DNA from: Abditibacterium sp.
Lineage (GTDB): Bacteria; Armatimonadota; Abditibacteriia; Abditibacteriales; Abditibacteriaceae
DNA length: 64,000 bases
Reading direction: 5' to 3'
NCBI GenBank assembly: GCA_965199495.1
Contig: CBDASK010000003.1
Span: 1,152,001-1,216,000, forward strand
In this document: piece by piece, positions 1 through 64,000 of the stretch
Layout of the letters: every line of letters begins with the position of its first letter
Position numbering within the stretch: the first letter of the stretch is position 1
Notes under the pieces: model-generated
Seen by the model: only the letters and a program-made list of their open reading frames with translations
Database searches by the model: none
Told to the model about the DNA's origin: nothing
Program-made: the position numbers and the translations under genes

Positions 1-239
1 AAAGTCTCAATAGCAGGAATAACTTTATAGAAGCCTTCTTCCCAAAGGACATCTAACCATGCAACGTGAGGTCGCGCTCTGAAGAATTCGCGTCTCAAAT
101 CTTTCTTCTGACGTAACACGTCCAAAGTCACTGCCAACGCGGCAGCATCCGACCGGGGACTACTCTGTTGGGCATAGTCGGTCAGAATAGCTGTTTGTGT
201 ATGGAACGTTACCTGATGCGTATTTTCAGATTTAGACAT
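1..239 (-). CDS. Partial CDS running off the left edge; possible helical sensor-like partner of the upstream STAND NTPase
   Basis: Not in the ORF track. Translated by hand from ATG 239: MSKSENTHQVTFHTQTAILTDYAQQSSPRSDAAALAVTLDVLRQKKDLRREFFRARPHVAWLDVLWEEGFYKVIPAIET, open to the edge. Start overlaps the upstream stop by 8 nt. Confidence 0.7.
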   Translation of the reverse strand, partial: MSKSENTHQVTFHTQTAILTDYAQQSSPRSDAAALAVTLDVLRQKKDLRREFFRARPHVAWLDVLWEEGFYKVIPAIET

Positions 240-1461
240 CGAAAATTCTCCTTAATCTCGCTTCGCGCGTGGGGTCTTCTAACTCGTCAACTTTGGCAAT
301 TTTTTCCATCCACACTATAACATTCTGTGCTCTAAAAATTCCTAATGCACTGGAAATATCGCTCTCGTTCATTCCATCTTTCAGAGCATTGGTGGCGTAA
401 ACGAAGTTTTGCAAATTTTCATGCGAGAAGATGCAGATTCGAGAATTTTGCGAACGTCGTCGAATGAATCCTTCGCTAATTAGCCGGTTGTGGTGTTTGT
501 TTTCTGGATCATCTAATCGAAAAGTGCCCTCTGGCGATTTGAGAGTTTTAGCCGCTAACAGACTCAATTCAGCCATCAACGCATCTCCTGATTCTGTATG
601 TTGGCGTTGGAAAACGTCAAGCCTCGCCTTCCACAGCATCACGTCATTAGTCAAATTACTGAAGTCGAAATCAGGATTTTTCTGATGAATAGCGGCTATC
701 AGCGAAAGGTTTAATAGGTTCCTCCCCAACTCCACCACTTCCTCCGAAGAATTTATAATTTTTAGCTTTTTGAAATATGGCAATGAGTCGAGTAGTTGAA
801 TGCTTTCGACCCTATGAAATGAGCGACTATCCACGAGAGGAGCCAGCAATGCCTCCTCTCGAACTTCCTTTTGCCGTGAGATGACAACGACATGTATGCC
901 CAAGCTGTGGCAATCCAAAGCAGTCTGGATGATTTCTCTCCCAGCAGCAGAACCCGCGATATTATCAACTTGGTCGAAGACAAGCAAGAAATCCATATTT
1001 GGCTCTTGCCATTCCTTGGTGATTTCCAAGCACGCTCGACTTAGGGAGAGATTTCCCAAAGAGAGATAATTCTGTAAATCCACTGAATTGCTCACGCCAT
1101 AGAAGTTACGGCAATCGAGCATTAATCGAGGTTGTTTTCGCTTTTCAGCGCCATCCATAAGTAGAAATCCCAAACCACTTTTGCCTGTCCCAGAATCTCC
1201 CACGATTAAAGCAGACTGTCCTCTCTTGAAAGCACTCTCAACATCATTGACTTCATCACGCATGATCAAATCTAAGCCCTCAATGAATGGTCGGCTATTG
1301 CGCGTTGCGCGGATATTTCTGTCCTCAAAAGTCTCCCAAATAGAAGACATGATGTTAATATAAACTTTGGAGTTATCGCCTGTAACAACGGGGCTGTTAT
1401 TGAGGTCACCATTGATATTGACTGTTCTGTTGTTCATTGGATTTTCGATGAAGACATTCAC
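232..1461 (-). CDS. Short STAND/AAA-type NTPase (Avs-like NTPase module) without an enzymatic effector
   Basis: Walker A GDSGTGKS, Walker B LLVFDQVD, winged-helix-like FSHENLQNF motif; N/G/V-rich N-terminal ~35 aa. Confidence 0.75.
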   Translation of the reverse strand: MNVFIENPMNNRTVNINGDLNNSPVVTGDNSKVYINIMSSIWETFEDRNIRATRNSRPFIEGLDLIMRDEVNDVESAFKRGQSALIVGDSGTGKSGLGFLLMDGAEKRKQPRLMLDCRNFYGVSNSVDLQNYLSLGNLSLSRACLEITKEWQEPNMDFLLVFDQVDNIAGSAAGREIIQTALDCHSLGIHVVVISRQKEVREEALLAPLVDSRSFHRVESIQLLDSLPYFKKLKIINSSEEVVELGRNLLNLSLIAAIHQKNPDFDFSNLTNDVMLWKARLDVFQRQHTESGDALMAELSLLAAKTLKSPEGTFRLDDPENKHHNRLISEGFIRRRSQNSRICIFSHENLQNFVYATNALKDGMNESDISSALGIFRAQNVIVWMEKIAKVDELEDPTREARLRRIFDV

Positions 1462-1474
1462 ATATTAATGCTGC

Positions 1475-4400
1475 CTAACGTCTGTCCCACTCTGTCAGTA
1501 GGTTTTGAGCAACACCGACATTTTGCTCCATCAGTTGATCGAAGGTTTTCAAGGCTCTTTCTCTCCAATCGTCGCTACAAAGCGGATCGGTATATACACG
1601 TAAGGCTAAGCGCATCCAGTCCTCGGATAAGTAGAATCGGTTCTTCTCCTGGTATGTATTGGACAGACTTTTCTCCAAAAGAAAAAGCATATCTTCCGGC
1701 TGTGCCTCGCAAATAGACCATAAGAAGTCGCGCCAACCATCCAATCCATCAAACAGCGATTTTGAATCAGCGAACGAAGTGGCAAAATCGTAAATCGCGT
1801 CGGGCGGAAGATTCACTTGATTCTTAGTGACCCGTCTGAAGACGCTTGCCACTATCTGTCTAACTTTTTCGTTCTCGTCATTCAGAAGCAACTTTAGCCA
1901 CTGAAGACACTCATCTGCCGCAGCACTTGTGAGATTATTGACCGCGATATTAGCCACTGCCAAACGCCACGGAACACGCCCACTTACACAACGATTAGCA
2001 ATAGCACGCACTTCATTCCGAACAGAATCACTTTCAAGAACTAACGGAGATATTGTGGCGATACAAACTAATTCTGCGCCACTTTGGGCGCATTCATCGT
2101 CGTGAGGTGAAGTATTAAGTTCGCGTTCTCGCTTTACATGGGAAGACCAATCTCTCATGCTATCTCTGCCTAAAATTGCGTTAGAAGGCCGAGTCTCCGG
2201 CTCCGGTATCACCGTCGCTTTCGTTGGGTTTTCCGCCCCTTGATTCATCATCTTTTCTATATGCGGCAACAATACCTGCAATTGACCGTTCATTGCCCAG
2301 TAGATAAATTCTCGAGTCGCGCCAGCACGCAATATCTCTGGGCGACCTCTCACTGATTGTTGGAAAAGCGTAGTCGCTTCTCCTTTACAGTTTTGGAGAT
2401 GATATTTCAATTCCTCAATGCCAGCGACACGCATTACAGGTGACGGATCTTGCGCAACAAACTCCAGTAACTTCCAGCGACGCTCCTCGTAAATCACCGA
2501 ATTCCGGTTGTCGAAAATTCTCATCAAGGTTTGAAAAGCAATTCCCCTTTCGTTGTTGATGACGGCGTTGTGTGAGTCTTGAGCTGAATGCGTGACCAAT
2601 CGTTCTCTTTCTTTTTGAAAATCGTCATCTAAGTCGATCTCGCCATGAGGCAAGCCACGCACATAGCTTTCCAGCAAGTCGATTAAGTCTGGTGGCAAAA
2701 TCTCTATGCGCTTTTCCAAATTCCAAGCTAAATAGCGACGTGTCTCAGCCCATGACAGCATTCCTCCCTTTCCGTATCCCTGAATGCCTGGGGACGGTGC
2801 CAAAAGCCTAACTGCTTCAAAAAACCAATCAACAGGCGCGACAAAGGGCGAAATCAACTGCTCGTGAGTTGACGATTGATTTGTTTTCTCTTCCACCTCT
2901 TCCTGCAGAAGAATATTACGTTCTTCGAGAGGCTTTGTCGCCCCAGAGAAACCCTCCATAAAAGCGTGTCGGTAAGGTAAATCCAGAGATTTATATTCAC
3001 CCGAATCTTGAAGGCGGGTGAGCAAATTCTTGAAGCGTTGCGGCTGAGCGACAATGCTATCTACTAAGGCGCCCGAAAAGGAATTGCGCTGTTCAGCAAT
3101 GTCACGCGCATCGAGTGAGTCAACGGGCTTATTCCATGTAATATGAAATATGTCGAGCCACTGCCGATCAGATATTTTCAGGGCTTTATCGAGTGGCAAA
3201 GCCATACGATTTCTCATTGACCGAAAAATGCTGGGAGAAGTTTCAGCTTCTGCTTCAGGGAATTTCCGCCGCAACTCGCGCACAACGGCACGCGCGTTAT
3301 CACTCCGCAGTTCCGGTGCAAATGCTTCCAAGTGCAGTAATTCCTCTTCGCCTCGAAATTTGAGCATATGTCGCCCGTTTCCATACCAACGCCTGACATC
3401 ACGCGAACACTCGATAAGAAACTCTTGCAACTCTTCGCGTGTTTCTATCGAAAGATTTGGGCTGATGAGCGTGATTAGATGCCTCGAATCGAACACCTTG
3501 CGGTCTCCTATTCTCAATCGGCGACTATCTCCCATCAGGTAGAGAGCAGCTTCTTCCCCCAGTAATTCCGGAGAAAGCTGAAAAGTGTGCACCAGTATTT
3601 GGTGCATGGACAAACGCTCCCAAACTGCTATTCGCCCCATCCACTGTTGAAACAACGCGCGATTACTTGTGGCAAGTTGGACTAACGCATTGGCTACGCC
3701 TTCCACAATGAAGTGGCGCACACAGTGTCCACTGCCATGCCAAATCTCATAGATTTCGTCATCACCGTAATGGTAACGGGATTCAGTGTGCTTGTTAGTA
3801 GTTCCCAACGCCCTTTCAATCCAAGGCACAATTTGGTTAATGAATTCTTCTGGTTCGAGTGTAGGCAACTCTTCAAACAGATCATGAGCAGAACTACCAT
3901 TCAGAATCTCAAGTCGTTCTGACAGCGAGTAGGTTTGGAGCCGTAACAATTCATGTGAACTATCGGGATATTTTGACTCCGTGCGATGAGCATTGAATAC
4001 CGCCAGTAATCCATCCAAGATAATACGAGTGACGCGACACGCGGCAGCAGGATCGAACTTCATTAGCTCTTTCAAACTCCACATATTTCCAACCATCAAT
4101 TTTTCTCCTCGCGCTAAGACAGTATTAATTTTGGTAGAGATAACGGTTTCGAGTAAAGTAACGGCAGACTTCGACTTCCACTCACCAATGTTACCCAGCC
4201 ACCCTTCCAAACGTTCGTTCCAAGCATCACTTCGCCCAACGAAGGAAGTAAGTAATTCTGCCACATCATCTTGTGCTACATGATTCATCGAACTCAGATA
4301 ACGGAACACCACGTGGTTCAGAAATTCATCCTCTGACAATTGTAACCATGAAGGAAGTAATGATTTTTTGACGCGGAGGAACCAACCCAAATTGTTCCCC

Positions 4401-6124
4401 ATCCAAGGTAACAATTCATCGCGCTGAGTTGATGAATTTAATAATCGCTGTGCAACACGCCATTCGCCTTCGGTGGGATCGCGTAAGGCACCAAACCAAC
4501 TTCTCAACAATGTTTTCAGATGTTGTCGCAGAGAAGGTGAAGATAATAGTTGTTGAAGCTGGACTAAATAAGCATCAGGGTCGCTGCCTCTCAAGTAAGC
4601 AATGGTCTGGAGCATTTGAGGACGAGCGTATAAAGATTGATCGCCCTCTAAGATAAATGCCGTCAGATCGCCTCGATTTTCTACAAACGATTTAGCGACA
4701 CAGAAGTCTATGAACGTTTGGTGTAGAAATGCCCATTCATTACCCGCTTCCACTAAGATTCCAACACTCGCTAACCATCTCACTGAAGATTCCAGATCGC
4801 GGTTTTCAGGCTGCGAGAAGAGGGAGCGTGGAGCAGAAGTTTTCCGATTTTCTCTCATATACTCTGCAACTTTCTCAACAGCCGCTTCTCTTTCTGCAAT
4901 AGGAGGCGCTCCAGACTCCTCACGACGCAAGACGGAGTTCCATAACAAACGATACAAATCTTGGAGTGTCGTGACTCCATAGCCTAAATCAGCCACAGAC
5001 TGCGTAATGTTCTTTGACGATTTCTCAAGCGCGGTGATAAAAATATCGAGGTGCAATGGCACTCGCAGCAGTTCGCGAGTAGAAGTGGAAAGCGAATTCC
5101 AGTCCAGCCCTTGGTTCTGGATGAAGGGGCGAACATCTTCCTCGTTCAACAGAGGAATATCGAAGGTGCTGCAAATCGCCAGATGACGCAGACGCGTATC
5201 AGAGTGCAAATCGAAAGTGCGACAGGATATAAGAATGCGAACTTTTGGTATTTCTTTGAGACGAGCGACTACTTCCAAAATAATATCCATCGCGCGTTGG
5301 TCACGGGATAAAGATAAAGATAAGGCATCGAGTTGATCAACTATAACAAGGACAGGGCCATTAGCAGCCAATCGACTCACAACTTCTTCCAGAGAGGTAG
5401 GTAAGTTCAAAGAGATGGCAAGGTCTTCCGGTATCTGAACACCTGCGAGTTGTTGGTCAGATTTTATTGCTAAGACGCATCCCCAATCCTTTTCCAGAGT
5501 GAGCATTACGTCGCGCGCAACACTGGTTTTCCCCATACCTGCACCATCAAGCAAAACGCCGATACGAGAATTTCCTTTTTCTTGCGCGTTCGATGAAAGC
5601 TCTGACTCGCTAATTTTGGCCCATTCCACTATTTTGCTAACCACATCTCGTGAGATAGCCTTTCCACTTTGTCCAACGGTGTGTTTGTGACTACGTAGAA
5701 GGGCGCCACAATTATGAGCACTGTCCCGCAGTTGTTCCAGTGAAATAGGCTCAGAGTCCTTTGAGAATTCGCTCTTTCCGATGGAAATACGCGCTTTTTC
5801 TTCGGCGTCAGTCTTCCATTGTTGCAAAACAGGAACAGGATGACGACTGACGTCATTGTCTATGTGCTTAGCACAGTTCTGACACAGCCAGATGCCATTG
5901 CCAATATCTTTTCTTTGTTCTGAGGTTAGGTTTGAATCATAACGTGGGCCACCCACTGCCGCTGCCGTGATATGAGCGCCTACGCCGACATTAACTGATT
6001 TGCTCTCATCATCTTGGGGGCCACAAGTTAATGCACGACAATCGGGATTAGAACATTTTTGTCCAACCCTGTCCGCCATTATACGCACAATCGAAGGAGG
6101 AAAATTATCTCTCTTTGACATCAT
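1475..6124 (-). CDS. HNH nuclease-STAND NTPase, Avs2/Avs4-like antiphage sensor-effector
   Basis: N-terminal CSNPDC..GAHITAA..GGPRYD..NGIWLCQNCAKHID (Zn-HNH); Walker A DGAGMGKT; Walker B VIVDQLDALS; FLHQTFIDF; long helical C-terminus. Start moved to ATG 6124 behind AGAGG. Confidence 0.8.
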   Translation of the reverse strand: MMSKRDNFPPSIVRIMADRVGQKCSNPDCRALTCGPQDDESKSVNVGVGAHITAAAVGGPRYDSNLTSEQRKDIGNGIWLCQNCAKHIDNDVSRHPVPVLQQWKTDAEEKARISIGKSEFSKDSEPISLEQLRDSAHNCGALLRSHKHTVGQSGKAISRDVVSKIVEWAKISESELSSNAQEKGNSRIGVLLDGAGMGKTSVARDVMLTLEKDWGCVLAIKSDQQLAGVQIPEDLAISLNLPTSLEEVVSRLAANGPVLVIVDQLDALSLSLSRDQRAMDIILEVVARLKEIPKVRILISCRTFDLHSDTRLRHLAICSTFDIPLLNEEDVRPFIQNQGLDWNSLSTSTRELLRVPLHLDIFITALEKSSKNITQSVADLGYGVTTLQDLYRLLWNSVLRREESGAPPIAEREAAVEKVAEYMRENRKTSAPRSLFSQPENRDLESSVRWLASVGILVEAGNEWAFLHQTFIDFCVAKSFVENRGDLTAFILEGDQSLYARPQMLQTIAYLRGSDPDAYLVQLQQLLSSPSLRQHLKTLLRSWFGALRDPTEGEWRVAQRLLNSSTQRDELLPWMGNNLGWFLRVKKSLLPSWLQLSEDEFLNHVVFRYLSSMNHVAQDDVAELLTSFVGRSDAWNERLEGWLGNIGEWKSKSAVTLLETVISTKINTVLARGEKLMVGNMWSLKELMKFDPAAACRVTRIILDGLLAVFNAHRTESKYPDSSHELLRLQTYSLSERLEILNGSSAHDLFEELPTLEPEEFINQIVPWIERALGTTNKHTESRYHYGDDEIYEIWHGSGHCVRHFIVEGVANALVQLATSNRALFQQWMGRIAVWERLSMHQILVHTFQLSPELLGEEAALYLMGDSRRLRIGDRKVFDSRHLITLISPNLSIETREELQEFLIECSRDVRRWYGNGRHMLKFRGEEELLHLEAFAPELRSDNARAVVRELRRKFPEAEAETSPSIFRSMRNRMALPLDKALKISDRQWLDIFHITWNKPVDSLDARDIAEQRNSFSGALVDSIVAQPQRFKNLLTRLQDSGEYKSLDLPYRHAFMEGFSGATKPLEERNILLQEEVEEKTNQSSTHEQLISPFVAPVDWFFEAVRLLAPSPGIQGYGKGGMLSWAETRRYLAWNLEKRIEILPPDLIDLLESYVRGLPHGEIDLDDDFQKERERLVTHSAQDSHNAVINNERGIAFQTLMRIFDNRNSVIYEERRWKLLEFVAQDPSPVMRVAGIEELKYHLQNCKGEATTLFQQSVRGRPEILRAGATREFIYWAMNGQLQVLLPHIEKMMNQGAENPTKATVIPEPETRPSNAILGRDSMRDWSSHVKRERELNTSPHDDECAQSGAELVCIATISPLVLESDSVRNEVRAIANRCVSGRVPWRLAVANIAVNNLTSAAADECLQWLKLLLNDENEKVRQIVASVFRRVTKNQVNLPPDAIYDFATSFADSKSLFDGLDGWRDFLWSICEAQPEDMLFLLEKSLSNTYQEKNRFYLSEDWMRLALRVYTDPLCSDDWRERALKTFDQLMEQNVGVAQNLLTEWDRR

Positions 6125-6145
6125 AAAGTAGCCTCTGTGATTCAA

Positions 6146-6290
6146 TCATCCAAATCATTCAGGATACATCTCTATAATTTTGCACTTCATTCAAGTCAGC
6201 AATGGTGCGCGAAAAGTTGAGAATTCGGTCGTAGTCCCACTCCGACTAAAAAACTGCACGACAGAGGTTTTGAGCAAATCTTTGTTTTGC
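6146..6290 (-). pseudogene. comM: Decayed comM/yifB 3' end fragment (third copy)
   Basis: Frameshifted translation gives KDLLKT..QF and YDRILNFSRTIADL, matching the C-terminus of the copies at 13794 and 44495; ends in tcatccaaa like 44495. Confidence 0.75.
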
Positions 6291-6488
6291 TCATAATCCC
6301 AATCCTTATTCTAAAGAACGACAAACAAAGTTATATATTGGGTGGTCTTCTAATCACGAAAGAGCGAGCGAATACCGGGCCTGCTGAAGATGTGCCTACG
6401 TCTGACAACACCAATTTCTGATTTGGGAAATTATTAGTGTCCGAGACTTTTACAACCTCTTCAACAGAACATGACCACGCGGAACTTA

Positions 6489-7367
6489 GAGTCTGTGCTC
6501 GAAAGGAGTCATTTTCTACCATTCGGGTTCCAAGGTATGCAGTATTTTATCGATCATGGCCCATAGCATCCAAGCTCGGCTGAGATAAGTGTGGCCTTCG
6601 TAGTCTTTGCTTAATGCTTAAGCGCCGGTAGTAATTCATCCAGCCAAAGCTGCGTTCCACAACCCAGCGCACGGGCAATACCTCGAAGCCCTCTGCTCCG
6701 TCGTTGCGCTTAACGATTTCCACCTCGAAGCCAAACTGCCGCTCCATCTTCTCCTGCCACCCCCGACCCGCAAAGCCGCCATCGGCCCACATCACATCCA
6801 ATGACGCGCACATCGACTGCCCAACTATGCGCCAGAATCTCGCCTCGGCTCCTGCGCGTTCGGGCACACTGGCAGGTAAAACTAAAACTTCAAGCCAGTA
6901 GCCCAGAGTGTCCACCACAACAAAGCGCTTGCGTCCGCTCAGGCGTTTGGCTCCATCATAGCCGCGTTGTAGCAAACAGGAGTGCCCCCTTTTGATACCA
7001 CTTTGACGCTCTGACTATCTGTGATAGCGGCTGTAGGTGTTGCTTTTTGCCGTGGAATGTGCGCACTTCTTTGTGGAGCGAGGTATAAAGTTTGTCTAAC
7101 ACGCCGTTCCAGGCCCGGCGATGGTAGCAAGAATACACCGTGCTCCAATTAGGAAGATCATGGGGCAAGTTATGCCATTGACATCCGGTGCGCGCGATAT
7201 ACAAGATGGCGTTGACAATCTCGCGTCTATCCACGCTCGAACGACGCCCTCTGGCGCTTTCGACGTAAGGCCGCACCTCGGCCCACTGTTCATCTGTCAA
7301 ATCGGTATCGTAAGAGCGGCGCATCACAACTCAATTTGACTCCATTACTCCTTTCGAGCACAGACTC
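6489..7367. mobile_element. IS5-family insertion sequence, 879 bp
   Basis: Perfect 21-bp terminal inverted repeats GAGTCTGTGCTCGAAAGGAGT (6489-6509 / 7347-7367), flanked by TA (6487-6488, 7368-7369). Confidence 0.9.
6516..7324 (-). pseudogene. IS5-family transposase, frameshifted
   Basis: Split over several frames: YDTDLTDEQW..RTGCQWHNLPHD (DUF4096-like), TDSQSVK, GYDGAKRLSGRKR..VDTLG..WADGGF..RWVVERSFGW. A 7-bp duplication (6608-6621) breaks the RLSKDYE motif. Confidence 0.85.
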
Positions 7368-10300
7368 TATGAAATGTATGTTGTGGACCAAAATATCACT
7401 GGATTTTGCAAGTAGCTTTGCAATCGATCCCATAGATCGGGGCGCATCAATAGTTCGCAGCCGATAAAACGTGGGCACTGCTCGTCCATTCCACTTCCAA
7501 TAGAACGCACAGACCAATGACGAAAGACAATGCCGATGTCGCCAGAATCATCGACAAGATGAAGTCTTTTCGGCCAATTGCCAGGCGACAAGCCAAGCCA
7601 CGCCGCAATCTGTGGAGAGAGAGACAAAATCCAACTCTCCCCTAACGTATCTTGGATTTCATCCAGCCCCACGATGCCGCCGCATCGAGAAGGATGCAAG
7701 TGCCCGTGTTGTGCAATTGCATCGTCAGAGCCAATGAACCAATCCTGCGGGTCACCTTGAATGAAGGGATATCCGTTCGCTGAGGGCAAGTCGGATGGCC
7801 CACGCGAAATTAGGGCACCTTGTAAAGTCCTGATCGAGGAAGATAGATACTGCTCGGAGTAAGATGTAACATCACTACCAAGTTCTTCTTCGATAGCAGC
7901 CAGTCTGATCCAGCCATTGAAGACAGAATTTTCTTGAACGGCGTTGGGAGTTGCAAGCAGTTCCACTTCTTGGCTCGAAACAGCGTAAAGCTTTCGGGGA
8001 AGCGGTAAAAACGGACGGGGAATCCGGCTGTTCCAAAGAGAAGTATGTAATCGTATGGAGGAAGTAACTCGTTGAAGTAGCCCCAGTGTAGATTCCGGTG
8101 CCCAAAGCCCCTGACGCACTAAATGGTTGTCAATGTTGTCGAGTAATTCTTGGAAGCTCGCTTCATATATCTCTTGATGCCACCAAAAACACCGAGTTGT
8201 CGGAGCATGGGGATGAACGCGGCTCTTGGCGGATTTCATCAACTCGCCGTCTCTGATTTGGTGTCTTTTGCTGGCGTGGCTTTGTCCCTGCCAAATAGAT
8301 TCGAAATGTTGGATTACAAGAGATGGAAAGTCGGGCCAAACTCTCTTGATTGTATTCGCACGATTGCCCCAATCCAAAGCTGCAATCTTATTCTCAAGAC
8401 GAGGATCGAGAGTCGGCACGTGGTCTACGTGATCCGACAGGAAAGGTAAGTGAGATTTCACTTGGGTAAATCTTTCTAACAGAAGATTCGCCGTGGCTCG
8501 CAGAGCGAAGTGTTTGCATTGTCGCAGCGCAGACAGCTCGTCATACAGAAACTCCGTGATAGGATATGGTTCAATTTCGCTGTTCCAGAGAATTTGCAGA
8601 CAGTGAATCGCCGTTGTTCCATTGATATCGGATTTGAGTAACTCCTTGATCGGAATTTTTAAAGTCAATGGGGCGGTCTGCAAAACGGCACAGACGCCAA
8701 CACAAGCCGCTTGACGCCTTTTATATTCGGGATGACCTAATCGAACCAACAAAAGAAAACTCAGCGCTTCATCAGGTGTCCATTTCGGGACTTGTTGCGG
8801 TTCATAAACCGCAAATGTGCGGTAGCCGGATCCGATGTCAGGTAATCGGGTTTCCAGAACGCGACAAACCTCCTCCCAGGCATCAAAAGCTAAGTTGGGA
8901 TTTTGGTGCCGCGCGCAGAACTTGATGAGGTTTTGTGCCATACCATTAAGATATTCCTTATTGGCGTAGAAGGCGACCTCATTAAATAACACCTCGAAGG
9001 CGACCGGAGAATTTAAATCCCTGGCTTGAAGTAACCAAGATTCAAACTCATTTCCTCCCAGGAATTGGTAGCCGCCCTCGCTGCGCGAACTTGCGTAAGC
9101 CAATGCGAAGGCCACGGCTGCCAGCCATATTTTGCCATAGCGTAAGAAGCCTTCTCCCAAGTGTCCCAGAGGAGTTGCGCCATGATAGAACAGATTCTCG
9201 CGTGCAAAGTGGCGAAGTAGTCTTAGCACCTCGCCCTCGCCCTCACCCTCACCATCATCTTCAGCCAAAGCCAATAGACGATATCCGAAAGCATTGACAA
9301 AATTATCCCAGTGCCCACTTTCCTCTTTGGAGTTGTAAGAATGAAACGAACGGAAAATCGACACCAAATCCGCAGGAGTCGCGTTTGGAGGAAAAACTGG
9401 CTCCCATACAGGCTTTTTTGTTCCTTCCAAAGAAGATTGATGCGCAGGCGGTGAGGGTTGTGAATTCTCACTGGCTTGTGCCTCGCTCACTTCTACTTCT
9501 TCGAACTCATTCTCAGGAGGTAAAATAATGTTCCACTGCGCTGCGAACTCTCGAACAAGTTCAAGAGCCTCTAAGGGACGGCTTGGGCCATCGCCTTCGG
9601 CTTGGGCCAAAAAGTTTTCTGTAGCGCGTTCACCCCATTCGTTATGGACTTGACTGCCACGGCCCTTCTCCATCAAACAGCTCAGTGTTTCCAAGCGACT
9701 TTGGGCCTCTCTCTTCACGTCATCACCATATTCGCGGGAGAGAGCAGGAAAAGGGCGAGTGGCGTCCAGAAAGGTGACAATCAGTGGGTCACAGTCGTCT
9801 CGCTTGCGAGCCTCGTCCAAAACAGATCCGAGGGCCTCATTCAGCATCCAACCGGTCTGATCATCGTCTTGACGCAGAGTTTGAGCCATAACATGGACGG
9901 CGCCGACAAAATCAACGCGCAATAGGGCTTCGAGCCACGAAATCGGCAGACGATTAGTGCTACGGCCATCCGTATGCTTCACCACTGCATCGGGTAAACG
10001 TTGCACACGACAGCACAGACTTTTAGCGCGTTCACCATCGAGATCGGCCAAAAGCGTTAATGGATCGAGGATTTCGTAGAGGGAAATGTCTTTGCGAAAT
10101 CCATACGCCGAAAGAAACTGAGCAGACTTCTCCCAAGCTGTGCTTGCTTCTTCGACACGCTCTGTCGCTAAGAGCGCGCGAACCCTCCAAAATTCATTCT
10201 CGGCGTGCGTCTCATAGTATTGACTATGCTGTTGCCAATCATCGGCCAGTCCTAACAAAAATCTCAGAGCCGATTCTTTGAGTTGAGGCTCATTGGCTAA

Positions 10301-13300
10301 ATTCAGCAAAGACTCAAAAAGGCGAATAGGAGCAAAAGGCCCATTGCCTGACCTATCGAGCCAAGTCGTTGTCTCATAGGAGATGGTGCGAAGAAAAGAT
10401 AAAGTCTGATCCAGAACATCAGGATGCCTTATTAGCGCAGTAGCCCGTCCAAGAATGCCAGTTATGACCGAGTGAATCTGATACAAATCACAGGCTCGCG
10501 GGTTACCCTCGAAAGGCTTTATATCGTGAGCCAAATTCTCCAGAGAGGCTGAAATAAGCTGCTCGGAAGGCAAAGGAGCCGAGTTGGAATCTGCGCCAAC
10601 TTGATCTTCTTGGCGGCGCAGGTTTTCAGCTTGCATAAGCTGAGGGACAAACCGCAACCACTGACGATACCAACCAATTCCTTGTGGCAAGGCTTTGGTG
10701 GTCTCCAAAAGAGTTGGATTCGTCCAAGAAAGCAATTCATTTATCCACACCCAGGAATCGACTAAAAAAGTGTTGGGGTGTCGCTCTGAATTCAAAGACT
10801 GAGCTAAATCCGTTAGCTGTTGGAGTGTCGGTTCAAATGCAGATAGCAGCGTCGCGTCGCAACTTAAAGAAGCACATTCAACCACCAATTCCAAAGGCGG
10901 TGAGTAAGTCAAGGCGAGATCGGCAGCCTGCCGCGCTTCAGTAAACCGAGCGGCACTCAAGTAAGCACGAGCGACTTCGACTTGGATTAGAGCCACGATT
11001 TCTTGGCTATAAGCACCTGCGTCAGCCTGCATCCCAATCAACTCCTCCAAAGCCTCCACACCTATGACTTCCCTAACAGTAGTGATGTAGCCGCGTGCGC
11101 GACCAAGTGGGTAATCGTCGTGAATACTACGGCGCGCTGGCGCGCCGTTAGGAGCTTTAGTTTGCTGACGATCTCGACCGAATTGCCCCAACCAATTGCA
11201 TAGCCCTTGCTTACAAACATCCCAACCAAATACCCGTAACTCGCCTTGAAATTGTGCGGAGCTTTCTAAATCGCTAAAATGCGATTGGTATGAACCTTCG
11301 GTCGTTGTATCAGATAAACCCAAATATTCTGCCCAAGGAACGGATTTCCCCTCTCTATCTCCAATCGAGCAGAGAATGAGACCCTCTTGGCGAATCATCG
11401 TAGGACGGCCATCAAAAAGCAGACGCTCACTCAATATATCCGCGCCATGCACTTGAGCCAGGGTGCGCCCATATTCGAGCATTTCCAACTTGCCCTCGAA
11501 TACCATGCTGGCGTAGCGCAGATGAATGAGACGACACATCGCGGCCCAGTCACCTAATTCAGTGGCAACTGCTAAACCTAAAGCAATGCTGGAATTGATC
11601 GCTTGTCGGGGTTGGCCAGCGGCGATACTGTGAGCAACGAACTCGGTTTCAAGGTATTCAAGAACTTGCGCCCCGTATCCAGCCCGCCGCAAATTAGGCA
11701 GTAGAAATCGGTAGGCTTTGGCATCGAAGTAAAAAGGGCGTTTGCGGAGCCAGTCAATTAGCGGCTGCAAAAGCTGAGGCAAAGTTTGGGAGCCTCCTTG
11801 AATCCTTTCCAAAACGAAACGTCGAAAACTTTCGTGGTAGATGCGAATGCCACCTTGAGATGAAGTTTGCTTGAGGATGGGCCGCAACCGTTTCAACCAT
11901 CCTTCAAGGCGATGACCCAGCAAAGGGAAAATCTCGCGCAACTCGTCGGATTTCAATCCGAAATCGACTACCCCCAAAAGTTCGGCGGCAAAAACAGCAC
12001 TGGCGTCTTCCTTCTCCAGAGCATGAAGTAAAAAGTCATAGTAATTAGAAATTCGGCCAGAGAATGCCGGAAGTTCGTTCAGCTTCTCGTGCCAGAAAAC
12101 CGCGCTCTTTTCTGCACCCAATTGAAGCAATTCCGCACAAAGAAACGTGGCGTAAAGTGGATTACCTTCGCATCGCTCATGTAATTCACCCACGATTTCA
12201 TTCCAAGCTATATCAGCGGCTTCGTCTGGCTGTTCCCATCTTCTGGGCACCAGATGCCCAGAGCGAGACAATACGGTCTTGAGTTCACGCCGCAAGGCCA
12301 ACTCTTCAACATCGGAGAGCGACCAATCTGGCACCACAATCTCTTGCGTCCGATCTCGGATCGGGTCGAGATGTTGCCCCGGTTGGGAACCTAAAATTAG
12401 AGTTACTCCTTCAGGCACACGAAGCGCTTTGAGTTGTTCGATGATATCCACATCGCTCTGGCTGAGATCGCGCTCTTCGCTCAAAACACGCGCGATATGG
12501 TCGAGGCCATCGACAAAAATAATGACTTGCCTTGTCGAACTACTCGTCACTGCATGAGGAAGTAATTGTTCAAAAGCAGCCGCATCTGCGGCGTATATCG
12601 GTTGATGCTGCGCTCTAAGAGTCGGCGCATTTTCTATAAGTTCGACGATGACATTACCCCACATCGCGTTCGTCGTGATGCGCTTCTGAACTTCGACATC
12701 GCCCGGCTCCAAATAACAGTAGTGGCGCGCCACTAAATGCCCCGCCTCTCTCAATTCTCGGCTTAAAGATTCTTGCAGCCAGGATTTGCCAGCTCCAGGT
12801 AAACCTGTCAGCAGAATCAACTCGCCATCTGCAGACTCTATTTTTTGATGCAGATGATCCTGAAACTGAGAGCGGCGAACAAACTCTTTTTCTTCGAGTG
12901 GAAAGCGTTGTGCGACTCGCCCAAAATCGCGCCGCAAGCGTAGAAAGGTTTCCAAGGAATCGACCGTAACCTGACCATCTTCCACTCTGCACTTCTGTGC
13001 TAACCACATCATACTCGCCGCCACATCTATTGGAGTTCGTTCCTGATTCGGGTAGCGACCAATACCAATTCTGTCACGCAAAACCTCAAGGATGAGCATT
13101 TCCAAAGCACCAGGCTTACTAAAGTCGTTGGAAATCGCTGGGCACTTCAACTCTAAAATAAATAGGGATGCAAATTCAACAAAATCCTCGCGCGTGATGT
13201 CAGGTGCATCTTTCAAAGGCTTCCATCGAGATTCTTCTCCGAGAGGCCAGATTTCTTCAACGTTGAAGCGAAATGTCGAGGTGGCGTGACCTTCGAAGCT

Positions 13301-13732
13301 GCTGGAAACGTTGGCATTCTCTAAGAACCCCAAGACACTTGCGTCCGTGGGGTTCAGCCAAGTCGCACAAAATCGGTATTGGGACGCTTGCGAAGCGCCT
13401 GCATCACGGTGACTGCGAATAAGATCATCAATGCGCGCCCTATTTCGGCGCGTAGTTAAATCTTCCAACTGGAACTGTTTCGTAGCATCAGCGCTATGCT
13501 TAATCTGCCGCCGCGTATGACCCTCCGAGTTAGCAAGGGCAACGTCATCGAACTTATCAGTTTTGTGGATGAGCTGATTCGCAGTGAGAACACCTTCCTG
13601 TGCAGCCACAGTTTTGAGCATCAAGTAACAGACAACTGCATCTTGGTAGGTGTAACCACGCATAGCGGCTTCGAGGCTTGATGGGGTTAATGGAACAGAG
13701 GGAGCCAGAATTGTGGAAGCAAGTGAAACCAT
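7367..13732 (-). CDS. 2121-aa STAND NTPase with N-terminal Cap4-like PD-(D/E)xK nuclease (Avs3-like architecture)
   Basis: RGYTYQD..FDDV..QIKHS nuclease motif; Walker A GLPGAGKS; Walker B IIFVDGLDH; GNPLY; YHESFRRF; very long helical C-terminus. Confidence 0.8.
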   Translation of the reverse strand: MVSLASTILAPSVPLTPSSLEAAMRGYTYQDAVVCYLMLKTVAAQEGVLTANQLIHKTDKFDDVALANSEGHTRRQIKHSADATKQFQLEDLTTRRNRARIDDLIRSHRDAGASQASQYRFCATWLNPTDASVLGFLENANVSSSFEGHATSTFRFNVEEIWPLGEESRWKPLKDAPDITREDFVEFASLFILELKCPAISNDFSKPGALEMLILEVLRDRIGIGRYPNQERTPIDVAASMMWLAQKCRVEDGQVTVDSLETFLRLRRDFGRVAQRFPLEEKEFVRRSQFQDHLHQKIESADGELILLTGLPGAGKSWLQESLSRELREAGHLVARHYCYLEPGDVEVQKRITTNAMWGNVIVELIENAPTLRAQHQPIYAADAAAFEQLLPHAVTSSSTRQVIIFVDGLDHIARVLSEERDLSQSDVDIIEQLKALRVPEGVTLILGSQPGQHLDPIRDRTQEIVVPDWSLSDVEELALRRELKTVLSRSGHLVPRRWEQPDEAADIAWNEIVGELHERCEGNPLYATFLCAELLQLGAEKSAVFWHEKLNELPAFSGRISNYYDFLLHALEKEDASAVFAAELLGVVDFGLKSDELREIFPLLGHRLEGWLKRLRPILKQTSSQGGIRIYHESFRRFVLERIQGGSQTLPQLLQPLIDWLRKRPFYFDAKAYRFLLPNLRRAGYGAQVLEYLETEFVAHSIAAGQPRQAINSSIALGLAVATELGDWAAMCRLIHLRYASMVFEGKLEMLEYGRTLAQVHGADILSERLLFDGRPTMIRQEGLILCSIGDREGKSVPWAEYLGLSDTTTEGSYQSHFSDLESSAQFQGELRVFGWDVCKQGLCNWLGQFGRDRQQTKAPNGAPARRSIHDDYPLGRARGYITTVREVIGVEALEELIGMQADAGAYSQEIVALIQVEVARAYLSAARFTEARQAADLALTYSPPLELVVECASLSCDATLLSAFEPTLQQLTDLAQSLNSERHPNTFLVDSWVWINELLSWTNPTLLETTKALPQGIGWYRQWLRFVPQLMQAENLRRQEDQVGADSNSAPLPSEQLISASLENLAHDIKPFEGNPRACDLYQIHSVITGILGRATALIRHPDVLDQTLSFLRTISYETTTWLDRSGNGPFAPIRLFESLLNLANEPQLKESALRFLLGLADDWQQHSQYYETHAENEFWRVRALLATERVEEASTAWEKSAQFLSAYGFRKDISLYEILDPLTLLADLDGERAKSLCCRVQRLPDAVVKHTDGRSTNRLPISWLEALLRVDFVGAVHVMAQTLRQDDDQTGWMLNEALGSVLDEARKRDDCDPLIVTFLDATRPFPALSREYGDDVKREAQSRLETLSCLMEKGRGSQVHNEWGERATENFLAQAEGDGPSRPLEALELVREFAAQWNIILPPENEFEEVEVSEAQASENSQPSPPAHQSSLEGTKKPVWEPVFPPNATPADLVSIFRSFHSYNSKEESGHWDNFVNAFGYRLLALAEDDGEGEGEGEVLRLLRHFARENLFYHGATPLGHLGEGFLRYGKIWLAAVAFALAYASSRSEGGYQFLGGNEFESWLLQARDLNSPVAFEVLFNEVAFYANKEYLNGMAQNLIKFCARHQNPNLAFDAWEEVCRVLETRLPDIGSGYRTFAVYEPQQVPKWTPDEALSFLLLVRLGHPEYKRRQAACVGVCAVLQTAPLTLKIPIKELLKSDINGTTAIHCLQILWNSEIEPYPITEFLYDELSALRQCKHFALRATANLLLERFTQVKSHLPFLSDHVDHVPTLDPRLENKIAALDWGNRANTIKRVWPDFPSLVIQHFESIWQGQSHASKRHQIRDGELMKSAKSRVHPHAPTTRCFWWHQEIYEASFQELLDNIDNHLVRQGLWAPESTLGLLQRVTSSIRLHTSLWNSRIPRPFLPLPRKLYAVSSQEVELLATPNAVQENSVFNGWIRLAAIEEELGSDVTSYSEQYLSSSIRTLQGALISRGPSDLPSANGYPFIQGDPQDWFIGSDDAIAQHGHLHPSRCGGIVGLDEIQDTLGESWILSLSPQIAAWLGLSPGNWPKRLHLVDDSGDIGIVFRHWSVRSIGSGMDEQCPRFIGCELLMRPDLWDRLQSYLQNPVIFWSTTYIS

Positions 13733-13793
13733 AGGTGAGTCGCTGTTAAAATTTCATCTACACGAGTGACAACATATCTTTAAAGGTGCATCT

Positions 13794-14291
13794 CTATCCG
13801 AATAGCTTCCGGTCGAACGCTCTGTAATTGATCGCTTCCGCAACGTGATGCATCTCTATATTTTGTGCGTCATCCAAGTCGGCAATCGTGCGCGAAACTT
13901 TCAGAATACGGTCATAACCGCGCCCCGATAAACCAAATTGCGCGATAGCGGTCTTGAGTAAGTCTTTAGTTGACGCATCCATTTCACACCATTGTCTCAA
14001 CTCTTTAGCTCTCATGCGCGCATTACAACTTACGCTCGAACCTTCCATGCGAGCCGTCTGTTGCGCCCGTGCGCGTTGCACGCGTTTTCTCACGGTGGCA
14101 GAGCTTTCACCTACTCTCTTGCCCATCAATTCTTCGGACGAAAGTCGCGGCACCTCAATGTGAATGTCAATGCGGTCGAGCAATGGTCCCGATATGCGCG
14201 ATAGGTATCTACGAATCTGCGGAGCCGTGCAAGTGCAGGGTTTTACATCTGGTGAACTCGACGTATTACCCAACAGGTTTCCGCACGGACA
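13794..14291 (-). pseudogene. comM: comM/yifB 3' half (copy 1), starting at the CPCG motif; 5' half absent
   Basis: CPCG..CTC..QIRRYLSRISGPLLDRIDIHIEVP..GLSGRGYDRILKVSRTIADL..HHVAEAINYR; no AAA Walker A region upstream. Confidence 0.9.
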
Positions 14292-14301
14292 CCAACGCCA
14301 A
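14281..14301. other. Putative att junction (copy 1)
   Basis: 21-mer CCGCACGGACACCAACGCCAA, identical at 44985-45005, spans the point where comM homology stops. Confidence 0.75.
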
Positions 14302-14370
14302 ATTTCGCTCGCCAAATTCACAAACTCGTCACAAACGTTAGATGCGAGCTACTAATATGTGAGCGGGGTT

Positions 14371-15009
14371 TTAGTCGGTCAACTCAATCGGGCGGAAATA
14401 GCCCAAGATACAGCTCACGTCGCGCACGCAGATTTGGATGTGGTTGAACTCGCTCACGCCCGCGCCCTCGTAAATCGGCGCGCCTTCCCAGAAAAGCCCA
14501 CGCACAGTGTCATAAGCGGGCAACCCACCAGCATCGCGTATTCGGTGAAGCGAGTTTGCGACGGCACAGTCGAGTCGGCGTAGTCGCAAATTTTTCCCGT
14601 TTGAAGGCAGAGGGACGCGGTTAATTTGCGAGGATAAAGCCAACTCGCCATAGGCTTCTTGAAGTTGAGCTATGGCGCTACTATCCGCGAGGTCAAGGCA
14701 CCTTTTCAAATTGAGCACCGCTCCCAACACAAAAGGTTTGACAATTTCCCCACGCGAGTTGAGTCCGCCAGAGGCCCGCTCCTGAGCGAATTGGAGCGCA
14801 CGCTTTGGATTGCTTTCCCAAAAGTAGATACCTGAACCCAGCCAGTCGTAATCGTTGCGGCTCGATTCGAGATGAGTCACCTCACCACGGAGAATCGCTT
14901 CGCCAACGCTCTGGTCGCAACCGTGAAAGCCAATGATGGGCGAGGGCAGAAACTCGTAATTAGCCCAGCGCATGGAGTCGAGCGTGGCCGTGTTTTCAAG
15001 AAGGCTCAT
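14371..15009 (-). CDS. DUF3990-like / ADP-ribosyltransferase-fold protein, putative toxin (copy 1)
   Basis: GFHGC..NDYDWLGSGIYFWE..HIQICVR motifs; close paralog at 45069-45707. Confidence 0.6.
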   Translation of the reverse strand: MSLLENTATLDSMRWANYEFLPSPIIGFHGCDQSVGEAILRGEVTHLESSRNDYDWLGSGIYFWESNPKRALQFAQERASGGLNSRGEIVKPFVLGAVLNLKRCLDLADSSAIAQLQEAYGELALSSQINRVPLPSNGKNLRLRRLDCAVANSLHRIRDAGGLPAYDTVRGLFWEGAPIYEGAGVSEFNHIQICVRDVSCILGYFRPIELTD

Positions 15010-15299
15010 CGCGGTGAAATTTGGGGAGAGTGCTCAGGGTCAGGAGTTCCATCACCGTTTGAAGCCCCATTCGAGTGCGCGCCGTTAGCCGTAGCTGCGG
15101 CCTCTTCCTGCTCTTCGAGGCGCTGTTGCTCCATCATTTCGTAGTAACCGATGTCACGCAGCAATTTCTCTGCAACCGCAGGGTCTTGGATCATACGCTC
15201 ACGGAAATGGGCAGCAGCCACGGTAAAGCGATCGGCTTCTTCGCTTGGCGAAAGCAATGGACCATCTTTACCAGAAGTTAAAGGTTTGGTTTGAGTCAT
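15006..15299 (-). CDS. Small helical protein, putative antitoxin partner (copy 1)
   Basis: ATGA overlap with the downstream gene; AGGAG RBS; paralog at 45704-45991. Confidence 0.65.
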   Translation of the reverse strand: MTQTKPLTSGKDGPLLSPSEEADRFTVAAAHFRERMIQDPAVAEKLLRDIGYYEMMEQQRLEEQEEAAATANGAHSNGASNGDGTPDPEHSPQISPR

Positions 15300-15321
15300 G
15301 GTGTTCTCCTTTTCTCTTGTA

Positions 15322-15330
15322 AGTATAAAC
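15322..15330 (-). promoter_or_regulatory. Candidate -10 element for the two-gene module
   Basis: GTTTATACT (TATACT) is conserved upstream of both copies (also 46020-46028); no convincing -35. Confidence 0.35.
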
Positions 15331-15353
15331 TTTACAGAAAGACACGCCCAATA

Positions 15354-17537
15354 TCAGAGCGTTGCCTTTTCGCCAAATGAAGCTGTCGGAGTTGGCAAAG
15401 TAGCCTTGTCGGTCGCCGCAGAAGGCGCCGAGTGCATCTGGTGTGTCGTGCGCAGCGACAGCGCCGAGGCACTCACGTCCTCAACATTTGCAGCGACCGC
15501 TTTGGCCGACGTTGCCGTTCCGTTGTTGCGTTTTCCTCTGGCGGCCCGATTGGCATCGGGCGCCTCGAAGCGGTAGGTGATGCGAACAATGGCCGTGCGT
15601 TGCTTGCCGCGCGGCGCACCCGCATCGAAGCGCGATTCGACTTCAATACCCGCCACCAACTCTTCCACGATGCGGCGTTTAATTTCCCACGCAAGCTCCT
15701 CGTCGCCGCTCGCGTCCAGCTTGAGGCGCAAACGTTCGAGCAACTGCTGCGCGCTTTCCAAGGCGCCCTGCGAGTTGCGGGCGCGTTCCCACTCACCTTG
15801 CAACCGCTCACGTTCATCGGTCAAAGCGCCCGCTTCGCCCGCGATTTCGGCGATCTGCGCTTCGAGGTCGCTCTCGGTCATCGCGCCGCGCCGGAACAGG
15901 CGGTAGAGCGTGGCACGCTGCTCATCATGCCCGCTCACCATTTTCTCCAACCGGTCAAGTTCGGCTTTGGCCTTGTCAGGGTCGGCGCCGCGAGAGTGCA
16001 GTTCGACGCGCAACCTGTTCAAAACATCCCCCGGCGCGCGCAGAAAACCCGCGATATCGCTCCACACCAAGTTTTCCAGTTCGAGGGCGCGGATGTGGCC
16101 CGACGTGCAGCGCGCATCCAATTTGCCGTAGCTCTGGTGCGAGCCGTTCTTGCCGTTGCACAGGTAGTATTTGCGCAACACCAAATCGCCCCGCACTTCC
16201 AGCCCCGCGCGCTCGGATTCGGGCACGCGGTCGAGTTTGCGGCCTTCCGAAACGGTGCCGACGTAGGTCAGCCCGCAGTGCGCGCACTTCATCAGGCCGC
16301 GCAAGAGGTATTTGCGCTTGACGATGTCGGGACGGCACAGCCTGTTGCGCCGCAACGTCTCCTGCGCCCGCGCCCATAATTCTGCGTCCACGATAGAAGG
16401 CACCGCGCGCTCGATCAGCATTGGTTCGGTTTGTTGCGAAGAGCTTGCGGCTTTGCGCGAGCGGCGTTTGCCCCAAGTGTGGATGCCTTTGTAAGTCGTC
16501 TCCACCAGCATGTTGCGCACGCGCCCCGCCCGCCACACTCCGCGCGTGGCGACGCGACGTTTGCCACGCGGCGCATCGGCCTGGGCGGCGGCAGATGCGT
16601 CACCGTTTGTCGCGTCCGAACCCAAATCCGAACCCTCTTCCAACGCGCCCACCAGACTGGCCGAAGGCGGAATTTTGCGTCCATCGCGGGTATAGCAGGT
16701 CGGCACGTTCAGCGCGTTCAACCGTTTGGCGATCTCGATACAGGAGACGCCCTCGTCGCCCGCCCACCCGTAAACCTTGCGCATCACCTCGACCTCGCTC
16801 AGGCCGCTGCGCGCCTCCACTTGCGTCGAAAGCACCAGACGCGCGGCGCGGTCGCAGCCTTCAACGCGGTAGCCGTAGGGCACGATGCCGCCGAGCCAGG
16901 TGCCCTCGCGCGCTAATCTGTGCGTGGCGTCTCGCGAGCGGCGCAGCGTGTTCTCGCGCTCCAATTTGCCGATGGCGCTCTGGAAGGTGAACATCGCCCG
17001 CCCGATCGGGGTGTCCAGCTCGATGCTCTCGGCCACGCCATAAACCCGCACGCCCAACTCGTCGTGCAGCAGGCGCGCCGCCATCTCGTTGACCAGCACA
17101 TCGCGCCCGATGCGGTCGGACTTGTAAACCACCAGGGACTTGAACTGGCCCGCCCGCGCATCACGGAGCAACCTCGCGCCCGCCGGACGCGCTTCGAGCG
17201 GGAGTGTGCCGCTCACGCCGTCGTCGCAGTAGACCTCGCCCAGGCGCCAACCCCGGGCGCGGCACTCGGCTTCGATGCACTCGATCTGGGTGCGGATGCT
17301 CTCCTTCTCGCGCTGCAAGTCGGTCGAAACCCGAGCGTAGCCCACCACGGTTTGCGGGATGGGATTTTGCGGCATTGCCAGCGACACGAGAGTGCCATTT
17401 TGGTGAAGTGGGATGTGCGTGACGAGAGTGTCGGGGCGCTGGAGCGAGGTTTGGACTCTGGAGTTAGCCGGTTCGGAGATATTAGTGGAAGCGCCGTTGG
17501 GCGAAGTGCTCAGTGGCGCGCGAGGAGTTGTGTTCAT
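15354..17537 (-). CDS. Large serine recombinase (LSR1)
   Basis: YARVST catalytic motif, DDGVSG, DRIGR, ERENTLRRS, PYGY, recombinase domain, Zn ribbon CAHCG..YYLC..C, coiled coil. Start chosen at ATG 17537 by comparison with LSR2. Confidence 0.95.
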   Translation of the reverse strand: MNTTPRAPLSTSPNGASTNISEPANSRVQTSLQRPDTLVTHIPLHQNGTLVSLAMPQNPIPQTVVGYARVSTDLQREKESIRTQIECIEAECRARGWRLGEVYCDDGVSGTLPLEARPAGARLLRDARAGQFKSLVVYKSDRIGRDVLVNEMAARLLHDELGVRVYGVAESIELDTPIGRAMFTFQSAIGKLERENTLRRSRDATHRLAREGTWLGGIVPYGYRVEGCDRAARLVLSTQVEARSGLSEVEVMRKVYGWAGDEGVSCIEIAKRLNALNVPTCYTRDGRKIPPSASLVGALEEGSDLGSDATNGDASAAAQADAPRGKRRVATRGVWRAGRVRNMLVETTYKGIHTWGKRRSRKAASSSQQTEPMLIERAVPSIVDAELWARAQETLRRNRLCRPDIVKRKYLLRGLMKCAHCGLTYVGTVSEGRKLDRVPESERAGLEVRGDLVLRKYYLCNGKNGSHQSYGKLDARCTSGHIRALELENLVWSDIAGFLRAPGDVLNRLRVELHSRGADPDKAKAELDRLEKMVSGHDEQRATLYRLFRRGAMTESDLEAQIAEIAGEAGALTDERERLQGEWERARNSQGALESAQQLLERLRLKLDASGDEELAWEIKRRIVEELVAGIEVESRFDAGAPRGKQRTAIVRITYRFEAPDANRAARGKRNNGTATSAKAVAANVEDVSASALSLRTTHQMHSAPSAATDKATLPTPTASFGEKATL

Positions 17538-17630
17538 AGGAGCGGGAAACCGCACGGAATTGTGATAAATTCGTGCGATTATTTTTCCGACGCGTGGTGA
17601 AATTTTCTGGTTTCTGGCGAGAGTTACGAG
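17538..17630. promoter_or_regulatory. Conserved ~90-bp LSR leader with an att-like half-site and an inverted repeat
   Basis: Near-identical to 60190-60280; contains CGCACG-N15-CGTGCG (17551-17577). Confidence 0.6.
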
Positions 17631-18192
17631 AGCCAAACCGGCGTTAAATTGCCGAATCATGCACCGCTAATATGTGCGAAATCTGGCACTGCCGAGGCCG
17701 CATTGCACGCCGCTAATATGTAAGGCACAGGCGCGCGCAATGGCGAATATTGTATTTCTACCATGTGCCGAAAAGACCGGAGAACGTGGGTAATTCCAAA
17801 TGCAAGAGGCACACAGAATGGCGCCCTCGGCGCACAAAAGCGCCAACTCGCGCCTCTCTAACATATTGTGCCCCGTCTTTTGTTTCCGGCTGTTTCCCGC
17901 GAGCCGACATGAAATACAGCATTTGGCATAGCCTCGACAGCGCGCCGCTAATATGGTGAACCCGGTGGAAACCAGTGTTTGAAACTCCTACGAGAGAAGC
18001 GCTAAACAGAATAGAGCGAGCGCAGCAGACTGCCAGCGCAGACTGCGAGTTACGCTTCGCTAATATGTGAGCAGAGCCGCAACCAAGGCACAGCGCCATG
18101 ATCCGGAGCGCAAACGGAGAAGGTTTCGGGACTCGTTCGTGGGGAAAATGCAACCAAAAGCTGCGAACCCGAGCATCAACGATTTCCTCGAC

Positions 18193-18343
18193 CAGTGACG
18201 CAGTGACGCAGTGACGCTCTCTGATCCCGATCGGGGAAAAGCATTGCCATTTTTCCGTGTTCATACCCCGTTTAGACTGGATTCTTGGATTAAAGAAGAG
18301 GAGGAAGCCCCGAATCAAGCCTCACTGGCGTCACCGCGTCACC
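18193..18343. repeat. Iteron-like array 1
   Basis: 3x CAGTGACG (18193-18216) facing 2x GCGTCACC (18328-18343). Confidence 0.7.
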
Positions 18344-18512
18344 ACCTCGCAGGATTTTGCCCGCCCTTTACAGACACTTCCTAAGATGTAAATCATGGCT
18401 ATGCGAATCCGCGATTTGGATGTCGCTAATTTAGTTGAAGGGCGCGTTGGGTCCCAAATCGAGCGTTCCTAAGATTTGAATCGCGAGAGAGCGGAATCGC
18501 AGGTTGCCTTTC

Positions 18513-18806
18513 CTAATATGGTGAGGGTTCGTCGTTCCGATCTTCAGTGGAAGGTGCATCCACCAGTAAACGCAGAGCGCTGAGTTGTTTTTCCTCGTCG
18601 GGCGCAAAGGTTCGGACCAATTGCAAACTTTGAGAGCTTTCTGAATTTGAAGACGCAGTTCCGCAAAGCGGATGCGTTGCCCCGGATGGAGAGATTTTAC
18701 TGGCACCTTCAGACTGATGTGGGCAAACAACACTCGCAAGGGTTTCGGCAGACGCGGGGGCGTCGGTCTCATTGGTATCGGGGAACGAGGTTAATTCGTG
18801 AGCCAT
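18513..18806 (-). CDS. Small conserved ORF upstream of LSR1 (candidate recombination directionality factor)
   Basis: Shares LxLVRTxAPDExxQLxALRLL with 60453-60779. Confidence 0.6.
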   Translation of the reverse strand: MAHELTSFPDTNETDAPASAETLASVVCPHQSEGASKISPSGATHPLCGTASSNSESSQSLQLVRTFAPDEEKQLSALRLLVDAPSTEDRNDEPSPY

Positions 18807-18850
18807 AAAGGAAAAACTACGAAACATAAAGCCCTTCTCCATACCCCGGA

Positions 18851-19002
18851 AGTGACGCTGTGACGATAGTGACACTTCATATCCCCTGTGGGCAGAAAAT
18901 CAGCGTTTTCCTTTTTCCTTGCTCCGGCTCGGACAACCGGCTTCGAGGCGAGTAGAGAATTGTTACGGTTGTTCCTGGTGTCACTATCGTCACAGCGTCA
19001 CT
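18851..19002. repeat. Iteron-like array 2 / putative replication origin
   Basis: Perfect 25-bp inverted repeat AGTGACGCTGTGACGATAGTGACAC (18851-18875 / 18978-19002) built from GTGAC units, just downstream of the primase-helicase. Confidence 0.75.
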
Positions 19003-19244
19003 ATCGCCGAAGTTGATGAGATGATTCTTTTCTGTCCTCGCTCATTTTGCAAACGCCATCGACAACGTGATCAACGCCCGGCATGGCTGAAACTGTTTTG
19101 GCGATTATAATGCGAAATTTTGCGGTTAGCTGACTGCATAAAGGGCTTGGAGCTTATAGGCCCCCAATTTAGCCCCACACGCCGATATTTGGATTTTACG
19201 GCACCTCTGCCTTTTGCGAGGGCAGAGGTGCCGTAAGAGACATT

Positions 19245-21857
19245 TCATCGAAGCACACGGAGAAACTCTTCGCCGATATCGTCGTCGCCCTGCCCTTTAC
19301 CATCATGCTCTTGATCGCCCTGCCCTTCATCTCCAGTCTCGGCAACCCCCTCGGTTGAGCTTTCGCTCTCGGGATTTTCCTTCGCCTGGTCTTTCTCGCC
19401 TTCATCGCCTTCGCTTTGACTTGGCTGAGCTTTTGGATTCGCTGAAGGACGAATAAACACTAATTCCCACATCGCGCCCTTGTTAGTTCTCTGCTCCTGG
19501 CGCTGAATGATGAACTCCCCGACTCCGTCCACGCCAAAGACGCGTTCTCGTTGTTTGAGGAGCAACGTCCCCAATCTTTGGGCCTGCGACTCCTCTTTTT
19601 CGCCGAGTATCGCCATGAAGTCGTCGCACTTTTTGTTGGCGAGGGCCAAAACCTGCTTGGCGGTGACCGGTTCATCCGCGAATTCTTCAAACCACGCTCC
19701 GACCAGTCCGCTCCAGGCTTCACGCGAAGTGTCGTTATAGAGTCGCTCGGATTTAAGGTTTTCCAAAAACCCGGGAATACCCGCGACTTGCAAGATGCCT
19801 CCCATGATTCGGCTCCAACGATTGAAACGGTGCTTACGGGTAGTGAATTCGGGTTTTCCTGCAGCCTTCCAACACTCGACCATAGTCACGAGCGCGCTCA
19901 AAACTTCGGATCGATGTTCATTGACGTAGGCCCAAGCATCACTTTTAAACTCGCGCTCGGCAGGCTCCTCCATTCGGGGATCGATGCGAATTTTGAGCAT
20001 TCGGGAAACGATGTCGGGGCTCAGTGTCGCGTTGTTGGCCGAGCCAACCCAAGTTGTTCTTCGGGTTTCGACAGGGGCCATGATGTTGCCACCGAGCAAG
20101 CGGTCTGTCTTAAACGGTTCCGTGATGTAGCTCGACAGAGCCGGAGAGCTAAGTTTGCTGGTAATGTTATCCACAAAAATAACCGATGCGCCCTTAATGA
20201 ATGCAGAGTGCAGGGATTTCCTCCACTCTTCGTGTTGCCAGGAGTCGTCAACCGAGACCGCTTTCTCGTAAGGCGCAATGGCAAGCGAGGCCGCATAGCT
20301 TTTACCACTGCTCCGCTGAGCGGCTTCAAAGAGGTGAAAGGGAGTTGCCCCATCGATCATCAAGCGCACAAGCGGCAAAAGCATGAGCGCAATGGTGTGA
20401 GAGCGAGAAGCGTCGTCTCGAAAGGCGACCTCTCCCAGAATCTCTTCCACGATGAGATCATGAGCAGCGGCAAGGTTCTCTTCCGTGGGATCGATATCCT
20501 CCAAAACGAAATCATCTGGCAAATTCAAGAAGGTCTGGGTTAGCGCGTCGTATCCGGGCTTGGCACACAACGTTCCGTCGGCCCGGTAAAAAGGCGCGGA
20601 CATTACGCGCGTGATGGCAGGAAGAGAAAAACGCGCGTGACTGGCCAAAAAGATATCCATCAGACTCTTGGGTGGGAAGATTTCTCCTCGGCTCCCATAC
20701 CAGACCGCAACTTCTCCCGCGAGCCACTGAAGTTGATTGGCATTCGCCGTGTTCAAAGAAATCTGGCCTTTCAAGTCCCTTTCAACGATGGTAAATCCAC
20801 CGGCCCCCCGGTAAAGCACAGGAAAGTCGGGGTTCTTAGCATTGGCCTTGTTTATTGCCTCGAAAAACTCTTTGAGAACTTCGGAAAGTTGGCCATCTAT
20901 AACGATAGAAGGGCACGCGCGCGTGCGCTCTTTCTTTTCGATGGCGCGCTGTTTCTGAGCCTTGGTGCGTTCGGACTTGGTCGGCAGTTCCCGAATCAGG
21001 TGCTTGAATTCTTCTAAAGTGCCGCCGCCCGCAAAGAAGTCGTCCAGGCCCATCTTGTCGCCGTTGAGTTGGCACGGTAGCTCAACGATATACACACGGG
21101 CACCCCGACTTTTCAGGGCGGCTGCTAATCTAACCAGAGCATCGTAAACGCCGTCTTTTTCGACCCAGTCCGAGTCGAAAACCAGCCAAACCTCGCGCGC
21201 GATGAGCTTGCCGTCGATTCTGCCCTTCAAAACGATCTCGTCCAGTTCGGTCAAATTGGCGATCCCGCCTTTGTCGTTGCCCCCTCGAAAAGCGAAAGTT
21301 CCGTGCAAGTTAAGCGCGGGCAACCCCCGCGACGCGGCACTGTCAGCTTTCTTTGCACCTTCGGTGATGATGAGCGGCACGGTGGGATCGCCGATCATTT
21401 TGAGCGTCAGGGGCGCGACGTCCAAAGATTGATGGCTGCCCTTGGCCTTCTCATATTTTATTACCTTTCCTTTTTCGTTCATGCGCGGTTCGCTGGGACG
21501 CAGCACATATTCGGTGATTTCGCCAACCCGATTGTAAAATGGTATCACCAAGCATTCGCCCACACGTTGCTGGCGAGCGCTGAAGTTCTGTTCGCGCAAC
21601 CATTTCCGGCCTTCGTTTCCTGCTGGTAAGGTGAAGTAGCCACGCGCCGCGATGGCTTCTGGCGAGATGCTCGACTCGCTCTCAAGCATCTCGCGGTGTT
21701 CGGCACTTAAAGACCAAGTGGTGTTTTGCTGGGCAGCCGGAGCGGCGGCGCTATTTTTGGGCAAGGACTGTTGAGAAGTCGTTGCCGATGTGTTCTTAGG
21801 CGTCGTGTTGACGCCAGAAATGTTTGAATGGGGAGTGTGCGGTGTGTTGTTGCGCAT
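19245..21857 (-). CDS. DUF3854 (Toprim-like) primase fused to a P-loop helicase-like domain
   Basis: IITEGAKKADS, VFDSD and KMGLDDFF Toprim motifs; AAQRSSGKS and IFVDNI P-loop motifs. Confidence 0.8.
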   Translation of the reverse strand: MRNNTPHTPHSNISGVNTTPKNTSATTSQQSLPKNSAAAPAAQQNTTWSLSAEHREMLESESSISPEAIAARGYFTLPAGNEGRKWLREQNFSARQQRVGECLVIPFYNRVGEITEYVLRPSEPRMNEKGKVIKYEKAKGSHQSLDVAPLTLKMIGDPTVPLIITEGAKKADSAASRGLPALNLHGTFAFRGGNDKGGIANLTELDEIVLKGRIDGKLIAREVWLVFDSDWVEKDGVYDALVRLAAALKSRGARVYIVELPCQLNGDKMGLDDFFAGGGTLEEFKHLIRELPTKSERTKAQKQRAIEKKERTRACPSIVIDGQLSEVLKEFFEAINKANAKNPDFPVLYRGAGGFTIVERDLKGQISLNTANANQLQWLAGEVAVWYGSRGEIFPPKSLMDIFLASHARFSLPAITRVMSAPFYRADGTLCAKPGYDALTQTFLNLPDDFVLEDIDPTEENLAAAHDLIVEEILGEVAFRDDASRSHTIALMLLPLVRLMIDGATPFHLFEAAQRSSGKSYAASLAIAPYEKAVSVDDSWQHEEWRKSLHSAFIKGASVIFVDNITSKLSSPALSSYITEPFKTDRLLGGNIMAPVETRRTTWVGSANNATLSPDIVSRMLKIRIDPRMEEPAEREFKSDAWAYVNEHRSEVLSALVTMVECWKAAGKPEFTTRKHRFNRWSRIMGGILQVAGIPGFLENLKSERLYNDTSREAWSGLVGAWFEEFADEPVTAKQVLALANKKCDDFMAILGEKEESQAQRLGTLLLKQRERVFGVDGVGEFIIQRQEQRTNKGAMWELVFIRPSANPKAQPSQSEGDEGEKDQAKENPESESSTEGVAETGDEGQGDQEHDGKGQGDDDIGEEFLRVLR

Positions 21858-22016
21858 GTCTATAAATACGAAGCGATGCTTCTCTCCCCATCGGGATCGA
21901 GGACACTAAACGTGAAACCGGGTGTTTTTGTTGGTAATTTCCTGTCTATTGGTCTCATAAACCGACTCAATATCGGACATTAAAATGGCTCTGCACCAAT
22001 TTTAAATCTCAATATT

Positions 22017-23006
22017 ATGCGCCCAGAAGAAAATAAAAATCAAAACCGCCGATCATTTCTACTGAAACAAGTTGAGCGGCTGGTGGGCGAAGGCAAAAGT
22101 ATTCGGGACGCTTGCGCGCAAGTTAATGTGCCCCGCTCGCAATTTTACAAATGGCGCTCTCGCCGAGATGAAGATCCGGTCAACGGTCTTTACGATCTTT
22201 CTCGACGCGCGCCTGACCATAGCAGCAACGTTTCATTGACCGAACGAAAACGGATATGTGAACTGTCACTGCAGTTTCCAAAAGAAGGATGTGACCGATT
22301 AAAGGTGCGTTTAGAGCGCGAGGGTATTACTCGTAGTAGCACAACGATTCAGGAAGTGCTTCGACAAAATGGTTTGGAAAATATTGGTCTGCGCCAATGG
22401 CAAAAGAATAGGCAGCTAAAACAGTTAATTCAAGGAAAACGACGTCAACTTCAACAGCTTCCACGTCGGCGCGCCCGCTCCCAAAGAGCGCGACTCTATG
22501 AGAGTCAGCGCGCGCTCCTCAATCCCGGTGAGTCGTTTTTCCAAGGGTTTTATAAAGTCGTAATACCAGAAGGGTTAGTCAAGTCAGGCAGATCGGATGG
22601 TCTCTACTTACATTTTATATTCGATTTTGCCACGGAATTGGTCTGGTTCGATTTGAAGTGGTCGTGGAATCCTATAAGTTTACCGAGCGCCCGCGACGTC
22701 ACGGATTTATTGCAAAGCGGGGTTGTTGAGGCTTTCAAACAAAAAGACATCGCGATCAATTCTATAATGACCAGTAACCAGTCGGCATTTGTTGAGCGGA
22801 AATCCTTTCCACGTCCTGGCACAAATGGCCCAGACCATCCCCTCGAATATAGCAGGGAAGTCGGTCTGTTGGGTCTACGGCATATAATAATTAAAAAAGA
22901 AACAGCAGAAGTGAAAGCGGTGATCGCTTACGTCTTAGAGCGACTACAAGCAGAGTTTCCCGATCAGATTACCCTGACTTATTTTATAGATCCCACGAAG
23001 GCGTAG
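22017..23006 (+). CDS. IS481-like transposase-derived HTH protein with degenerate DDE core (copy 1)
   Basis: SIRDACAQVNVPRSQFYKWR..GLYDLSRR HTH; rve-like LYLHFIFDFATELVW; TSNQ in place of TDNG; paralog at 61852-62925. Confidence 0.7.
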   Translation: MRPEENKNQNRRSFLLKQVERLVGEGKSIRDACAQVNVPRSQFYKWRSRRDEDPVNGLYDLSRRAPDHSSNVSLTERKRICELSLQFPKEGCDRLKVRLEREGITRSSTTIQEVLRQNGLENIGLRQWQKNRQLKQLIQGKRRQLQQLPRRRARSQRARLYESQRALLNPGESFFQGFYKVVIPEGLVKSGRSDGLYLHFIFDFATELVWFDLKWSWNPISLPSARDVTDLLQSGVVEAFKQKDIAINSIMTSNQSAFVERKSFPRPGTNGPDHPLEYSREVGLLGLRHIIIKKETAEVKAVIAYVLERLQAEFPDQITLTYFIDPTKA

Positions 23007-23012
23007 AATCGT

Positions 23013-23876
23013 TCAGCTTCGCACATCAACCAAAGATATTGCGCCTTCGCGGACAAAGCGGTTGGGCATGACGTGAACTTGGACAAGGCCGGTTTCCATT
23101 GATCTTGTTTGCAGCACCAGTTCGACGCGGGCGAAATTATTCAGCGTGCCTAAAGCAGTGCATTGCAGTGAATTATTAGGGCGCCCATTCGCTGCGCGGC
23201 GAGAATGGAGATTCCTTTTTAGGGGTAGCTCTGCCACGATCAGCCCGGCACCGCAAGCGCGCGCGAATCCGCTCAACTTGACCAGCAAACGGTAGAACAT
23301 CTGCCCCTGCCTTCGCGAGTTGGATATTCTGTGCTCACTGTTTTGCCCCTTAGCGAAATTGGTTTCAACAACAGCAACCAAAGAATCCACCACCAATAGG
23401 CTGGGCACGCCATCGGCTTCGCCACGGCGCCAGGCATCCACCAAAAGGGCGACATCCGACATCGTGGTCAGTTGAAGGCGCTTAAACAAACCCCGGGCTT
23501 CAAATGCGTCCAAACCGGCGGCTCGCAGTATCGCCGCGCCAAATCGGTTCGAGGCATCAATGATACAGACGCGTTCTCCCCTCGCGCACGCGGCGCGGCA
23601 GAGTTCGAGCAATAGCGCATCGGCGGCAAAAGTATGTGGTGCCCGCCAGTGCGTCACCATAGACGATGGAAGGCCCACACCGCCCAAAGCGCGGTCAAAG
23701 TTGGGCACTCCGGTCGAAAGGAAACGCAGTTCGGGCGGATGGTTCTCGAAAAAGGGCGCCAATTCATTGAACTCCGTGCGGGCCTGTTCGGGCGTGAGTT
23801 GGCAGGGTCTGGGTGTTGGTTTGTTGATTTTGAGAGTTCCCATACCTGGGATTTTAACCCACGAAAAATCGGCCAA
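23013..23876 (-). CDS. RecA/RadA/ImuA-like protein with degenerate Walker A
   Basis: STGVPNFDRALGGVGLP, CIIDASNRF, LLVVDSL; the P-loop position reads RAPHTFAAD. Confidence 0.7.
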   Translation of the reverse strand: MADFSWVKIPGMGTLKINKPTPRPCQLTPEQARTEFNELAPFFENHPPELRFLSTGVPNFDRALGGVGLPSSMVTHWRAPHTFAADALLLELCRAACARGERVCIIDASNRFGAAILRAAGLDAFEARGLFKRLQLTTMSDVALLVDAWRRGEADGVPSLLVVDSLVAVVETNFAKGQNSEHRISNSRRQGQMFYRLLVKLSGFARACGAGLIVAELPLKRNLHSRRAANGRPNNSLQCTALGTLNNFARVELVLQTRSMETGLVQVHVMPNRFVREGAISLVDVRS

Positions 23877-24128
23877 AAACCCGCGCTCCCCGCGCAGCTA
23901 ATCATCGGTATCTATCGGCTGAATTATTTATTGTTCTGGTATAGTTACAGGGAAAGGCAATTTGGGATCTTCACATCAACCGCCGGATAAGCCACCTTAA
24001 GAGATCTACTCAAAAGGTTGTGCCACTTTATCTTGCCCTAAATCTGCGTCATAGTCCTACCAATGATTCTGTGTCTTTGGTAGTCGTAATTCAATACCTT
24101 TAATTGCTCGTTGCAGGAAGATTGCGGC

Positions 24129-24359
24129 CTACCATATTATCCAAGCTTTACCGTTGCTCGCTCGTCCCTTCTCGACGTGAGCCTCGGATTCTCCGCAATT
24201 AGGACACTTGCGCACTCCATTGTTGATATTGGTAGCACCACTGACTAAGAACACTTTGCCACACCCTTCCATAGGGCAGGTGAAAGCGGCGTTGTTTCCA
24301 ATCCAATCCTCGTCAAGATCTTTATCAACAGTGCTTGAATTAATATTGTGTTTGGGCAT
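24129..24359 (-). CDS. Small Zn-ribbon hypothetical protein
   Basis: CPMEGC..CPNC cysteine pairs in 76 aa. Confidence 0.55.
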   Translation of the reverse strand: MPKHNINSSTVDKDLDEDWIGNNAAFTCPMEGCGKVFLVSGATNINNGVRKCPNCGESEAHVEKGRASNGKAWIIW

Positions 24360-24856
24360 AAGTGAATATTGTTGTCGGAAATTAGCTTCTCTGGCGGTAT
24401 GGTAGGTATACCATCAATATATGCTTTCATTGTGAGAATTCAGAAGGCACATCTGTCAAGTAAACATCGAAAGTTTCTTCAGATATGAGAATTTTTCGAT
24501 ATCCGCTCGACGCCCTATGCGTTCTCGAAATAGGACGGCCCCCGAAAAAAATCTGCCAAAGCTATCATTGTAGAGGGAAAAAGGATTTCGTAGCGAAAGT
24601 TGATTAGCGTTTAAGCATTCATCACAAGTTCGTTTCCTCGCGCGAAACGGTCGCTCTCTTAATTTAGTCGAAGTGTGCGCGTGATGCTAAGCGCTGGACA
24701 TCCATTTCCTTGGATTTATCTGAGAGTTGAATGGTTTACTGACGAATTTTGAAGATGCGGGCTGAATTGTTTAGATTTAATTTTCTAATATGTGAGAAAA
24801 TTCTCTGCAAAAACGATACATTTTCAGGTGATTTTCGCTAATTTAAACTTTGGGAT

Positions 24857-25732
24857 GTGTCCTTTCCCTCCACACCTCTCGACTTCTCGCACCTGACCCC
24901 GCTGCAACGTTTAGTTGTGTTGCAACTGATCCGCGTCCGCGAACGGGCCGGATTATCCCGCGCGCAAATGGCGCAACGCACCGGCTTTGCGCCCGCTGAA
25001 ATTGAACGCATTGAAACCGGCCACCGTGCGCTGGATATGCTGGAAGTGCGCCAGTGGTGCCGTGCGGCGGGCACAACGCTGGTCGAGTTCGCGCGCGAGT
25101 TGGACGCACCGATCGCGGCCTTGTTAGATCAAGAGGACGAAGAGCGCAGGCGCGCACAAGAGGCGCAGGTGGCGCAATCGGAGAAACCCGGCACGCACCT
25201 ACTGTGCTTTGCGCCCGATGCCCCACCCAAATTACTATCGGTTAAAAACGTGTTTGCGGCGATAGAATTTCTGCTGTGCACCAGCCGCGTGCGCGTCTTT
25301 GCGACCGACAGCTCGGCGACGCTGGGGTTTTCCGCTAACGACACCACGCGGGAGAACGTGATGCGCGGTGACGGGAACAGCGGCGACGGGAACAGCAGCG
25401 ACGACGCAGCGGGCGAATATACGCTACTGCGCCCGACCGGAGCGTTTCTGGTCGTGGCCGGAAAACTGAAAGGCAGCCACATTTCCGCCTCGGCGCCGCG
25501 TAACCCGGACTTGTCGTGGGCACCAATTGAGGCGTGGGTGTCGCTATGCCCCTATGCGCTCGATCTGACAAACCCAAATAACATCCAACGCTTGCGGTTG
25601 GGTTCGCTTTCGCCGTTGCAACTGGAGCTTGTCCTCGATAAATTTGCGCCCCAGCTTTCGGACGGCGCCGTCGAGCAGATCATGGGTGAACACCCCGATG
25701 GTGCCGCGTGGATGGCGGAGTGGAACGACTAA
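24857..25732 (+). CDS. XRE-family HTH protein with an unknown C-terminal domain
   Basis: RERAGLSRAQMAQRTG..IERIETGHR. Confidence 0.75.
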   Translation: MSFPSTPLDFSHLTPLQRLVVLQLIRVRERAGLSRAQMAQRTGFAPAEIERIETGHRALDMLEVRQWCRAAGTTLVEFARELDAPIAALLDQEDEERRRAQEAQVAQSEKPGTHLLCFAPDAPPKLLSVKNVFAAIEFLLCTSRVRVFATDSSATLGFSANDTTRENVMRGDGNSGDGNSSDDAAGEYTLLRPTGAFLVVAGKLKGSHISASAPRNPDLSWAPIEAWVSLCPYALDLTNPNNIQRLRLGSLSPLQLELVLDKFAPQLSDGAVEQIMGEHPDGAAWMAEWND

Positions 25733-25806
25733 CGATAGCTGAAGCACAATTTGATTTGAATAAATACGGCAATATGGCAAGGCACTTAATTCGGACTTCG
25801 CGTTGT

Positions 25807-28800
25807 TTATTTCGGCAAAATCACGATGCGGCCTTCCTTGGTGCGGCGTCCTCCTGAATTGCCATCGTTCCATGTTGGGGCGTGGAAAATATCAAGGCCG
25901 CGCCCCAGAATAATCAGCCAATTGGGAAGCTCCATTTTGCGGTCGTGAATGCGGTCGCTGAATTCAAACGTAAAATTGATGCCAGTTGCCTTTAATCTCT
26001 CCTGTAAATCTTCCAATCGGGCGCGAGAATCCTCTTCACCGTAATCACTTTGCGCGTCGAACATCGTGATGAGATGAAATTTGGCTCCGATTGCCAGAGG
26101 GCACTCGCGCAGCAAATCTTCGATGTTGCGCATCTGATAAAAAGCGCGAATATAAGGATCAACGAGAGTTACTTCCTTTACACCCGCGAGGTAACTTCCG
26201 AAAATCTCGCGGAAGCTACGCAAATCGCCATCGCCCATCTCGATGATTTTATGCGACGCGACCTGCGCAACGCTCGGAGTGTTCGCGCTCTGAAACGAAG
26301 CGGGCGTTACCTTTGTGGCGCTTTTGAACACTGTTTCAAGAGTCTCGAACGCCAGGCGCGCCGTTTTCGCATCCTCGCTGTAGACGAGCGAAAGGCTTGC
26401 TTCGTCCAACTCCGGCGCCAGCGGGAACGCTTGACCCTCGACCGCCAAACATAGCGGTGACTCGCCCTGTAATGCCACTTGCCACTGAGCAGTTTCAGGC
26501 GAAGAGCTTGGAAGATGGCGCACCAAGATTCCGGCCTCGATCCAATCGAGCACGGTTTTCACGCGCGCGAAGTTCTCTTCGGTGAGCGATTCGAGCGTCG
26601 GCAGAGCGGCCAGCACGATGGTAATTTCGCAATCGGCGTGAGCGCGTTTCCACTCGCACAAAAAGCGTCCCCAATTTTGCGCGCCCGTAGAGGCCTCACT
26701 GCTGACTTCGCCCACGAATAATATTGTTTGAAGCGGCGCAATCCGGCGCCAGGCGCGTTGCAGCCACGCCGCTCGGCGCGTGCTGCCCAGGAGTTTCGCG
26801 CCCGCGCCAAACGTGGCCAAACGCGCGTGGGTTTCTGGTGCGTTACCCGCGATGAGCGCGTCCAAATAAGGCGCGATGAGATTCTTATCAAGCAAATCGT
26901 GCTGGCGCTGATTGCCATAGGTGCGCAGACATTTATAGCACGAGCGGTCACAGTCGCAACCGTCCAAAATTGCGCGCGCCGCCGCCAATACTTCAGTAAA
27001 ACGCGAGGCGACCTTTCGAACGTAACCCGCGCCGCCAGGAACGCCATCGAACAACACCAACTCGCGCTCGAAAAGAGCGCCCTCGCTGCCTTCTGCTCGC
27101 CCGATCCGGCGCGAGAAACCGCCGATCTCGCCAGTTTCAGCGCCCGCGACGGTTGTCGAAGCGCCCAGCAACGCACTTTGCAACGAAGCAAAGAATTCTT
27201 CGCCCCTGTCCTCGACTTCCGAAAAGCGCAAACATAGCGCGTCGGTATCAAAGCGATAGCCCAAATGCGCCACGAGCGGATTGCCACCGCAAACCTGTTT
27301 GCGATTATGCAGTAACTTGTGTTCTTCCCACTTCGCTTTGCTGGTCGGCGAATGCCAGTAACCGCAGCTCCGGCACAGCGAAAAGCCCTGGCCCTCCTCT
27401 TCGACCAGCCCTGTATTGGTTTGTAGAATTTCGGCGCGGCGCCGCAACAGCGCGCTCGCACCAATCCAATTCCAGTTTTCTCCCTCGCCCTCTTCGCCTT
27501 CGAGCAAATGAGTGCCGCTACCGAAAAACGCGCGCTGGCGATACTCTTCGTCGGCGCCGATGGCCTCGGCGCGCTCGGCGACAAATGAAGTCGCCATCAA
27601 GACAGGTTGCGTGTGCGGCGACAGATCAACTTTGCAGTGCGGGCAACGCATCGCCATTGGGTCGAACGACACGAAATCGCAGCGGTCGCACATTTTAAAC
27701 GACGCGTCCAAATCGGGCTTGGGCGCGCGATGAAAATCGAGGCCGATGACCTGATATTTGCGCCCATCCATGTAAATCGAGTTGCCAGGCGCGTATTCGC
27801 TCAACGCCACGCCCGCCGCGCGCAAAACCGGCGCTTTCACTTCGTCTTTGGGAATTAAGCGCGCCGCATCCGAAGGGAAAGCGTAGGACGGCAGAAAGCT
27901 CTTATCCGACAAATAAGAAAGCGGATAAGCGCCATCAACGGTGCTCATCAAATCGAACAAAAAGCTCTCGCGTTCCGAGAGCGCCGCCGCTGCTTTGGGA
28001 TCGCGCCGCGCCAGCTTCGCCTTTTCGATGGCCAGAGCCAAAGTTTCCTCCAGCAGAATGTTGCGCTCCTGCGTCCAAGGCTCGAACGCGGCCATCAAAC
28101 CGGCGTAGAATTCGTCCACGATGCGTTCGGCTTCGACTTGCGTCACCCATTCCAGGCCCGCTTCGCCACGCCCGAACGCTTCCAAAACGCCCTTGACGAT
28201 GGCGCCGCGCCGCGCCGCCAATTCGGTTTGGAGATCGGGAAACTCAAGCGTGTCGCTATCCTCCGCCAACAATTCGCCCAGCCGCGTGGGAAACTGAAAA
28301 TCGAGTTTTTCCAGCAGTAGCGAATGAATCTGGCGCCGCAAAATACGCTGGTTGTCGAGCGAAAATTCGGGTGGCTCGATGGCGCCGGTAATCATCTGTG
28401 TGGGGCGCTCGTAGAAATAAGAATCGTGCGCCCGCGATAGCGCGAACGCGTTGACCAACGAGATGCGCTCTTTGCGGCCAGCTCGTCCGCTACGCTGGGC
28501 GTAGTTGGCGGGGCCGGGCGGCATATTGCGCAGAAAAACGCCGGGCAAATCGCCGATATCCACGCCCATTTCCATCGTCGGCGTGCAAACCAAAACATCC
28601 GATTCGCCTGATTTGAAAGCGCGTTCGACTTCGATGCGCCTTTTGCCGCTCAGTTGGGCCGAATGTTCGCCCGCCAACAACCGAAACGGTTCGCGGTGAC
28701 GATAAGTGTCCACATAATAGTTCTGGTCATCGCTCTCGAAGGGCGACAAACGCCCGTTGCATTGCCAGCGCGCGCAAACGCCGCGCGCATTGTGCTCCGA

Positions 28801-31752
28801 AGCATTGCCACAAACGTTGCACTTCCAAACGCCCTGCGGCACATGAAACATCAAACCTTGATGATTGACCATGATCGCGTCGGCGAGTTGGGTTTTCTCG
28901 TTGCCAATCGTTGTTCGCACCAGAAAATGATGATCGAACAGCCAATCCACGCAATCGGTGAGCGCCGCGCTCGCGCGGTCTTTGCCAACGATTTTACCCA
29001 GATAATTGGAAAGCGAAGTTTGGCCACCCGAAATCGAGTTAAAGCCCATCGTGCGATACGGCACGCCAGTCACGCTGCTTTTCTGCAACAGAAACCCGAC
29101 CGGCAAATTTGCGCGGCCAAACATCGCATGGCGCGCATCGAGCGGTTTCAGCAACTGCGGGTGCGATAGCGCGCGTTTGAGGCGCATTTCATCGAGCAGA
29201 GTCGCCAGAATCGCGCTCAGTTCGGGCGCGGTAAAATTCCATTTCAGTTGCAACGCAGTCTCGGCACTCGCCAAGTCTTCGAGAGCGTGATCGCCCTGAA
29301 AATAGCGCACGCCGAGCAGACCCAGGCCTTCAAGCGAAACGCGCCGCGCGCCGGGTCGCGCGACTTCGGCTAATATCTGCAACTGAATATCGGCGTATTC
29401 GAGCGCGCTATCGTCGGGATTAGCGGGGCGGCGCGACACCCAAAACAAGCGCCCGTCCTCCTCGCGCGTCGGCTTGGCGCAAAAAGTGGCGTATTGCATC
29501 CGCTTCTTGAAAATCGCCTCCTGCAGCTTCTCGAACGAAACGCCGTTTGCGCCCGCTTCATCGCGCAAAACCTGAAACACCAATTGGCGCCCGATGAACT
29601 GACCGTGTTTGTTGTTGAGGTAGGCCGCTTGAAATGCCGTGTCCTGGCGGTTGTCGCAAAACATTAGCAAGCGGCGCTGTTCTGGGAGCAGATGCTGAAA
29701 AATCGCTTCGACCAAAATGTTGATCGAAACCATCGTCGCCGACCGCAACGGCGTCACCACTTCCAAACCGCCGCCGTAAGCGCCCCTGCACGCCGGACAT
29801 TTGAAGATCGGGCCGAGAAACGCGTGCAGTTGCGGCGCGCGGACGGCAACGCGCGCGTCTTCGCGCGCCCGCGAGTCTTCAGCGCAACCACAACGCGAAA
29901 TCCCGTCGGGCGAAAGCGTGCCGCACGCCGGACACCAACTCGCCGCGTCCATTTGCTGCGCGGGCGTGGTTTCATCGTCGCCTTCGTCTTCGTCGCCGAT
30001 CTGCTGCAACTCGAAAGTCAAGTGCAGCGGTGTCGCGCTGCCCGAACGCGCTTCGCCATCCAAACTCAAACCTTCGGGTTCGCTCGCGGCTTCGCGCGCC
30101 GCGCGTTTGCCGCGCTTGGACGGTTTGGGCTTCAGATGTGCCAGATCGCCGCTGCCCTGCGTCGAGTAGGCGCGCAGGAAATCCTGGCCGCACGAGCGGC
30201 AGACTTCGACCGGCAAACATTTGGCGGCGCACACGGCGCAGGCGTCAGAAAATTCGGTGTGCAGATGGCCGCAGTTCGGATTTGAGCAGCGGAAAAAGCC
30301 CTGCAAACCGCGCCAGAAGATGTGGACTTTGGGCCGAATCAGCGGTTGGCCATCGCTTTTGGCGCGCGCGCCCAGCAGCAAATAAGCCTCGACTTCGCGG
30401 CGCACCGCGTCTTCGTCCAGGCCCGCGCGCGGCGGGGTTTCAAAGGGCAAGGCGACGTGGCTGCTCTCGCCTTCCGCGCCCTCGCGCGTGGGCCAGGTTC
30501 CTTCGCGCAAAAAAGCGACGACCTCTTCGAGCGAACACGGCTCGTGCAACAGCGTTTCGATGGCGCGAAACAGGCCGTTGCCGCGCAAAATCACGCTGAG
30601 AAATTCGCCGGGTGCGTCGGCGCAATCTTTGACCGCTTCCATCTTATCCAAAACCAAATCTTGCGGCCCGATGTGATCGAAACAGAAATCGTAAACCGGC
30701 TGTAAATCGGACAAGTCGCGTAACTTCGCCACGTCCTCGACCGAAATATCGGCGGCACGCGGCCAGTAAAAGGCGCCGTCTGGCGTCGGCACGGCGAGCG
30801 TGATTTCGGTGTGAATATCTTCGGAGCGAAACTCTTCGCCAAACAATCGGGTCGCAAAGGCAGCCACGGGCGCGAGCGTCTCGCCTTTCACCGTTGCCGA
30901 AGTAGCGATGCAGGTGAGCGCACCCGGTTCTTTGCCGGTGTGTTCTTTGAGGCGACGCAGCAGACAGGCGACTTCGACGCCGCGCGCGCCGTGATAGGTA
31001 TGAACTTCGTCCAGAACCAGAAACTTGAGGCGCCCATCGAACAAAACGCGGTCGAGTTTGCGCAACAGCAAAAGCTCAAGCATCGCGTAGTTGGTGAGCA
31101 GAATGTTGGGCAGATGTTTGGGATCGCGGATGTCGCGGCGAAACCACACGGCTTCTGCGGGCAAATCGGCAGGCGGCGCTTCTTTGCCTTTGGCGCGTTC
31201 GTCTTCGGGCGTGTCGCCGGTATAGCGGGCGAACGAAACGCCCGTGCCGCGCAGATAGCGGCCCATGCGCTCCCATTGGTCGTTGGCGAGGGCGTTCATC
31301 GGATACAAAATCAGCGCCTTGATGCCGGGGCCAGGATTTTTCAGACAGTGATCGAGAATCGGCAGAAAGAATGCCTCGGTTTTGCCCGAACCGGTGCCCG
31401 AAGAGACGAGCGCGTTATTTCCCTGTAAAATCGAGGCGATGGCGTTTTTCTGATGCGCGAACAACTGCCAATCGCCAAAGGGCGGCGACTCGCGCCCGCG
31501 CTCATCGGTGAAGCGCCCCGCTTGCAGAACTTTGGGATGCAAACCCAGAATGTCGGCGATGTCGCGCAGCGCCGCCGTCTCGCGCTCGAAAGGCCGCTGC
31601 AACGCCAGAAACGGCCCGCGCCACAGCAAACCTTCTTCCTCGACGCGCGCATGAACCTGCGCCCGCAACTCCGCCGACGCAATCGGAAACGCCGTGCGAA
31701 TGTAGCGCTTATATTCTTCTTGAACGCGATGAACGACTTCAATGGGTTGCAT
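25807..31752 (-). CDS. DEAD/DEAH (YprA/Hrq1-like) helicase with DUF1998 and a C-terminal MIT_C/PLD-like domain
   Basis: SGTGSGKT, LDEVH, TSAT, TPTMEMGVDIG, QRSGRAGR; DUF1998 DGVPGGAGY..CDCDRSCYKCL; tail DPYIR..IHDR..LGRGLDIF. Confidence 0.9.
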   Translation of the reverse strand: MQPIEVVHRVQEEYKRYIRTAFPIASAELRAQVHARVEEEGLLWRGPFLALQRPFERETAALRDIADILGLHPKVLQAGRFTDERGRESPPFGDWQLFAHQKNAIASILQGNNALVSSGTGSGKTEAFFLPILDHCLKNPGPGIKALILYPMNALANDQWERMGRYLRGTGVSFARYTGDTPEDERAKGKEAPPADLPAEAVWFRRDIRDPKHLPNILLTNYAMLELLLLRKLDRVLFDGRLKFLVLDEVHTYHGARGVEVACLLRRLKEHTGKEPGALTCIATSATVKGETLAPVAAFATRLFGEEFRSEDIHTEITLAVPTPDGAFYWPRAADISVEDVAKLRDLSDLQPVYDFCFDHIGPQDLVLDKMEAVKDCADAPGEFLSVILRGNGLFRAIETLLHEPCSLEEVVAFLREGTWPTREGAEGESSHVALPFETPPRAGLDEDAVRREVEAYLLLGARAKSDGQPLIRPKVHIFWRGLQGFFRCSNPNCGHLHTEFSDACAVCAAKCLPVEVCRSCGQDFLRAYSTQGSGDLAHLKPKPSKRGKRAAREAASEPEGLSLDGEARSGSATPLHLTFELQQIGDEDEGDDETTPAQQMDAASWCPACGTLSPDGISRCGCAEDSRAREDARVAVRAPQLHAFLGPIFKCPACRGAYGGGLEVVTPLRSATMVSINILVEAIFQHLLPEQRRLLMFCDNRQDTAFQAAYLNNKHGQFIGRQLVFQVLRDEAGANGVSFEKLQEAIFKKRMQYATFCAKPTREEDGRLFWVSRRPANPDDSALEYADIQLQILAEVARPGARRVSLEGLGLLGVRYFQGDHALEDLASAETALQLKWNFTAPELSAILATLLDEMRLKRALSHPQLLKPLDARHAMFGRANLPVGFLLQKSSVTGVPYRTMGFNSISGGQTSLSNYLGKIVGKDRASAALTDCVDWLFDHHFLVRTTIGNEKTQLADAIMVNHQGLMFHVPQGVWKCNVCGNASEHNARGVCARWQCNGRLSPFESDDQNYYVDTYRHREPFRLLAGEHSAQLSGKRRIEVERAFKSGESDVLVCTPTMEMGVDIGDLPGVFLRNMPPGPANYAQRSGRAGRKERISLVNAFALSRAHDSYFYERPTQMITGAIEPPEFSLDNQRILRRQIHSLLLEKLDFQFPTRLGELLAEDSDTLEFPDLQTELAARRGAIVKGVLEAFGRGEAGLEWVTQVEAERIVDEFYAGLMAAFEPWTQERNILLEETLALAIEKAKLARRDPKAAAALSERESFLFDLMSTVDGAYPLSYLSDKSFLPSYAFPSDAARLIPKDEVKAPVLRAAGVALSEYAPGNSIYMDGRKYQVIGLDFHRAPKPDLDASFKMCDRCDFVSFDPMAMRCPHCKVDLSPHTQPVLMATSFVAERAEAIGADEEYRQRAFFGSGTHLLEGEEGEGENWNWIGASALLRRRAEILQTNTGLVEEEGQGFSLCRSCGYWHSPTSKAKWEEHKLLHNRKQVCGGNPLVAHLGYRFDTDALCLRFSEVEDRGEEFFASLQSALLGASTTVAGAETGEIGGFSRRIGRAEGSEGALFERELVLFDGVPGGAGYVRKVASRFTEVLAAARAILDGCDCDRSCYKCLRTYGNQRQHDLLDKNLIAPYLDALIAGNAPETHARLATFGAGAKLLGSTRRAAWLQRAWRRIAPLQTILFVGEVSSEASTGAQNWGRFLCEWKRAHADCEITIVLAALPTLESLTEENFARVKTVLDWIEAGILVRHLPSSSPETAQWQVALQGESPLCLAVEGQAFPLAPELDEASLSLVYSEDAKTARLAFETLETVFKSATKVTPASFQSANTPSVAQVASHKIIEMGDGDLRSFREIFGSYLAGVKEVTLVDPYIRAFYQMRNIEDLLRECPLAIGAKFHLITMFDAQSDYGEEDSRARLEDLQERLKATGINFTFEFSDRIHDRKMELPNWLIILGRGLDIFHAPTWNDGNSGGRRTKEGRIVILPK

Positions 31753-31764
31753 AGGTTGGTTAGA

Positions 31765-34700
31765 TTACGCGTGCTGGGCTTTCCAAAAGATACGTTTGGC
31801 TAATTCATCAATTTCCGCTAACTGCTTAACAGTTACTGATTTCTCGCTTTGGTAAATTGAGCGGATAATTCCACTCAGTTGTTGTGCTTCTTTCGGAGCT
31901 ATGTTTGGTTTCGGAACAGGAATTTCCCTAACTTGCTTCGGATACACGTCAGAAAAATCTCCTTGGAGAGTCTTTGTAGCAAGTGTGTTCTTGAAGATTT
32001 CGGCAACTTCAAATGATCCCAGTATTCCAGCAAGATAAAAAATGTCAGGCTTGTCGTCACCACAAATTTGGTAACCCGCATAAGAAATGTGTTCTTCATA
32101 TGCAGGGATATTTGAGAATTCTGTCAAGACTAAAACTGTATCGTCGCAAAACAGATCTGTCTCATCTGGATATGCAATTAGCCGATAGCCATCAGAAGTC
32201 CTTTTGCGTAAAAGAACCTTCGGCGACTCAAAGAGTTCTTGATAGCGTGGGCCATACATCTCTCCTTTCCGGTAGTCGAGGAAGCGTCCAGACCATTGGA
32301 CATCAAAGATGCCCAGCTCTTTTCCATCGACAAATCTCTTACTATTTCCTATCTCGGAGTCACTCAAGAGGTCGTATTTGGTAAACATTCCAGGCTTTTT
32401 GCTGTGCATGGTCGCTCCAACATTAACATAGAAAATTTCACCAACTTTCCAAAAGTTGTTGCCATCGAAATTTGTCTCTTCTACTTCATCATCATCAAAC
32501 CGTATCTGAAAATTGAAGTTTCCTAAAAATTCATTTTTAGAAATCGACTTCTTTTCAATGACCTTAATCTTTTCTACGGTTGAAAGAGAGACCTCAACCT
32601 CGTAAGAGGAGTCAATTTCACATGATCTGATTAGGGGAATAAAGCAATGTCTTGACACGTCCTCAAAAACGTTCTCAGATCCGAAATGCATGATCGAGAT
32701 CAAGTGGTTTTTAGACAAAATGAACTGTCTTAACTTAGTGCCATATTTTTCCATCGCCACTGAATTTGGAAGAATGAAAGAGCAATGGTGATTCGCTTTT
32801 ATTAACCAAACACCTTGTATGATGAACGGGATAGATAAATCCCAGTGTCCGCTCAAGTAGCTCTCGAAATTCGATAATTTAGCGAGAGCATTTCTACCTG
32901 CCTGAGCTGAGTCTGTCATACCCCAGGCGTTTTGATACGGCGGATTGCCCACAACCGCGTCGAATCCTCCGTTTTCTTTCTTTTGTCCGAATTGGTTGAA
33001 CCAGACTTCGGGGAACATCAGTTCCCAATGGAAGAATTTCTGTGCTTTGGCGACGGGCGAGAATTGTTTGCGGGCGAGTTCGACATCGGTGAGCACAGCC
33101 TCGAAGTTGAGGAACTCTTCGCCGAAATAGGCAGAAGTCCAGCCATCGGCGACGTTGACGAAGGGGCGGCGCAACGCGTCGAGCGCCGCGTCCGCCGCTT
33201 TTTTGGCTTTCACGTCGTCGGTCGTCGCGGTTTCGCGCGCCATAATATCCATGACTGCGCCGACCATCGTCGGCAGTTTGGCTTTGAACTGGTTCTCGAA
33301 CAGGTTGCCCTGTCCGTTATCTTTGGCGTTGGCTTTCGAGCCGCGCGCGCGTTTCAAATCGGAGAGCCAGGCGCCGATCAGGGCGTTGCCGGGTTTGAGA
33401 TGGTGATTGAGAAACGAGAGCGGCGCACTTTTGCTCATGGTGAACAGCCAGAGCGACAATTTGGCGAGTTCGACCGCCATCGGGTTCAAGTCCACGCCGT
33501 AAATGCACTTTTCCACCACCAGCCGTTTCGATTCGAGCTGTCGCGCCTCGGCGCCGTGGCTGCTCGTGCCCTGCGCGCCTTCGCGCGTCAGCGCCTCGCC
33601 ATAACTCTGGGCCAGAAAATCTGCCGCCTCGACCAAAAAGTGACCGCTACCCATCGCCGGATCGAGAACTTTTACTTCCAAAATCTCGGCGGGCGACAAA
33701 GGCCCGCTCACGGTCGAGTCGGCGGGCCGCGCCTCGCCGCGCACCAGCGGGCCGAGCGTGTTTTCGACGATATATTTAACGATGTAATCGGGCGTATAAT
33801 AGGAGCCGGACGATTTGCGTTTCGACTCGCGCCCGCCGTAAGCGAGATAATACTCGCCCGCCTCTTTGACGCCCGAAACTTTGCCGATGCGCGCGGTGAA
33901 TTTGCCTTTGTTCTCTTCGCGCGTCGCGCGCCATTTGTCCAGATCGAGCTGTTCCGCCGCCTTCAAATCGGCGGGCGCGACGTATTCGTCCACTTTCTTG
34001 GTGGTGCCGCGCCGCGTCACCACAAGTTCTTGGTCAGCAATCGCGGCGGCATATTCCAGCAAGCCCTCGTAAATCGAACCCAGATGGCGCACGTCGAGAT
34101 CGCGGTAAGTCACTTTTTTGCGCCCTTCGCCCTTTTTGGGCTGAGTGCGCGACAGCAAATCAATCGCGCGTGCCAGATGATAATCGTCCGGCCCAAACAC
34201 CTCTAAAAACGGGTGATTGTCGGGATCGAACAGCCCGCCATTGTAAGGCGGAATCACGTTGCTATAGCCGCGATCGATTAATCCGAACAGTTCGTGCAAA
34301 CGCTTCCACAAATCGAAACTGCCCTGCGAAAAATAGACGGTTTTGTCGGGATCGTCGTGCGTGGCCTTCACTTCGTCGCGCAACGCCTCGAACGAGTAAG
34401 TCTCGCGATAGAGTTCGACATCGAGCGGCAGCAAATCGCGGCTTTCGGCATAAAGCGCGAACAACAAACGATACATCAGCGCGAGTGATTCTTCGTAAAT
34501 CGTATCGAGTAAGGGCGCCGAATCGAGATAAGCGTCGGGCTGGCCAGCGAAATCGGGCGCGCCTTTGGCGATCCATTCGCTCAGTTCGGCAGAGGACGGA
34601 TCGGCGCGCAGACGGCGCAAAAAACCGGCGCCCAATTCTTCGAGCGCGTCGAAAACGTTCTTTTTGAGGTCTTGCCCCAGCGTTTTGGCGTGCTGCTCCG

Positions 34701-36066
34701 AACCATCAGCCACGCGCACCAGACGGGTCTTATCGCCCGCGTCGCGCGCCGTAAAAGCCTCGCCGCTTAGCAGGCGCAACGCGTAGCTCCAGGCGTTAAG
34801 CGCGCCTTCGCGCGTTTTCTCATCACTCGATTGCGCCGATTGCAGCAGAGTATCGAGATCGAATTCCAAAAACGCGCGCGAACGGTTACTCGCGTGCCGC
34901 CCGTAAATGCGGAAACGCAAGCCATCGGTCACGAGCGCATAAGGCACGCCGCTCGTCGCGAGCGCGCGGCCCGCGACTTCGCCGACCGGCAAATGCGTGT
35001 GCGCTTCGTCGGCGACATCGGGCAAGGGAGAATCCAAGCCGTCGCCCTGACGCGAAGGCACGACGTAAAGCAGCGCGGCAATCGTCTTTTCGCCCTCTTT
35101 GTTGCTGTAATTCGCGGCGGGCGCATTGCCATCGAAAGTCGTAACAGCGTCAGGCCGAAAAATTTGTCCGTCGCCGACGAATTCTACGCCGGATTGCCAA
35201 TTCCAACCCAGAGCCGCGCCCAGTTGCGCGAGCCAACCGCCCGGCGCCAACAAGTCGGCGGGTGTCGCGCTTCTGGCTTTGGCGGCTTCGGTTTTATAAA
35301 TTTTGGCAAGACTTTTCAGCCCATCTTTGAGATCTTTATCATCAAGGTCGAGACGCTCTTTTTCATCGAAAACGTGTTCAAGGTAATAATCGGAGAAAAA
35401 TGATTCGGAGTTTTTGAGATAGGGATACAAAAACGAGCGATAAGCCGTCGCTTTTCCGGTTGTTCCTTGTTGCGGGCGTTCGAGCGTAGCGCGAATGGCG
35501 GCTTCGGCCAGAGCGCGGTAGAATTTGGCGGCTTCAACGAGCGCCTTCTTGACGGCGGGCGCGCTGCGATTAAAGTCGGAGTGGCCCCAGGCGTTGCGCA
35601 AATCGCGCCCGATGGTGAGCGCGTAATTAACCGCTTTGTCGGGCGCGTAAGCCGCATCGCGCGTTTTTTTGTCGCGCCAGCTTTCCACCAGTCTGCGGGC
35701 CTCGCGGTCTTTATGAATTTCGTTATTCCACAGAAAAACGTCCTTCTTCGCCCAGATCGCGTCCAACAGCGCGAGCGGCATTTCGTCGCACAGCCGTTTC
35801 ACTTCGGGGAAGGTCGCGGCTTCTTTGCCCCATTCGGAGAGCGCGTGGTTTTCGCTCTCGCCGCGCGTCTGAGCGATGAGCGAAAGTTGCCGCACCGCTT
35901 GCCAGGCGCTGCCAAACCCGTCGTAGCCGTCGCTGGTCGAAAGCGACGCGCGCAGGTGCTCGATGGCGTGGCTGGTAAAGACGCACCAGGGCGAGGAAAC
36001 GGGATAACCGTGCGCGCCCTGTTCGCGTCGGCGCAATTCGATGAATTTGGCGATGGTCTGGGACAT
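31765..36066 (-). CDS. N6-adenine DNA methyltransferase (Eco57I/type IIG/DrmMI-like) with an N-terminal HEPN-like domain
   Basis: LDPAMGSGHF (motif I), GNPPY (motif IV), YNGGLF, LGSIYEGLL, RKSSGSYYTP; RNAWGH in the N-terminal domain. Confidence 0.9.
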   Translation of the reverse strand: MSQTIAKFIELRRREQGAHGYPVSSPWCVFTSHAIEHLRASLSTSDGYDGFGSAWQAVRQLSLIAQTRGESENHALSEWGKEAATFPEVKRLCDEMPLALLDAIWAKKDVFLWNNEIHKDREARRLVESWRDKKTRDAAYAPDKAVNYALTIGRDLRNAWGHSDFNRSAPAVKKALVEAAKFYRALAEAAIRATLERPQQGTTGKATAYRSFLYPYLKNSESFFSDYYLEHVFDEKERLDLDDKDLKDGLKSLAKIYKTEAAKARSATPADLLAPGGWLAQLGAALGWNWQSGVEFVGDGQIFRPDAVTTFDGNAPAANYSNKEGEKTIAALLYVVPSRQGDGLDSPLPDVADEAHTHLPVGEVAGRALATSGVPYALVTDGLRFRIYGRHASNRSRAFLEFDLDTLLQSAQSSDEKTREGALNAWSYALRLLSGEAFTARDAGDKTRLVRVADGSEQHAKTLGQDLKKNVFDALEELGAGFLRRLRADPSSAELSEWIAKGAPDFAGQPDAYLDSAPLLDTIYEESLALMYRLLFALYAESRDLLPLDVELYRETYSFEALRDEVKATHDDPDKTVYFSQGSFDLWKRLHELFGLIDRGYSNVIPPYNGGLFDPDNHPFLEVFGPDDYHLARAIDLLSRTQPKKGEGRKKVTYRDLDVRHLGSIYEGLLEYAAAIADQELVVTRRGTTKKVDEYVAPADLKAAEQLDLDKWRATREENKGKFTARIGKVSGVKEAGEYYLAYGGRESKRKSSGSYYTPDYIVKYIVENTLGPLVRGEARPADSTVSGPLSPAEILEVKVLDPAMGSGHFLVEAADFLAQSYGEALTREGAQGTSSHGAEARQLESKRLVVEKCIYGVDLNPMAVELAKLSLWLFTMSKSAPLSFLNHHLKPGNALIGAWLSDLKRARGSKANAKDNGQGNLFENQFKAKLPTMVGAVMDIMARETATTDDVKAKKAADAALDALRRPFVNVADGWTSAYFGEEFLNFEAVLTDVELARKQFSPVAKAQKFFHWELMFPEVWFNQFGQKKENGGFDAVVGNPPYQNAWGMTDSAQAGRNALAKLSNFESYLSGHWDLSIPFIIQGVWLIKANHHCSFILPNSVAMEKYGTKLRQFILSKNHLISIMHFGSENVFEDVSRHCFIPLIRSCEIDSSYEVEVSLSTVEKIKVIEKKSISKNEFLGNFNFQIRFDDDEVEETNFDGNNFWKVGEIFYVNVGATMHSKKPGMFTKYDLLSDSEIGNSKRFVDGKELGIFDVQWSGRFLDYRKGEMYGPRYQELFESPKVLLRKRTSDGYRLIAYPDETDLFCDDTVLVLTEFSNIPAYEEHISYAGYQICGDDKPDIFYLAGILGSFEVAEIFKNTLATKTLQGDFSDVYPKQVREIPVPKPNIAPKEAQQLSGIIRSIYQSEKSVTVKQLAEIDELAKRIFWKAQHA

Positions 36067-36070
36067 AAAG

Positions 36071-39000
36071 TTAAGCGATGGGAACAGTTAACGCGAAATT
36101 CAGCAGTTGTGGCGCGAGGTGCGCGCCCAGGCGCATTTTTTCAATCGAAAGGCGTCGCTCATCGGCGCGATGGGCGTGGAGTTTCTCTTCATTTTCCAGG
36201 CGGGTGCGAAATGCGCGCATGGTGGAGTCATCGAACAAATCGAGCTGGTGAGAACCATCTTCGCCGCTATGACGGCGCCGATCAAATTGCTCGCGAATGC
36301 CCCGATCGAAGCGCTGGAGGTCTTCGAGCAAAAAACAGACTTCCTCTTCACGGCTGGCGCCGACATTGGCATATCCCCGCTGATAATGCTCGCGCGCCCA
36401 CGCTTCGGCTTTGTCGCGGAGCGCGGGCAAGGCGTCGGAGAGTTGGGTTCGCATTTCGGGCGAAATTTCACCACTGCGGGCGGCTTGAAGATAAAATTTC
36501 TGCCCCCGACTCGGCGCGATTTCGCCATCGAGTCCGACCCAGACCGGCTCCAACTCTTCACGCACGACGCGGCCTTGTTGATCTTCAAAGGAGAGCAGGA
36601 AATTCCACAGAATGCCTGGCCCGCCGCTGTAATCGAGCGCCAGGCAGGTAGTTTGTCCACTCAGTTGGGCGAATTGAGTTACGCGGCAATATCGCACCAT
36701 GCGCCCGATGAGAGGATGCCCGAAAGCCACGAACTCTGGCTCATCGGCGCGATTCCAAACTTCGCCGTCGGGTGCGTTCATCGCCAGCGTCCGCTCGAAG
36801 GTCGCGCGCGGATAAAAGCGCGGCATTTTGTCGTCCTGCAAAACCAGCGGCACCGGCAAACGAAATATGCCCGCCGTGTTGGTATTGCCCAATTTGCGCC
36901 CATCCAATGCGCCGCTACCAGCGTCGCCATAAAGCCGCAGAAAAGTTTCCACGAAACTCTTTACATCTTTGTGATCTGGCAACACCTTCTCCGAAGCCGC
37001 GACGACTTCCCGCGCCTCCTCGTTTTGCGCGCGCCCAAACTCGCGTGGCCCAGAAATGAAGCGCGTATCGCGCAGCGCCGTCGCCATCGCCTCAATTTTC
37101 TGCAGTTCGCGCTCGGCTTCCTGCGTCACGGCCTGCGCCGAACGAGTTTTGTCGAGCGCGCCCAAAATCAGTTGATCGAGCGAGACTTTTTCTAAAACGC
37201 CCAAAACTTCGGCCATGCTGCCCAGTTGGCGGCGAATGATTTCAATTTTGGCGGCGAGAAGATTGAAAATATCCGCCTCTTTGGAATCCTCGATCATCAA
37301 ATTGTAGATTTGCGCCGTGTGCTTCTGGCCATAGCGATGAATGCGCCCAATGCGTTGCTCCAGCCGGTTGGGATTCCAGGGCAACTCGTAATTGACTAAT
37401 ATGTGGCAATGTTTCTGAAGGTTCAAACCTTCCGAAGCGGCGTCAGTCGCCAGCAAAATTCGCGTATCGGGATCGTTGAAGCGGCGCTCGGCCCACAATT
37501 TCGAGCCTTCATCGTTTTCGTCTTCGCCCAAACCCATGCCGCCGTGCAATTGCACGATTTGTGCGGAAGTGACCCACCATTCTTTCTCCAAAGCGCGACG
37601 AATGTAATTCAGCGTGTCACGGTATTCGGTGAAGATGATGACCTTCTCGTTTTCTTTGAGACAGGCACGCACAAAATCCAAGAGCCAGCGCAATTTGGAA
37701 TCTTGCCCTCCGTCGATAATACCGTCGGCCAATGCGAGCAGTTCGCGCAAAGTTTTGATTTCGTTCGTGCGATTGGCATACATCGCTTGCACATTACGCG
37801 TTTCCAAAAAGCGCTCGACGCGCTCGCGGTCGTCGTCCTCCATGTAATCCTGCGAATCGCCGCCGTCGTAATCGCGCAACAAGCGACGCAGCTCCCGATC
37901 CGAAGGAAAACCAATTTTGGTGACAGTGCGCGCATCAATAATGGATTCGATGCGCCGCGCGAGCGTTTCGCGGAGCGCAAACGGACTGGAAACCATGCGT
38001 TTTTGGACGAGCGCCAGCAGAAAGCGTCCGATATTGCGCTCGGATGCCGAGATAGTGCGTTTTCGCGCTAATTGCGCCCAGTGACCGCCGGTGTAATCGG
38101 ACACTGCGTCGTAGAGCGCACGTTCGGGCGCCGAGAAATGCACCGCGACCGGATGCGGCTCGCGTGGCGGAAACTTCGGCACCAGTTCGCCCGCCGGGTT
38201 GATTTCAAACACCGATTCTTTGCCGCGACGAATCATCACGCGCTCGACGCGCGCCAGTGCTCCGATGCGATCTAACTCGTCCGCCGAGGCGAAAAGAAAC
38301 GGGTCTATTAAGCGCAGCAAATTCCAGAAATGTTCGGGATTGCCCGAATGTGGCGTGGCCGTGAGTAAAAGCAGGGCTTCGCATCTATCGGCCAGAGCGC
38401 GTCCCAAATCGGAGCGATTGGAGTCGGTCGAAGCGTAATGCGCCTCGTCCAAAATAACCAAATCCCAAGGCCGCTCAACGACCATGAGTTGATCGTAGGC
38501 GCGATTGAGATTGCGCCGAGCATTGCCTTGCCCTTCCCAATGTGGCTTAATCCAATCAATTGAAGTCACCACAGAATTCTTGGCGAGCCACGGATTAAGC
38601 GTTTCGTCAACCGCTTCCTGAATTCCCTCAATTTTGCGCGAGTTGTAAATGTAGAAAGTGCGGTGGAAATGCCTCTGCATTTCCTTCTTCCACTGGTCTT
38701 GCAGCGAAGCGGGCACGACGATGAGAACCCGCGTCCCGCGCCCGCGCGCCGCCAGCTCTTGCATCACCAAACCGGCCTCGATGGTTTTGCCCAACCCCAC
38801 ATCGTCCGCAATGAGAAAGCGCTGACGCAAACCGTCCATCACGGTCTTGACCGCCATGAGTTGAAACGGCTCCGGCACCATTTTGGAATTGGAAATCGAG
38901 AGCAACTTATCGTATTCGTAAACCAGCGAAAGCCGCACCGCATTGGTGAGCAAGCGATAAGCATCGGGCGGCCCCATGTTTTCGATAGAAAGCATGTTAT

Positions 39001-39175
39001 CGGCGCTTTGCACCCGCTCGATGGAGGTAAGCGGAAACAAAAATGGCTTAGCGCCGCCGCTTTCGCTCCACAAACGCACCGTCCACGAGTCTTCGCCGTG
39101 TGCCTCGATTTTGATGACTTCCCAATTCTGATTGCGACAACGCACGGTATCGCCCACATCAAATTCCAATTTCAT
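36071..39175 (-). CDS. SNF2-family helicase (DrmD-like)
   Basis: IADDVGLGKT, LDEAH, LTATP, TDAASEGLNLQ, WNPNRLEQRIGRIHRYGQ. Confidence 0.9.
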   Translation of the reverse strand: MKLEFDVGDTVRCRNQNWEVIKIEAHGEDSWTVRLWSESGGAKPFLFPLTSIERVQSADNMLSIENMGPPDAYRLLTNAVRLSLVYEYDKLLSISNSKMVPEPFQLMAVKTVMDGLRQRFLIADDVGLGKTIEAGLVMQELAARGRGTRVLIVVPASLQDQWKKEMQRHFHRTFYIYNSRKIEGIQEAVDETLNPWLAKNSVVTSIDWIKPHWEGQGNARRNLNRAYDQLMVVERPWDLVILDEAHYASTDSNRSDLGRALADRCEALLLLTATPHSGNPEHFWNLLRLIDPFLFASADELDRIGALARVERVMIRRGKESVFEINPAGELVPKFPPREPHPVAVHFSAPERALYDAVSDYTGGHWAQLARKRTISASERNIGRFLLALVQKRMVSSPFALRETLARRIESIIDARTVTKIGFPSDRELRRLLRDYDGGDSQDYMEDDDRERVERFLETRNVQAMYANRTNEIKTLRELLALADGIIDGGQDSKLRWLLDFVRACLKENEKVIIFTEYRDTLNYIRRALEKEWWVTSAQIVQLHGGMGLGEDENDEGSKLWAERRFNDPDTRILLATDAASEGLNLQKHCHILVNYELPWNPNRLEQRIGRIHRYGQKHTAQIYNLMIEDSKEADIFNLLAAKIEIIRRQLGSMAEVLGVLEKVSLDQLILGALDKTRSAQAVTQEAERELQKIEAMATALRDTRFISGPREFGRAQNEEAREVVAASEKVLPDHKDVKSFVETFLRLYGDAGSGALDGRKLGNTNTAGIFRLPVPLVLQDDKMPRFYPRATFERTLAMNAPDGEVWNRADEPEFVAFGHPLIGRMVRYCRVTQFAQLSGQTTCLALDYSGGPGILWNFLLSFEDQQGRVVREELEPVWVGLDGEIAPSRGQKFYLQAARSGEISPEMRTQLSDALPALRDKAEAWAREHYQRGYANVGASREEEVCFLLEDLQRFDRGIREQFDRRRHSGEDGSHQLDLFDDSTMRAFRTRLENEEKLHAHRADERRLSIEKMRLGAHLAPQLLNFALTVPIA

Positions 39176-39951
39176 AATTTTTTCTCACGCTCCACAACGC
39201 GCAGCAATGCCGACGCCAGTCGCCCCTGCAATCTAAAGCCACAATCGGGACAGATCAAAGCGCGCTTCAAACCTTGTCGCCAAAGCATTAATTCACCGCA
39301 CACCGGACAGGCTATCTGGCTTTTCTCGTCCGGTGACTGGACTTGAAAACTTTGAGTCGCGCTTTCAACTCCGCTACAAAGCGGGCTTTTGTGGCAGAGG
39401 AAAAGCCCAGTTTCAGGATAGAAGTTCATCTTTTCGCCACACTGCGGACAAGCGGACGTTGGTTCCGAAGCGGGAGCAGTTCGCCCGGCCCCATGCCCCG
39501 CAAGCGAGTTGGGATCGCCCAGATTTAAATCGGCCAGAATTTCGCGCGCGAGCGGCGCAGATTCAAAGCGCAGCATCGATTCGAGCGTGTTGGCGTGCGA
39601 GAGGGCGTTGAGCGAACCGTGCCATAGAATGCGCCCGTCGATGACCGCGATTTTCTCGTGCATCTCGGCGCGCAAATGCACCTGCGCACCAGCTACGCGC
39701 AACGACTCGACAACGCCATCGAACCCGCGTTGCAACGATTCCGGCTGCCCTGAGCGCGGACGAAGGTAAATTTTCAGGTCAACCTGTTGAGAGTATAAAA
39801 CCGAGAAAGTCGGCAAATAAAAGCCCACGCGGCGGCTGGATATGAAAGGCGAAAGGAGAACTACAAAATCTTTCGCAACCGTCAAATCTGATAAAAAGGC
39901 GGAGTGAAATTCTTTATCATTGAGATGCTTAATCGGAAGAGCCAAGCTCAT
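39172..39951 (-). CDS. Phospholipase D-like nuclease with C-terminal Zn ribbons (DrmC-like)
   Basis: SPFI, HEKIAVIDGRILWHGSLN (HKD motif), CPQCG and CPVCG..CPDCG; ATGA overlap with the SNF2 gene. Confidence 0.85.
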   Translation of the reverse strand: MSLALPIKHLNDKEFHSAFLSDLTVAKDFVVLLSPFISSRRVGFYLPTFSVLYSQQVDLKIYLRPRSGQPESLQRGFDGVVESLRVAGAQVHLRAEMHEKIAVIDGRILWHGSLNALSHANTLESMLRFESAPLAREILADLNLGDPNSLAGHGAGRTAPASEPTSACPQCGEKMNFYPETGLFLCHKSPLCSGVESATQSFQVQSPDEKSQIACPVCGELMLWRQGLKRALICPDCGFRLQGRLASALLRVVEREKKL

Positions 39952-40217
39952 AATTGGTTTTTTCGCTCAAGAAATTTTAGGACTCGCGCGTCCAAAACTT
40001 CATAACAAACGCAGAGCAAATCGTTAATTCTGCCAACAAAAGTATAAATGCAAAGATATCTATTCAGCGCTGCAAACCGCGACTTGCCATCATATTTATT
40101 TACCAAATACGCGGATTTTGCAGCGTGAATAGGTTCAACTGAAGCATGACCTGGACTATCTGCCCGACGATAATACATTTGCGTCGCTAAAATTCGCGGG
40201 GCAGGATAGATGAGTAT

Positions 40218-42311
40218 TTACGCTCCTGCGGAAAAGATTTCGACAAAAGCCTCGTTCGTGATGGGGTGGGGAGATTGAATTGGCCCTTTGCAGCCGTGCT
40301 TCTCTAATATCTTTTGGAAATCGGCCCAGGGCACGGGAGATTGGAAATTAAAAGTCGAACCAAATTTTAACGCCATAAGTTTGCCCTCAGCTTGATTTTC
40401 CGTGACATCCATTAAATCGCTCCACTGAAAAACGCCCAAACGCCTAAATTGAGAAAACAGTGTTTTGGCGCTTCCAACATGGACTTCCTGCAAAGAGGAA
40501 CACGCCCTGATACTCCCCACATTTTGGAAATTTTTGTCCTGCGAGACATACCATAAGATGCGCGCGGGAGCCTTGATACCGCTGGGTCTGGCGGAGCGGT
40601 AGTAAACAGATTCCCTGTTTAGCAGCAGTTTGGTGATCGAGCCGAAAATTGTTTGTGAAGCCAAACCTTCGTCGAACAGTTCTTTGGCCCAATGCGGTCT
40701 AATCGGCACTATATAAGTGTTCAAGAAAGCGTCCGATACGCGTGTCGGCCACAACGAATCTTCGGCAAGCAGTGCTTGCTTTGGGGCGCTGATTAAATTT
40801 GCTTCCATCAATCGAGTGACTCTAACTTGATCATTTTCAGAAATCCAAGAATTTCTTTCGCCAGTCTCTTTAGCGAAATCTACCAGCTCTTGAGAACTTC
40901 CTATATTGGGCAACATATATCGAAGTAATCCGTGATCGGTCTTGAAAAAACCGTCCTCTAAAAATGCGCTCTCCATGATTGGGCTGATATGCGGATCAAC
41001 GATAAGAACAAGGCGGCTCTGGCTTTTAACGGCCATCTTTATCAAACGCGAGGAAAGGCTGCGGGCGATAGTTGGTGCGGAAGAAGGCGCGGAGGAAATT
41101 TCTCTGACGCGAATCATCGGCACCTTCAGAGAATCTCCATCTAATGTCGTAAAGAGGATGCCCAGTTCTCCCTGAGTATCGTTGAAAACGCGCAAGGAAT
41201 TCACTTCGTTGGGCCGAGACAGAAGACCGTTCAATTGAGCTTGCAAAACAGCCTTATTCTCCTGAGCACTGCGCTGAAACAGTTCTTCCTTTCCGTCCAA
41301 ATCATGTTGTCCGATACGTTGGCATTCGATATCTGTTGCGGCGAATTGAGCCGGGCGATACTCGGTTTCGCGTTGCAACTCATCCAAGTGGATAATCAGC
41401 GTGGCTGGACGAAGCACGCGAACCCCAGTGGATTCATAAATAGGGTTTTCTCGCTCCAAAATATTATCGTCGCGCGTTACGAAAAAGGGCACTTTGGCAG
41501 CGGCAGCGTGGGCGATTTGCCGGAGGTCAGAGCTATCACTTTCGCGAGTTGGCTCTGAAAACAGCGGCGTAAGTTGTTCCAGCGAACGCTCAAAGATTTG
41601 CGGATCAGATTCAATGCTTATGTAACGCGAAATTGCGGCGCGGTTCTGTTCGCGCTGCAAGGGATCAGCTCTCCGATGAACCTCGTTGAATATTTCAGGA
41701 GTCAAACAGAGTTCAATCGAATCTTGCAGCCAGTCGGCCAGAAGCGCTTTAGATTCCTCACTGCGTTGTGTTTCTTCTGCCCCTTCCAAATCGAAGAACA
41801 CGTTGGCATCCAAAACTACCGCAATTTTCCCTGCCAGAGTTTCTTCAATCCAAAGAGATTCCAAACTCAAGACCCCATTACTTTTCCACCAATAGGTGAG
41901 CGGCTTTCGCTGAACATTACGGCCTTCAAGTTCGTTACGAGCAACAAATCCCAGGTGAGGCCACATCGCGTTAACACTGAAATCTGTGCGACACTTCAAC
42001 CCGATACCGAGAGCCGCTTGCGTTTGAGCGGCAAGAGCCTTGACCAATTCCCGCGCAACGCCTTGACGCTGATATGCCTCATGGATACATAGATGGACGA
42101 TAGTTACACGTTCACGTGACTGACGAAATAGAAGGTAACCTACAAGCGTATTTCCTATGAGGGCGACAAGGATTCCCCCTTTAGAAATCGCATCCTCAAA
42201 CGCCCCTCCAGGAAAAAAGCCGAGAGTTTTCGAGTTTTTCCGCCATAAAATTTGGATGTCTGCCATGTGAATAGGCAGAGCACTGAGGATGGAGATGTCT
42301 ATGTTTGGCAT
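40218..42311 (-). CDS. GNAT-PIN-(GNAT-like)-PUA/EVE multidomain protein
   Basis: HLCIHEAYQRQGVA (acetyl-CoA loop); VVLDANVF..E..D..FVTRD (PIN); YIVPIRPHWAKELF..VYYRS..ILWYVS (PUA-like). Confidence 0.75.
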   Translation of the reverse strand: MPNIDISILSALPIHMADIQILWRKNSKTLGFFPGGAFEDAISKGGILVALIGNTLVGYLLFRQSRERVTIVHLCIHEAYQRQGVARELVKALAAQTQAALGIGLKCRTDFSVNAMWPHLGFVARNELEGRNVQRKPLTYWWKSNGVLSLESLWIEETLAGKIAVVLDANVFFDLEGAEETQRSEESKALLADWLQDSIELCLTPEIFNEVHRRADPLQREQNRAAISRYISIESDPQIFERSLEQLTPLFSEPTRESDSSDLRQIAHAAAAKVPFFVTRDDNILERENPIYESTGVRVLRPATLIIHLDELQRETEYRPAQFAATDIECQRIGQHDLDGKEELFQRSAQENKAVLQAQLNGLLSRPNEVNSLRVFNDTQGELGILFTTLDGDSLKVPMIRVREISSAPSSAPTIARSLSSRLIKMAVKSQSRLVLIVDPHISPIMESAFLEDGFFKTDHGLLRYMLPNIGSSQELVDFAKETGERNSWISENDQVRVTRLMEANLISAPKQALLAEDSLWPTRVSDAFLNTYIVPIRPHWAKELFDEGLASQTIFGSITKLLLNRESVYYRSARPSGIKAPARILWYVSQDKNFQNVGSIRACSSLQEVHVGSAKTLFSQFRRLGVFQWSDLMDVTENQAEGKLMALKFGSTFNFQSPVPWADFQKILEKHGCKGPIQSPHPITNEAFVEIFSAGA

Positions 42312-42575
42312 TTCAGCGAAGGATTTTCGATTTCAAAACTTACACCTATCACTCCTCTGCGAGAGCGATATCAGAAGTTGAATAGCTTTTGAGTCGGCTT
42401 CTCAAGACGAAAGGTTTGTATATACACTTGGCATCTATAGTGAGGGAGATTTTCCGTTGCCATGCGCCCCCTCGACTTTGACGATCTGATTTAAGTGCGT
42501 TTGTTTATTTTACATCATGCACATTTGAAAGACATTGACTCTCTTCAAATCAGCTCTTTTGAACCTCAAACAATT

Positions 42576-42956
42576 ATGACAATACTACTTTCGATCAAGC
42601 CTGAGTTCGCCGAGAAAATTTTTGCTGGCTCGAAACGATACGAGTTCCGCCGCAGTATATTTAAGCGTTCTGTCACGAAAGTCGTGATTTACGTGACGGT
42701 GCCAGTTGCTATGGTTTTAGGTGAGTTCGTGATAGAAAAAGTGCTGCACGAAGAGGTGGAGCAGTTGTGGAAACAAACTGCCGCACATGCAGGAATAGAA
42801 GAGGAATTCTTCTATTCCTACTTCGCAGAAAAGGAAAAAGGATATGCAATCAAAATTGGTGAAGTTACTCGTTATCCAACGCCTTTTAACTTGCAAGAAA
42901 AATTTGGAGTCAATGCCCCTCAATCCTTTCTTTATATTCATCCCAATGATACATAG
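42576..42956 (+). CDS. ASCH domain protein
   Basis: MTILLSIKPEFAEKIFAGSKRYEFRR..APQSFLY. Confidence 0.85.
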   Translation: MTILLSIKPEFAEKIFAGSKRYEFRRSIFKRSVTKVVIYVTVPVAMVLGEFVIEKVLHEEVEQLWKQTAAHAGIEEEFFYSYFAEKEKGYAIKIGEVTRYPTPFNLQEKFGVNAPQSFLYIHPNDT

Positions 42957-43110
42957 TCCGCAAATTAAATCCGCCCGACTGTTTTGCAATTAATTAATTT
43001 CATACACAATAAAAATAGATTCTGTCGTCTTTTATTTAGCTCGGTCTTCTTTTCTAATTCGTATTGAATACTTGTGCGCTATTATTTTCGCGTATTTTAC
43101 TTTTTGGTGC

Positions 43111-43608
43111 ATGAACACCAACACATCACCTCACGAACTCGACACAACCACCGACAACCCCAACAGCGAAACCGCTAATATACGTCCACGCGCAGAATGG
43201 GACGAAGACGAGATTTTCGACGGGCGCCCCAAATCCCCAACCATCCAGATTCTCGTCGTGCCGCCCGGCGCCGCGCCCTACCCGCACACGCTCGACAATT
43301 CTCTCGAAGCCATGCAGCAGCTTATCGGCGGCAACGTCACCTCGTTCGACATCGGCGTCTTTGACACGGTCGGCATCGCCCACGACGAGGGCCTACTGCT
43401 GAAGCTCCCGCCCAACCGCCTGATTCCCGCCACGGGCGCCATCATCTTCGGCACCTTTTTCATCGCGGGCAGCGGCATCAACCTGCACTCTTTGACACCG
43501 GAGCAGATGGCCGAAGCCGCCAAGCTCTTAGAGCATCCGTTGCGACTCCAACAACTCGCCCAGCTTTTGCAACGGGAGCGTGCGGAGTTCGACGGCACGA
43601 ACGACTGA
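43111..43608 (+). CDS. DUF3846-like protein (mobile-element associated)
   Basis: LVVPPG.APY..SLEAMQQLIGG..DEGLLLKLPPNR..IFGTFFIAG. Confidence 0.7.
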   Translation: MNTNTSPHELDTTTDNPNSETANIRPRAEWDEDEIFDGRPKSPTIQILVVPPGAAPYPHTLDNSLEAMQQLIGGNVTSFDIGVFDTVGIAHDEGLLLKLPPNRLIPATGAIIFGTFFIAGSGINLHSLTPEQMAEAAKLLEHPLRLQQLAQLLQRERAEFDGTND

Positions 43609-43624
43609 CACCGCACCCAATAGC

Positions 43625-43660
43625 GAGGCCCGACTCTGAATTGAGTCGGGCCTCATTTGT
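43625..43660 (+). terminator. Intrinsic terminator-like hairpin
   Basis: 12-bp perfect stem GAGGCCCGACTC / GAGTCGGGCCTC with a 6-nt loop, followed by ATTTGT. Confidence 0.7.
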
Positions 43661-43826
43661 ATCCGCCAGTGGCTCTCCTTGCCGCGCGATAGCGTTTCCC
43701 TTGCGCTCTCGTTGTCGTTCGGCTGCACCAACGCCCAAGCGAACTCAAGCGGCTTTCTTCTTTTCACGAACATCACTGTGAGTTCTCCTCTTTGGAGAGA
43801 GTTTTCAGGTAAGATTATAAACATTC

Positions 43827-44444
43827 ATGAAGCCATTACTCTTCCTCGCCTTCTGTTCAACAGTCGTCAGCACAGCGGCTGTGGCTCAAACTCCAAATGT
43901 GATCCCCGGCAAGAGCTTGGGAAAGATTCGGATCGGCGACACTCCGGCACAAGTCCATAAGTCTTTGGGAAAGCCCACGGCGACAGTTCGTTTCAAAAGC
44001 GGCATCATAGACGATGTTTACAAGTCAAAGCAAACTCGCAAAAATTGGAGAGACGAAATCGTTCGAGACAAGGTTGAGGTTCTTTACCGCGCCGGACGGG
44101 TAATTCAGATCGAGGCAACTTCCCCTATTTTCAAAACTGGCAACGGGATTTCCACCAACAGCACAACCGACACAATACAAAATAGCTCTTTCAATTGGCG
44201 CTATTTTATCTACACCTACATTGGCCCAGAAGATTCCGCCGCAAATTACTTCTACTTCACCGATTTGAAACAGGGGCTAACTATCGAATTCGAGGGCTGG
44301 CAAGAGAATCTGTTCCGCCGCTCGAAGCCAACGACTATCATCGTTCACCGCCCCAAAACGCGTGTAATTCCAGACGCAGGTGGCGTTCTGACAACGGAAT
44401 CCACTGATTCAAGTGTTGTCATGTCAGAGTTCGATAACGATTGA
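43827..44444 (+). CDS. Secreted hypothetical protein
   Basis: Sec-type signal MKPLLFLAFCSTVVSTAAVA-Q. Confidence 0.7.
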   Translation: MKPLLFLAFCSTVVSTAAVAQTPNVIPGKSLGKIRIGDTPAQVHKSLGKPTATVRFKSGIIDDVYKSKQTRKNWRDEIVRDKVEVLYRAGRVIQIEATSPIFKTGNGISTNSTTDTIQNSSFNWRYFIYTYIGPEDSAANYFYFTDLKQGLTIEFEGWQENLFRRSKPTTIIVHRPKTRVIPDAGGVLTTESTDSSVVMSEFDND

Positions 44445-44494
44445 GAGGAGCGTTCTAAGTCGTCTAATATCTGCCAATCTACTCCAAACGGAGA

Positions 44495-44995
44495 TCATCC
44501 AAACAATTTCCGGTCGAACGCCCGATAATTAATCGCTTCGGCGACGTGGTGCATCTCGATATTCTCGGCGCCCTCCAAGTCCGCAATCGTGCGCGAAACT
44601 TTCAATATCCGGTCGTAACCGCGCCCGCTCAATCCGAACTGCGAAATCGCCGTCTTGAGCAAATCTTTGGTCGCCCCGTCCATCTCGCAAAACTCGCGCA
44701 GTTCTTTGGCTTTCATGCGCGCGTTGCAAGTCGCGCTCGACTCTTTCATGCGCGCCGTCTGTTGCGCCCGCGCACTCTGCACGCGGCGCCGAACTGTTGC
44801 CGAACTTTCGCCGGTGCGCTTGCCCATCAGTTCTTCGCTCGAAAGTCGCGGCACTTCGATGTGGATATCTATTCGGTCGAGCAACGGGCCACTTATTCTG
44901 GATAGATAGCGCCGGATTTGCGGTGCGGTGCAGGTGCAGGGCTTTTCCGATGGGCTTCCGGTCGGCGTTCCCCCCAGCAGGAAACCGCACGGACA
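44495..44995 (-). pseudogene. comM: comM/yifB 3' half (copy 2), starting at the CPCG motif
   Basis: 167 in-frame codons from TGT CCG TGC GGT; protein nearly identical to copy 1 with many synonymous differences. Confidence 0.9.
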
Positions 44996-45005
44996 CCAAC
45001 GCCAA
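44985..45005. other. Putative att junction (copy 2)
   Basis: Same 21-mer as 14281-14301. Confidence 0.75.
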
Positions 45006-45068
45006 CTTCAGCTCATGGAAACCGTAGTTTGACGTTTAATTTGGACAAAATCCACTAATATAGTCGGC

Positions 45069-45707
45069 TTAATTTGTGAGTTCAATGGGACGAAAATAGC
45101 CCAAAATGCAGCTCACGTCGCGCACACAGATTTGCGTGTGATTGAACTCATTTATGCCCGCGCCTTCATAAATAGGAGCGCCCTCCACAAAGGGGCCGCG
45201 CACGGTGTTATATACCGGCAAACCAATCTGTTCCCGAATTTGGTGTAGTAGATTAGTCACCGCGCAGTCCAGTTCGCGTTTCCGCAAACTTTTACCATTT
45301 GTAGGTAATGTCACGCCACGAACGCGCGAGAGTTCGGCCAATTCGTCGTAAGAAATTTTCAGTTGCGCAATGGCACTGCTGTCGGCCAAATCAAAGCAGC
45401 GTTTCATGTTGAGAACTGCGCCTAATACAAAAGGTCTGGCAATTTCTCCGCGCGAATTGTGCCCACCTGCGGCCCGCTCCTGCGCGAATTGAAGTGCGCG
45501 CAATGGATTCCTTTCCCAGAAATAAACACCCGAACCGAGCCAGTCATAGTCATTGCGGCTGAATTCAAGGTGGGGCGTCTCTCCATTCAAAATCGCTTCG
45601 CCAACGCTTTCATCACAACCATGAAATCCGATGATGGGCGAAGGCAGAAACTCGTAATTCGCCCAACGCGTAAGGTCATCTGACTCGGTGTTTCCCAACA
45701 GACTCAT
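45069..45707 (-). CDS. DUF3990-like / ADP-ribosyltransferase-fold protein (copy 2)
   Basis: Paralog of 14371-15009, same length (212 aa). Confidence 0.6.
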   Translation of the reverse strand: MSLLGNTESDDLTRWANYEFLPSPIIGFHGCDESVGEAILNGETPHLEFSRNDYDWLGSGVYFWERNPLRALQFAQERAAGGHNSRGEIARPFVLGAVLNMKRCFDLADSSAIAQLKISYDELAELSRVRGVTLPTNGKSLRKRELDCAVTNLLHQIREQIGLPVYNTVRGPFVEGAPIYEGAGINEFNHTQICVRDVSCILGYFRPIELTN

Positions 45708-45991
45708 CGCTGAAGTGCCTCATGGGACTGGGCCGGGTCAGAACTCTCCGAGCCGTTCGAGTGCGAACCGTTTATGTTGGCTTGTGCCTCTTCTTGCTCT
45801 TCTCGGCGCTGTTGCTCCATCATCTCGTAGTAGCCGATATTACGCAGCATTTGCTCCGCATAAGCGGGATCTTTCTGTGCGCGCTCGCGAAAACGCTCGG
45901 CAGCGAGGGCGAAACGCTCGGCTTCCTCTCGCGGAGAAAGTAATGGGCCGCTCTGGTAAGCGGTGTTGGGCAGAGATTTGTTTTGAGTCAT
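45704..45991 (-). CDS. Small helical partner protein (copy 2)
   Basis: GPLLSP.EEA.RF..IGYYEMMEQQR shared with 15006-15299; ATGA overlap. Confidence 0.65.
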   Translation of the reverse strand: MTQNKSLPNTAYQSGPLLSPREEAERFALAAERFRERAQKDPAYAEQMLRNIGYYEMMEQQRREEQEEAQANINGSHSNGSESSDPAQSHEALQR

Positions 45992-46045
45992 AGTCTTCTC
46001 CTTGCATTATCTGTCTTTCAGTATAAACCTTGCTTGACAACGCGC

Positions 46046-46155
46046 CTACTTACCCAAAGTTGCCTTCTTGTCGGGTGAAAACGCAGAATCGGGAAAAGTC
46101 AAACGGTCGGTTGCTGTGGAAGGCGAAGAGTGCATCCGATGCAATCGGCGCGCAG
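46046..46155 (-). pseudogene. Orphan LSR 3' tail fragment
   Basis: Translates HRMHSSPSTATDRLTFP..KATLGK*, matching the LSR1/LSR2 C-termini; GAAGGCGAAGAGTGCATCCG is identical at 46120-46139 and 58103-58122. Confidence 0.75.
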
Positions 46156-46367
46156 ATATTGGAACGCACAGTTGGGCTTCAACGCGGTTGAACATCTGCC
46201 TAGCAAGTCACATGAATTTTCAAAACTCATGGACAAACTACGATTTGAGAAAGAAATTTCGAGAACGGTTTCTGGGAAATTTGGCCAACGTTTAATCAAT
46301 GGCTATTCCTGTTTGGTGCGAATGTTTCTTACAAATGGACGTTTTTGATAATGTGCGAAGAGGCTGT

Positions 46368-46475
46368 TTAGGTCGAGGAACTGCGTCCTACGAGCCTTTT
46401 GACAAGGGCTGGCAACTCTTCTGGATTCACGGGTTTGGGCAGATGACTTTGAAAGCCCGCCCGCAGAGCTTTTGC
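46368..46475 (-). pseudogene. C-terminal fragment of a response-regulator receiver domain
   Basis: KALRAGFQSHLPKPVNPEELPALVKRL with no N-terminal receiver part. Confidence 0.55.
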
Positions 46476-46559
46476 CGTGCCGTAGCGCCACGCAGAGCGC
46501 CGTTTTTCTGCTTCTCCAGAAGTGAACCCGTTCTGGCAACCAAATTCGCCCACTGCCAA

Positions 46560-46598
46560 AAACAAGAAAACCCGCGATATTCGCGGGTTTTCTTGTTT
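46560..46598. terminator. Bidirectional intrinsic terminator
   Basis: 18-bp perfect stem AAACAAGAAAACCCGCGA / TCGCGGGTTTTCTTGTTT, just after the stop at 46612. Confidence 0.85.
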
Positions 46599-46611
46599 GA
46601 TGTTTTATCAA

Positions 46612-47253
46612 TTACAGCATCTTGCCATGGAGAAAGTTTTTGCAGTGAACAACGTGTTCTTTGAAGGTGGCCAGTGTGAGCATAGCCAGGTGGCGTCCAT
46701 GCATTTCCGCCATGCTGGTGTGGTTCTTGGAATTGGCAAGGTAAGAGTTGGCCAGGTCGCGCAAGAATTCGTGGTTGGCGAGTTGGGCTGTCATATACGC
46801 CTTGTCGAATTCGGCACCTTTGGGCGTGCTCTTGATTTTTGCGAGGGTGGCTTTGGCGGCGGCGCTCATCGGGGGAACAGGGGTTTTCAGCTCTTTGAGA
46901 ACTGTTGTCACGCCAATCGCCTCGCGCAGTTCAAAGTTGGCGAATTCCAATGCGGCAGGACTGGTCGCTTTATCTACGGCGATTTGACTGGTCGCCAATG
47001 ACAGCATCGCGGGGCCAATCACGCCTTTGCGGAAATCGGCTTCGCTGATGGCTTTGGGGGCCATCATCGGGTAATCGTGGCCAGTATCAGCTTCGGGTTG
47101 CTTGGGCATCGTCGCAGCCTGCGCGGAAGTGGGCAACAGTTGAAGTGCCGCAAGTCCAGCTCCGGCAAGCGCCGCACGCGACAGGAGGGTGCGACGACTG
47201 AGGGCCTCGGTAGAAGTTTCGGGGAGGATCGTGGATTTGAGTTTTGTGTTCAT
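46612..47253 (-). CDS. Tat-exported DUF4142 (ferritin-like) protein
   Basis: LSRRTLL twin-arginine signal; SQIAVDKA..FA..E..GAEFDKAYMTAQLANH. Confidence 0.8.
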   Translation of the reverse strand: MNTKLKSTILPETSTEALSRRTLLSRAALAGAGLAALQLLPTSAQAATMPKQPEADTGHDYPMMAPKAISEADFRKGVIGPAMLSLATSQIAVDKATSPAALEFANFELREAIGVTTVLKELKTPVPPMSAAAKATLAKIKSTPKGAEFDKAYMTAQLANHEFLRDLANSYLANSKNHTSMAEMHGRHLAMLTLATFKEHVVHCKNFLHGKML

Positions 47254-47594
47254 CTGAGAAAGACTTCATGCAAGTGTTACTCCATAGTCCACGCGTTATT
47301 ACCCCTGAAATACCTCGCTATTACTCAGTTTTTCGCATGAATGATTCAGAAGCTCGCAATGAACACAGCCATAGTGAAGCGATTTTGTCTATTTCTCACT
47401 TCAATCCGATTTGGTTCACGGAAAAGCGAAGGCTCCACTTGGTTTTATAAAGCCGTGCAACAACATATGATGAAACAGCCGCGATAGTCTTGTGTGGTTT
47501 TACTGATTCGAGCCTACGACATAACACAATTCCAGTTTTGGAGAACAGCAAAAGTGAAATTATAACGGTTCGGAAAACGATAGTGCGTATTAAG

Positions 47595-47684
47595 CGTTGC
47601 GAACCGCGAGCGTGGGCGACCGGCCAAGTTAAAGAGCCAAGAAACTTCGACTTAGCCGGTCGCTCACGCTCGCGGTTCGCAACG
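47595..47684. repeat. Inverted REP-like doublet
   Basis: 35-bp arms (47595-47629 / 47650-47684) with 2 mismatches. Confidence 0.7.
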
Positions 47685-47842
47685 ACTACAGAGAGACAGT
47701 AGTTTTCGGAACCGCTATAAACGCTGCTTATCATGCGCTGCACGAACTAAAGCGTCATTATCGCTGCTCGAAATAAGCGAGGCAACGCGCGGGTTTGTCG
47801 AATCCGCCGCCATCGAGCGCGCCGGTTGCTGTGGGCCGTTTT

Positions 47843-48955
47843 TCAATCGGGCATTTCGTCAATGGAAGTCGGTTCGATGCGCGGTTGTTGGTTCATCTCG
47901 TGGCGGAACTTGGTCGAGGCTTCGTAAACCTTGACGCGCACGCGTTGGATGGAACCGAGCGGGCGATGCGCGGGCAAGGTGTGCCATGGGTTGAACGATA
48001 ATTTCTCGTCCACGAAAACGCGGCGCGCCGGAGTGTAGGCTTGTTGCGCGGGAATCACGATTTTGGCGACCGGCAAATATGGACTGACTTTTTCGTCCCA
48101 TTCGACCGACGCGTCTTCGACCGGCATCTTTTCCAGGTCGGTGCAAAGCTGAACGCCGATTTCGTATTCGGCGCCGTTGTTTTGGAAAAACTCGGTGACG
48201 AGATGCAGCAAAACCGACGCGTCGCTGGCATCAACGTGCGCGCCGACGAGCGGTTGCAACGAATCGGACAAAGGTTTGGCGTTGATTTTGGCGATGTAAT
48301 CGCCGTAGCGATGCGCCGCCATGCTGAAAAAAGTCTCGCCCAGAATGTGGGTTTGCGGCTTGTTGGAGCCGACCACATCGGGCGTGATTTCGCCGCCCAC
48401 TTTCATCACCGCTTCGTTGACGGTTTTCATCGCTTTGGAAGCCAGCGTGGTGGCTTCTTCGGGCAAACCGGCTTTTTTCTCTTGGCTGAGTTGCGCCTTG
48501 AGATAAGTCGCCACGTCACCCGCTGGAATGGTCGGATGGTTCACCAACAGAAAGTCCTGCGTCAAAGCGTCGCGCTCGGCTTCGAGAACTTTCTCGCCCT
48601 CGACGCCAATCGCTTTAATCGAGATGCCGCGAAACGCCGAAACCGCGTCCGATTGAATATCGCCGGGCGCCGTCGAAAAGCGCACGATAATCGGATACGT
48701 GCGCGCTTGCGCGAACAATCCCTGCGCCAGATGTTGCGGCAAATTGTCGTAGATTTGCAGTTCGCCTTTGAGCGCGCCGTGACTTTTGGCGTGCGCGTCG
48801 CGTTGGGCGTGACGGTCTTTTTCAAAAACCATCTGGCGCACGCGGTCGAACGAGGCGACGGTCTGTTGCACCAGAGTTTCTTCTTCGGGTTGCACCTGCT
48901 CGACATCGTCGGAGTAGCGCACATAATGGGTGGAATTTGCGTTGAAATCGGACAT
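47843..48955 (-). CDS. Catalase-related heme protein
   Basis: RDAHAKSHG, VRFST, LSFNPWH..HRPLGSIQRVR..VY. Confidence 0.85.
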   Translation of the reverse strand: MSDFNANSTHYVRYSDDVEQVQPEEETLVQQTVASFDRVRQMVFEKDRHAQRDAHAKSHGALKGELQIYDNLPQHLAQGLFAQARTYPIIVRFSTAPGDIQSDAVSAFRGISIKAIGVEGEKVLEAERDALTQDFLLVNHPTIPAGDVATYLKAQLSQEKKAGLPEEATTLASKAMKTVNEAVMKVGGEITPDVVGSNKPQTHILGETFFSMAAHRYGDYIAKINAKPLSDSLQPLVGAHVDASDASVLLHLVTEFFQNNGAEYEIGVQLCTDLEKMPVEDASVEWDEKVSPYLPVAKIVIPAQQAYTPARRVFVDEKLSFNPWHTLPAHRPLGSIQRVRVKVYEASTKFRHEMNQQPRIEPTSIDEMPD

Positions 48956-49052
48956 AATCGGGGCGAAATCAATCGCATATCGAAGGCCAAAAAATCGTCG
49001 AACCATGCGCCGCAAATTTTTCGAGGGAAAGCCCGCATTTGGCTGGCGGCCT

Positions 49053-49727
49053 TTACCCTTCGGTGGCTTCTTCCAACTCGTCTTTGGGTTCTTGTCCCGC
49101 TTTGAATTTGGGTTTCATCGGCGGCACCAAGTAACCCAGTATTATTAGCGCGCTGAGGCCGATGCCGAGGCGCCAATTGACCCACGCCGTCAAAGCGGCG
49201 CCAATCAGGAGAGCCGCCGCCGTCAGCGCGTATTTGAGCGTCAGACTGCTCACATATTGAGCAGTCAAACGCGGATCGAGTAAGTCTTGGCGGGTCGCGT
49301 AAATCCATCGAAGCAGCCACGCCAGAGCGGGCAAGGCCAGCAGACACGCGTAAACGGTGGCGGCGGTCGGGATGTTGAACGGATCACTCAAATGCTCGAT
49401 GAAGGGCCGCACCGGAAAAGGCGTTATGCTGACCGACGCCAGAAATAACACGGTCAGCAGGTTAAAGCCGTGATCGGTTTTTTTGACGATCTTGCCGCTA
49501 AAATGAGAGTGCGCCCAGTAAAGCCCGATGACGATGCAACTGAGCGCATAGGCGAAATAATCCGGGGTCAGTTCGGCGTAGGCTTTGGCCAAGTCGCCGC
49601 CGCTTTTTACTTTGGGCGCGTGAAGTTCGGTGATTGGTAGCGTGATGGCAATGGCCAAAACGGCGTCGCTAAACGCTTCGAGCCGGTCGGTTTTTCGTTC
49701 CGTGCTGGCGGTGTCAGATGGATTCAT
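49053..49727 (-). CDS. TMEM175 (DUF1211) family K+ channel-like protein
   Basis: RLEAFSDAVLAIAITL signature; several hydrophobic helices. Confidence 0.9.
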   Translation of the reverse strand: MNPSDTASTERKTDRLEAFSDAVLAIAITLPITELHAPKVKSGGDLAKAYAELTPDYFAYALSCIVIGLYWAHSHFSGKIVKKTDHGFNLLTVLFLASVSITPFPVRPFIEHLSDPFNIPTAATVYACLLALPALAWLLRWIYATRQDLLDPRLTAQYVSSLTLKYALTAAALLIGAALTAWVNWRLGIGLSALIILGYLVPPMKPKFKAGQEPKDELEEATEG

Positions 49728-49787
49728 CTTTGATTAAATTGTGCGAACTTTGGCTGATACATCGCCAGCATAAATTGGAATTTTAGC

Positions 49788-49822
49788 GAAAAAAAGGCGC
49801 GCGTCAGAGTTTGACGCGCGCC
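49788..49822 (-). terminator. Intrinsic terminator
   Basis: 11-bp stem GGCGCGCGTCA / TGACGCGCGCC followed by a T-run on the minus strand. Confidence 0.75.
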
Positions 49823-49861
49823 CATCAAATTATAGTGCACTTGGAGGCGCTTGCTCTGTTT

Positions 49862-50257
49862 TTACAAAGCGTTCGCGCCCGCCTGCGCCACGGCCTGATC
49901 TTGCTCACCAGTGCCGCCGCTCACGCCGATGGCGCCGATAATTTCGCCGTCGCGTTTGAGCGGAATGCCGCCCGCGAAAATCATCACTCGTCCGCCGTTG
50001 GAAACGTGAATGCCGTAGAAATCCGCGCCCGGTTGCGCCAGTTGCGACAATTCTTGGGTCGAAATATCGAAGCTGCGCGAAGTCCACGCTTTGTCAATGG
50101 CGATTTGAATGCTGCCTTGCCACGCATTCTCCATGCGCGCAAACGCCAGCAAATGTCCGCCGCCACAAACCACGGCGATGTTGGAAGGTTGACCGAGTTC
50201 CTCGGCCTTTTGCTGCGCCGCTTCGATGACGCGGCGCGCGTCGTTTAGGGTAATCAT
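49862..50257 (-). CDS. GlcG/HbpS heme-binding protein
   Basis: IAVV..GGHLLAFARM..IAIDKAWT..GGIPL..GAIGVSGGT. Confidence 0.9.
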   Translation of the reverse strand: MITLNDARRVIEAAQQKAEELGQPSNIAVVCGGGHLLAFARMENAWQGSIQIAIDKAWTSRSFDISTQELSQLAQPGADFYGIHVSNGGRVMIFAGGIPLKRDGEIIGAIGVSGGTGEQDQAVAQAGANAL

Positions 50258-50274
50258 GGGAAAAAAATTGAGAA

Positions 50275-50329
50275 CGCGGGCATCGCGCACTTTTAGGATT
50301 GGTGCGCCTAAAAGCGCGTGATGCCCGCG
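50275..50329. repeat. Intergenic hairpin
   Basis: 23-bp arms with 2 mismatches, between co-oriented genes. Confidence 0.6.
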
Positions 50330-50342
50330 CCCAAAGTTGAAT

Positions 50343-51500
50343 TTATGCAGACATTTCTGGCTTCAAAATGACTTTTGTCCAGCCTTCGTCGCGGTTGTCG
50401 AAGTGTTTGTAGGCGTCGGGCGCTGCTTCGAGCGGCAGGCGGTGCGACACCAAAAACGAGGGTTTGGCTTTGCCGCCGGTAATCAGTTGCGCCAGACGGC
50501 GGTTGTAACGTTTCACGTCGGCTTGGCCGCTGCCCATCGAAAGACCTTTCTGGAAAAACATTCCCATGTCGAACTCGATCAAACCTTCTTTGGTCAACTC
50601 GTCTGGGCCGTTGGGGTCTTTGGGCACATACAGTCCGACGACGCCGATGGCGCCAGCGACTTTGACCGAGCGCACCAGATTATTCAGCGTGAGATTGGCC
50701 TGTTCGTTGTCTTTGTGATGGTGTCCGGGTTCGTGGCACTGCCAGCCGACGCATTCGGCGCCCCGGTCGGCGCCCAGACCTTTGGTCATCTCGTTGACGG
50801 CTTCGACCGGATCGACCTTGGAAAAGTCAACCGGAATCGCGCCGATGCTTTCGGCTAATTTCAGGCGGTCGGGATGTTCGTCCACGATGTAAACGCTGGC
50901 CGCGCCGCGCAAAACCGCCGAATAAGCTGCCATTAAACCGACCGGGCCGGCGCCGTAAATCACGATGCTTTCGCCCGGCAGCAAGCCCGACATTTCGACT
51001 GCGTGATAACCGGTGGGCCAAATATCGGCGAGCATCACGTAATCGTCTTCTTTGTCCTGCGCGTCTTCGGGCAAAATCAAGCAGTTGAAATCGCCGTAAG
51101 GCACCTGAAGATATTCGGCCTGTCCGCCCTCGAACGAGCCAGCGTCGGCGTAGCCGTAGGCCGCGCCCGCGCTACCGGGATTGTTGGTCAGACAAAAGTT
51201 GGGCAGACCTTTTTCGCAGTTGGCGCAGTATCCACAGCCGATGTTAAACGGCAAACAAACGCGGTCGCCGACTTTAACTTTCTGTACGGCGGGGCCAATT
51301 TCGACCACGACGCCCAAGTTTTCGTGGCCGATGATGCGGCCTTTTTCCAGCGAGGTGCGACCTTCATACATGTGCAGGTCGGAGCCGCAAATGTTGGTCG
51401 AAGTGATTTTGACCAACACATCGGTCGGCGCTTTGATTTGTGCGTCGGGCACATTTTGGACGGAAACGTCGCAAGGCCCATTGTAAACGAGTGCTCTCAT
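50343..51500 (-). CDS. Glutathione-independent formaldehyde dehydrogenase-like Zn-dependent dehydrogenase
   Basis: ICGSDLH, GHE, CGYCANC..C, GAGPVG. Confidence 0.9.
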   Translation of the reverse strand: MRALVYNGPCDVSVQNVPDAQIKAPTDVLVKITSTNICGSDLHMYEGRTSLEKGRIIGHENLGVVVEIGPAVQKVKVGDRVCLPFNIGCGYCANCEKGLPNFCLTNNPGSAGAAYGYADAGSFEGGQAEYLQVPYGDFNCLILPEDAQDKEDDYVMLADIWPTGYHAVEMSGLLPGESIVIYGAGPVGLMAAYSAVLRGAASVYIVDEHPDRLKLAESIGAIPVDFSKVDPVEAVNEMTKGLGADRGAECVGWQCHEPGHHHKDNEQANLTLNNLVRSVKVAGAIGVVGLYVPKDPNGPDELTKEGLIEFDMGMFFQKGLSMGSGQADVKRYNRRLAQLITGGKAKPSFLVSHRLPLEAAPDAYKHFDNRDEGWTKVILKPEMSA

Positions 51501-51530
51501 TGTTAGTTTTTTCCTCGGAGCGATTGGCTC

Positions 51531-51890
51531 CTATTTCATCTCTTCGTCGCGAGTGAGCGTGCCCGCCAAAACGCCAAACAATCCGATCAGCAGAAAGGCG
51601 TTGCGGGCACGCGAGTTGTTGGAAAATCCGAGCAGCCACGGCGCGCCCAGCGCGGTCAGGCCGCCGAGCAAATCGAGCAACAGATGAATTTTGAGCGGCA
51701 TCACGCGAATGAAACCCCACTCGGCGCGGGTGAAAATGCTCGAAATTAAAATCGTGGAAGTCAAAACGCGCGTCATCAATACGGCTTTGGGTTCGTCGTC
51801 AAAGCCCAAAACTTTGGGCGCAATCGAGACGGCGGCGATGTAGGGATAGTCGGTGAAAGCGTGACCAGCACGGGAAATCGGTTTTTTCAT
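51531..51890 (-). CDS. Small membrane protein (SPW-repeat-like)
   Basis: Four hydrophobic segments; HxxxDY and HxxLD motifs; APWLLGF. Confidence 0.65.
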   Translation of the reverse strand: MKKPISRAGHAFTDYPYIAAVSIAPKVLGFDDEPKAVLMTRVLTSTILISSIFTRAEWGFIRVMPLKIHLLLDLLGGLTALGAPWLLGFSNNSRARNAFLLIGLFGVLAGTLTRDEEMK

Positions 51891-51991
51891 AATTCGAGAT
51901 GTCCTTTCATTATGGACTTACGCAGTTGGAGTTCTTTATCGTGCACTTTTAAGCGCTTTTGGTTTATCGTGCAGTTTCGGTTGCGCCGCGA

Positions 51992-52999
51992 TTAGTCTTT
52001 GCGGCCCAGCGCCCACAACAACAGCGCGCCCGCGCCCAGCAAAACGCCGGTTTTGAGCATCGGATTAGTTACAATTGCGGTATACGGGCTGACCGGAATG
52101 ATGGGCGTGTCTATCTCGCCGCGCTCTTTCAAGTCGCTACCCGCTTGATAAAGCGAGTCGGGCCGGTTTTTGGCCGGTTCGTTTTTGAGTTGAGCCGAAT
52201 ACATCGTGGCGCTCAAAACTTTGTCGCCCACTCCTGGGAAATACTGGCCCAGCATCGAGAGCATTTTGCCGCCGCCGCCCACAAAAACATCGCGTTGCGG
52301 CGCCCGCGCGCATTTGAGAATCGCGTCGGCCACCAAGTCGGGCGCGTAAACCGGCGGCGGCAACGTGGCTTCTTTGTCCATGTAATTGCGCGCGTGCTGG
52401 GCGAACGGAGTGCCAATGGCCGCCGGTTTAATCAGGCACAATTCGACGGGCACGCCTTCGTGCATTAGTTCCATGCGCAAGGCGTCGGTGAAACCCTTGA
52501 CCGCGTGCTTGGAAACCGTATACATGCTTTGAACTGGCAGGGCGACATCGGAAACCGTCGAACCGAGATTGATAATCACGCCGTTATTTTCGGCGTCGCG
52601 CGTCCGAAAATGCGCCGCCGCCGCCAAGCTGCCATAGACGATGCCCCAGAAATTGGTGTCGAACAAGCGGCGAAGGTCGGCGCTGGGCACGTCTTTCATT
52701 TCGCCATAAATCGCCAGACCCGCATCGTTAATCCAAGTGTCGAAGCCGCCGAAATGTTCGACCGCTTTTTGCGCCAGCGCCTTGACTTGATCTTCGTCGC
52801 CGACATCGGTAACAACGTAAATCGCCTCGCCGCCCTGCGCTTTGATTTCTTCGGTCAGTTGACGCAATGCGTCTTCGTTGCGCGCGGCCAGCACCAATTT
52901 GGCGCCCGCCTTGGCCGCTTTGCGCGCGGTAACTAAGCCGATGCCCGATGAGGCGCCGGTCAAAACAATGGTTTGTGCTTCAAGTGGTTTGATGGACAT
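51992..52999 (-). CDS. SDR-family oxidoreductase
   Basis: TGASSGIG; YTVSK catalytic motif. Confidence 0.95.
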   Translation of the reverse strand: MSIKPLEAQTIVLTGASSGIGLVTARKAAKAGAKLVLAARNEDALRQLTEEIKAQGGEAIYVVTDVGDEDQVKALAQKAVEHFGGFDTWINDAGLAIYGEMKDVPSADLRRLFDTNFWGIVYGSLAAAAHFRTRDAENNGVIINLGSTVSDVALPVQSMYTVSKHAVKGFTDALRMELMHEGVPVELCLIKPAAIGTPFAQHARNYMDKEATLPPPVYAPDLVADAILKCARAPQRDVFVGGGGKMLSMLGQYFPGVGDKVLSATMYSAQLKNEPAKNRPDSLYQAGSDLKERGEIDTPIIPVSPYTAIVTNPMLKTGVLLGAGALLLWALGRKD

Positions 53000-53060
53000 G
53001 ATGAAAAATTTGAATTTGGTAAGTGTCAGTGCGCTCTTCGGCGCGCCCGGCTACAAGTTC

Positions 53061-53261
53061 GCACAGGTCGGCAACCTTCTGAACATGCCCGGCAATGAAT
53101 CGAACGAGGTCGACAACCTTCTGAACGTGCCCGGCAACGAATCGAACGAGGTCGGCAGCTAATCTAACGTGCCCGGCAACCAATCTAACGTGCCCGGCAG
53201 ACAATCTAACGAGGTCGGCAGACAATCTAACGAGGTCGGCAGCTAATCTAACGAGGTCGGC
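53061..53261. repeat. 21-bp tandem repeat, ~10 degenerate copies
   Basis: Units AACGAGGTCGGCAGACAATCT / AACGTGCCCGGCAACCAATCT, in exact register from 53082. Confidence 0.9.
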
Positions 53262-53297
53262 GACTTTTTCGCCGAACGGAAGGCCGCGCGCTTGGAA

Positions 53298-54467
53298 TCA
53301 CGGAACAAAAACCGCGCGGATGATGCCGTCTTCTTTGGAGCGGAACATTTCGTAGCCGCGCGGCGAATCTTCCAGCGAGAAGCGGTGCGTGGCCATATAC
53401 GAGGCGTCGAGTTGCCCGTTTTGCGCGAGTTCCAGCAGGCGCGGGACGTAGGCTTGGCCGTGTTGCTGCGCGGTTCGCACCGTCAGACCTTTGTTCATAA
53501 TCACGCCGAGAGGAAACGAATCCATCACGCCGTAAACGCCCAGAATGGACAAAACGCCGCCTTTGCGACACGCGATAATCGCTTGCCGCAAGGCCGAGCC
53601 TCGGTCGGTTTGAATGCGCAACGCCTGTTTGGCGCGGTCAACGGCGTAGTCGATACCTTCGCCGTGCGCTTCCATGCCGACGGCGTCAATGCAAGCGTCG
53701 GGGCCGCGCCCGCCGGTCATTTCGTGCAAAACTTCCAACACCGAATCCACTTCCTCGTAATTGATGGTTTCGGCCCCGGCGTGTTTGCGCGCCAGTTCTA
53801 AACGTTCCGGAAAGCGGTCAATGGCGATGACGCGCTCGGCGCCCAGAACTTTGGCGCCCTGCATCGCCGCCAACCCGACGCCGCCCGCACCCCACACCGC
53901 GACGACTTGGCCCGGTTTGATGTCGCAGAAATCGGCGCCCATGAACCCGGTCGGCACCGCATCAGAAGTGAAAAGCGCCTGTTCGTCGGTCAGGCCATCG
54001 GGCACTTTAAAGCAATCCACGTCGGCGTGCGGCACGCGCACATATTGGGCGTGGCTGCCCGCGTAGCCGCCAAAAGCGTGGGTGTAACCGTAAATGCCCG
54101 CCGTCGGATAACCCAGCAACGGCTCTTGCAAATGCGCGTTGGGATTGGTGTTATCGCAGCACGAATAGAGCTTGTTTTCGCAAAACCAGCAGTCGCCGCA
54201 ACACACGAAAGACGGCACCACCACGCGGTCGCCTTTTTTGACTGTCTTGACTTCTTTGCCGACTTCCTCGACGATTCCCATGAACTCGTGGCCGATAATA
54301 TCGCCCTCGCGCATGGTCGGAATGTAGCCGTCAATGAAGTGCAAATCGGAGCCGCAAGTCGTGCTCATGGTAACGCGCAAAATGATGTCGCGCGGGTTAA
54401 CGATGGTGGGATCGGGCACCGTTTCGACGCGCAGGTCGTTGATGCCATTCCAAATTAAAGCTCGCAT
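53298..54467 (-). CDS. Zn-dependent alcohol dehydrogenase (YbdR/formaldehyde dehydrogenase-like)
   Basis: CGSDLH, GHEFMG, CGDCWFC..C, GAGGVG. Confidence 0.9.
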   Translation of the reverse strand: MRALIWNGINDLRVETVPDPTIVNPRDIILRVTMSTTCGSDLHFIDGYIPTMREGDIIGHEFMGIVEEVGKEVKTVKKGDRVVVPSFVCCGDCWFCENKLYSCCDNTNPNAHLQEPLLGYPTAGIYGYTHAFGGYAGSHAQYVRVPHADVDCFKVPDGLTDEQALFTSDAVPTGFMGADFCDIKPGQVVAVWGAGGVGLAAMQGAKVLGAERVIAIDRFPERLELARKHAGAETINYEEVDSVLEVLHEMTGGRGPDACIDAVGMEAHGEGIDYAVDRAKQALRIQTDRGSALRQAIIACRKGGVLSILGVYGVMDSFPLGVIMNKGLTVRTAQQHGQAYVPRLLELAQNGQLDASYMATHRFSLEDSPRGYEMFRSKEDGIIRAVFVP

Positions 54468-54549
54468 GATGTTTGGTTATTTGGGGAGACAGACTTCTTA
54501 CAAAAGTCCGTTTTCCTGCCGAATGGAAGGCGCAGACTAACGTTCTCCA

Positions 54550-54640
54550 GTAGGGACATGGCCTGCCATGTCCGCTCGTAGGCAAATGTGTGAGCGCAAG
54601 GAAACTTTGACGCGCCGGACATGGCAGGCCATGTCCCTAC
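54550..54640. repeat. GTAG-type REP doublet (REPIN-like)
   Basis: Perfect 25-bp inverted pair GTAGGGACATGGCCTGCCATGTCCG (54550-54574 / 54616-54640); each arm has an internal palindrome. Confidence 0.8.
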
Positions 54641-54653
54641 AAAGAGGTCGAAT

Positions 54654-55487
54654 CTAAAATGAATCGCCGGTGCCGCGCGCCGAAACGTTGCCTTTGAGCG
54701 TGGGAATTTCGCCGGTTTCGACCAACGCCTTGAAGTTGCGAAGCGCCTTGCTCGCCGCCGTCGAAGGCACGATTTCCAAGAACTTCGCCGCCGCTTCGCC
54801 CAGCGCTCCCAACGGCGGCTGAAAGTGCGCGTGCAAATGAACCTCGGTGCCGCGATCGCCGGGCGCACTTTTGAACTCGACGCGGCCCGAACTTTGAAGC
54901 GGCGCATCGGGCGCCGCTTCCCACGCGATGAACTCGCCCGCTTTTTTGTCGGTGGTTTGCGTCGTCCACTCCAAACTGCTGTTCAGTGGCAAGTCGGCGC
55001 GCCAGTGCATGGCGCCGTCATTTTGGGTTTCGATGTGTGCGACGTGCCCCAAAATCTGGTTCATGGTTTGTGGCTCCAGCCACAAATCGTAAAGCCGTTT
55101 GGCGTCGGCGTTGATGGTAATGAACGAGCTGACTTGCGTTGGATCGCCGGGATTGCGCGGCTTGGACGGACGTGCCAACGGCGCATCGGGCGCGCGTTCT
55201 CCGTCGGTTTTGGGCGTGGTATCGTGCGCACTGTCGAGACCGAACCACTGGTAAATCCGCGAATGTCCGGTCACGCCGCGCATCAGGCAAATGGTTCCCA
55301 CGACGGCGCCTAAAACAGTGGCGGGCGAACGGCGTTTGAAAGCGGTCAGCCACAGCGCGCCGCCCAGAAAAACCGAGGCCGCGCGTTCGGCTTCGCCGAT
55401 GTTGACGCCGTGCGTCGAAAGCGGAAAAACCATCCGTTTATCCGATGCGGAAGCCGAGAGAGAAGATTGAGTTTGGTCGGGTTTCAT
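54654..55487 (-). CDS. SRPBCC (cyclase/dehydrase) protein with an N-terminal YgaP/DUF2892-like membrane segment
   Basis: NIGEAERAAS..RGVTGH; ITINA..LYDLW..IAW..GRVEF..APGDRGTEV..LRNFKALVETGEIPT. Confidence 0.85.
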   Translation of the reverse strand: MKPDQTQSSLSASASDKRMVFPLSTHGVNIGEAERAASVFLGGALWLTAFKRRSPATVLGAVVGTICLMRGVTGHSRIYQWFGLDSAHDTTPKTDGERAPDAPLARPSKPRNPGDPTQVSSFITINADAKRLYDLWLEPQTMNQILGHVAHIETQNDGAMHWRADLPLNSSLEWTTQTTDKKAGEFIAWEAAPDAPLQSSGRVEFKSAPGDRGTEVHLHAHFQPPLGALGEAAAKFLEIVPSTAASKALRNFKALVETGEIPTLKGNVSARGTGDSF

Positions 55488-56088
55488 CGCGTTTTGGGCC
55501 ACGTCTATCGCGCACGAATCCGCGTTCTGGCCGCCAAACAGAGGGAGCAACGCATGTGCCGCCATATGCCAAAAGTTCAAGCGTTTTCACTGTCTAAACA
55601 GGAGAAACTTCCCCCTAAATCAAACAACTTTAGCGAAATTAACAAAATGTTCTAAAACATCGAATCAAAAGCCGTGATATTGAACTTTCGCGCTTAACGT
55701 TCGGTAAGCAAAAAAGTGAGTTCGCTTTCCGCGCATGATCTCGGACTTCGATAATGAGTGAGTTTGGCTCGTGTTGTGAAGCATTAGGAACAGGAAACTC
55801 ACGCGACCTATGATGTCTCAGGCCGATTCCATCGCGGAGCCGCCAATGCGCGATATTGGACGGTTGGGCGAGACGACCCAAAGCTGGCCTAACTTGTAGC
55901 AGGTGATAGGAACTTCTCGAAAACGGTCGGTTTCGAGAACATCGAAGCGCGCCTATCGAAACACAGACGCGCTTTTGTTTCATCATCGGGTCCAACCTGA
56001 TTTCTTCTTGATTCATCGAGTTGGGCACTTTTCCTTTTTTTACTCTCAGCCAGATTCGTTAGCTTCGATCGCCGCCTATCGTGCACTT

Positions 56089-56403
56089 TTAGGCGCTCTT
56101 TTCTTCTTCGCGTGTGTTGCTTGCTAAGAGATGGGAACCCTCGATAACCCCGTCAATCATCTCAAGTTTGTGCATTTCTATGTCAGCCAATGCTATTTGC
56201 AGCGCGTTCTCGCCTTTTTCTGTTATCCAGTAAAACTCCTGCCATCTGTTCAAATAGCCCTTCTCCTGCAACCAGCCTAACGCGTCTTGTGTCGACGAGA
56301 CTGCATCGGGACAACCCTCATCGCGTGCTTTTGCGTCAATTGGCATCGTGGAATTTTTGTAATCCCTGATTGCGTGTAGCGTTCTCCGCTGAGGACCAGT
56401 CAT
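56089..56403 (-). CDS. Hypothetical protein, possibly winged-helix
   Basis: LGWLQEKGYL..YWITEKGENAL pattern. Confidence 0.45.
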   Translation of the reverse strand: MTGPQRRTLHAIRDYKNSTMPIDAKARDEGCPDAVSSTQDALGWLQEKGYLNRWQEFYWITEKGENALQIALADIEMHKLEMIDGVIEGSHLLASNTREEEKSA

Positions 56404-57019
56404 TACCAATAAGTTTAATAAGAAAGCGCGCTCGTCTTCTGATGGGCGCGTTTTTCTGGCGCCATCTCATTGAATCACTCGAAAGGGTTGGGGGTTCTAC
56501 TATCTTTCACTGAGCGCGTTTCACGCCTGTTTATGGTCTTCATAAGCTGCTCTAAAATCGCAGTCTGAATGCTTGATGGAGAATCCCGTAAATTATCGTG
56601 GGCTTTGGAGTGCCCCTGTTCTAATTGTTCCTACAGGGCAAAAGCGATGCGCCTTTTCTGGGGGTCGAGTGTGTTTTGTATGATGGTAATTTTACCCAAA
56701 CGTTAACCCCTATGCGGAAGCCGTGTTGGGAAACCGCTTGTGATTAAAAGACTTTGGCGGCTCTGGCTTCAATCGTTGGGCGCTGGAAGCGTCACCAACT
56801 TTCACCAACTTGAAAAGACTTGAATAGTTCAAGATTGAAAAAGATTGATTGATCAAAGTTTGGCCGTCGCCGAAAGTGCCCAACTTTACACAATTCCGTT
56901 CATATCCACTTCTAATAACCTTATTTCTGTATTACCTATTAACGCTTGCCAAAAGGGAACTAAGATTGATTTTGAGGGCATTATATAATTAGGAATTAAA
57001 GTCCTCTCCCGACGTATTT

Positions 57020-57739
57020 ATGTCATATTCCCACACCCGTTCTGCATTTACCCTTATCGAGCTTCTTGTTGTCATCGCCATTATTGGTATTCTGGCAGCG
57101 ATTTTGTTTCCAGTGTTTGCACGCGCCCGTGAAAACGCCCGCCGTGCTTCGTGCATCAGTAATCTGAAGCAGATGGGTTTGGGCATCGCACTTTATCGCG
57201 GCGATTATGATAGCATGAATCCCCATCATCGTCAGTGCCCTGATACCCCCAACGATCCGTTTTGTAAGGGCGCCAGCCCAACCACTCCAACCGGCGTTAA
57301 CGAAATTTGGTGGGCGCCCTACGATAACTCGGTCGACCCCGCCGCCACTGTGGTGACTTCGCAATACAAAGAAGGTTTGTTAATGCCCTACATCAAAAGC
57401 ACGCAAATCTTCAAATGTCCTTCGGCGACCGAATGGCAAGTCGGCTACGCGATGAGCTACATTTCCAACGGGCCGATGGGCAAAAACGAGGCGGAAGTGG
57501 TCAACCCGGGCGCGCTTTACGTGTGGGATCACGCGCGCACGCCGGGATGCGCCGACACGCGCGTTCTGCCGCACGCATCGGATGCGCCGTGGCAACCGTT
57601 CCCTGTCGCATCGGACACCGCGCACACGCATTATCCGTTTCGCCACAGCGAAGGCTTCGTTGGTCTACGCGTGGACGGTGGCGTCAAATTCCGCAAACCA
57701 TCGAGCCTGACCGACGCCGATTTTAACGCACTTTCGTAA
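57020..57739 (+). CDS. DUF1559 prepilin-type N-terminal cleavage/methylation domain protein
   Basis: [51 protein letters not shown]-x9-DG. Confidence 0.9.
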
Positions 57740-58053
57740 TTTTACTTACTCTGTGCCACTAAACCCATCAAGGAGCAGGGGCACGAGTTCTAATTCTTCT
57801 CTAGCTTCTTACAATTCGTCTTAAAACGGTTGTTTATAATAACGTAAGAGAACCACTTGCGCGGGGTTGTTCTGAGCTTTTCATAAAACTTGATTTTGCT
57901 GCTATAAGCCGCGACAACTAGAAAGTGAGTTGACCAATTTTGATTGCTCCCACGCAACGCCCTGAGATTGTCAAAGTTGCAGTGGACATTTGGGCGTTGT
58001 GGCAGAGACAGTTTCTTTCTTAAAGTCCACCCTAATATTAGTGAGTCACTTTC

Positions 58054-60189
58054 TCAGCAACAAGCCACGGAAACCGGCAAAGTCGCGCGATCCGTCGCCG
58101 CCGAAGGCGAAGAGTGCATCCGGTGAGTCGTGCGCAGCGCCAGCGTCGCAGCATTCACGTCTTCAATTTGCGCCGTGACCGCTTTGGCCGATGTTGCCGT
58201 GCCATTGTTGCGTTTCCCCTTGGCGGGCCGATTGGCGTCGGGCGCCTCGAAGCGATAGGTAACGTGAACCATCGCCGTGCGTTGCTTGCCGCGCGGCGCA
58301 TTTGGATCAAACAGCGATTCGACTTCGATAGCCGCCACCAGCTCTTCCACGATGCGCCGTTTGGTTTCCCATGTTAGTTCACCATCACCCGTTGCATCCA
58401 ACTTGAGTCTCAAGCGGTCGAGCAATTCGCCCGCGCTATCCAAGGCGCCCTGCGAGTTGCGCGCGCGCTCCCACTCGCCCAACAACCGCTCGCGCTCTTT
58501 TTCCAGTGCGCTATGCTCGCCCGCGATTTCGGCGAGCTGAGTTTCGAGGTCGCCTTCGGTCATCGCGCCGCGCCGGAACAGGCGATAGAGCGTGGCGCGT
58601 TGCTGTTCATGCCCACTCACCAGTTGATCCAGACGGTCGAGTTCGCTCTTGGCCTTGTCCGGGTCGGCGCCACGCGAGAGCAGTTCGGCGCGCAATTGGT
58701 CGATCACCTCACCCGGCTCCTTGAGAAAGCCCGCGATGTCGCTCCACACCAACTGTTCCAACTCGAGGGCGCGAATGTGACCCGACGAGCAGCGTTTATC
58801 CAACTTGCCGTAGCTCTGGTGTGAGCCGTTCTTGCCGTTGCACAGATAATACTTTCGCAGCACCAAATCGCCCCGCACTTCGAGTCCGGCGCGTTCTTCG
58901 ACCGGCACGCGCTCGAGCTTGCGGCCTTCGCTCACCGTGCCCACGTAGGTCAGGCCGCAGTGGACACACTTGATCAGACCGCGCAGCAGGTATTTGCGTT
59001 TGACGATGTCGGGGCGGCACAGCCGGTTGCGCCGCAGCGTCTCCTGCGCCCGCGCCCACAATTCTGCGTCCACAATCGCCGGAACCGCGCGCTCGATGAG
59101 CACGGTCTCGGCTTGTGTGCTGCCCGCGGACCCCGCGGCTTTGCGCGAGCGGCGTTTGCCCCAGGTGTGGGTGCCCTTGTAGGTCGTCTCGACCAACATG
59201 TTGCGCACGCGCCCTGCCCGCCACACGCCACGCGTGGCCACCCTACGCTTGCCACGACCGGCTTTTGAGTTATCACCGTTGGCGTTTGAGTCGGTAACAC
59301 CACCCTGCCCTTCTGCGTCGTTCGTGTCAGTGTCGTGCACTTTTGCAGCGTGCACATCTGCGGCGGCGCCGTTGACCAAACTCGCCGATGGCGGCACTTT
59401 GCGGCCGTCGCGGGTGTAGGAAGTCGGCACCCCCCGCGCGTTCAAACGGTTGGCGATCTCGATACAGGAGACGCCCTCGTCGCCCGACCAGCGGTAAACC
59501 AGTTGCATCACCTCGACCTCGCTCAGGCCGGTGCGCGCATCAACTTCGGTCGAAAGCACAAGTCTGGCTTCGCGGTCTTTGCCCTCCACGCGGTAGCCAT
59601 AGGGCACGATGCCGCCAAGCCAGGTGCCCTCGCGGGCCAAACGGTGCGTGGCGTCTCGCGAGCGGCGCAGCGTGTTCTCGCGCTCCAGCTTGCCGATGGC
59701 ACTCTGAAAGGTGAACATCGCCCGCCCGATCGGGGTGTCCAGCTCGATGCTTTCGGCCACGCCGTAAACTCGCACGCCCAACTCGTCATGCAGCGTGCGC
59801 GCCGCCATCTCGTTGACCAAAACGTCCCGCCCGATGCGGTCGGACTTGTAAACCACCAGGGATTTGAACTGGCCCGCCCGCGCATCACGGAGCAACCGCG
59901 CGCCCGCCGGACGCGCTTCGAGGGGCAAGGTGCCGCTCACGCCGTCGTCGCAGTAGACCTCGCCCAGACGCCAGCCCCGGGCGCGGCACTCGGCTTCGAT
60001 GCACTCGATCTGGGTGCAGATGCTCTCTTTCTCGCGCTGCAAATCGGTCGAAACCCGCGCGTAGCCCACCACGGTTGGCGGGATGACGTTTTGCGGGATC
60101 ACCGTCTGCGTTGGGGCGAGAGTGTTGGCGATATTAGTCGCAGCAATAGTAGCGGAAGCGCCGTGCGTGGCGCGAATTTGTGAGTTCAT
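58054..60189 (-). CDS. Large serine recombinase (LSR2)
   Basis: Close paralog of LSR1 with all motifs intact; differs mainly in the N-terminus, one internal linker and the last residues. Confidence 0.95.
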   Translation of the reverse strand: MNSQIRATHGASATIAATNIANTLAPTQTVIPQNVIPPTVVGYARVSTDLQREKESICTQIECIEAECRARGWRLGEVYCDDGVSGTLPLEARPAGARLLRDARAGQFKSLVVYKSDRIGRDVLVNEMAARTLHDELGVRVYGVAESIELDTPIGRAMFTFQSAIGKLERENTLRRSRDATHRLAREGTWLGGIVPYGYRVEGKDREARLVLSTEVDARTGLSEVEVMQLVYRWSGDEGVSCIEIANRLNARGVPTSYTRDGRKVPPSASLVNGAAADVHAAKVHDTDTNDAEGQGGVTDSNANGDNSKAGRGKRRVATRGVWRAGRVRNMLVETTYKGTHTWGKRRSRKAAGSAGSTQAETVLIERAVPAIVDAELWARAQETLRRNRLCRPDIVKRKYLLRGLIKCVHCGLTYVGTVSEGRKLERVPVEERAGLEVRGDLVLRKYYLCNGKNGSHQSYGKLDKRCSSGHIRALELEQLVWSDIAGFLKEPGEVIDQLRAELLSRGADPDKAKSELDRLDQLVSGHEQQRATLYRLFRRGAMTEGDLETQLAEIAGEHSALEKERERLLGEWERARNSQGALDSAGELLDRLRLKLDATGDGELTWETKRRIVEELVAAIEVESLFDPNAPRGKQRTAMVHVTYRFEAPDANRPAKGKRNNGTATSAKAVTAQIEDVNAATLALRTTHRMHSSPSAATDRATLPVSVACC

Positions 60190-60280
60190 GGGAGCGGGAA
60201 ACCGCACGGAATTGTGATAAATTCGTGCGAGTATTTTTCCGACGCGCGGGAAAATTTTCTGGTTTCTGGCGCGAGTTACG
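60190..60280. promoter_or_regulatory. Conserved LSR leader (copy 2)
   Basis: Near-identical to 17538-17630. Confidence 0.6.
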
Positions 60281-60452
60281 GGAATTTAAGCACGCTTCAA
60301 AGCACCCGCTTGCCCAGCCCTTAACGTGTGAGAAAAGCGGGTGCCATGACTAAATTCATAATTTCCTAATATGTAAGATGGAGCTGATAGATTGTTGTGC
60401 TATTGCCGATTTGGGTTGGAGATGTCCCTTGCAGGATTTTCGGTTGTCCCCC

Positions 60453-60779
60453 TTACAATGAGTCGTCGGTTGGCGATGAGTCAATGAGCGGTGGATCAAC
60501 GAACGATGGATCAGTGGCCAGCAGGCGCAAGGCCTTAAGCTGGTTCCGCTCGTCGGGCGCGTAAGTTCGCACCAGACGCAATGCTCCACCGGCAGGCGGA
60601 TTTTGGCCGACCGGTTCTTCCGACGTGCCGTTTTTCAAGACGCCCGTCTTAGCGCGCGACGGGGCTTCCGTTGCGTTCTCGATATCACCGGGGGCGCGCG
60701 ATACTTCCGGGGCCACAGGAACCGCTTCCTGACGAGAAGAAAGACGCGAAGAAAAAGGCAAAGAGTGGCTGTGTGTCAT
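60453..60779 (-). CDS. Small conserved ORF upstream of LSR2 (candidate directionality factor)
   Basis: LRLVRTYAPDERNQLKALRLL motif shared with 18513-18806. Confidence 0.6.
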   Translation of the reverse strand: MTHSHSLPFSSRLSSRQEAVPVAPEVSRAPGDIENATEAPSRAKTGVLKNGTSEEPVGQNPPAGGALRLVRTYAPDERNQLKALRLLATDPSFVDPPLIDSSPTDDSL

Positions 60780-60994
60780 AGCAGTTGAAATTTACGAAGC
60801 GCGTTTGCTGTGAGCGAGCGTTCTCTGCGCAAAGTCGGGCAAGTAGAAGATGAAGGTTTTTCGACCTTCGGTTTTCCCGTCGACAATCTTTAGCGGCAAG
60901 TTCCAAAGGTAGTTCCTTTTTCGGATTCCTTTTTCATTTATTTTCTCCGTCCATTTCTCATTCCGTGCTTTTCGCCAGTAGCGGGGCCAGTAGC

Positions 60995-61051
60995 GGGGGC
61001 AGCCCCACCACCCCCACCCCTAAAAGGGGTGGGGGTGGTGGGGCTGCCCCC
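60995..61051. repeat. Perfect 27-bp GC-rich inverted repeat with a 3-nt loop
   Basis: GGGGGCAGCCCCACCACCCCCACCCCT-AAA-AGGGGTGGGGGTGGTGGGGCTGCCCCC. Confidence 0.9.
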
Positions 61052-61851
61052 CTTAGGCTGAAAACGGCGATAAAAAAGGGCACCAAAATCTGCCTCGCAC
61101 TCTCCTCGCGTTCTTCTCGCGTTGAGGTTGGATTGATCGCCTCGACCGCCTCTGAGGTGTAATTTCAACGTGGTATTTTGGAAAGAGGAGGATTGGCAGC
61201 CGTTCTTTGGAGCGAATTTTCACGAGACTTTTCTCGACAGAACTTTTCGAGGACGCTGGCAAGCGGATCTATATTAACATGGTTTGGCTCGCCGCTTTTT
61301 TCCAACAACGATCCCAACGTGAAGGTTCTCGCGCGAAGGTTCCACCGGTTTGCGCGAAAGTCCGGATGCTCAGATTTGGCCGACTAATATGTCAAAAAAC
61401 ATTTCGTCAAATGTTAACACTTTGTATCAAAAAGAACCATAGTGGAGATCGGCATGGCACGATTTTCCGTTCGTTTATACGCCCCCTTATATAGAGGGCG
61501 GCATTGCCGAGACGATCTTTCGGTGCGCGCCGCGATTATCGTGGCAAGTTGCGATGAAGCGGTCGTCACGATCGAACGGGTAAAGTTCGTTGAACACTTC
61601 AGTTGTCGAGATTTAGCGGTCGATGTTTTTTAAGAATGCCGCGAATTACAATTGGCAAGAGCCGATTAACGAGATGTATGCAAAGGTCGGCGCGATGTTC
61701 TGAAAACCACGGAAACAGACATGTGAAAACCGATCTTTGGATGCGCCCGTTGAGTTCGCTCGCGTTGAACCACTCTTTAGGATCAAGAACGCGCGATGAT
61801 GGTCTCACTTTGGTGGCCTGATTTATGTGCGCGATGACAACGATGACAACT

Positions 61852-62925
61852 CTACCGGCGTGACTTACGTGCATCAGCAGTTTTTAGACGCAATGCTTTT
61901 CTGCGCTCGCGAATGAAAAACGTGCGTGTTTCTGGATCCGGAAACTGTTGCTTCAAGCGCTGTAAAACGCTCGACAAATGCACATGGCCCTCCCACGATG
62001 CGTTTTTGAATGCGCTGTGTTTCACGCCCGCCCTTTTGAGGGCGTCCCGGTAAGAAGGAAAGGATATCTCCGCCGGATCTTTTCCGAAACAACTGTCGCT
62101 GGGGCCAGTGAAAATTGCGTGAGCGTCGGTTATAATGAGGTTAATCAAAACGCCTTTTTCTTGAAACGCGACCACAGCCCCGCTTTCGAGTAGCGCGATG
62201 GCGTCGCGAGCCTGGGGCGCGCCGTCGCCATCCGCCCCCCAACCCAAATCGAACCAAACCAACTCGGTGGAAAAGTCATAGATGAAATGCAGATAGAGTT
62301 TGCCCAGCCGCTCCGGCGCGGCAATCGGGTAAAATGATTGAAAGACAAGTTGCCCCGGTTTTACACGCTGGCGAGACTGCTGATATTTCCGCAACTCTTT
62401 GAGTTTGCCGCGCCGATTCGGAAGTTTTTCGAGTTGCAATCGCGATCCGATGTCCGCCCAATTTGGGCACGCGCCCGTCTGTTCCATGTCCAACACGCGA
62501 CGAATAGTTGTGGCGCCACGAACGATGCCCTCGCGTTCCAAACGCTTTTTCAATTGCGCGCAACTGTCGTCAGGAAAATCTTCCGCCATTGTAAGGATGC
62601 GTTCGCGTTCGACCGGAGAAAGGTTGTGCGGGTGCGCGCGCGCCCGTTTTGAAAGGCTTTGAAGCCCGCCAATTGGATCTTCATAGCGGCGGGCGCGCCA
62701 TTTATAAAACTGGGAGCGCGTCACCCCCGCCTTTTCGCACGCCTCGCGAACGCTTGCTTTTTCGCCAATCAGAAGCTCGACCTTCTCCAATAACTCCTGG
62801 CGTCTCGCGACCGATAATTCTTGGCGTTTCGCGACCAATAATTTCTGGCGTTTTGCGGCCTCTTTCAAGTCTTTTTTTTCTACTTTTTTTCCGGGCCAAA
62901 ACCGTGAAGGCTTTCGTTTTATCAT
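61852..62925 (-). CDS. IS481-like transposase-derived HTH protein (copy 2)
   Basis: SVREACEKAGVTRSQFYKWR; LYLHFIYDFSTELVWFDL; three 24-bp repeats at 62791-62862. Confidence 0.7.
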   Translation of the reverse strand: MIKRKPSRFWPGKKVEKKDLKEAAKRQKLLVAKRQELSVARRQELLEKVELLIGEKASVREACEKAGVTRSQFYKWRARRYEDPIGGLQSLSKRARAHPHNLSPVERERILTMAEDFPDDSCAQLKKRLEREGIVRGATTIRRVLDMEQTGACPNWADIGSRLQLEKLPNRRGKLKELRKYQQSRQRVKPGQLVFQSFYPIAAPERLGKLYLHFIYDFSTELVWFDLGWGADGDGAPQARDAIALLESGAVVAFQEKGVLINLIITDAHAIFTGPSDSCFGKDPAEISFPSYRDALKRAGVKHSAFKNASWEGHVHLSSVLQRLKQQFPDPETRTFFIRERRKALRLKTADARKSRR

Positions 62926-63050
62926 GTTTTTCTAAAAATCGATGGCGACAGTGGAGACGATTTCCCGATCAATTTTACTCGATTTCACGCTTGTGTCCTC
63001 GATCATGCGGATAGCGTTTTTGCCAGCGTTCGCGCTTCGTATTTGTCAGT

Positions 63051-64000
63051 GTGAAACATAATAATCTGCATACCCCCCATGCGGGGATTTCTGGCGCTAT
63101 TGCAGCGCCCAAAACGGCCTCGAAAACGGCCCCAGTGAACGGACAAACGGCCAACGACATTCCCGCAGATCTCAAATTCGCTGAAATCTTCGGGCTGGCT
63201 CGACAAGCCGTTCTGAAAGCGAAAAGCTATGCCAAATGGAGGGCGGAAACCAAAGCCGGCATTAAGGTCATCAAAACGATCGAAGAAGCAACGCCAGGAA
63301 TCGGCCCGAAGAACCGCGCGATCCCAACTTACGGTGCGATGGTCGATTTGGCCAGTAATACATACCTGCGCTCCGAAATTAGTCGGATACAGATGCTCGA
63401 AGCGGACGCAGACGCGATGCAAGAAATCGCCGCAGCCGCGGTTAAAACGCTCGTTTCATACTTTCGCGAGATCAAAGCAAACGGCCAGAGCGTGAAAGAA
63501 TCGCGGGAAGGGGAAGAAGTCACGGCGATCATTGCAGCCCTGCGCAAACAGTTCTGTTGTAGTATCGAGCGCGCGATTAGGGAGGCGGAAGCGGAGTTGC
63601 GTGATTTGCGCCAGCTGCTGGTTTGTATTGCCGCTTGTCCAAATGACGACGAGCGCGAGGCGATGCGCGAGACGGCTGTGCGAAAGTTTTTGGTGACCAT
63701 AAGCCGCGCGAAGTCGGAAGCAGATGCCGCTCTCGGCGATTTTGAAGCGGCGCGAAACAGTGCCGCTGGCATGGTTAAAATTGCGCAATTACACGCGGTT
63801 TCTGCCGTTGAAGAGCTTCCTGCTTTGCCCACAGGGTATTATACACCCAAAGATTTAGCGCGTTATCTCGGAACAGGGGAAAACAACATCCGTGGTCGTC
63901 TTAGCGAAATAGTTAAAAACGGGCGGCTATCAAAAGGCGATTTGAAGTGCGGAGGGCGCTGGGAAATTGATAATTCAATCGTCAATCGGGTCTACAAAAT
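63051..64000 (+). CDS. Partial CDS: helical protein with an HTH_17/excisionase-like domain near the window edge
   Basis: Not in the ORF track. Open from GTG 63051 to the edge: MKHNNLHTPHAGISG..GYYTPKDLARYLGTGENNIRGRL..GGRWEI. Confidence 0.7.
   Translation, partial: MKHNNLHTPHAGISGAIAAPKTASKTAPVNGQTANDIPADLKFAEIFGLARQAVLKAKSYAKWRAETKAGIKVIKTIEEATPGIGPKNRAIPTYGAMVDLASNTYLRSEISRIQMLEADADAMQEIAAAAVKTLVSYFREIKANGQSVKESREGEEVTAIIAALRKQFCCSIERAIREAEAELRDLRQLLVCIAACPNDDEREAMRETAVRKFLVTISRAKSEADAALGDFEAARNSAAGMVKIAQLHAVSAVEELPALPTGYYTPKDLARYLGTGENNIRGRLSEIVKNGRLSKGDLKCGGRWEIDNSIVNRVYK

Follow-up and report, generated by a model that had tools for sequence, protein, structure and literature searches.

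A stack of serine-recombinase islands at comM in Abditibacterium, each likely to have brought its own 3' half of the gene

The window (the whole stretch of 64,000 nucleotides from Abditibacterium sp. that was analysed) contains two in-frame copies of the 3' half of comM and the remnant of a third, separated by long blocks of other genes, which raises the question of how half of one gene came to be repeated along a chromosome. A probable answer, already proposed in the first-pass annotation, is that a stack of large serine recombinase (LSR) elements has formed at the NP/CPC site of comM, each island likely having brought its own spare second half, which restores the gene. The features at the junctions are:

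13794..14291, minus strand: comM 3' half H_C (half C), CPCG to stop; intact frame, 165 codons and stop, divergent loop type
44495..44995, minus strand: comM 3' half H_B (half B); intact frame, 166 codons and stop; left end of E2, comM side
about 6133..6316, minus strand: relic of a comM 3' half (about aa 447-510), decayed and frameshifted; inner boundary of unit E3
14281..14301, minus strand: 21-bp junction, E2 copy; 10 bp of the element P arm, TG core, start of the half
44985..45005, minus strand: 21-bp junction, second copy; P arm of E1, then half H_B
14292..14352, minus strand: P arm of E2, with an ATATTAG box some 60 bp upstream of the arm
14371..15009, minus strand: module gene A, 212 aa, predicted ADP-ribosyltransferase fold
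15006..15299, minus strand: module gene B, 97 aa, no family
45069..45991, minus strand: second copy of the module (gene B of 95 aa), from sequence identity to the first
15354..17660, minus strand: LSR1, large serine recombinase of E2; the real start is probably closer to 17400-17550
45974..46155, minus strand: relic LSR 3' tail running into the module start; LSR tail and the small gene's ribosome-binding region
58054..60207, minus strand: LSR3, the large serine recombinase of E1, intact (77% identity with LSR1), with neither a P arm nor a half immediately after it

A full-length comM with a variant 3' half had been predicted to the right of the window, and it is found 39 kb beyond it in the same genome (G000:C3:1255883-1254336), identified as comM/yifB by TIGR00368 (601 bits, cut-off 362); its 3' half is indeed another variant. 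A fourth intact 3' half, half D, lies 31 kb to the left of the window behind a third recombinase, and the half within the whole gene and the three displaced intact halves all begin at one and the same codon. The order of the array is comM with half A, E1, arm and half B, E2, arm and half C, E3, arm and half D, the units being 57.8 kb (E1), 30.7 kb (E2) and 45.1 kb (E3, with the inner relic half). Its far end is defined only by half D, a GC step and the absence of a further relic in the genome, and no conserved host gene is present behind the last half among the loci fetched.

The two halves in the window (14291-13794 and 44995-44495) both begin TGT CCG TGC GG and both match Mg_chelatase and Mg_chelatase_C; as described in the first pass, they lie behind identical junctions, the identity covering 21 bp and no more, of which 10 are non-coding and 11 coding, in a sequence that occurs twice in the whole 4.8 Mb genome. 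Short-read contigs from X2, a run that may come from the source sample, bridge the 44995 junction with 0 differences, and they also bridge the in-gene comM junction. In run X1 (share 0.05), contigs at a depth of about 6 match 44976-45868 and 45930-46372 without difference and no identical piece of host comM is among the matches listed, a weak hint that this end of E1 is present in another host.

As had been noted, the halves differ mostly at synonymous sites (pS 0.72, pN 0.12, Fisher p 8e-35), which between halves B and C are almost saturated, and dN/dS, for which a value near 1 would have told against the proposal, is about 0.05. No relaxed selection shows in the displaced halves, which have 0-1 changes at 104 conserved columns, the same as in the in-gene copies, and would therefore be young, refreshed or recycled. 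The third copy, placed by the first-pass annotation near 6146-6290, is present as the frameshifted relic at 6316-6133, with 130/187 columns identical to the 14291 half and a core recovered by nhmmer at 6286-6163 (E 2e-15).

Both halves are preceded, as reported, by the two-gene module and by an LSR or LSR tail, the relic tail at 46155-45974 being identical to that of LSR1 in 118/182 columns. In LSR1, LSR3 and LSR4 the Resolvase, Recombinase and Zn-ribbon domains (PF00239, PF07508, PF13408) are above cut-off and the serine motif aligns. LSR4 is of another lineage, with a reading frame that passes through the core. The LSRs adjoining spare halves do not form a single clade (AU p 7e-8). A comM piece is within 10 kb of the LSR in 51/80 relatives of these recombinases. 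The ATATTAG box is common to E1 and E2, and some of the small unnamed ORFs that lie upstream of the LSRs recur in G004, another Abditibacterium genome.

Symmetry of attP about the 2-bp core is clear in LSR4-type arms and in G017, from a sister genus, where the two element arms carry an inverted repeat of 8 bp, placed 14 bp to the left and to the right of TG. In the E1/E2 arms it is weak (8-9 of 24 positions, GCT being in register), the count for arms in the window being 8-12 of 24 versus 7 for the host arm; a GT core, which would give one more shared base, was considered for E1/E2 and dropped, as GCT is in register only with TG. The host-arm motif could lie at a shift of +5, which is best, or of -5, which is next. 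In an arm profile trained on 34 arms from outside the family, at least 2 of them misfiled, the in-gene starts of Abditibacterium (11/11) score -1.2 to 4.0, which is P-type, and native starts (17/17) score -8.8 to -3.0, which is not, with the caveats that the motif coincides with Leu-Leu codons and that the genomes are kin. By its sequence, every Abditibacterium half appears to start with an element-type (P) arm, and the target thus looks like attL.

The module copies are 77% identical in the 212 aa gene and 65% identical in the 97/95 aa gene. Gene A is likely to be the toxin of a toxin-antitoxin or defence pair, the structure matches of its model having the ADP-ribosyltransferase fold (best Foldseek hit at E 5e-4; highest Z 8.1, with an rmsd of 4.3 over 145 residues), and gene B, from its position, is likely to be the antitoxin. 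For gene A there is no sequence match in the PDB and a weak match to PD-T4-9_A (E 4e-6 over 54 aa). CmdTAC (PD-T4-9) consists of an ADP-ribosyltransferase toxin, an antitoxin and a SecB-like chaperone; beside the two genes of the module here there is no third.

Between these junctions lie the following genes:

6487..7369, minus strand: IS5-family element with 26-bp terminal inverted repeats and a two-ORF transposase
7367..13732, minus strand: 2121-aa NACHT/STAND ATPase, Avs-like (PADLOC Avs1b E 7e-19, partial); cargo behind H_C
19245..21857, minus strand: DUF3854 primase/polymerase-helicase-like replication gene of E2
24857..25732, plus strand: XRE-type regulator common to E1, E2 and the G004 element
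25807..39951, minus strand: defence cluster of DruE-like helicase, DrmMI/type IIG methylase, DrmD/BrxHII SNF2 helicase and PLD-like gene
40218..42956, no strand given: GNAT-PIN and ASCH genes, PADLOC PDC-M11A/B candidates
43072..43608, plus strand: DUF3846 gene
46303..57739, no strand given: stress/metabolic cargo, 12 kb, not defence
60208..64000, minus strand: continuation of E1 beyond the window to the whole comM; primase-helicase, LexA-ImuB-DnaE2, Dpd cluster, DUF3846

The cargo of the three serine-recombinase islands of the stack is mostly anti-phage genes, and it is wholly different in each: Dpd in E1, DISARM/Druantia-like in E2 and type I RM in E3. The description of the units as defence islands is apt for these clusters, but not for the cargo at 46.3-57.7 kb, with its catalase-like, HbpS-like, DUF4142 and DUF1559 pilin-like genes, two Zn dehydrogenases and an SDR. 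Nor is each unit one element, as had been supposed, since in E1 a whole LSR is followed by the 12 kb of stress genes, and these by the relic of an LSR tail. DUF3846 is the first gene behind half A, half B and the in-gene half of G004. Among the ORFs scanned, several of which have no family, there is no Pfam match to a relaxase, coupling protein or type IV secretion, and none to a tyrosine recombinase; the recombinases are of serine type, unlike IntI, the tyrosine recombinase that integrons have together with attC hairpins. In a comparison of 29 ORFs with PHROGs there were primase/helicase and integrase matches, a single weak HTH hit on a family of small terminases, and no phage structural gene.

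Extra comM halves are present in 12/13 Abditibacterium genomes versus 0/14 genomes of other genera of the family. Comparison of the locus across relatives, as the first-pass annotation had advised, shows G004 and G006 to have a whole comM and one 33-40 kb element with LSR, arm and displaced half, the G004 element being the nearest match of E1. In two sister-genome pairs the in-gene half is foreign and the displaced halves are host-like, which is what replacement on integration predicts. The 5' parts of G005 and G006 are 98% identical in aa and the in-gene halves 75%, with 92-94% for the displaced halves of G006; for G010 and G012 the values are 93%, 79% and 91-92%. The entire in-gene half of G006 and G012 is foreign from the first loop on (70-72% nt). 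Between this genome and G004 the identities are 95% for the 5' part, 91% in-gene (nt 76.0 vs 84.7, p 6e-4) and 95% for halves B and D. Two of the control pairs also differ 5' versus 3' (G019/G021, p 0.008; G022/G024, p 0.002), and host concordance is rejected in 0/5 AU tests on trees of the halves (p 0.05-0.37). The outside genome G102 (putative Bryobacteraceae), where the whole comM starts P-type and the displaced half starts native, shows the first step of replacement.

Each element of the stack ends in an LSR region and an element arm. It would enter as a circle whose attachment site continues into the spare comM 3' half, and integration would rebuild comM and shift the previous half behind the element. 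The crossover would be at the TG of the first Cys codon, with the spare half starting in a P-type arm written as codons, those of the xLL loop of a zinc finger. Since every Abditibacterium half has a P arm, later insertions would have to use a B-P' (attL-like) target. Neighbouring units may leave and arrive together, by which the spare half would be passed to new recombinases; loss of the recombinase end by deletion would give 3' relics, and homologous exchange between halves would mix them afterwards. A strictly chronological stack with the oldest unit at the left is not supported, as the left-most half is intact beside an intact LSR and the relic is nearer comM; the units therefore probably arrived as composites. 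Decay along the array is not monotonic, here and in G002:C60. Integrase-less accreted members are found (E3a in this array), and G010:C10 has 18 same-strand half copies in 52 kb with no LSR among them.

By the arm scores, the Abditibacterium target is not an attB with two B-type arms, distinct from attL; G017 has such a target, as does G102 in its displaced half. Canonical serine integrases, in the passages of PMC3783163 on which this rests, do not pair attL with attP. It is suggested, tentatively, that comM may have become a permanent landing pad in Abditibacterium, with the arm of a founding island fixed genus-wide in zinc-finger-loop codons and at least 3 serine-recombinase lineages then integrating and excising by attL x attP, each event swapping the C-terminal third of ComM and the arrays reaching about 20 units or more. 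No excised circle, empty site or joint across an element is among the listed rows of X2/X1 contigs (window 40001-60000 and the comM stretch), in a search which used contigs only, and contigs drop rare forms; the circle joining 14292 to 44995, as suggested at first, would need recombination between two sites of P arm and half, because E1 has since taken the left end of E2.

Halves A, B and D have a mosaic structure (their 85 informative codons fall into 41 runs, with 0/5000 shuffles as low), and homologous exchange therefore also acts on them. In G004 nothing differs between the two halves from nt 49 up to the stop (450 nt), the 10 differences being in nt 27-48. Site-specific exchange alone does not give this pattern, in which the differing 22 nt are beside the core, and the purely site-specific stacking first envisaged is not sustained. 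The mosaics, the G004 halves and the inverted and scattered half copies of G012 would be accommodated if a spare half was carried but most entry and exit went through a RecA-type single crossover inside those 500 bp, with a recombinase that made the founding junctions and has little part now at these attL-like sites, and this would also remove the attL x attP problem. Such a route is nevertheless considered unlikely, given that LSR1, LSR3, LSR4 and the LSR of G004 are intact, that the foreign in-gene halves of G006 and G012 are too distant for easy single crossover, and that the P arm is identical in E2 and G004 (19/19 bp) with quite different loops behind it, so that the loop does not travel with the arm.

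In the outside genomes that carry this recombinase family the gene is rarely whole. There are 45 outside loci with a comM piece, 41 in a first set, of which 40 were scored (G089 was not) and 0/40 have a whole comM, and 4 searched later, of which G102 is the replacement case and G104 and G105 are complex; thus in 1/44 outside genomes with this recombinase family comM is whole and accompanied by a spare half, the rest lacking a whole comM, as do the sister-genus family members G017 and G025. This would fit ordinary gene-breaking islands in a host that later repaired comM by copying or re-importing the 3' half (transformation, gene conversion), the spare halves being scars; the identical halves of G004 resemble a copy, and comEC is present. 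It is a decidedly improbable history: across 12 genomes each unit would have required a separate repair at one and the same codon, the halves run to the stop codon with element genes behind them (one gene recurring in three cases), and the in-gene halves of G006 and G012 are foreign and not host copies. That the array is a tandem duplication of one island with later divergence, as the LSR (77% aa), module, XRE gene, DUF3846 and ATATTAG box shared by E1 and E2 might suggest, is hardly credible and largely refuted by the different cargo of the units, the near-saturated halves B and C, the separate lineage of LSR4 and the match of E1 to the G004 element.

The reading preferred here, that each element supplies a replacement half, has parallels in known systems. 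Tyrosine-integrase elements (tRNA/tmRNA islands; e14 and phage 21 at icd) supply a replacement 3' end and displace the old one through a homologous core, whereas here there is a serine recombinase, a 2-bp core and a binding arm written into codons. SCC/SCCmec at rlmH has a serine recombinase, an intact target, tandem composites, a primase/helicase beside the recombinase and restriction-type cargo. Tandem composite arrays with the target kept intact are seen here too, but the LSRs score 79-108 bits on CcrB (cut-off 900), there is one recombinase per unit, and the site is not rlmH but comM, in mid-gene, hence a third of the gene must be replaced.

The Dehalococcoides ssrA islands, as described in parts of PMC3146451, are likewise tandem islands behind one target with integrase-less members and accretion, having a CcrB-like serine recombinase and the newest island adjoining the target; they differ in their tmRNA target and 20-bp repeat, where here there is a 500-bp coding half under purifying selection and the recombinase is at the far end. 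A second small serine recombinase, as in a DsiA/DsiB-like pair, is absent among 127 ORFs scanned. The comM/Mg-chelatase target class accounts for 12.4% of predicted site-specific integrases in the relevant section of Durrant et al. (PMC10083194), and comM-targeting LSRs from there and from phage sr1WO (PMC9203015, in part) share the target class and the resolvase, recombinase and zinc-ribbon domains seen here. From the portions cited, WO prophages split the gene (PMC9203015) and reviews call comM insertion inactivating (PMC12378983, PMC11472951), whereas here the gene is whole and halves accumulate. The serine integrases of streptococcal ICEs at rumA and of CTn5 at CD1844 have the att site in their own 3' end, like LSR4, and CTn5 forms a gene fusion at its target, all 29 serine-integrase ICEs surveyed disrupting theirs (sections of PMC4701971 and PMC3158075); no conjugation module was found here among the ORFs scanned. 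No published comM-restoring serine element was found, only disruptive comM insertion being reported, subscription papers and supplements aside. Tandem islands and the targeting of comM were already known; what is new here is the P-type start of every Abditibacterium half, by which the target looks like attL.

Should these recombinases indeed take the product of their own reaction as a target, they would be a natural exception to serine-integrase directionality and could be used to stack DNA repeatedly at a single site. Islands of this type would escape tools that look for a split target gene, and in Abditibacterium the 3' third of comM is an unreliable vertical marker. The view in the literature is that comM islands disable the host's means of removing them. 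The islands here pay 500 bp to keep comM whole, genus-wide, while close relatives of their recombinases break it, and this contrast provides a natural comparison for whether comM is targeted to silence transformation or merely because the site is conserved.

In this genome there is a single whole comM (C3:1255883-1254336, above the TIGR00368 cut-off), which lies to the right of the window with its own 3' half, as the first-pass annotation had predicted. Besides this gene there are three intact halves (window 44995, window 14291 and C3:1121176) and one relic; the window itself corresponds to G000:C3:1152001-1216000. All the features that had been listed, the halves, 21-bp junction, two-gene module, large serine recombinases (LSRs) and decayed copy, are confirmed and lie on the minus strand. 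The phenomenon is real, and each of the stacked elements E1 to E3 probably brings a replacement 3' half that restores comM.

Organization of the array
Half A, inside the whole comM: array start, then E1.
E1, 57.8 kb: DUF3846, DpdA-K, LexA-ImuB-DnaE2, primase-helicase, LSR3, 12 kb of stress genes, LSR relic, module, arm; then half B.
E2, 30.7 kb: DUF3846, DISARM/Druantia-like cluster, primase, LSR1, module, arm; then half C.
E3, 45.1 kb: Avs-like gene, IS5, relic half, HNH- and TIR-type genes, type I restriction, PifA-like NTPase, helicase, LSR4; then half D.

The description of these as defence islands holds for the defence-type genes in E1 to E3, but not for the stress genes of E1. The LexA-ImuB-DnaE2 mutagenesis cassette of E1 (L004:9896-15711) is also present, at 88–91% identity, in the element of relative G004 (G004:C3:1687578-1693342); beside it the defence block is exchanged, Dpd in E1 versus type I restriction in G004. 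There is a 21-bp repeat array at window 53027-53261, flanked by two oxidoreductase genes, and there are long intergenic inverted repeats with arms of 25–40 bp (window 47595-47684, 60995-61051, 18851-19002, 54550-54640). Many contigs of a short-read run end loose at short sequences (window 51937-51963 and 56072-56096), likely a dispersed Abditibacterium repeat.

The layout of whole comM, element and displaced half recurs across relatives: G004 and G006 each combine a whole comM with a single element, akin to E1 or to E3, plus LSR, arm and displaced half. At least two matches to the half are found in 12 of 13 Abditibacterium genomes, no half being assembled in the other, and in none of 14 genomes of other genera. 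In G010:C10 there are 18 same-strand copies within 52 kb, chiefly 3' remnants. In G012 copies are on both strands, across more than 1 Mb, with a truncated LSR head-to-head with a junction of P arm and half (G012:C1:263336-264709); this array has probably been broken up by inversions.

A comM piece lies nearby in 51 of the best 80 loci of the LSR family, in Bacillota, Acidobacteriota and Chloroflexota; most of these pieces start or end at the NP-CPC site. The state of comM was scored in 44 genomes, from 45 comM-bearing LSR loci outside Abditibacteriaceae. A whole comM was present in none of the 40 in the first set (both pieces in 33, one side only in 7); of those scored later, G102 has a whole comM and a spare half, G103 is split, and G104 and G105 are complex. 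In G017 and G025, of a sister genus, comM is split at the same site. In G020:C1:2145603-2176103 and G104:C36 the split or duplication of comM is at a different site, near aa 180–220, accompanied in G020 by a distant LSR. In a Clostridium locus (L096:11544-13837), at a distance of 900 bp from the split comM, there is a second, inverted comM fragment (aa 253–372), the left arm of which is identical. Published papers report Mg-chelatase/comM as an LSR target (PMC10083194), comM disruption by insertion (PMC9203015, PMC12378983, PMC11472951) and tandem accretion through serine recombinases (PMC3146451); no account of a serine element restoring comM by a spare half turned up in the literature searches.

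In sister pairs the outlier is the in-gene half, while the displaced halves fit the host lineage. For G005/G006, amino acid identity is 98% in the 5' part, 75% between in-gene halves and 92–94% for displaced halves; for G010/G012 it is 93%, 79% and 91–92%. The contrast is weaker for G000 (this genome) and G004, at 95% for the 5' part, 91% in-gene, 95% for B and D, and 90% for C. Control pairs G002/G010, G001/G008, G003/G009 and G013/G022 have no in-gene drop; control pairs G019/G021 and G022/G024 do show a nucleotide-level difference. AU tests on a 440-nt tree of halves rejected host concordance in 0 of 5 cases. Between the halves at 14291 and 44995, 72% of the synonymous sites and 12% of the non-synonymous ones are changed, an excess that shows a past as working comM and is no proof of present function. 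The P arm (window 14292-14321; L007:17204-16683) gives an in-frame start a few codons 5' of CPCG, GTG here and ATG in G004, from which displaced half C and that of G004 could yield C-terminal ComM fragments of 173–175 aa; in half B a stop interrupts between this start and CPCG. ComM is described in PMC11612176 as having a zinc finger within the ATPase domain and an arginine finger near the C-terminus.

The core would lie at TG, because an 8-bp inverted repeat in the two element arms of G017, 14 bp to each side, is centred there. After the core, other genera have CPCG-x-x-G/S/T-D, whereas all 11 Abditibacterium in-gene halves seen have CPCG-x-L-L and a longer loop; in G017 and G025, the element arms that are joined to comM encode the same LL when translated. 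With 34 arms from outside the family as its training set, a few of them misfiled, an arm profile gives no overlap between 11 Abditibacterium starts and 17 native starts, the kin genomes not being independent. None of the 24 Abditibacterium copies with an intact start has a native one. In G102 the whole comM starts P-type and the displaced half native, which shows the founding state. Since P-type starts occur throughout Abditibacterium, the comM target looks like B joined to P' (attL-like), and the far junction like P joined to P'. The reading frame of LSR4 (L002:1074-2843, which is G000:C3:1122843-1121074) extends across the core to enter half D, so that the C-terminus of LSR4 is altered on integration; the same holds in G003 and G006.

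Serine integrases without a directionality factor recombine only attP with attB, according to Rutherford et al. (PMC3783163). The attL-like target might be reconciled with this by either a relaxed enzyme rule, a permissive cofactor, or homologous recombination doing the work. The elements might instead integrate by a RecA-type single crossover within the 500-bp half. In G004 the two halves show no difference between nt 49 and the stop, and mosaic structure is seen in halves A, B and D; gene conversion after integration would suffice for both.

The module is likely a toxin-antitoxin pair, as predicted from its gene A, the modelled structure of which (pLDDT 92) best matches ADP-ribosyltransferase folds, including toxin-antitoxin toxins, with modest scores; a third copy of gene A elsewhere in the genome is likewise preceded by a small gene. 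In G004 the last gene A codons are kept before the arm, and an AbiEii/DUF6088 pair occupies the slot. A short box recurs in the array:

ATATTAG box: window 14352, 17667, 17713, 17948, 18060, 18513, 24785, 45055, 58032, 60366, 61384 and others; also in the G004 element.

It is biased in strand, with 21 minus and 4 plus in the 136-kb array (123 in the whole genome) and, over the 60 kb examined in G004, 19 minus against 1 plus; there are none on the minus strand of E3. The boxes cluster both upstream of genes of the LSR1 type and some 60 bp ahead of the P arm, and are possibly a regulator or replication site.

A single clade of LSRs adjoining spare halves is rejected (AU p 7e-8). In a 22-row tree (a quick 37-row tree was also made) the gene-breaking enzyme of G017 branches as sister to the LSR1/LSR3 clade. 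By a simple route, an element would insert within the array, excise with everything as far as comM, and so gain a half. Such composite movement would account for the relic LSR end that comes after LSR3 in E1, and for the fact that E3 contains a relic half although an intact one lies farther out. As composites would move as blocks, the chronological stack that was first proposed may be kept for the arrival of composites but not for that of each unit, and the order of the array would date the former.
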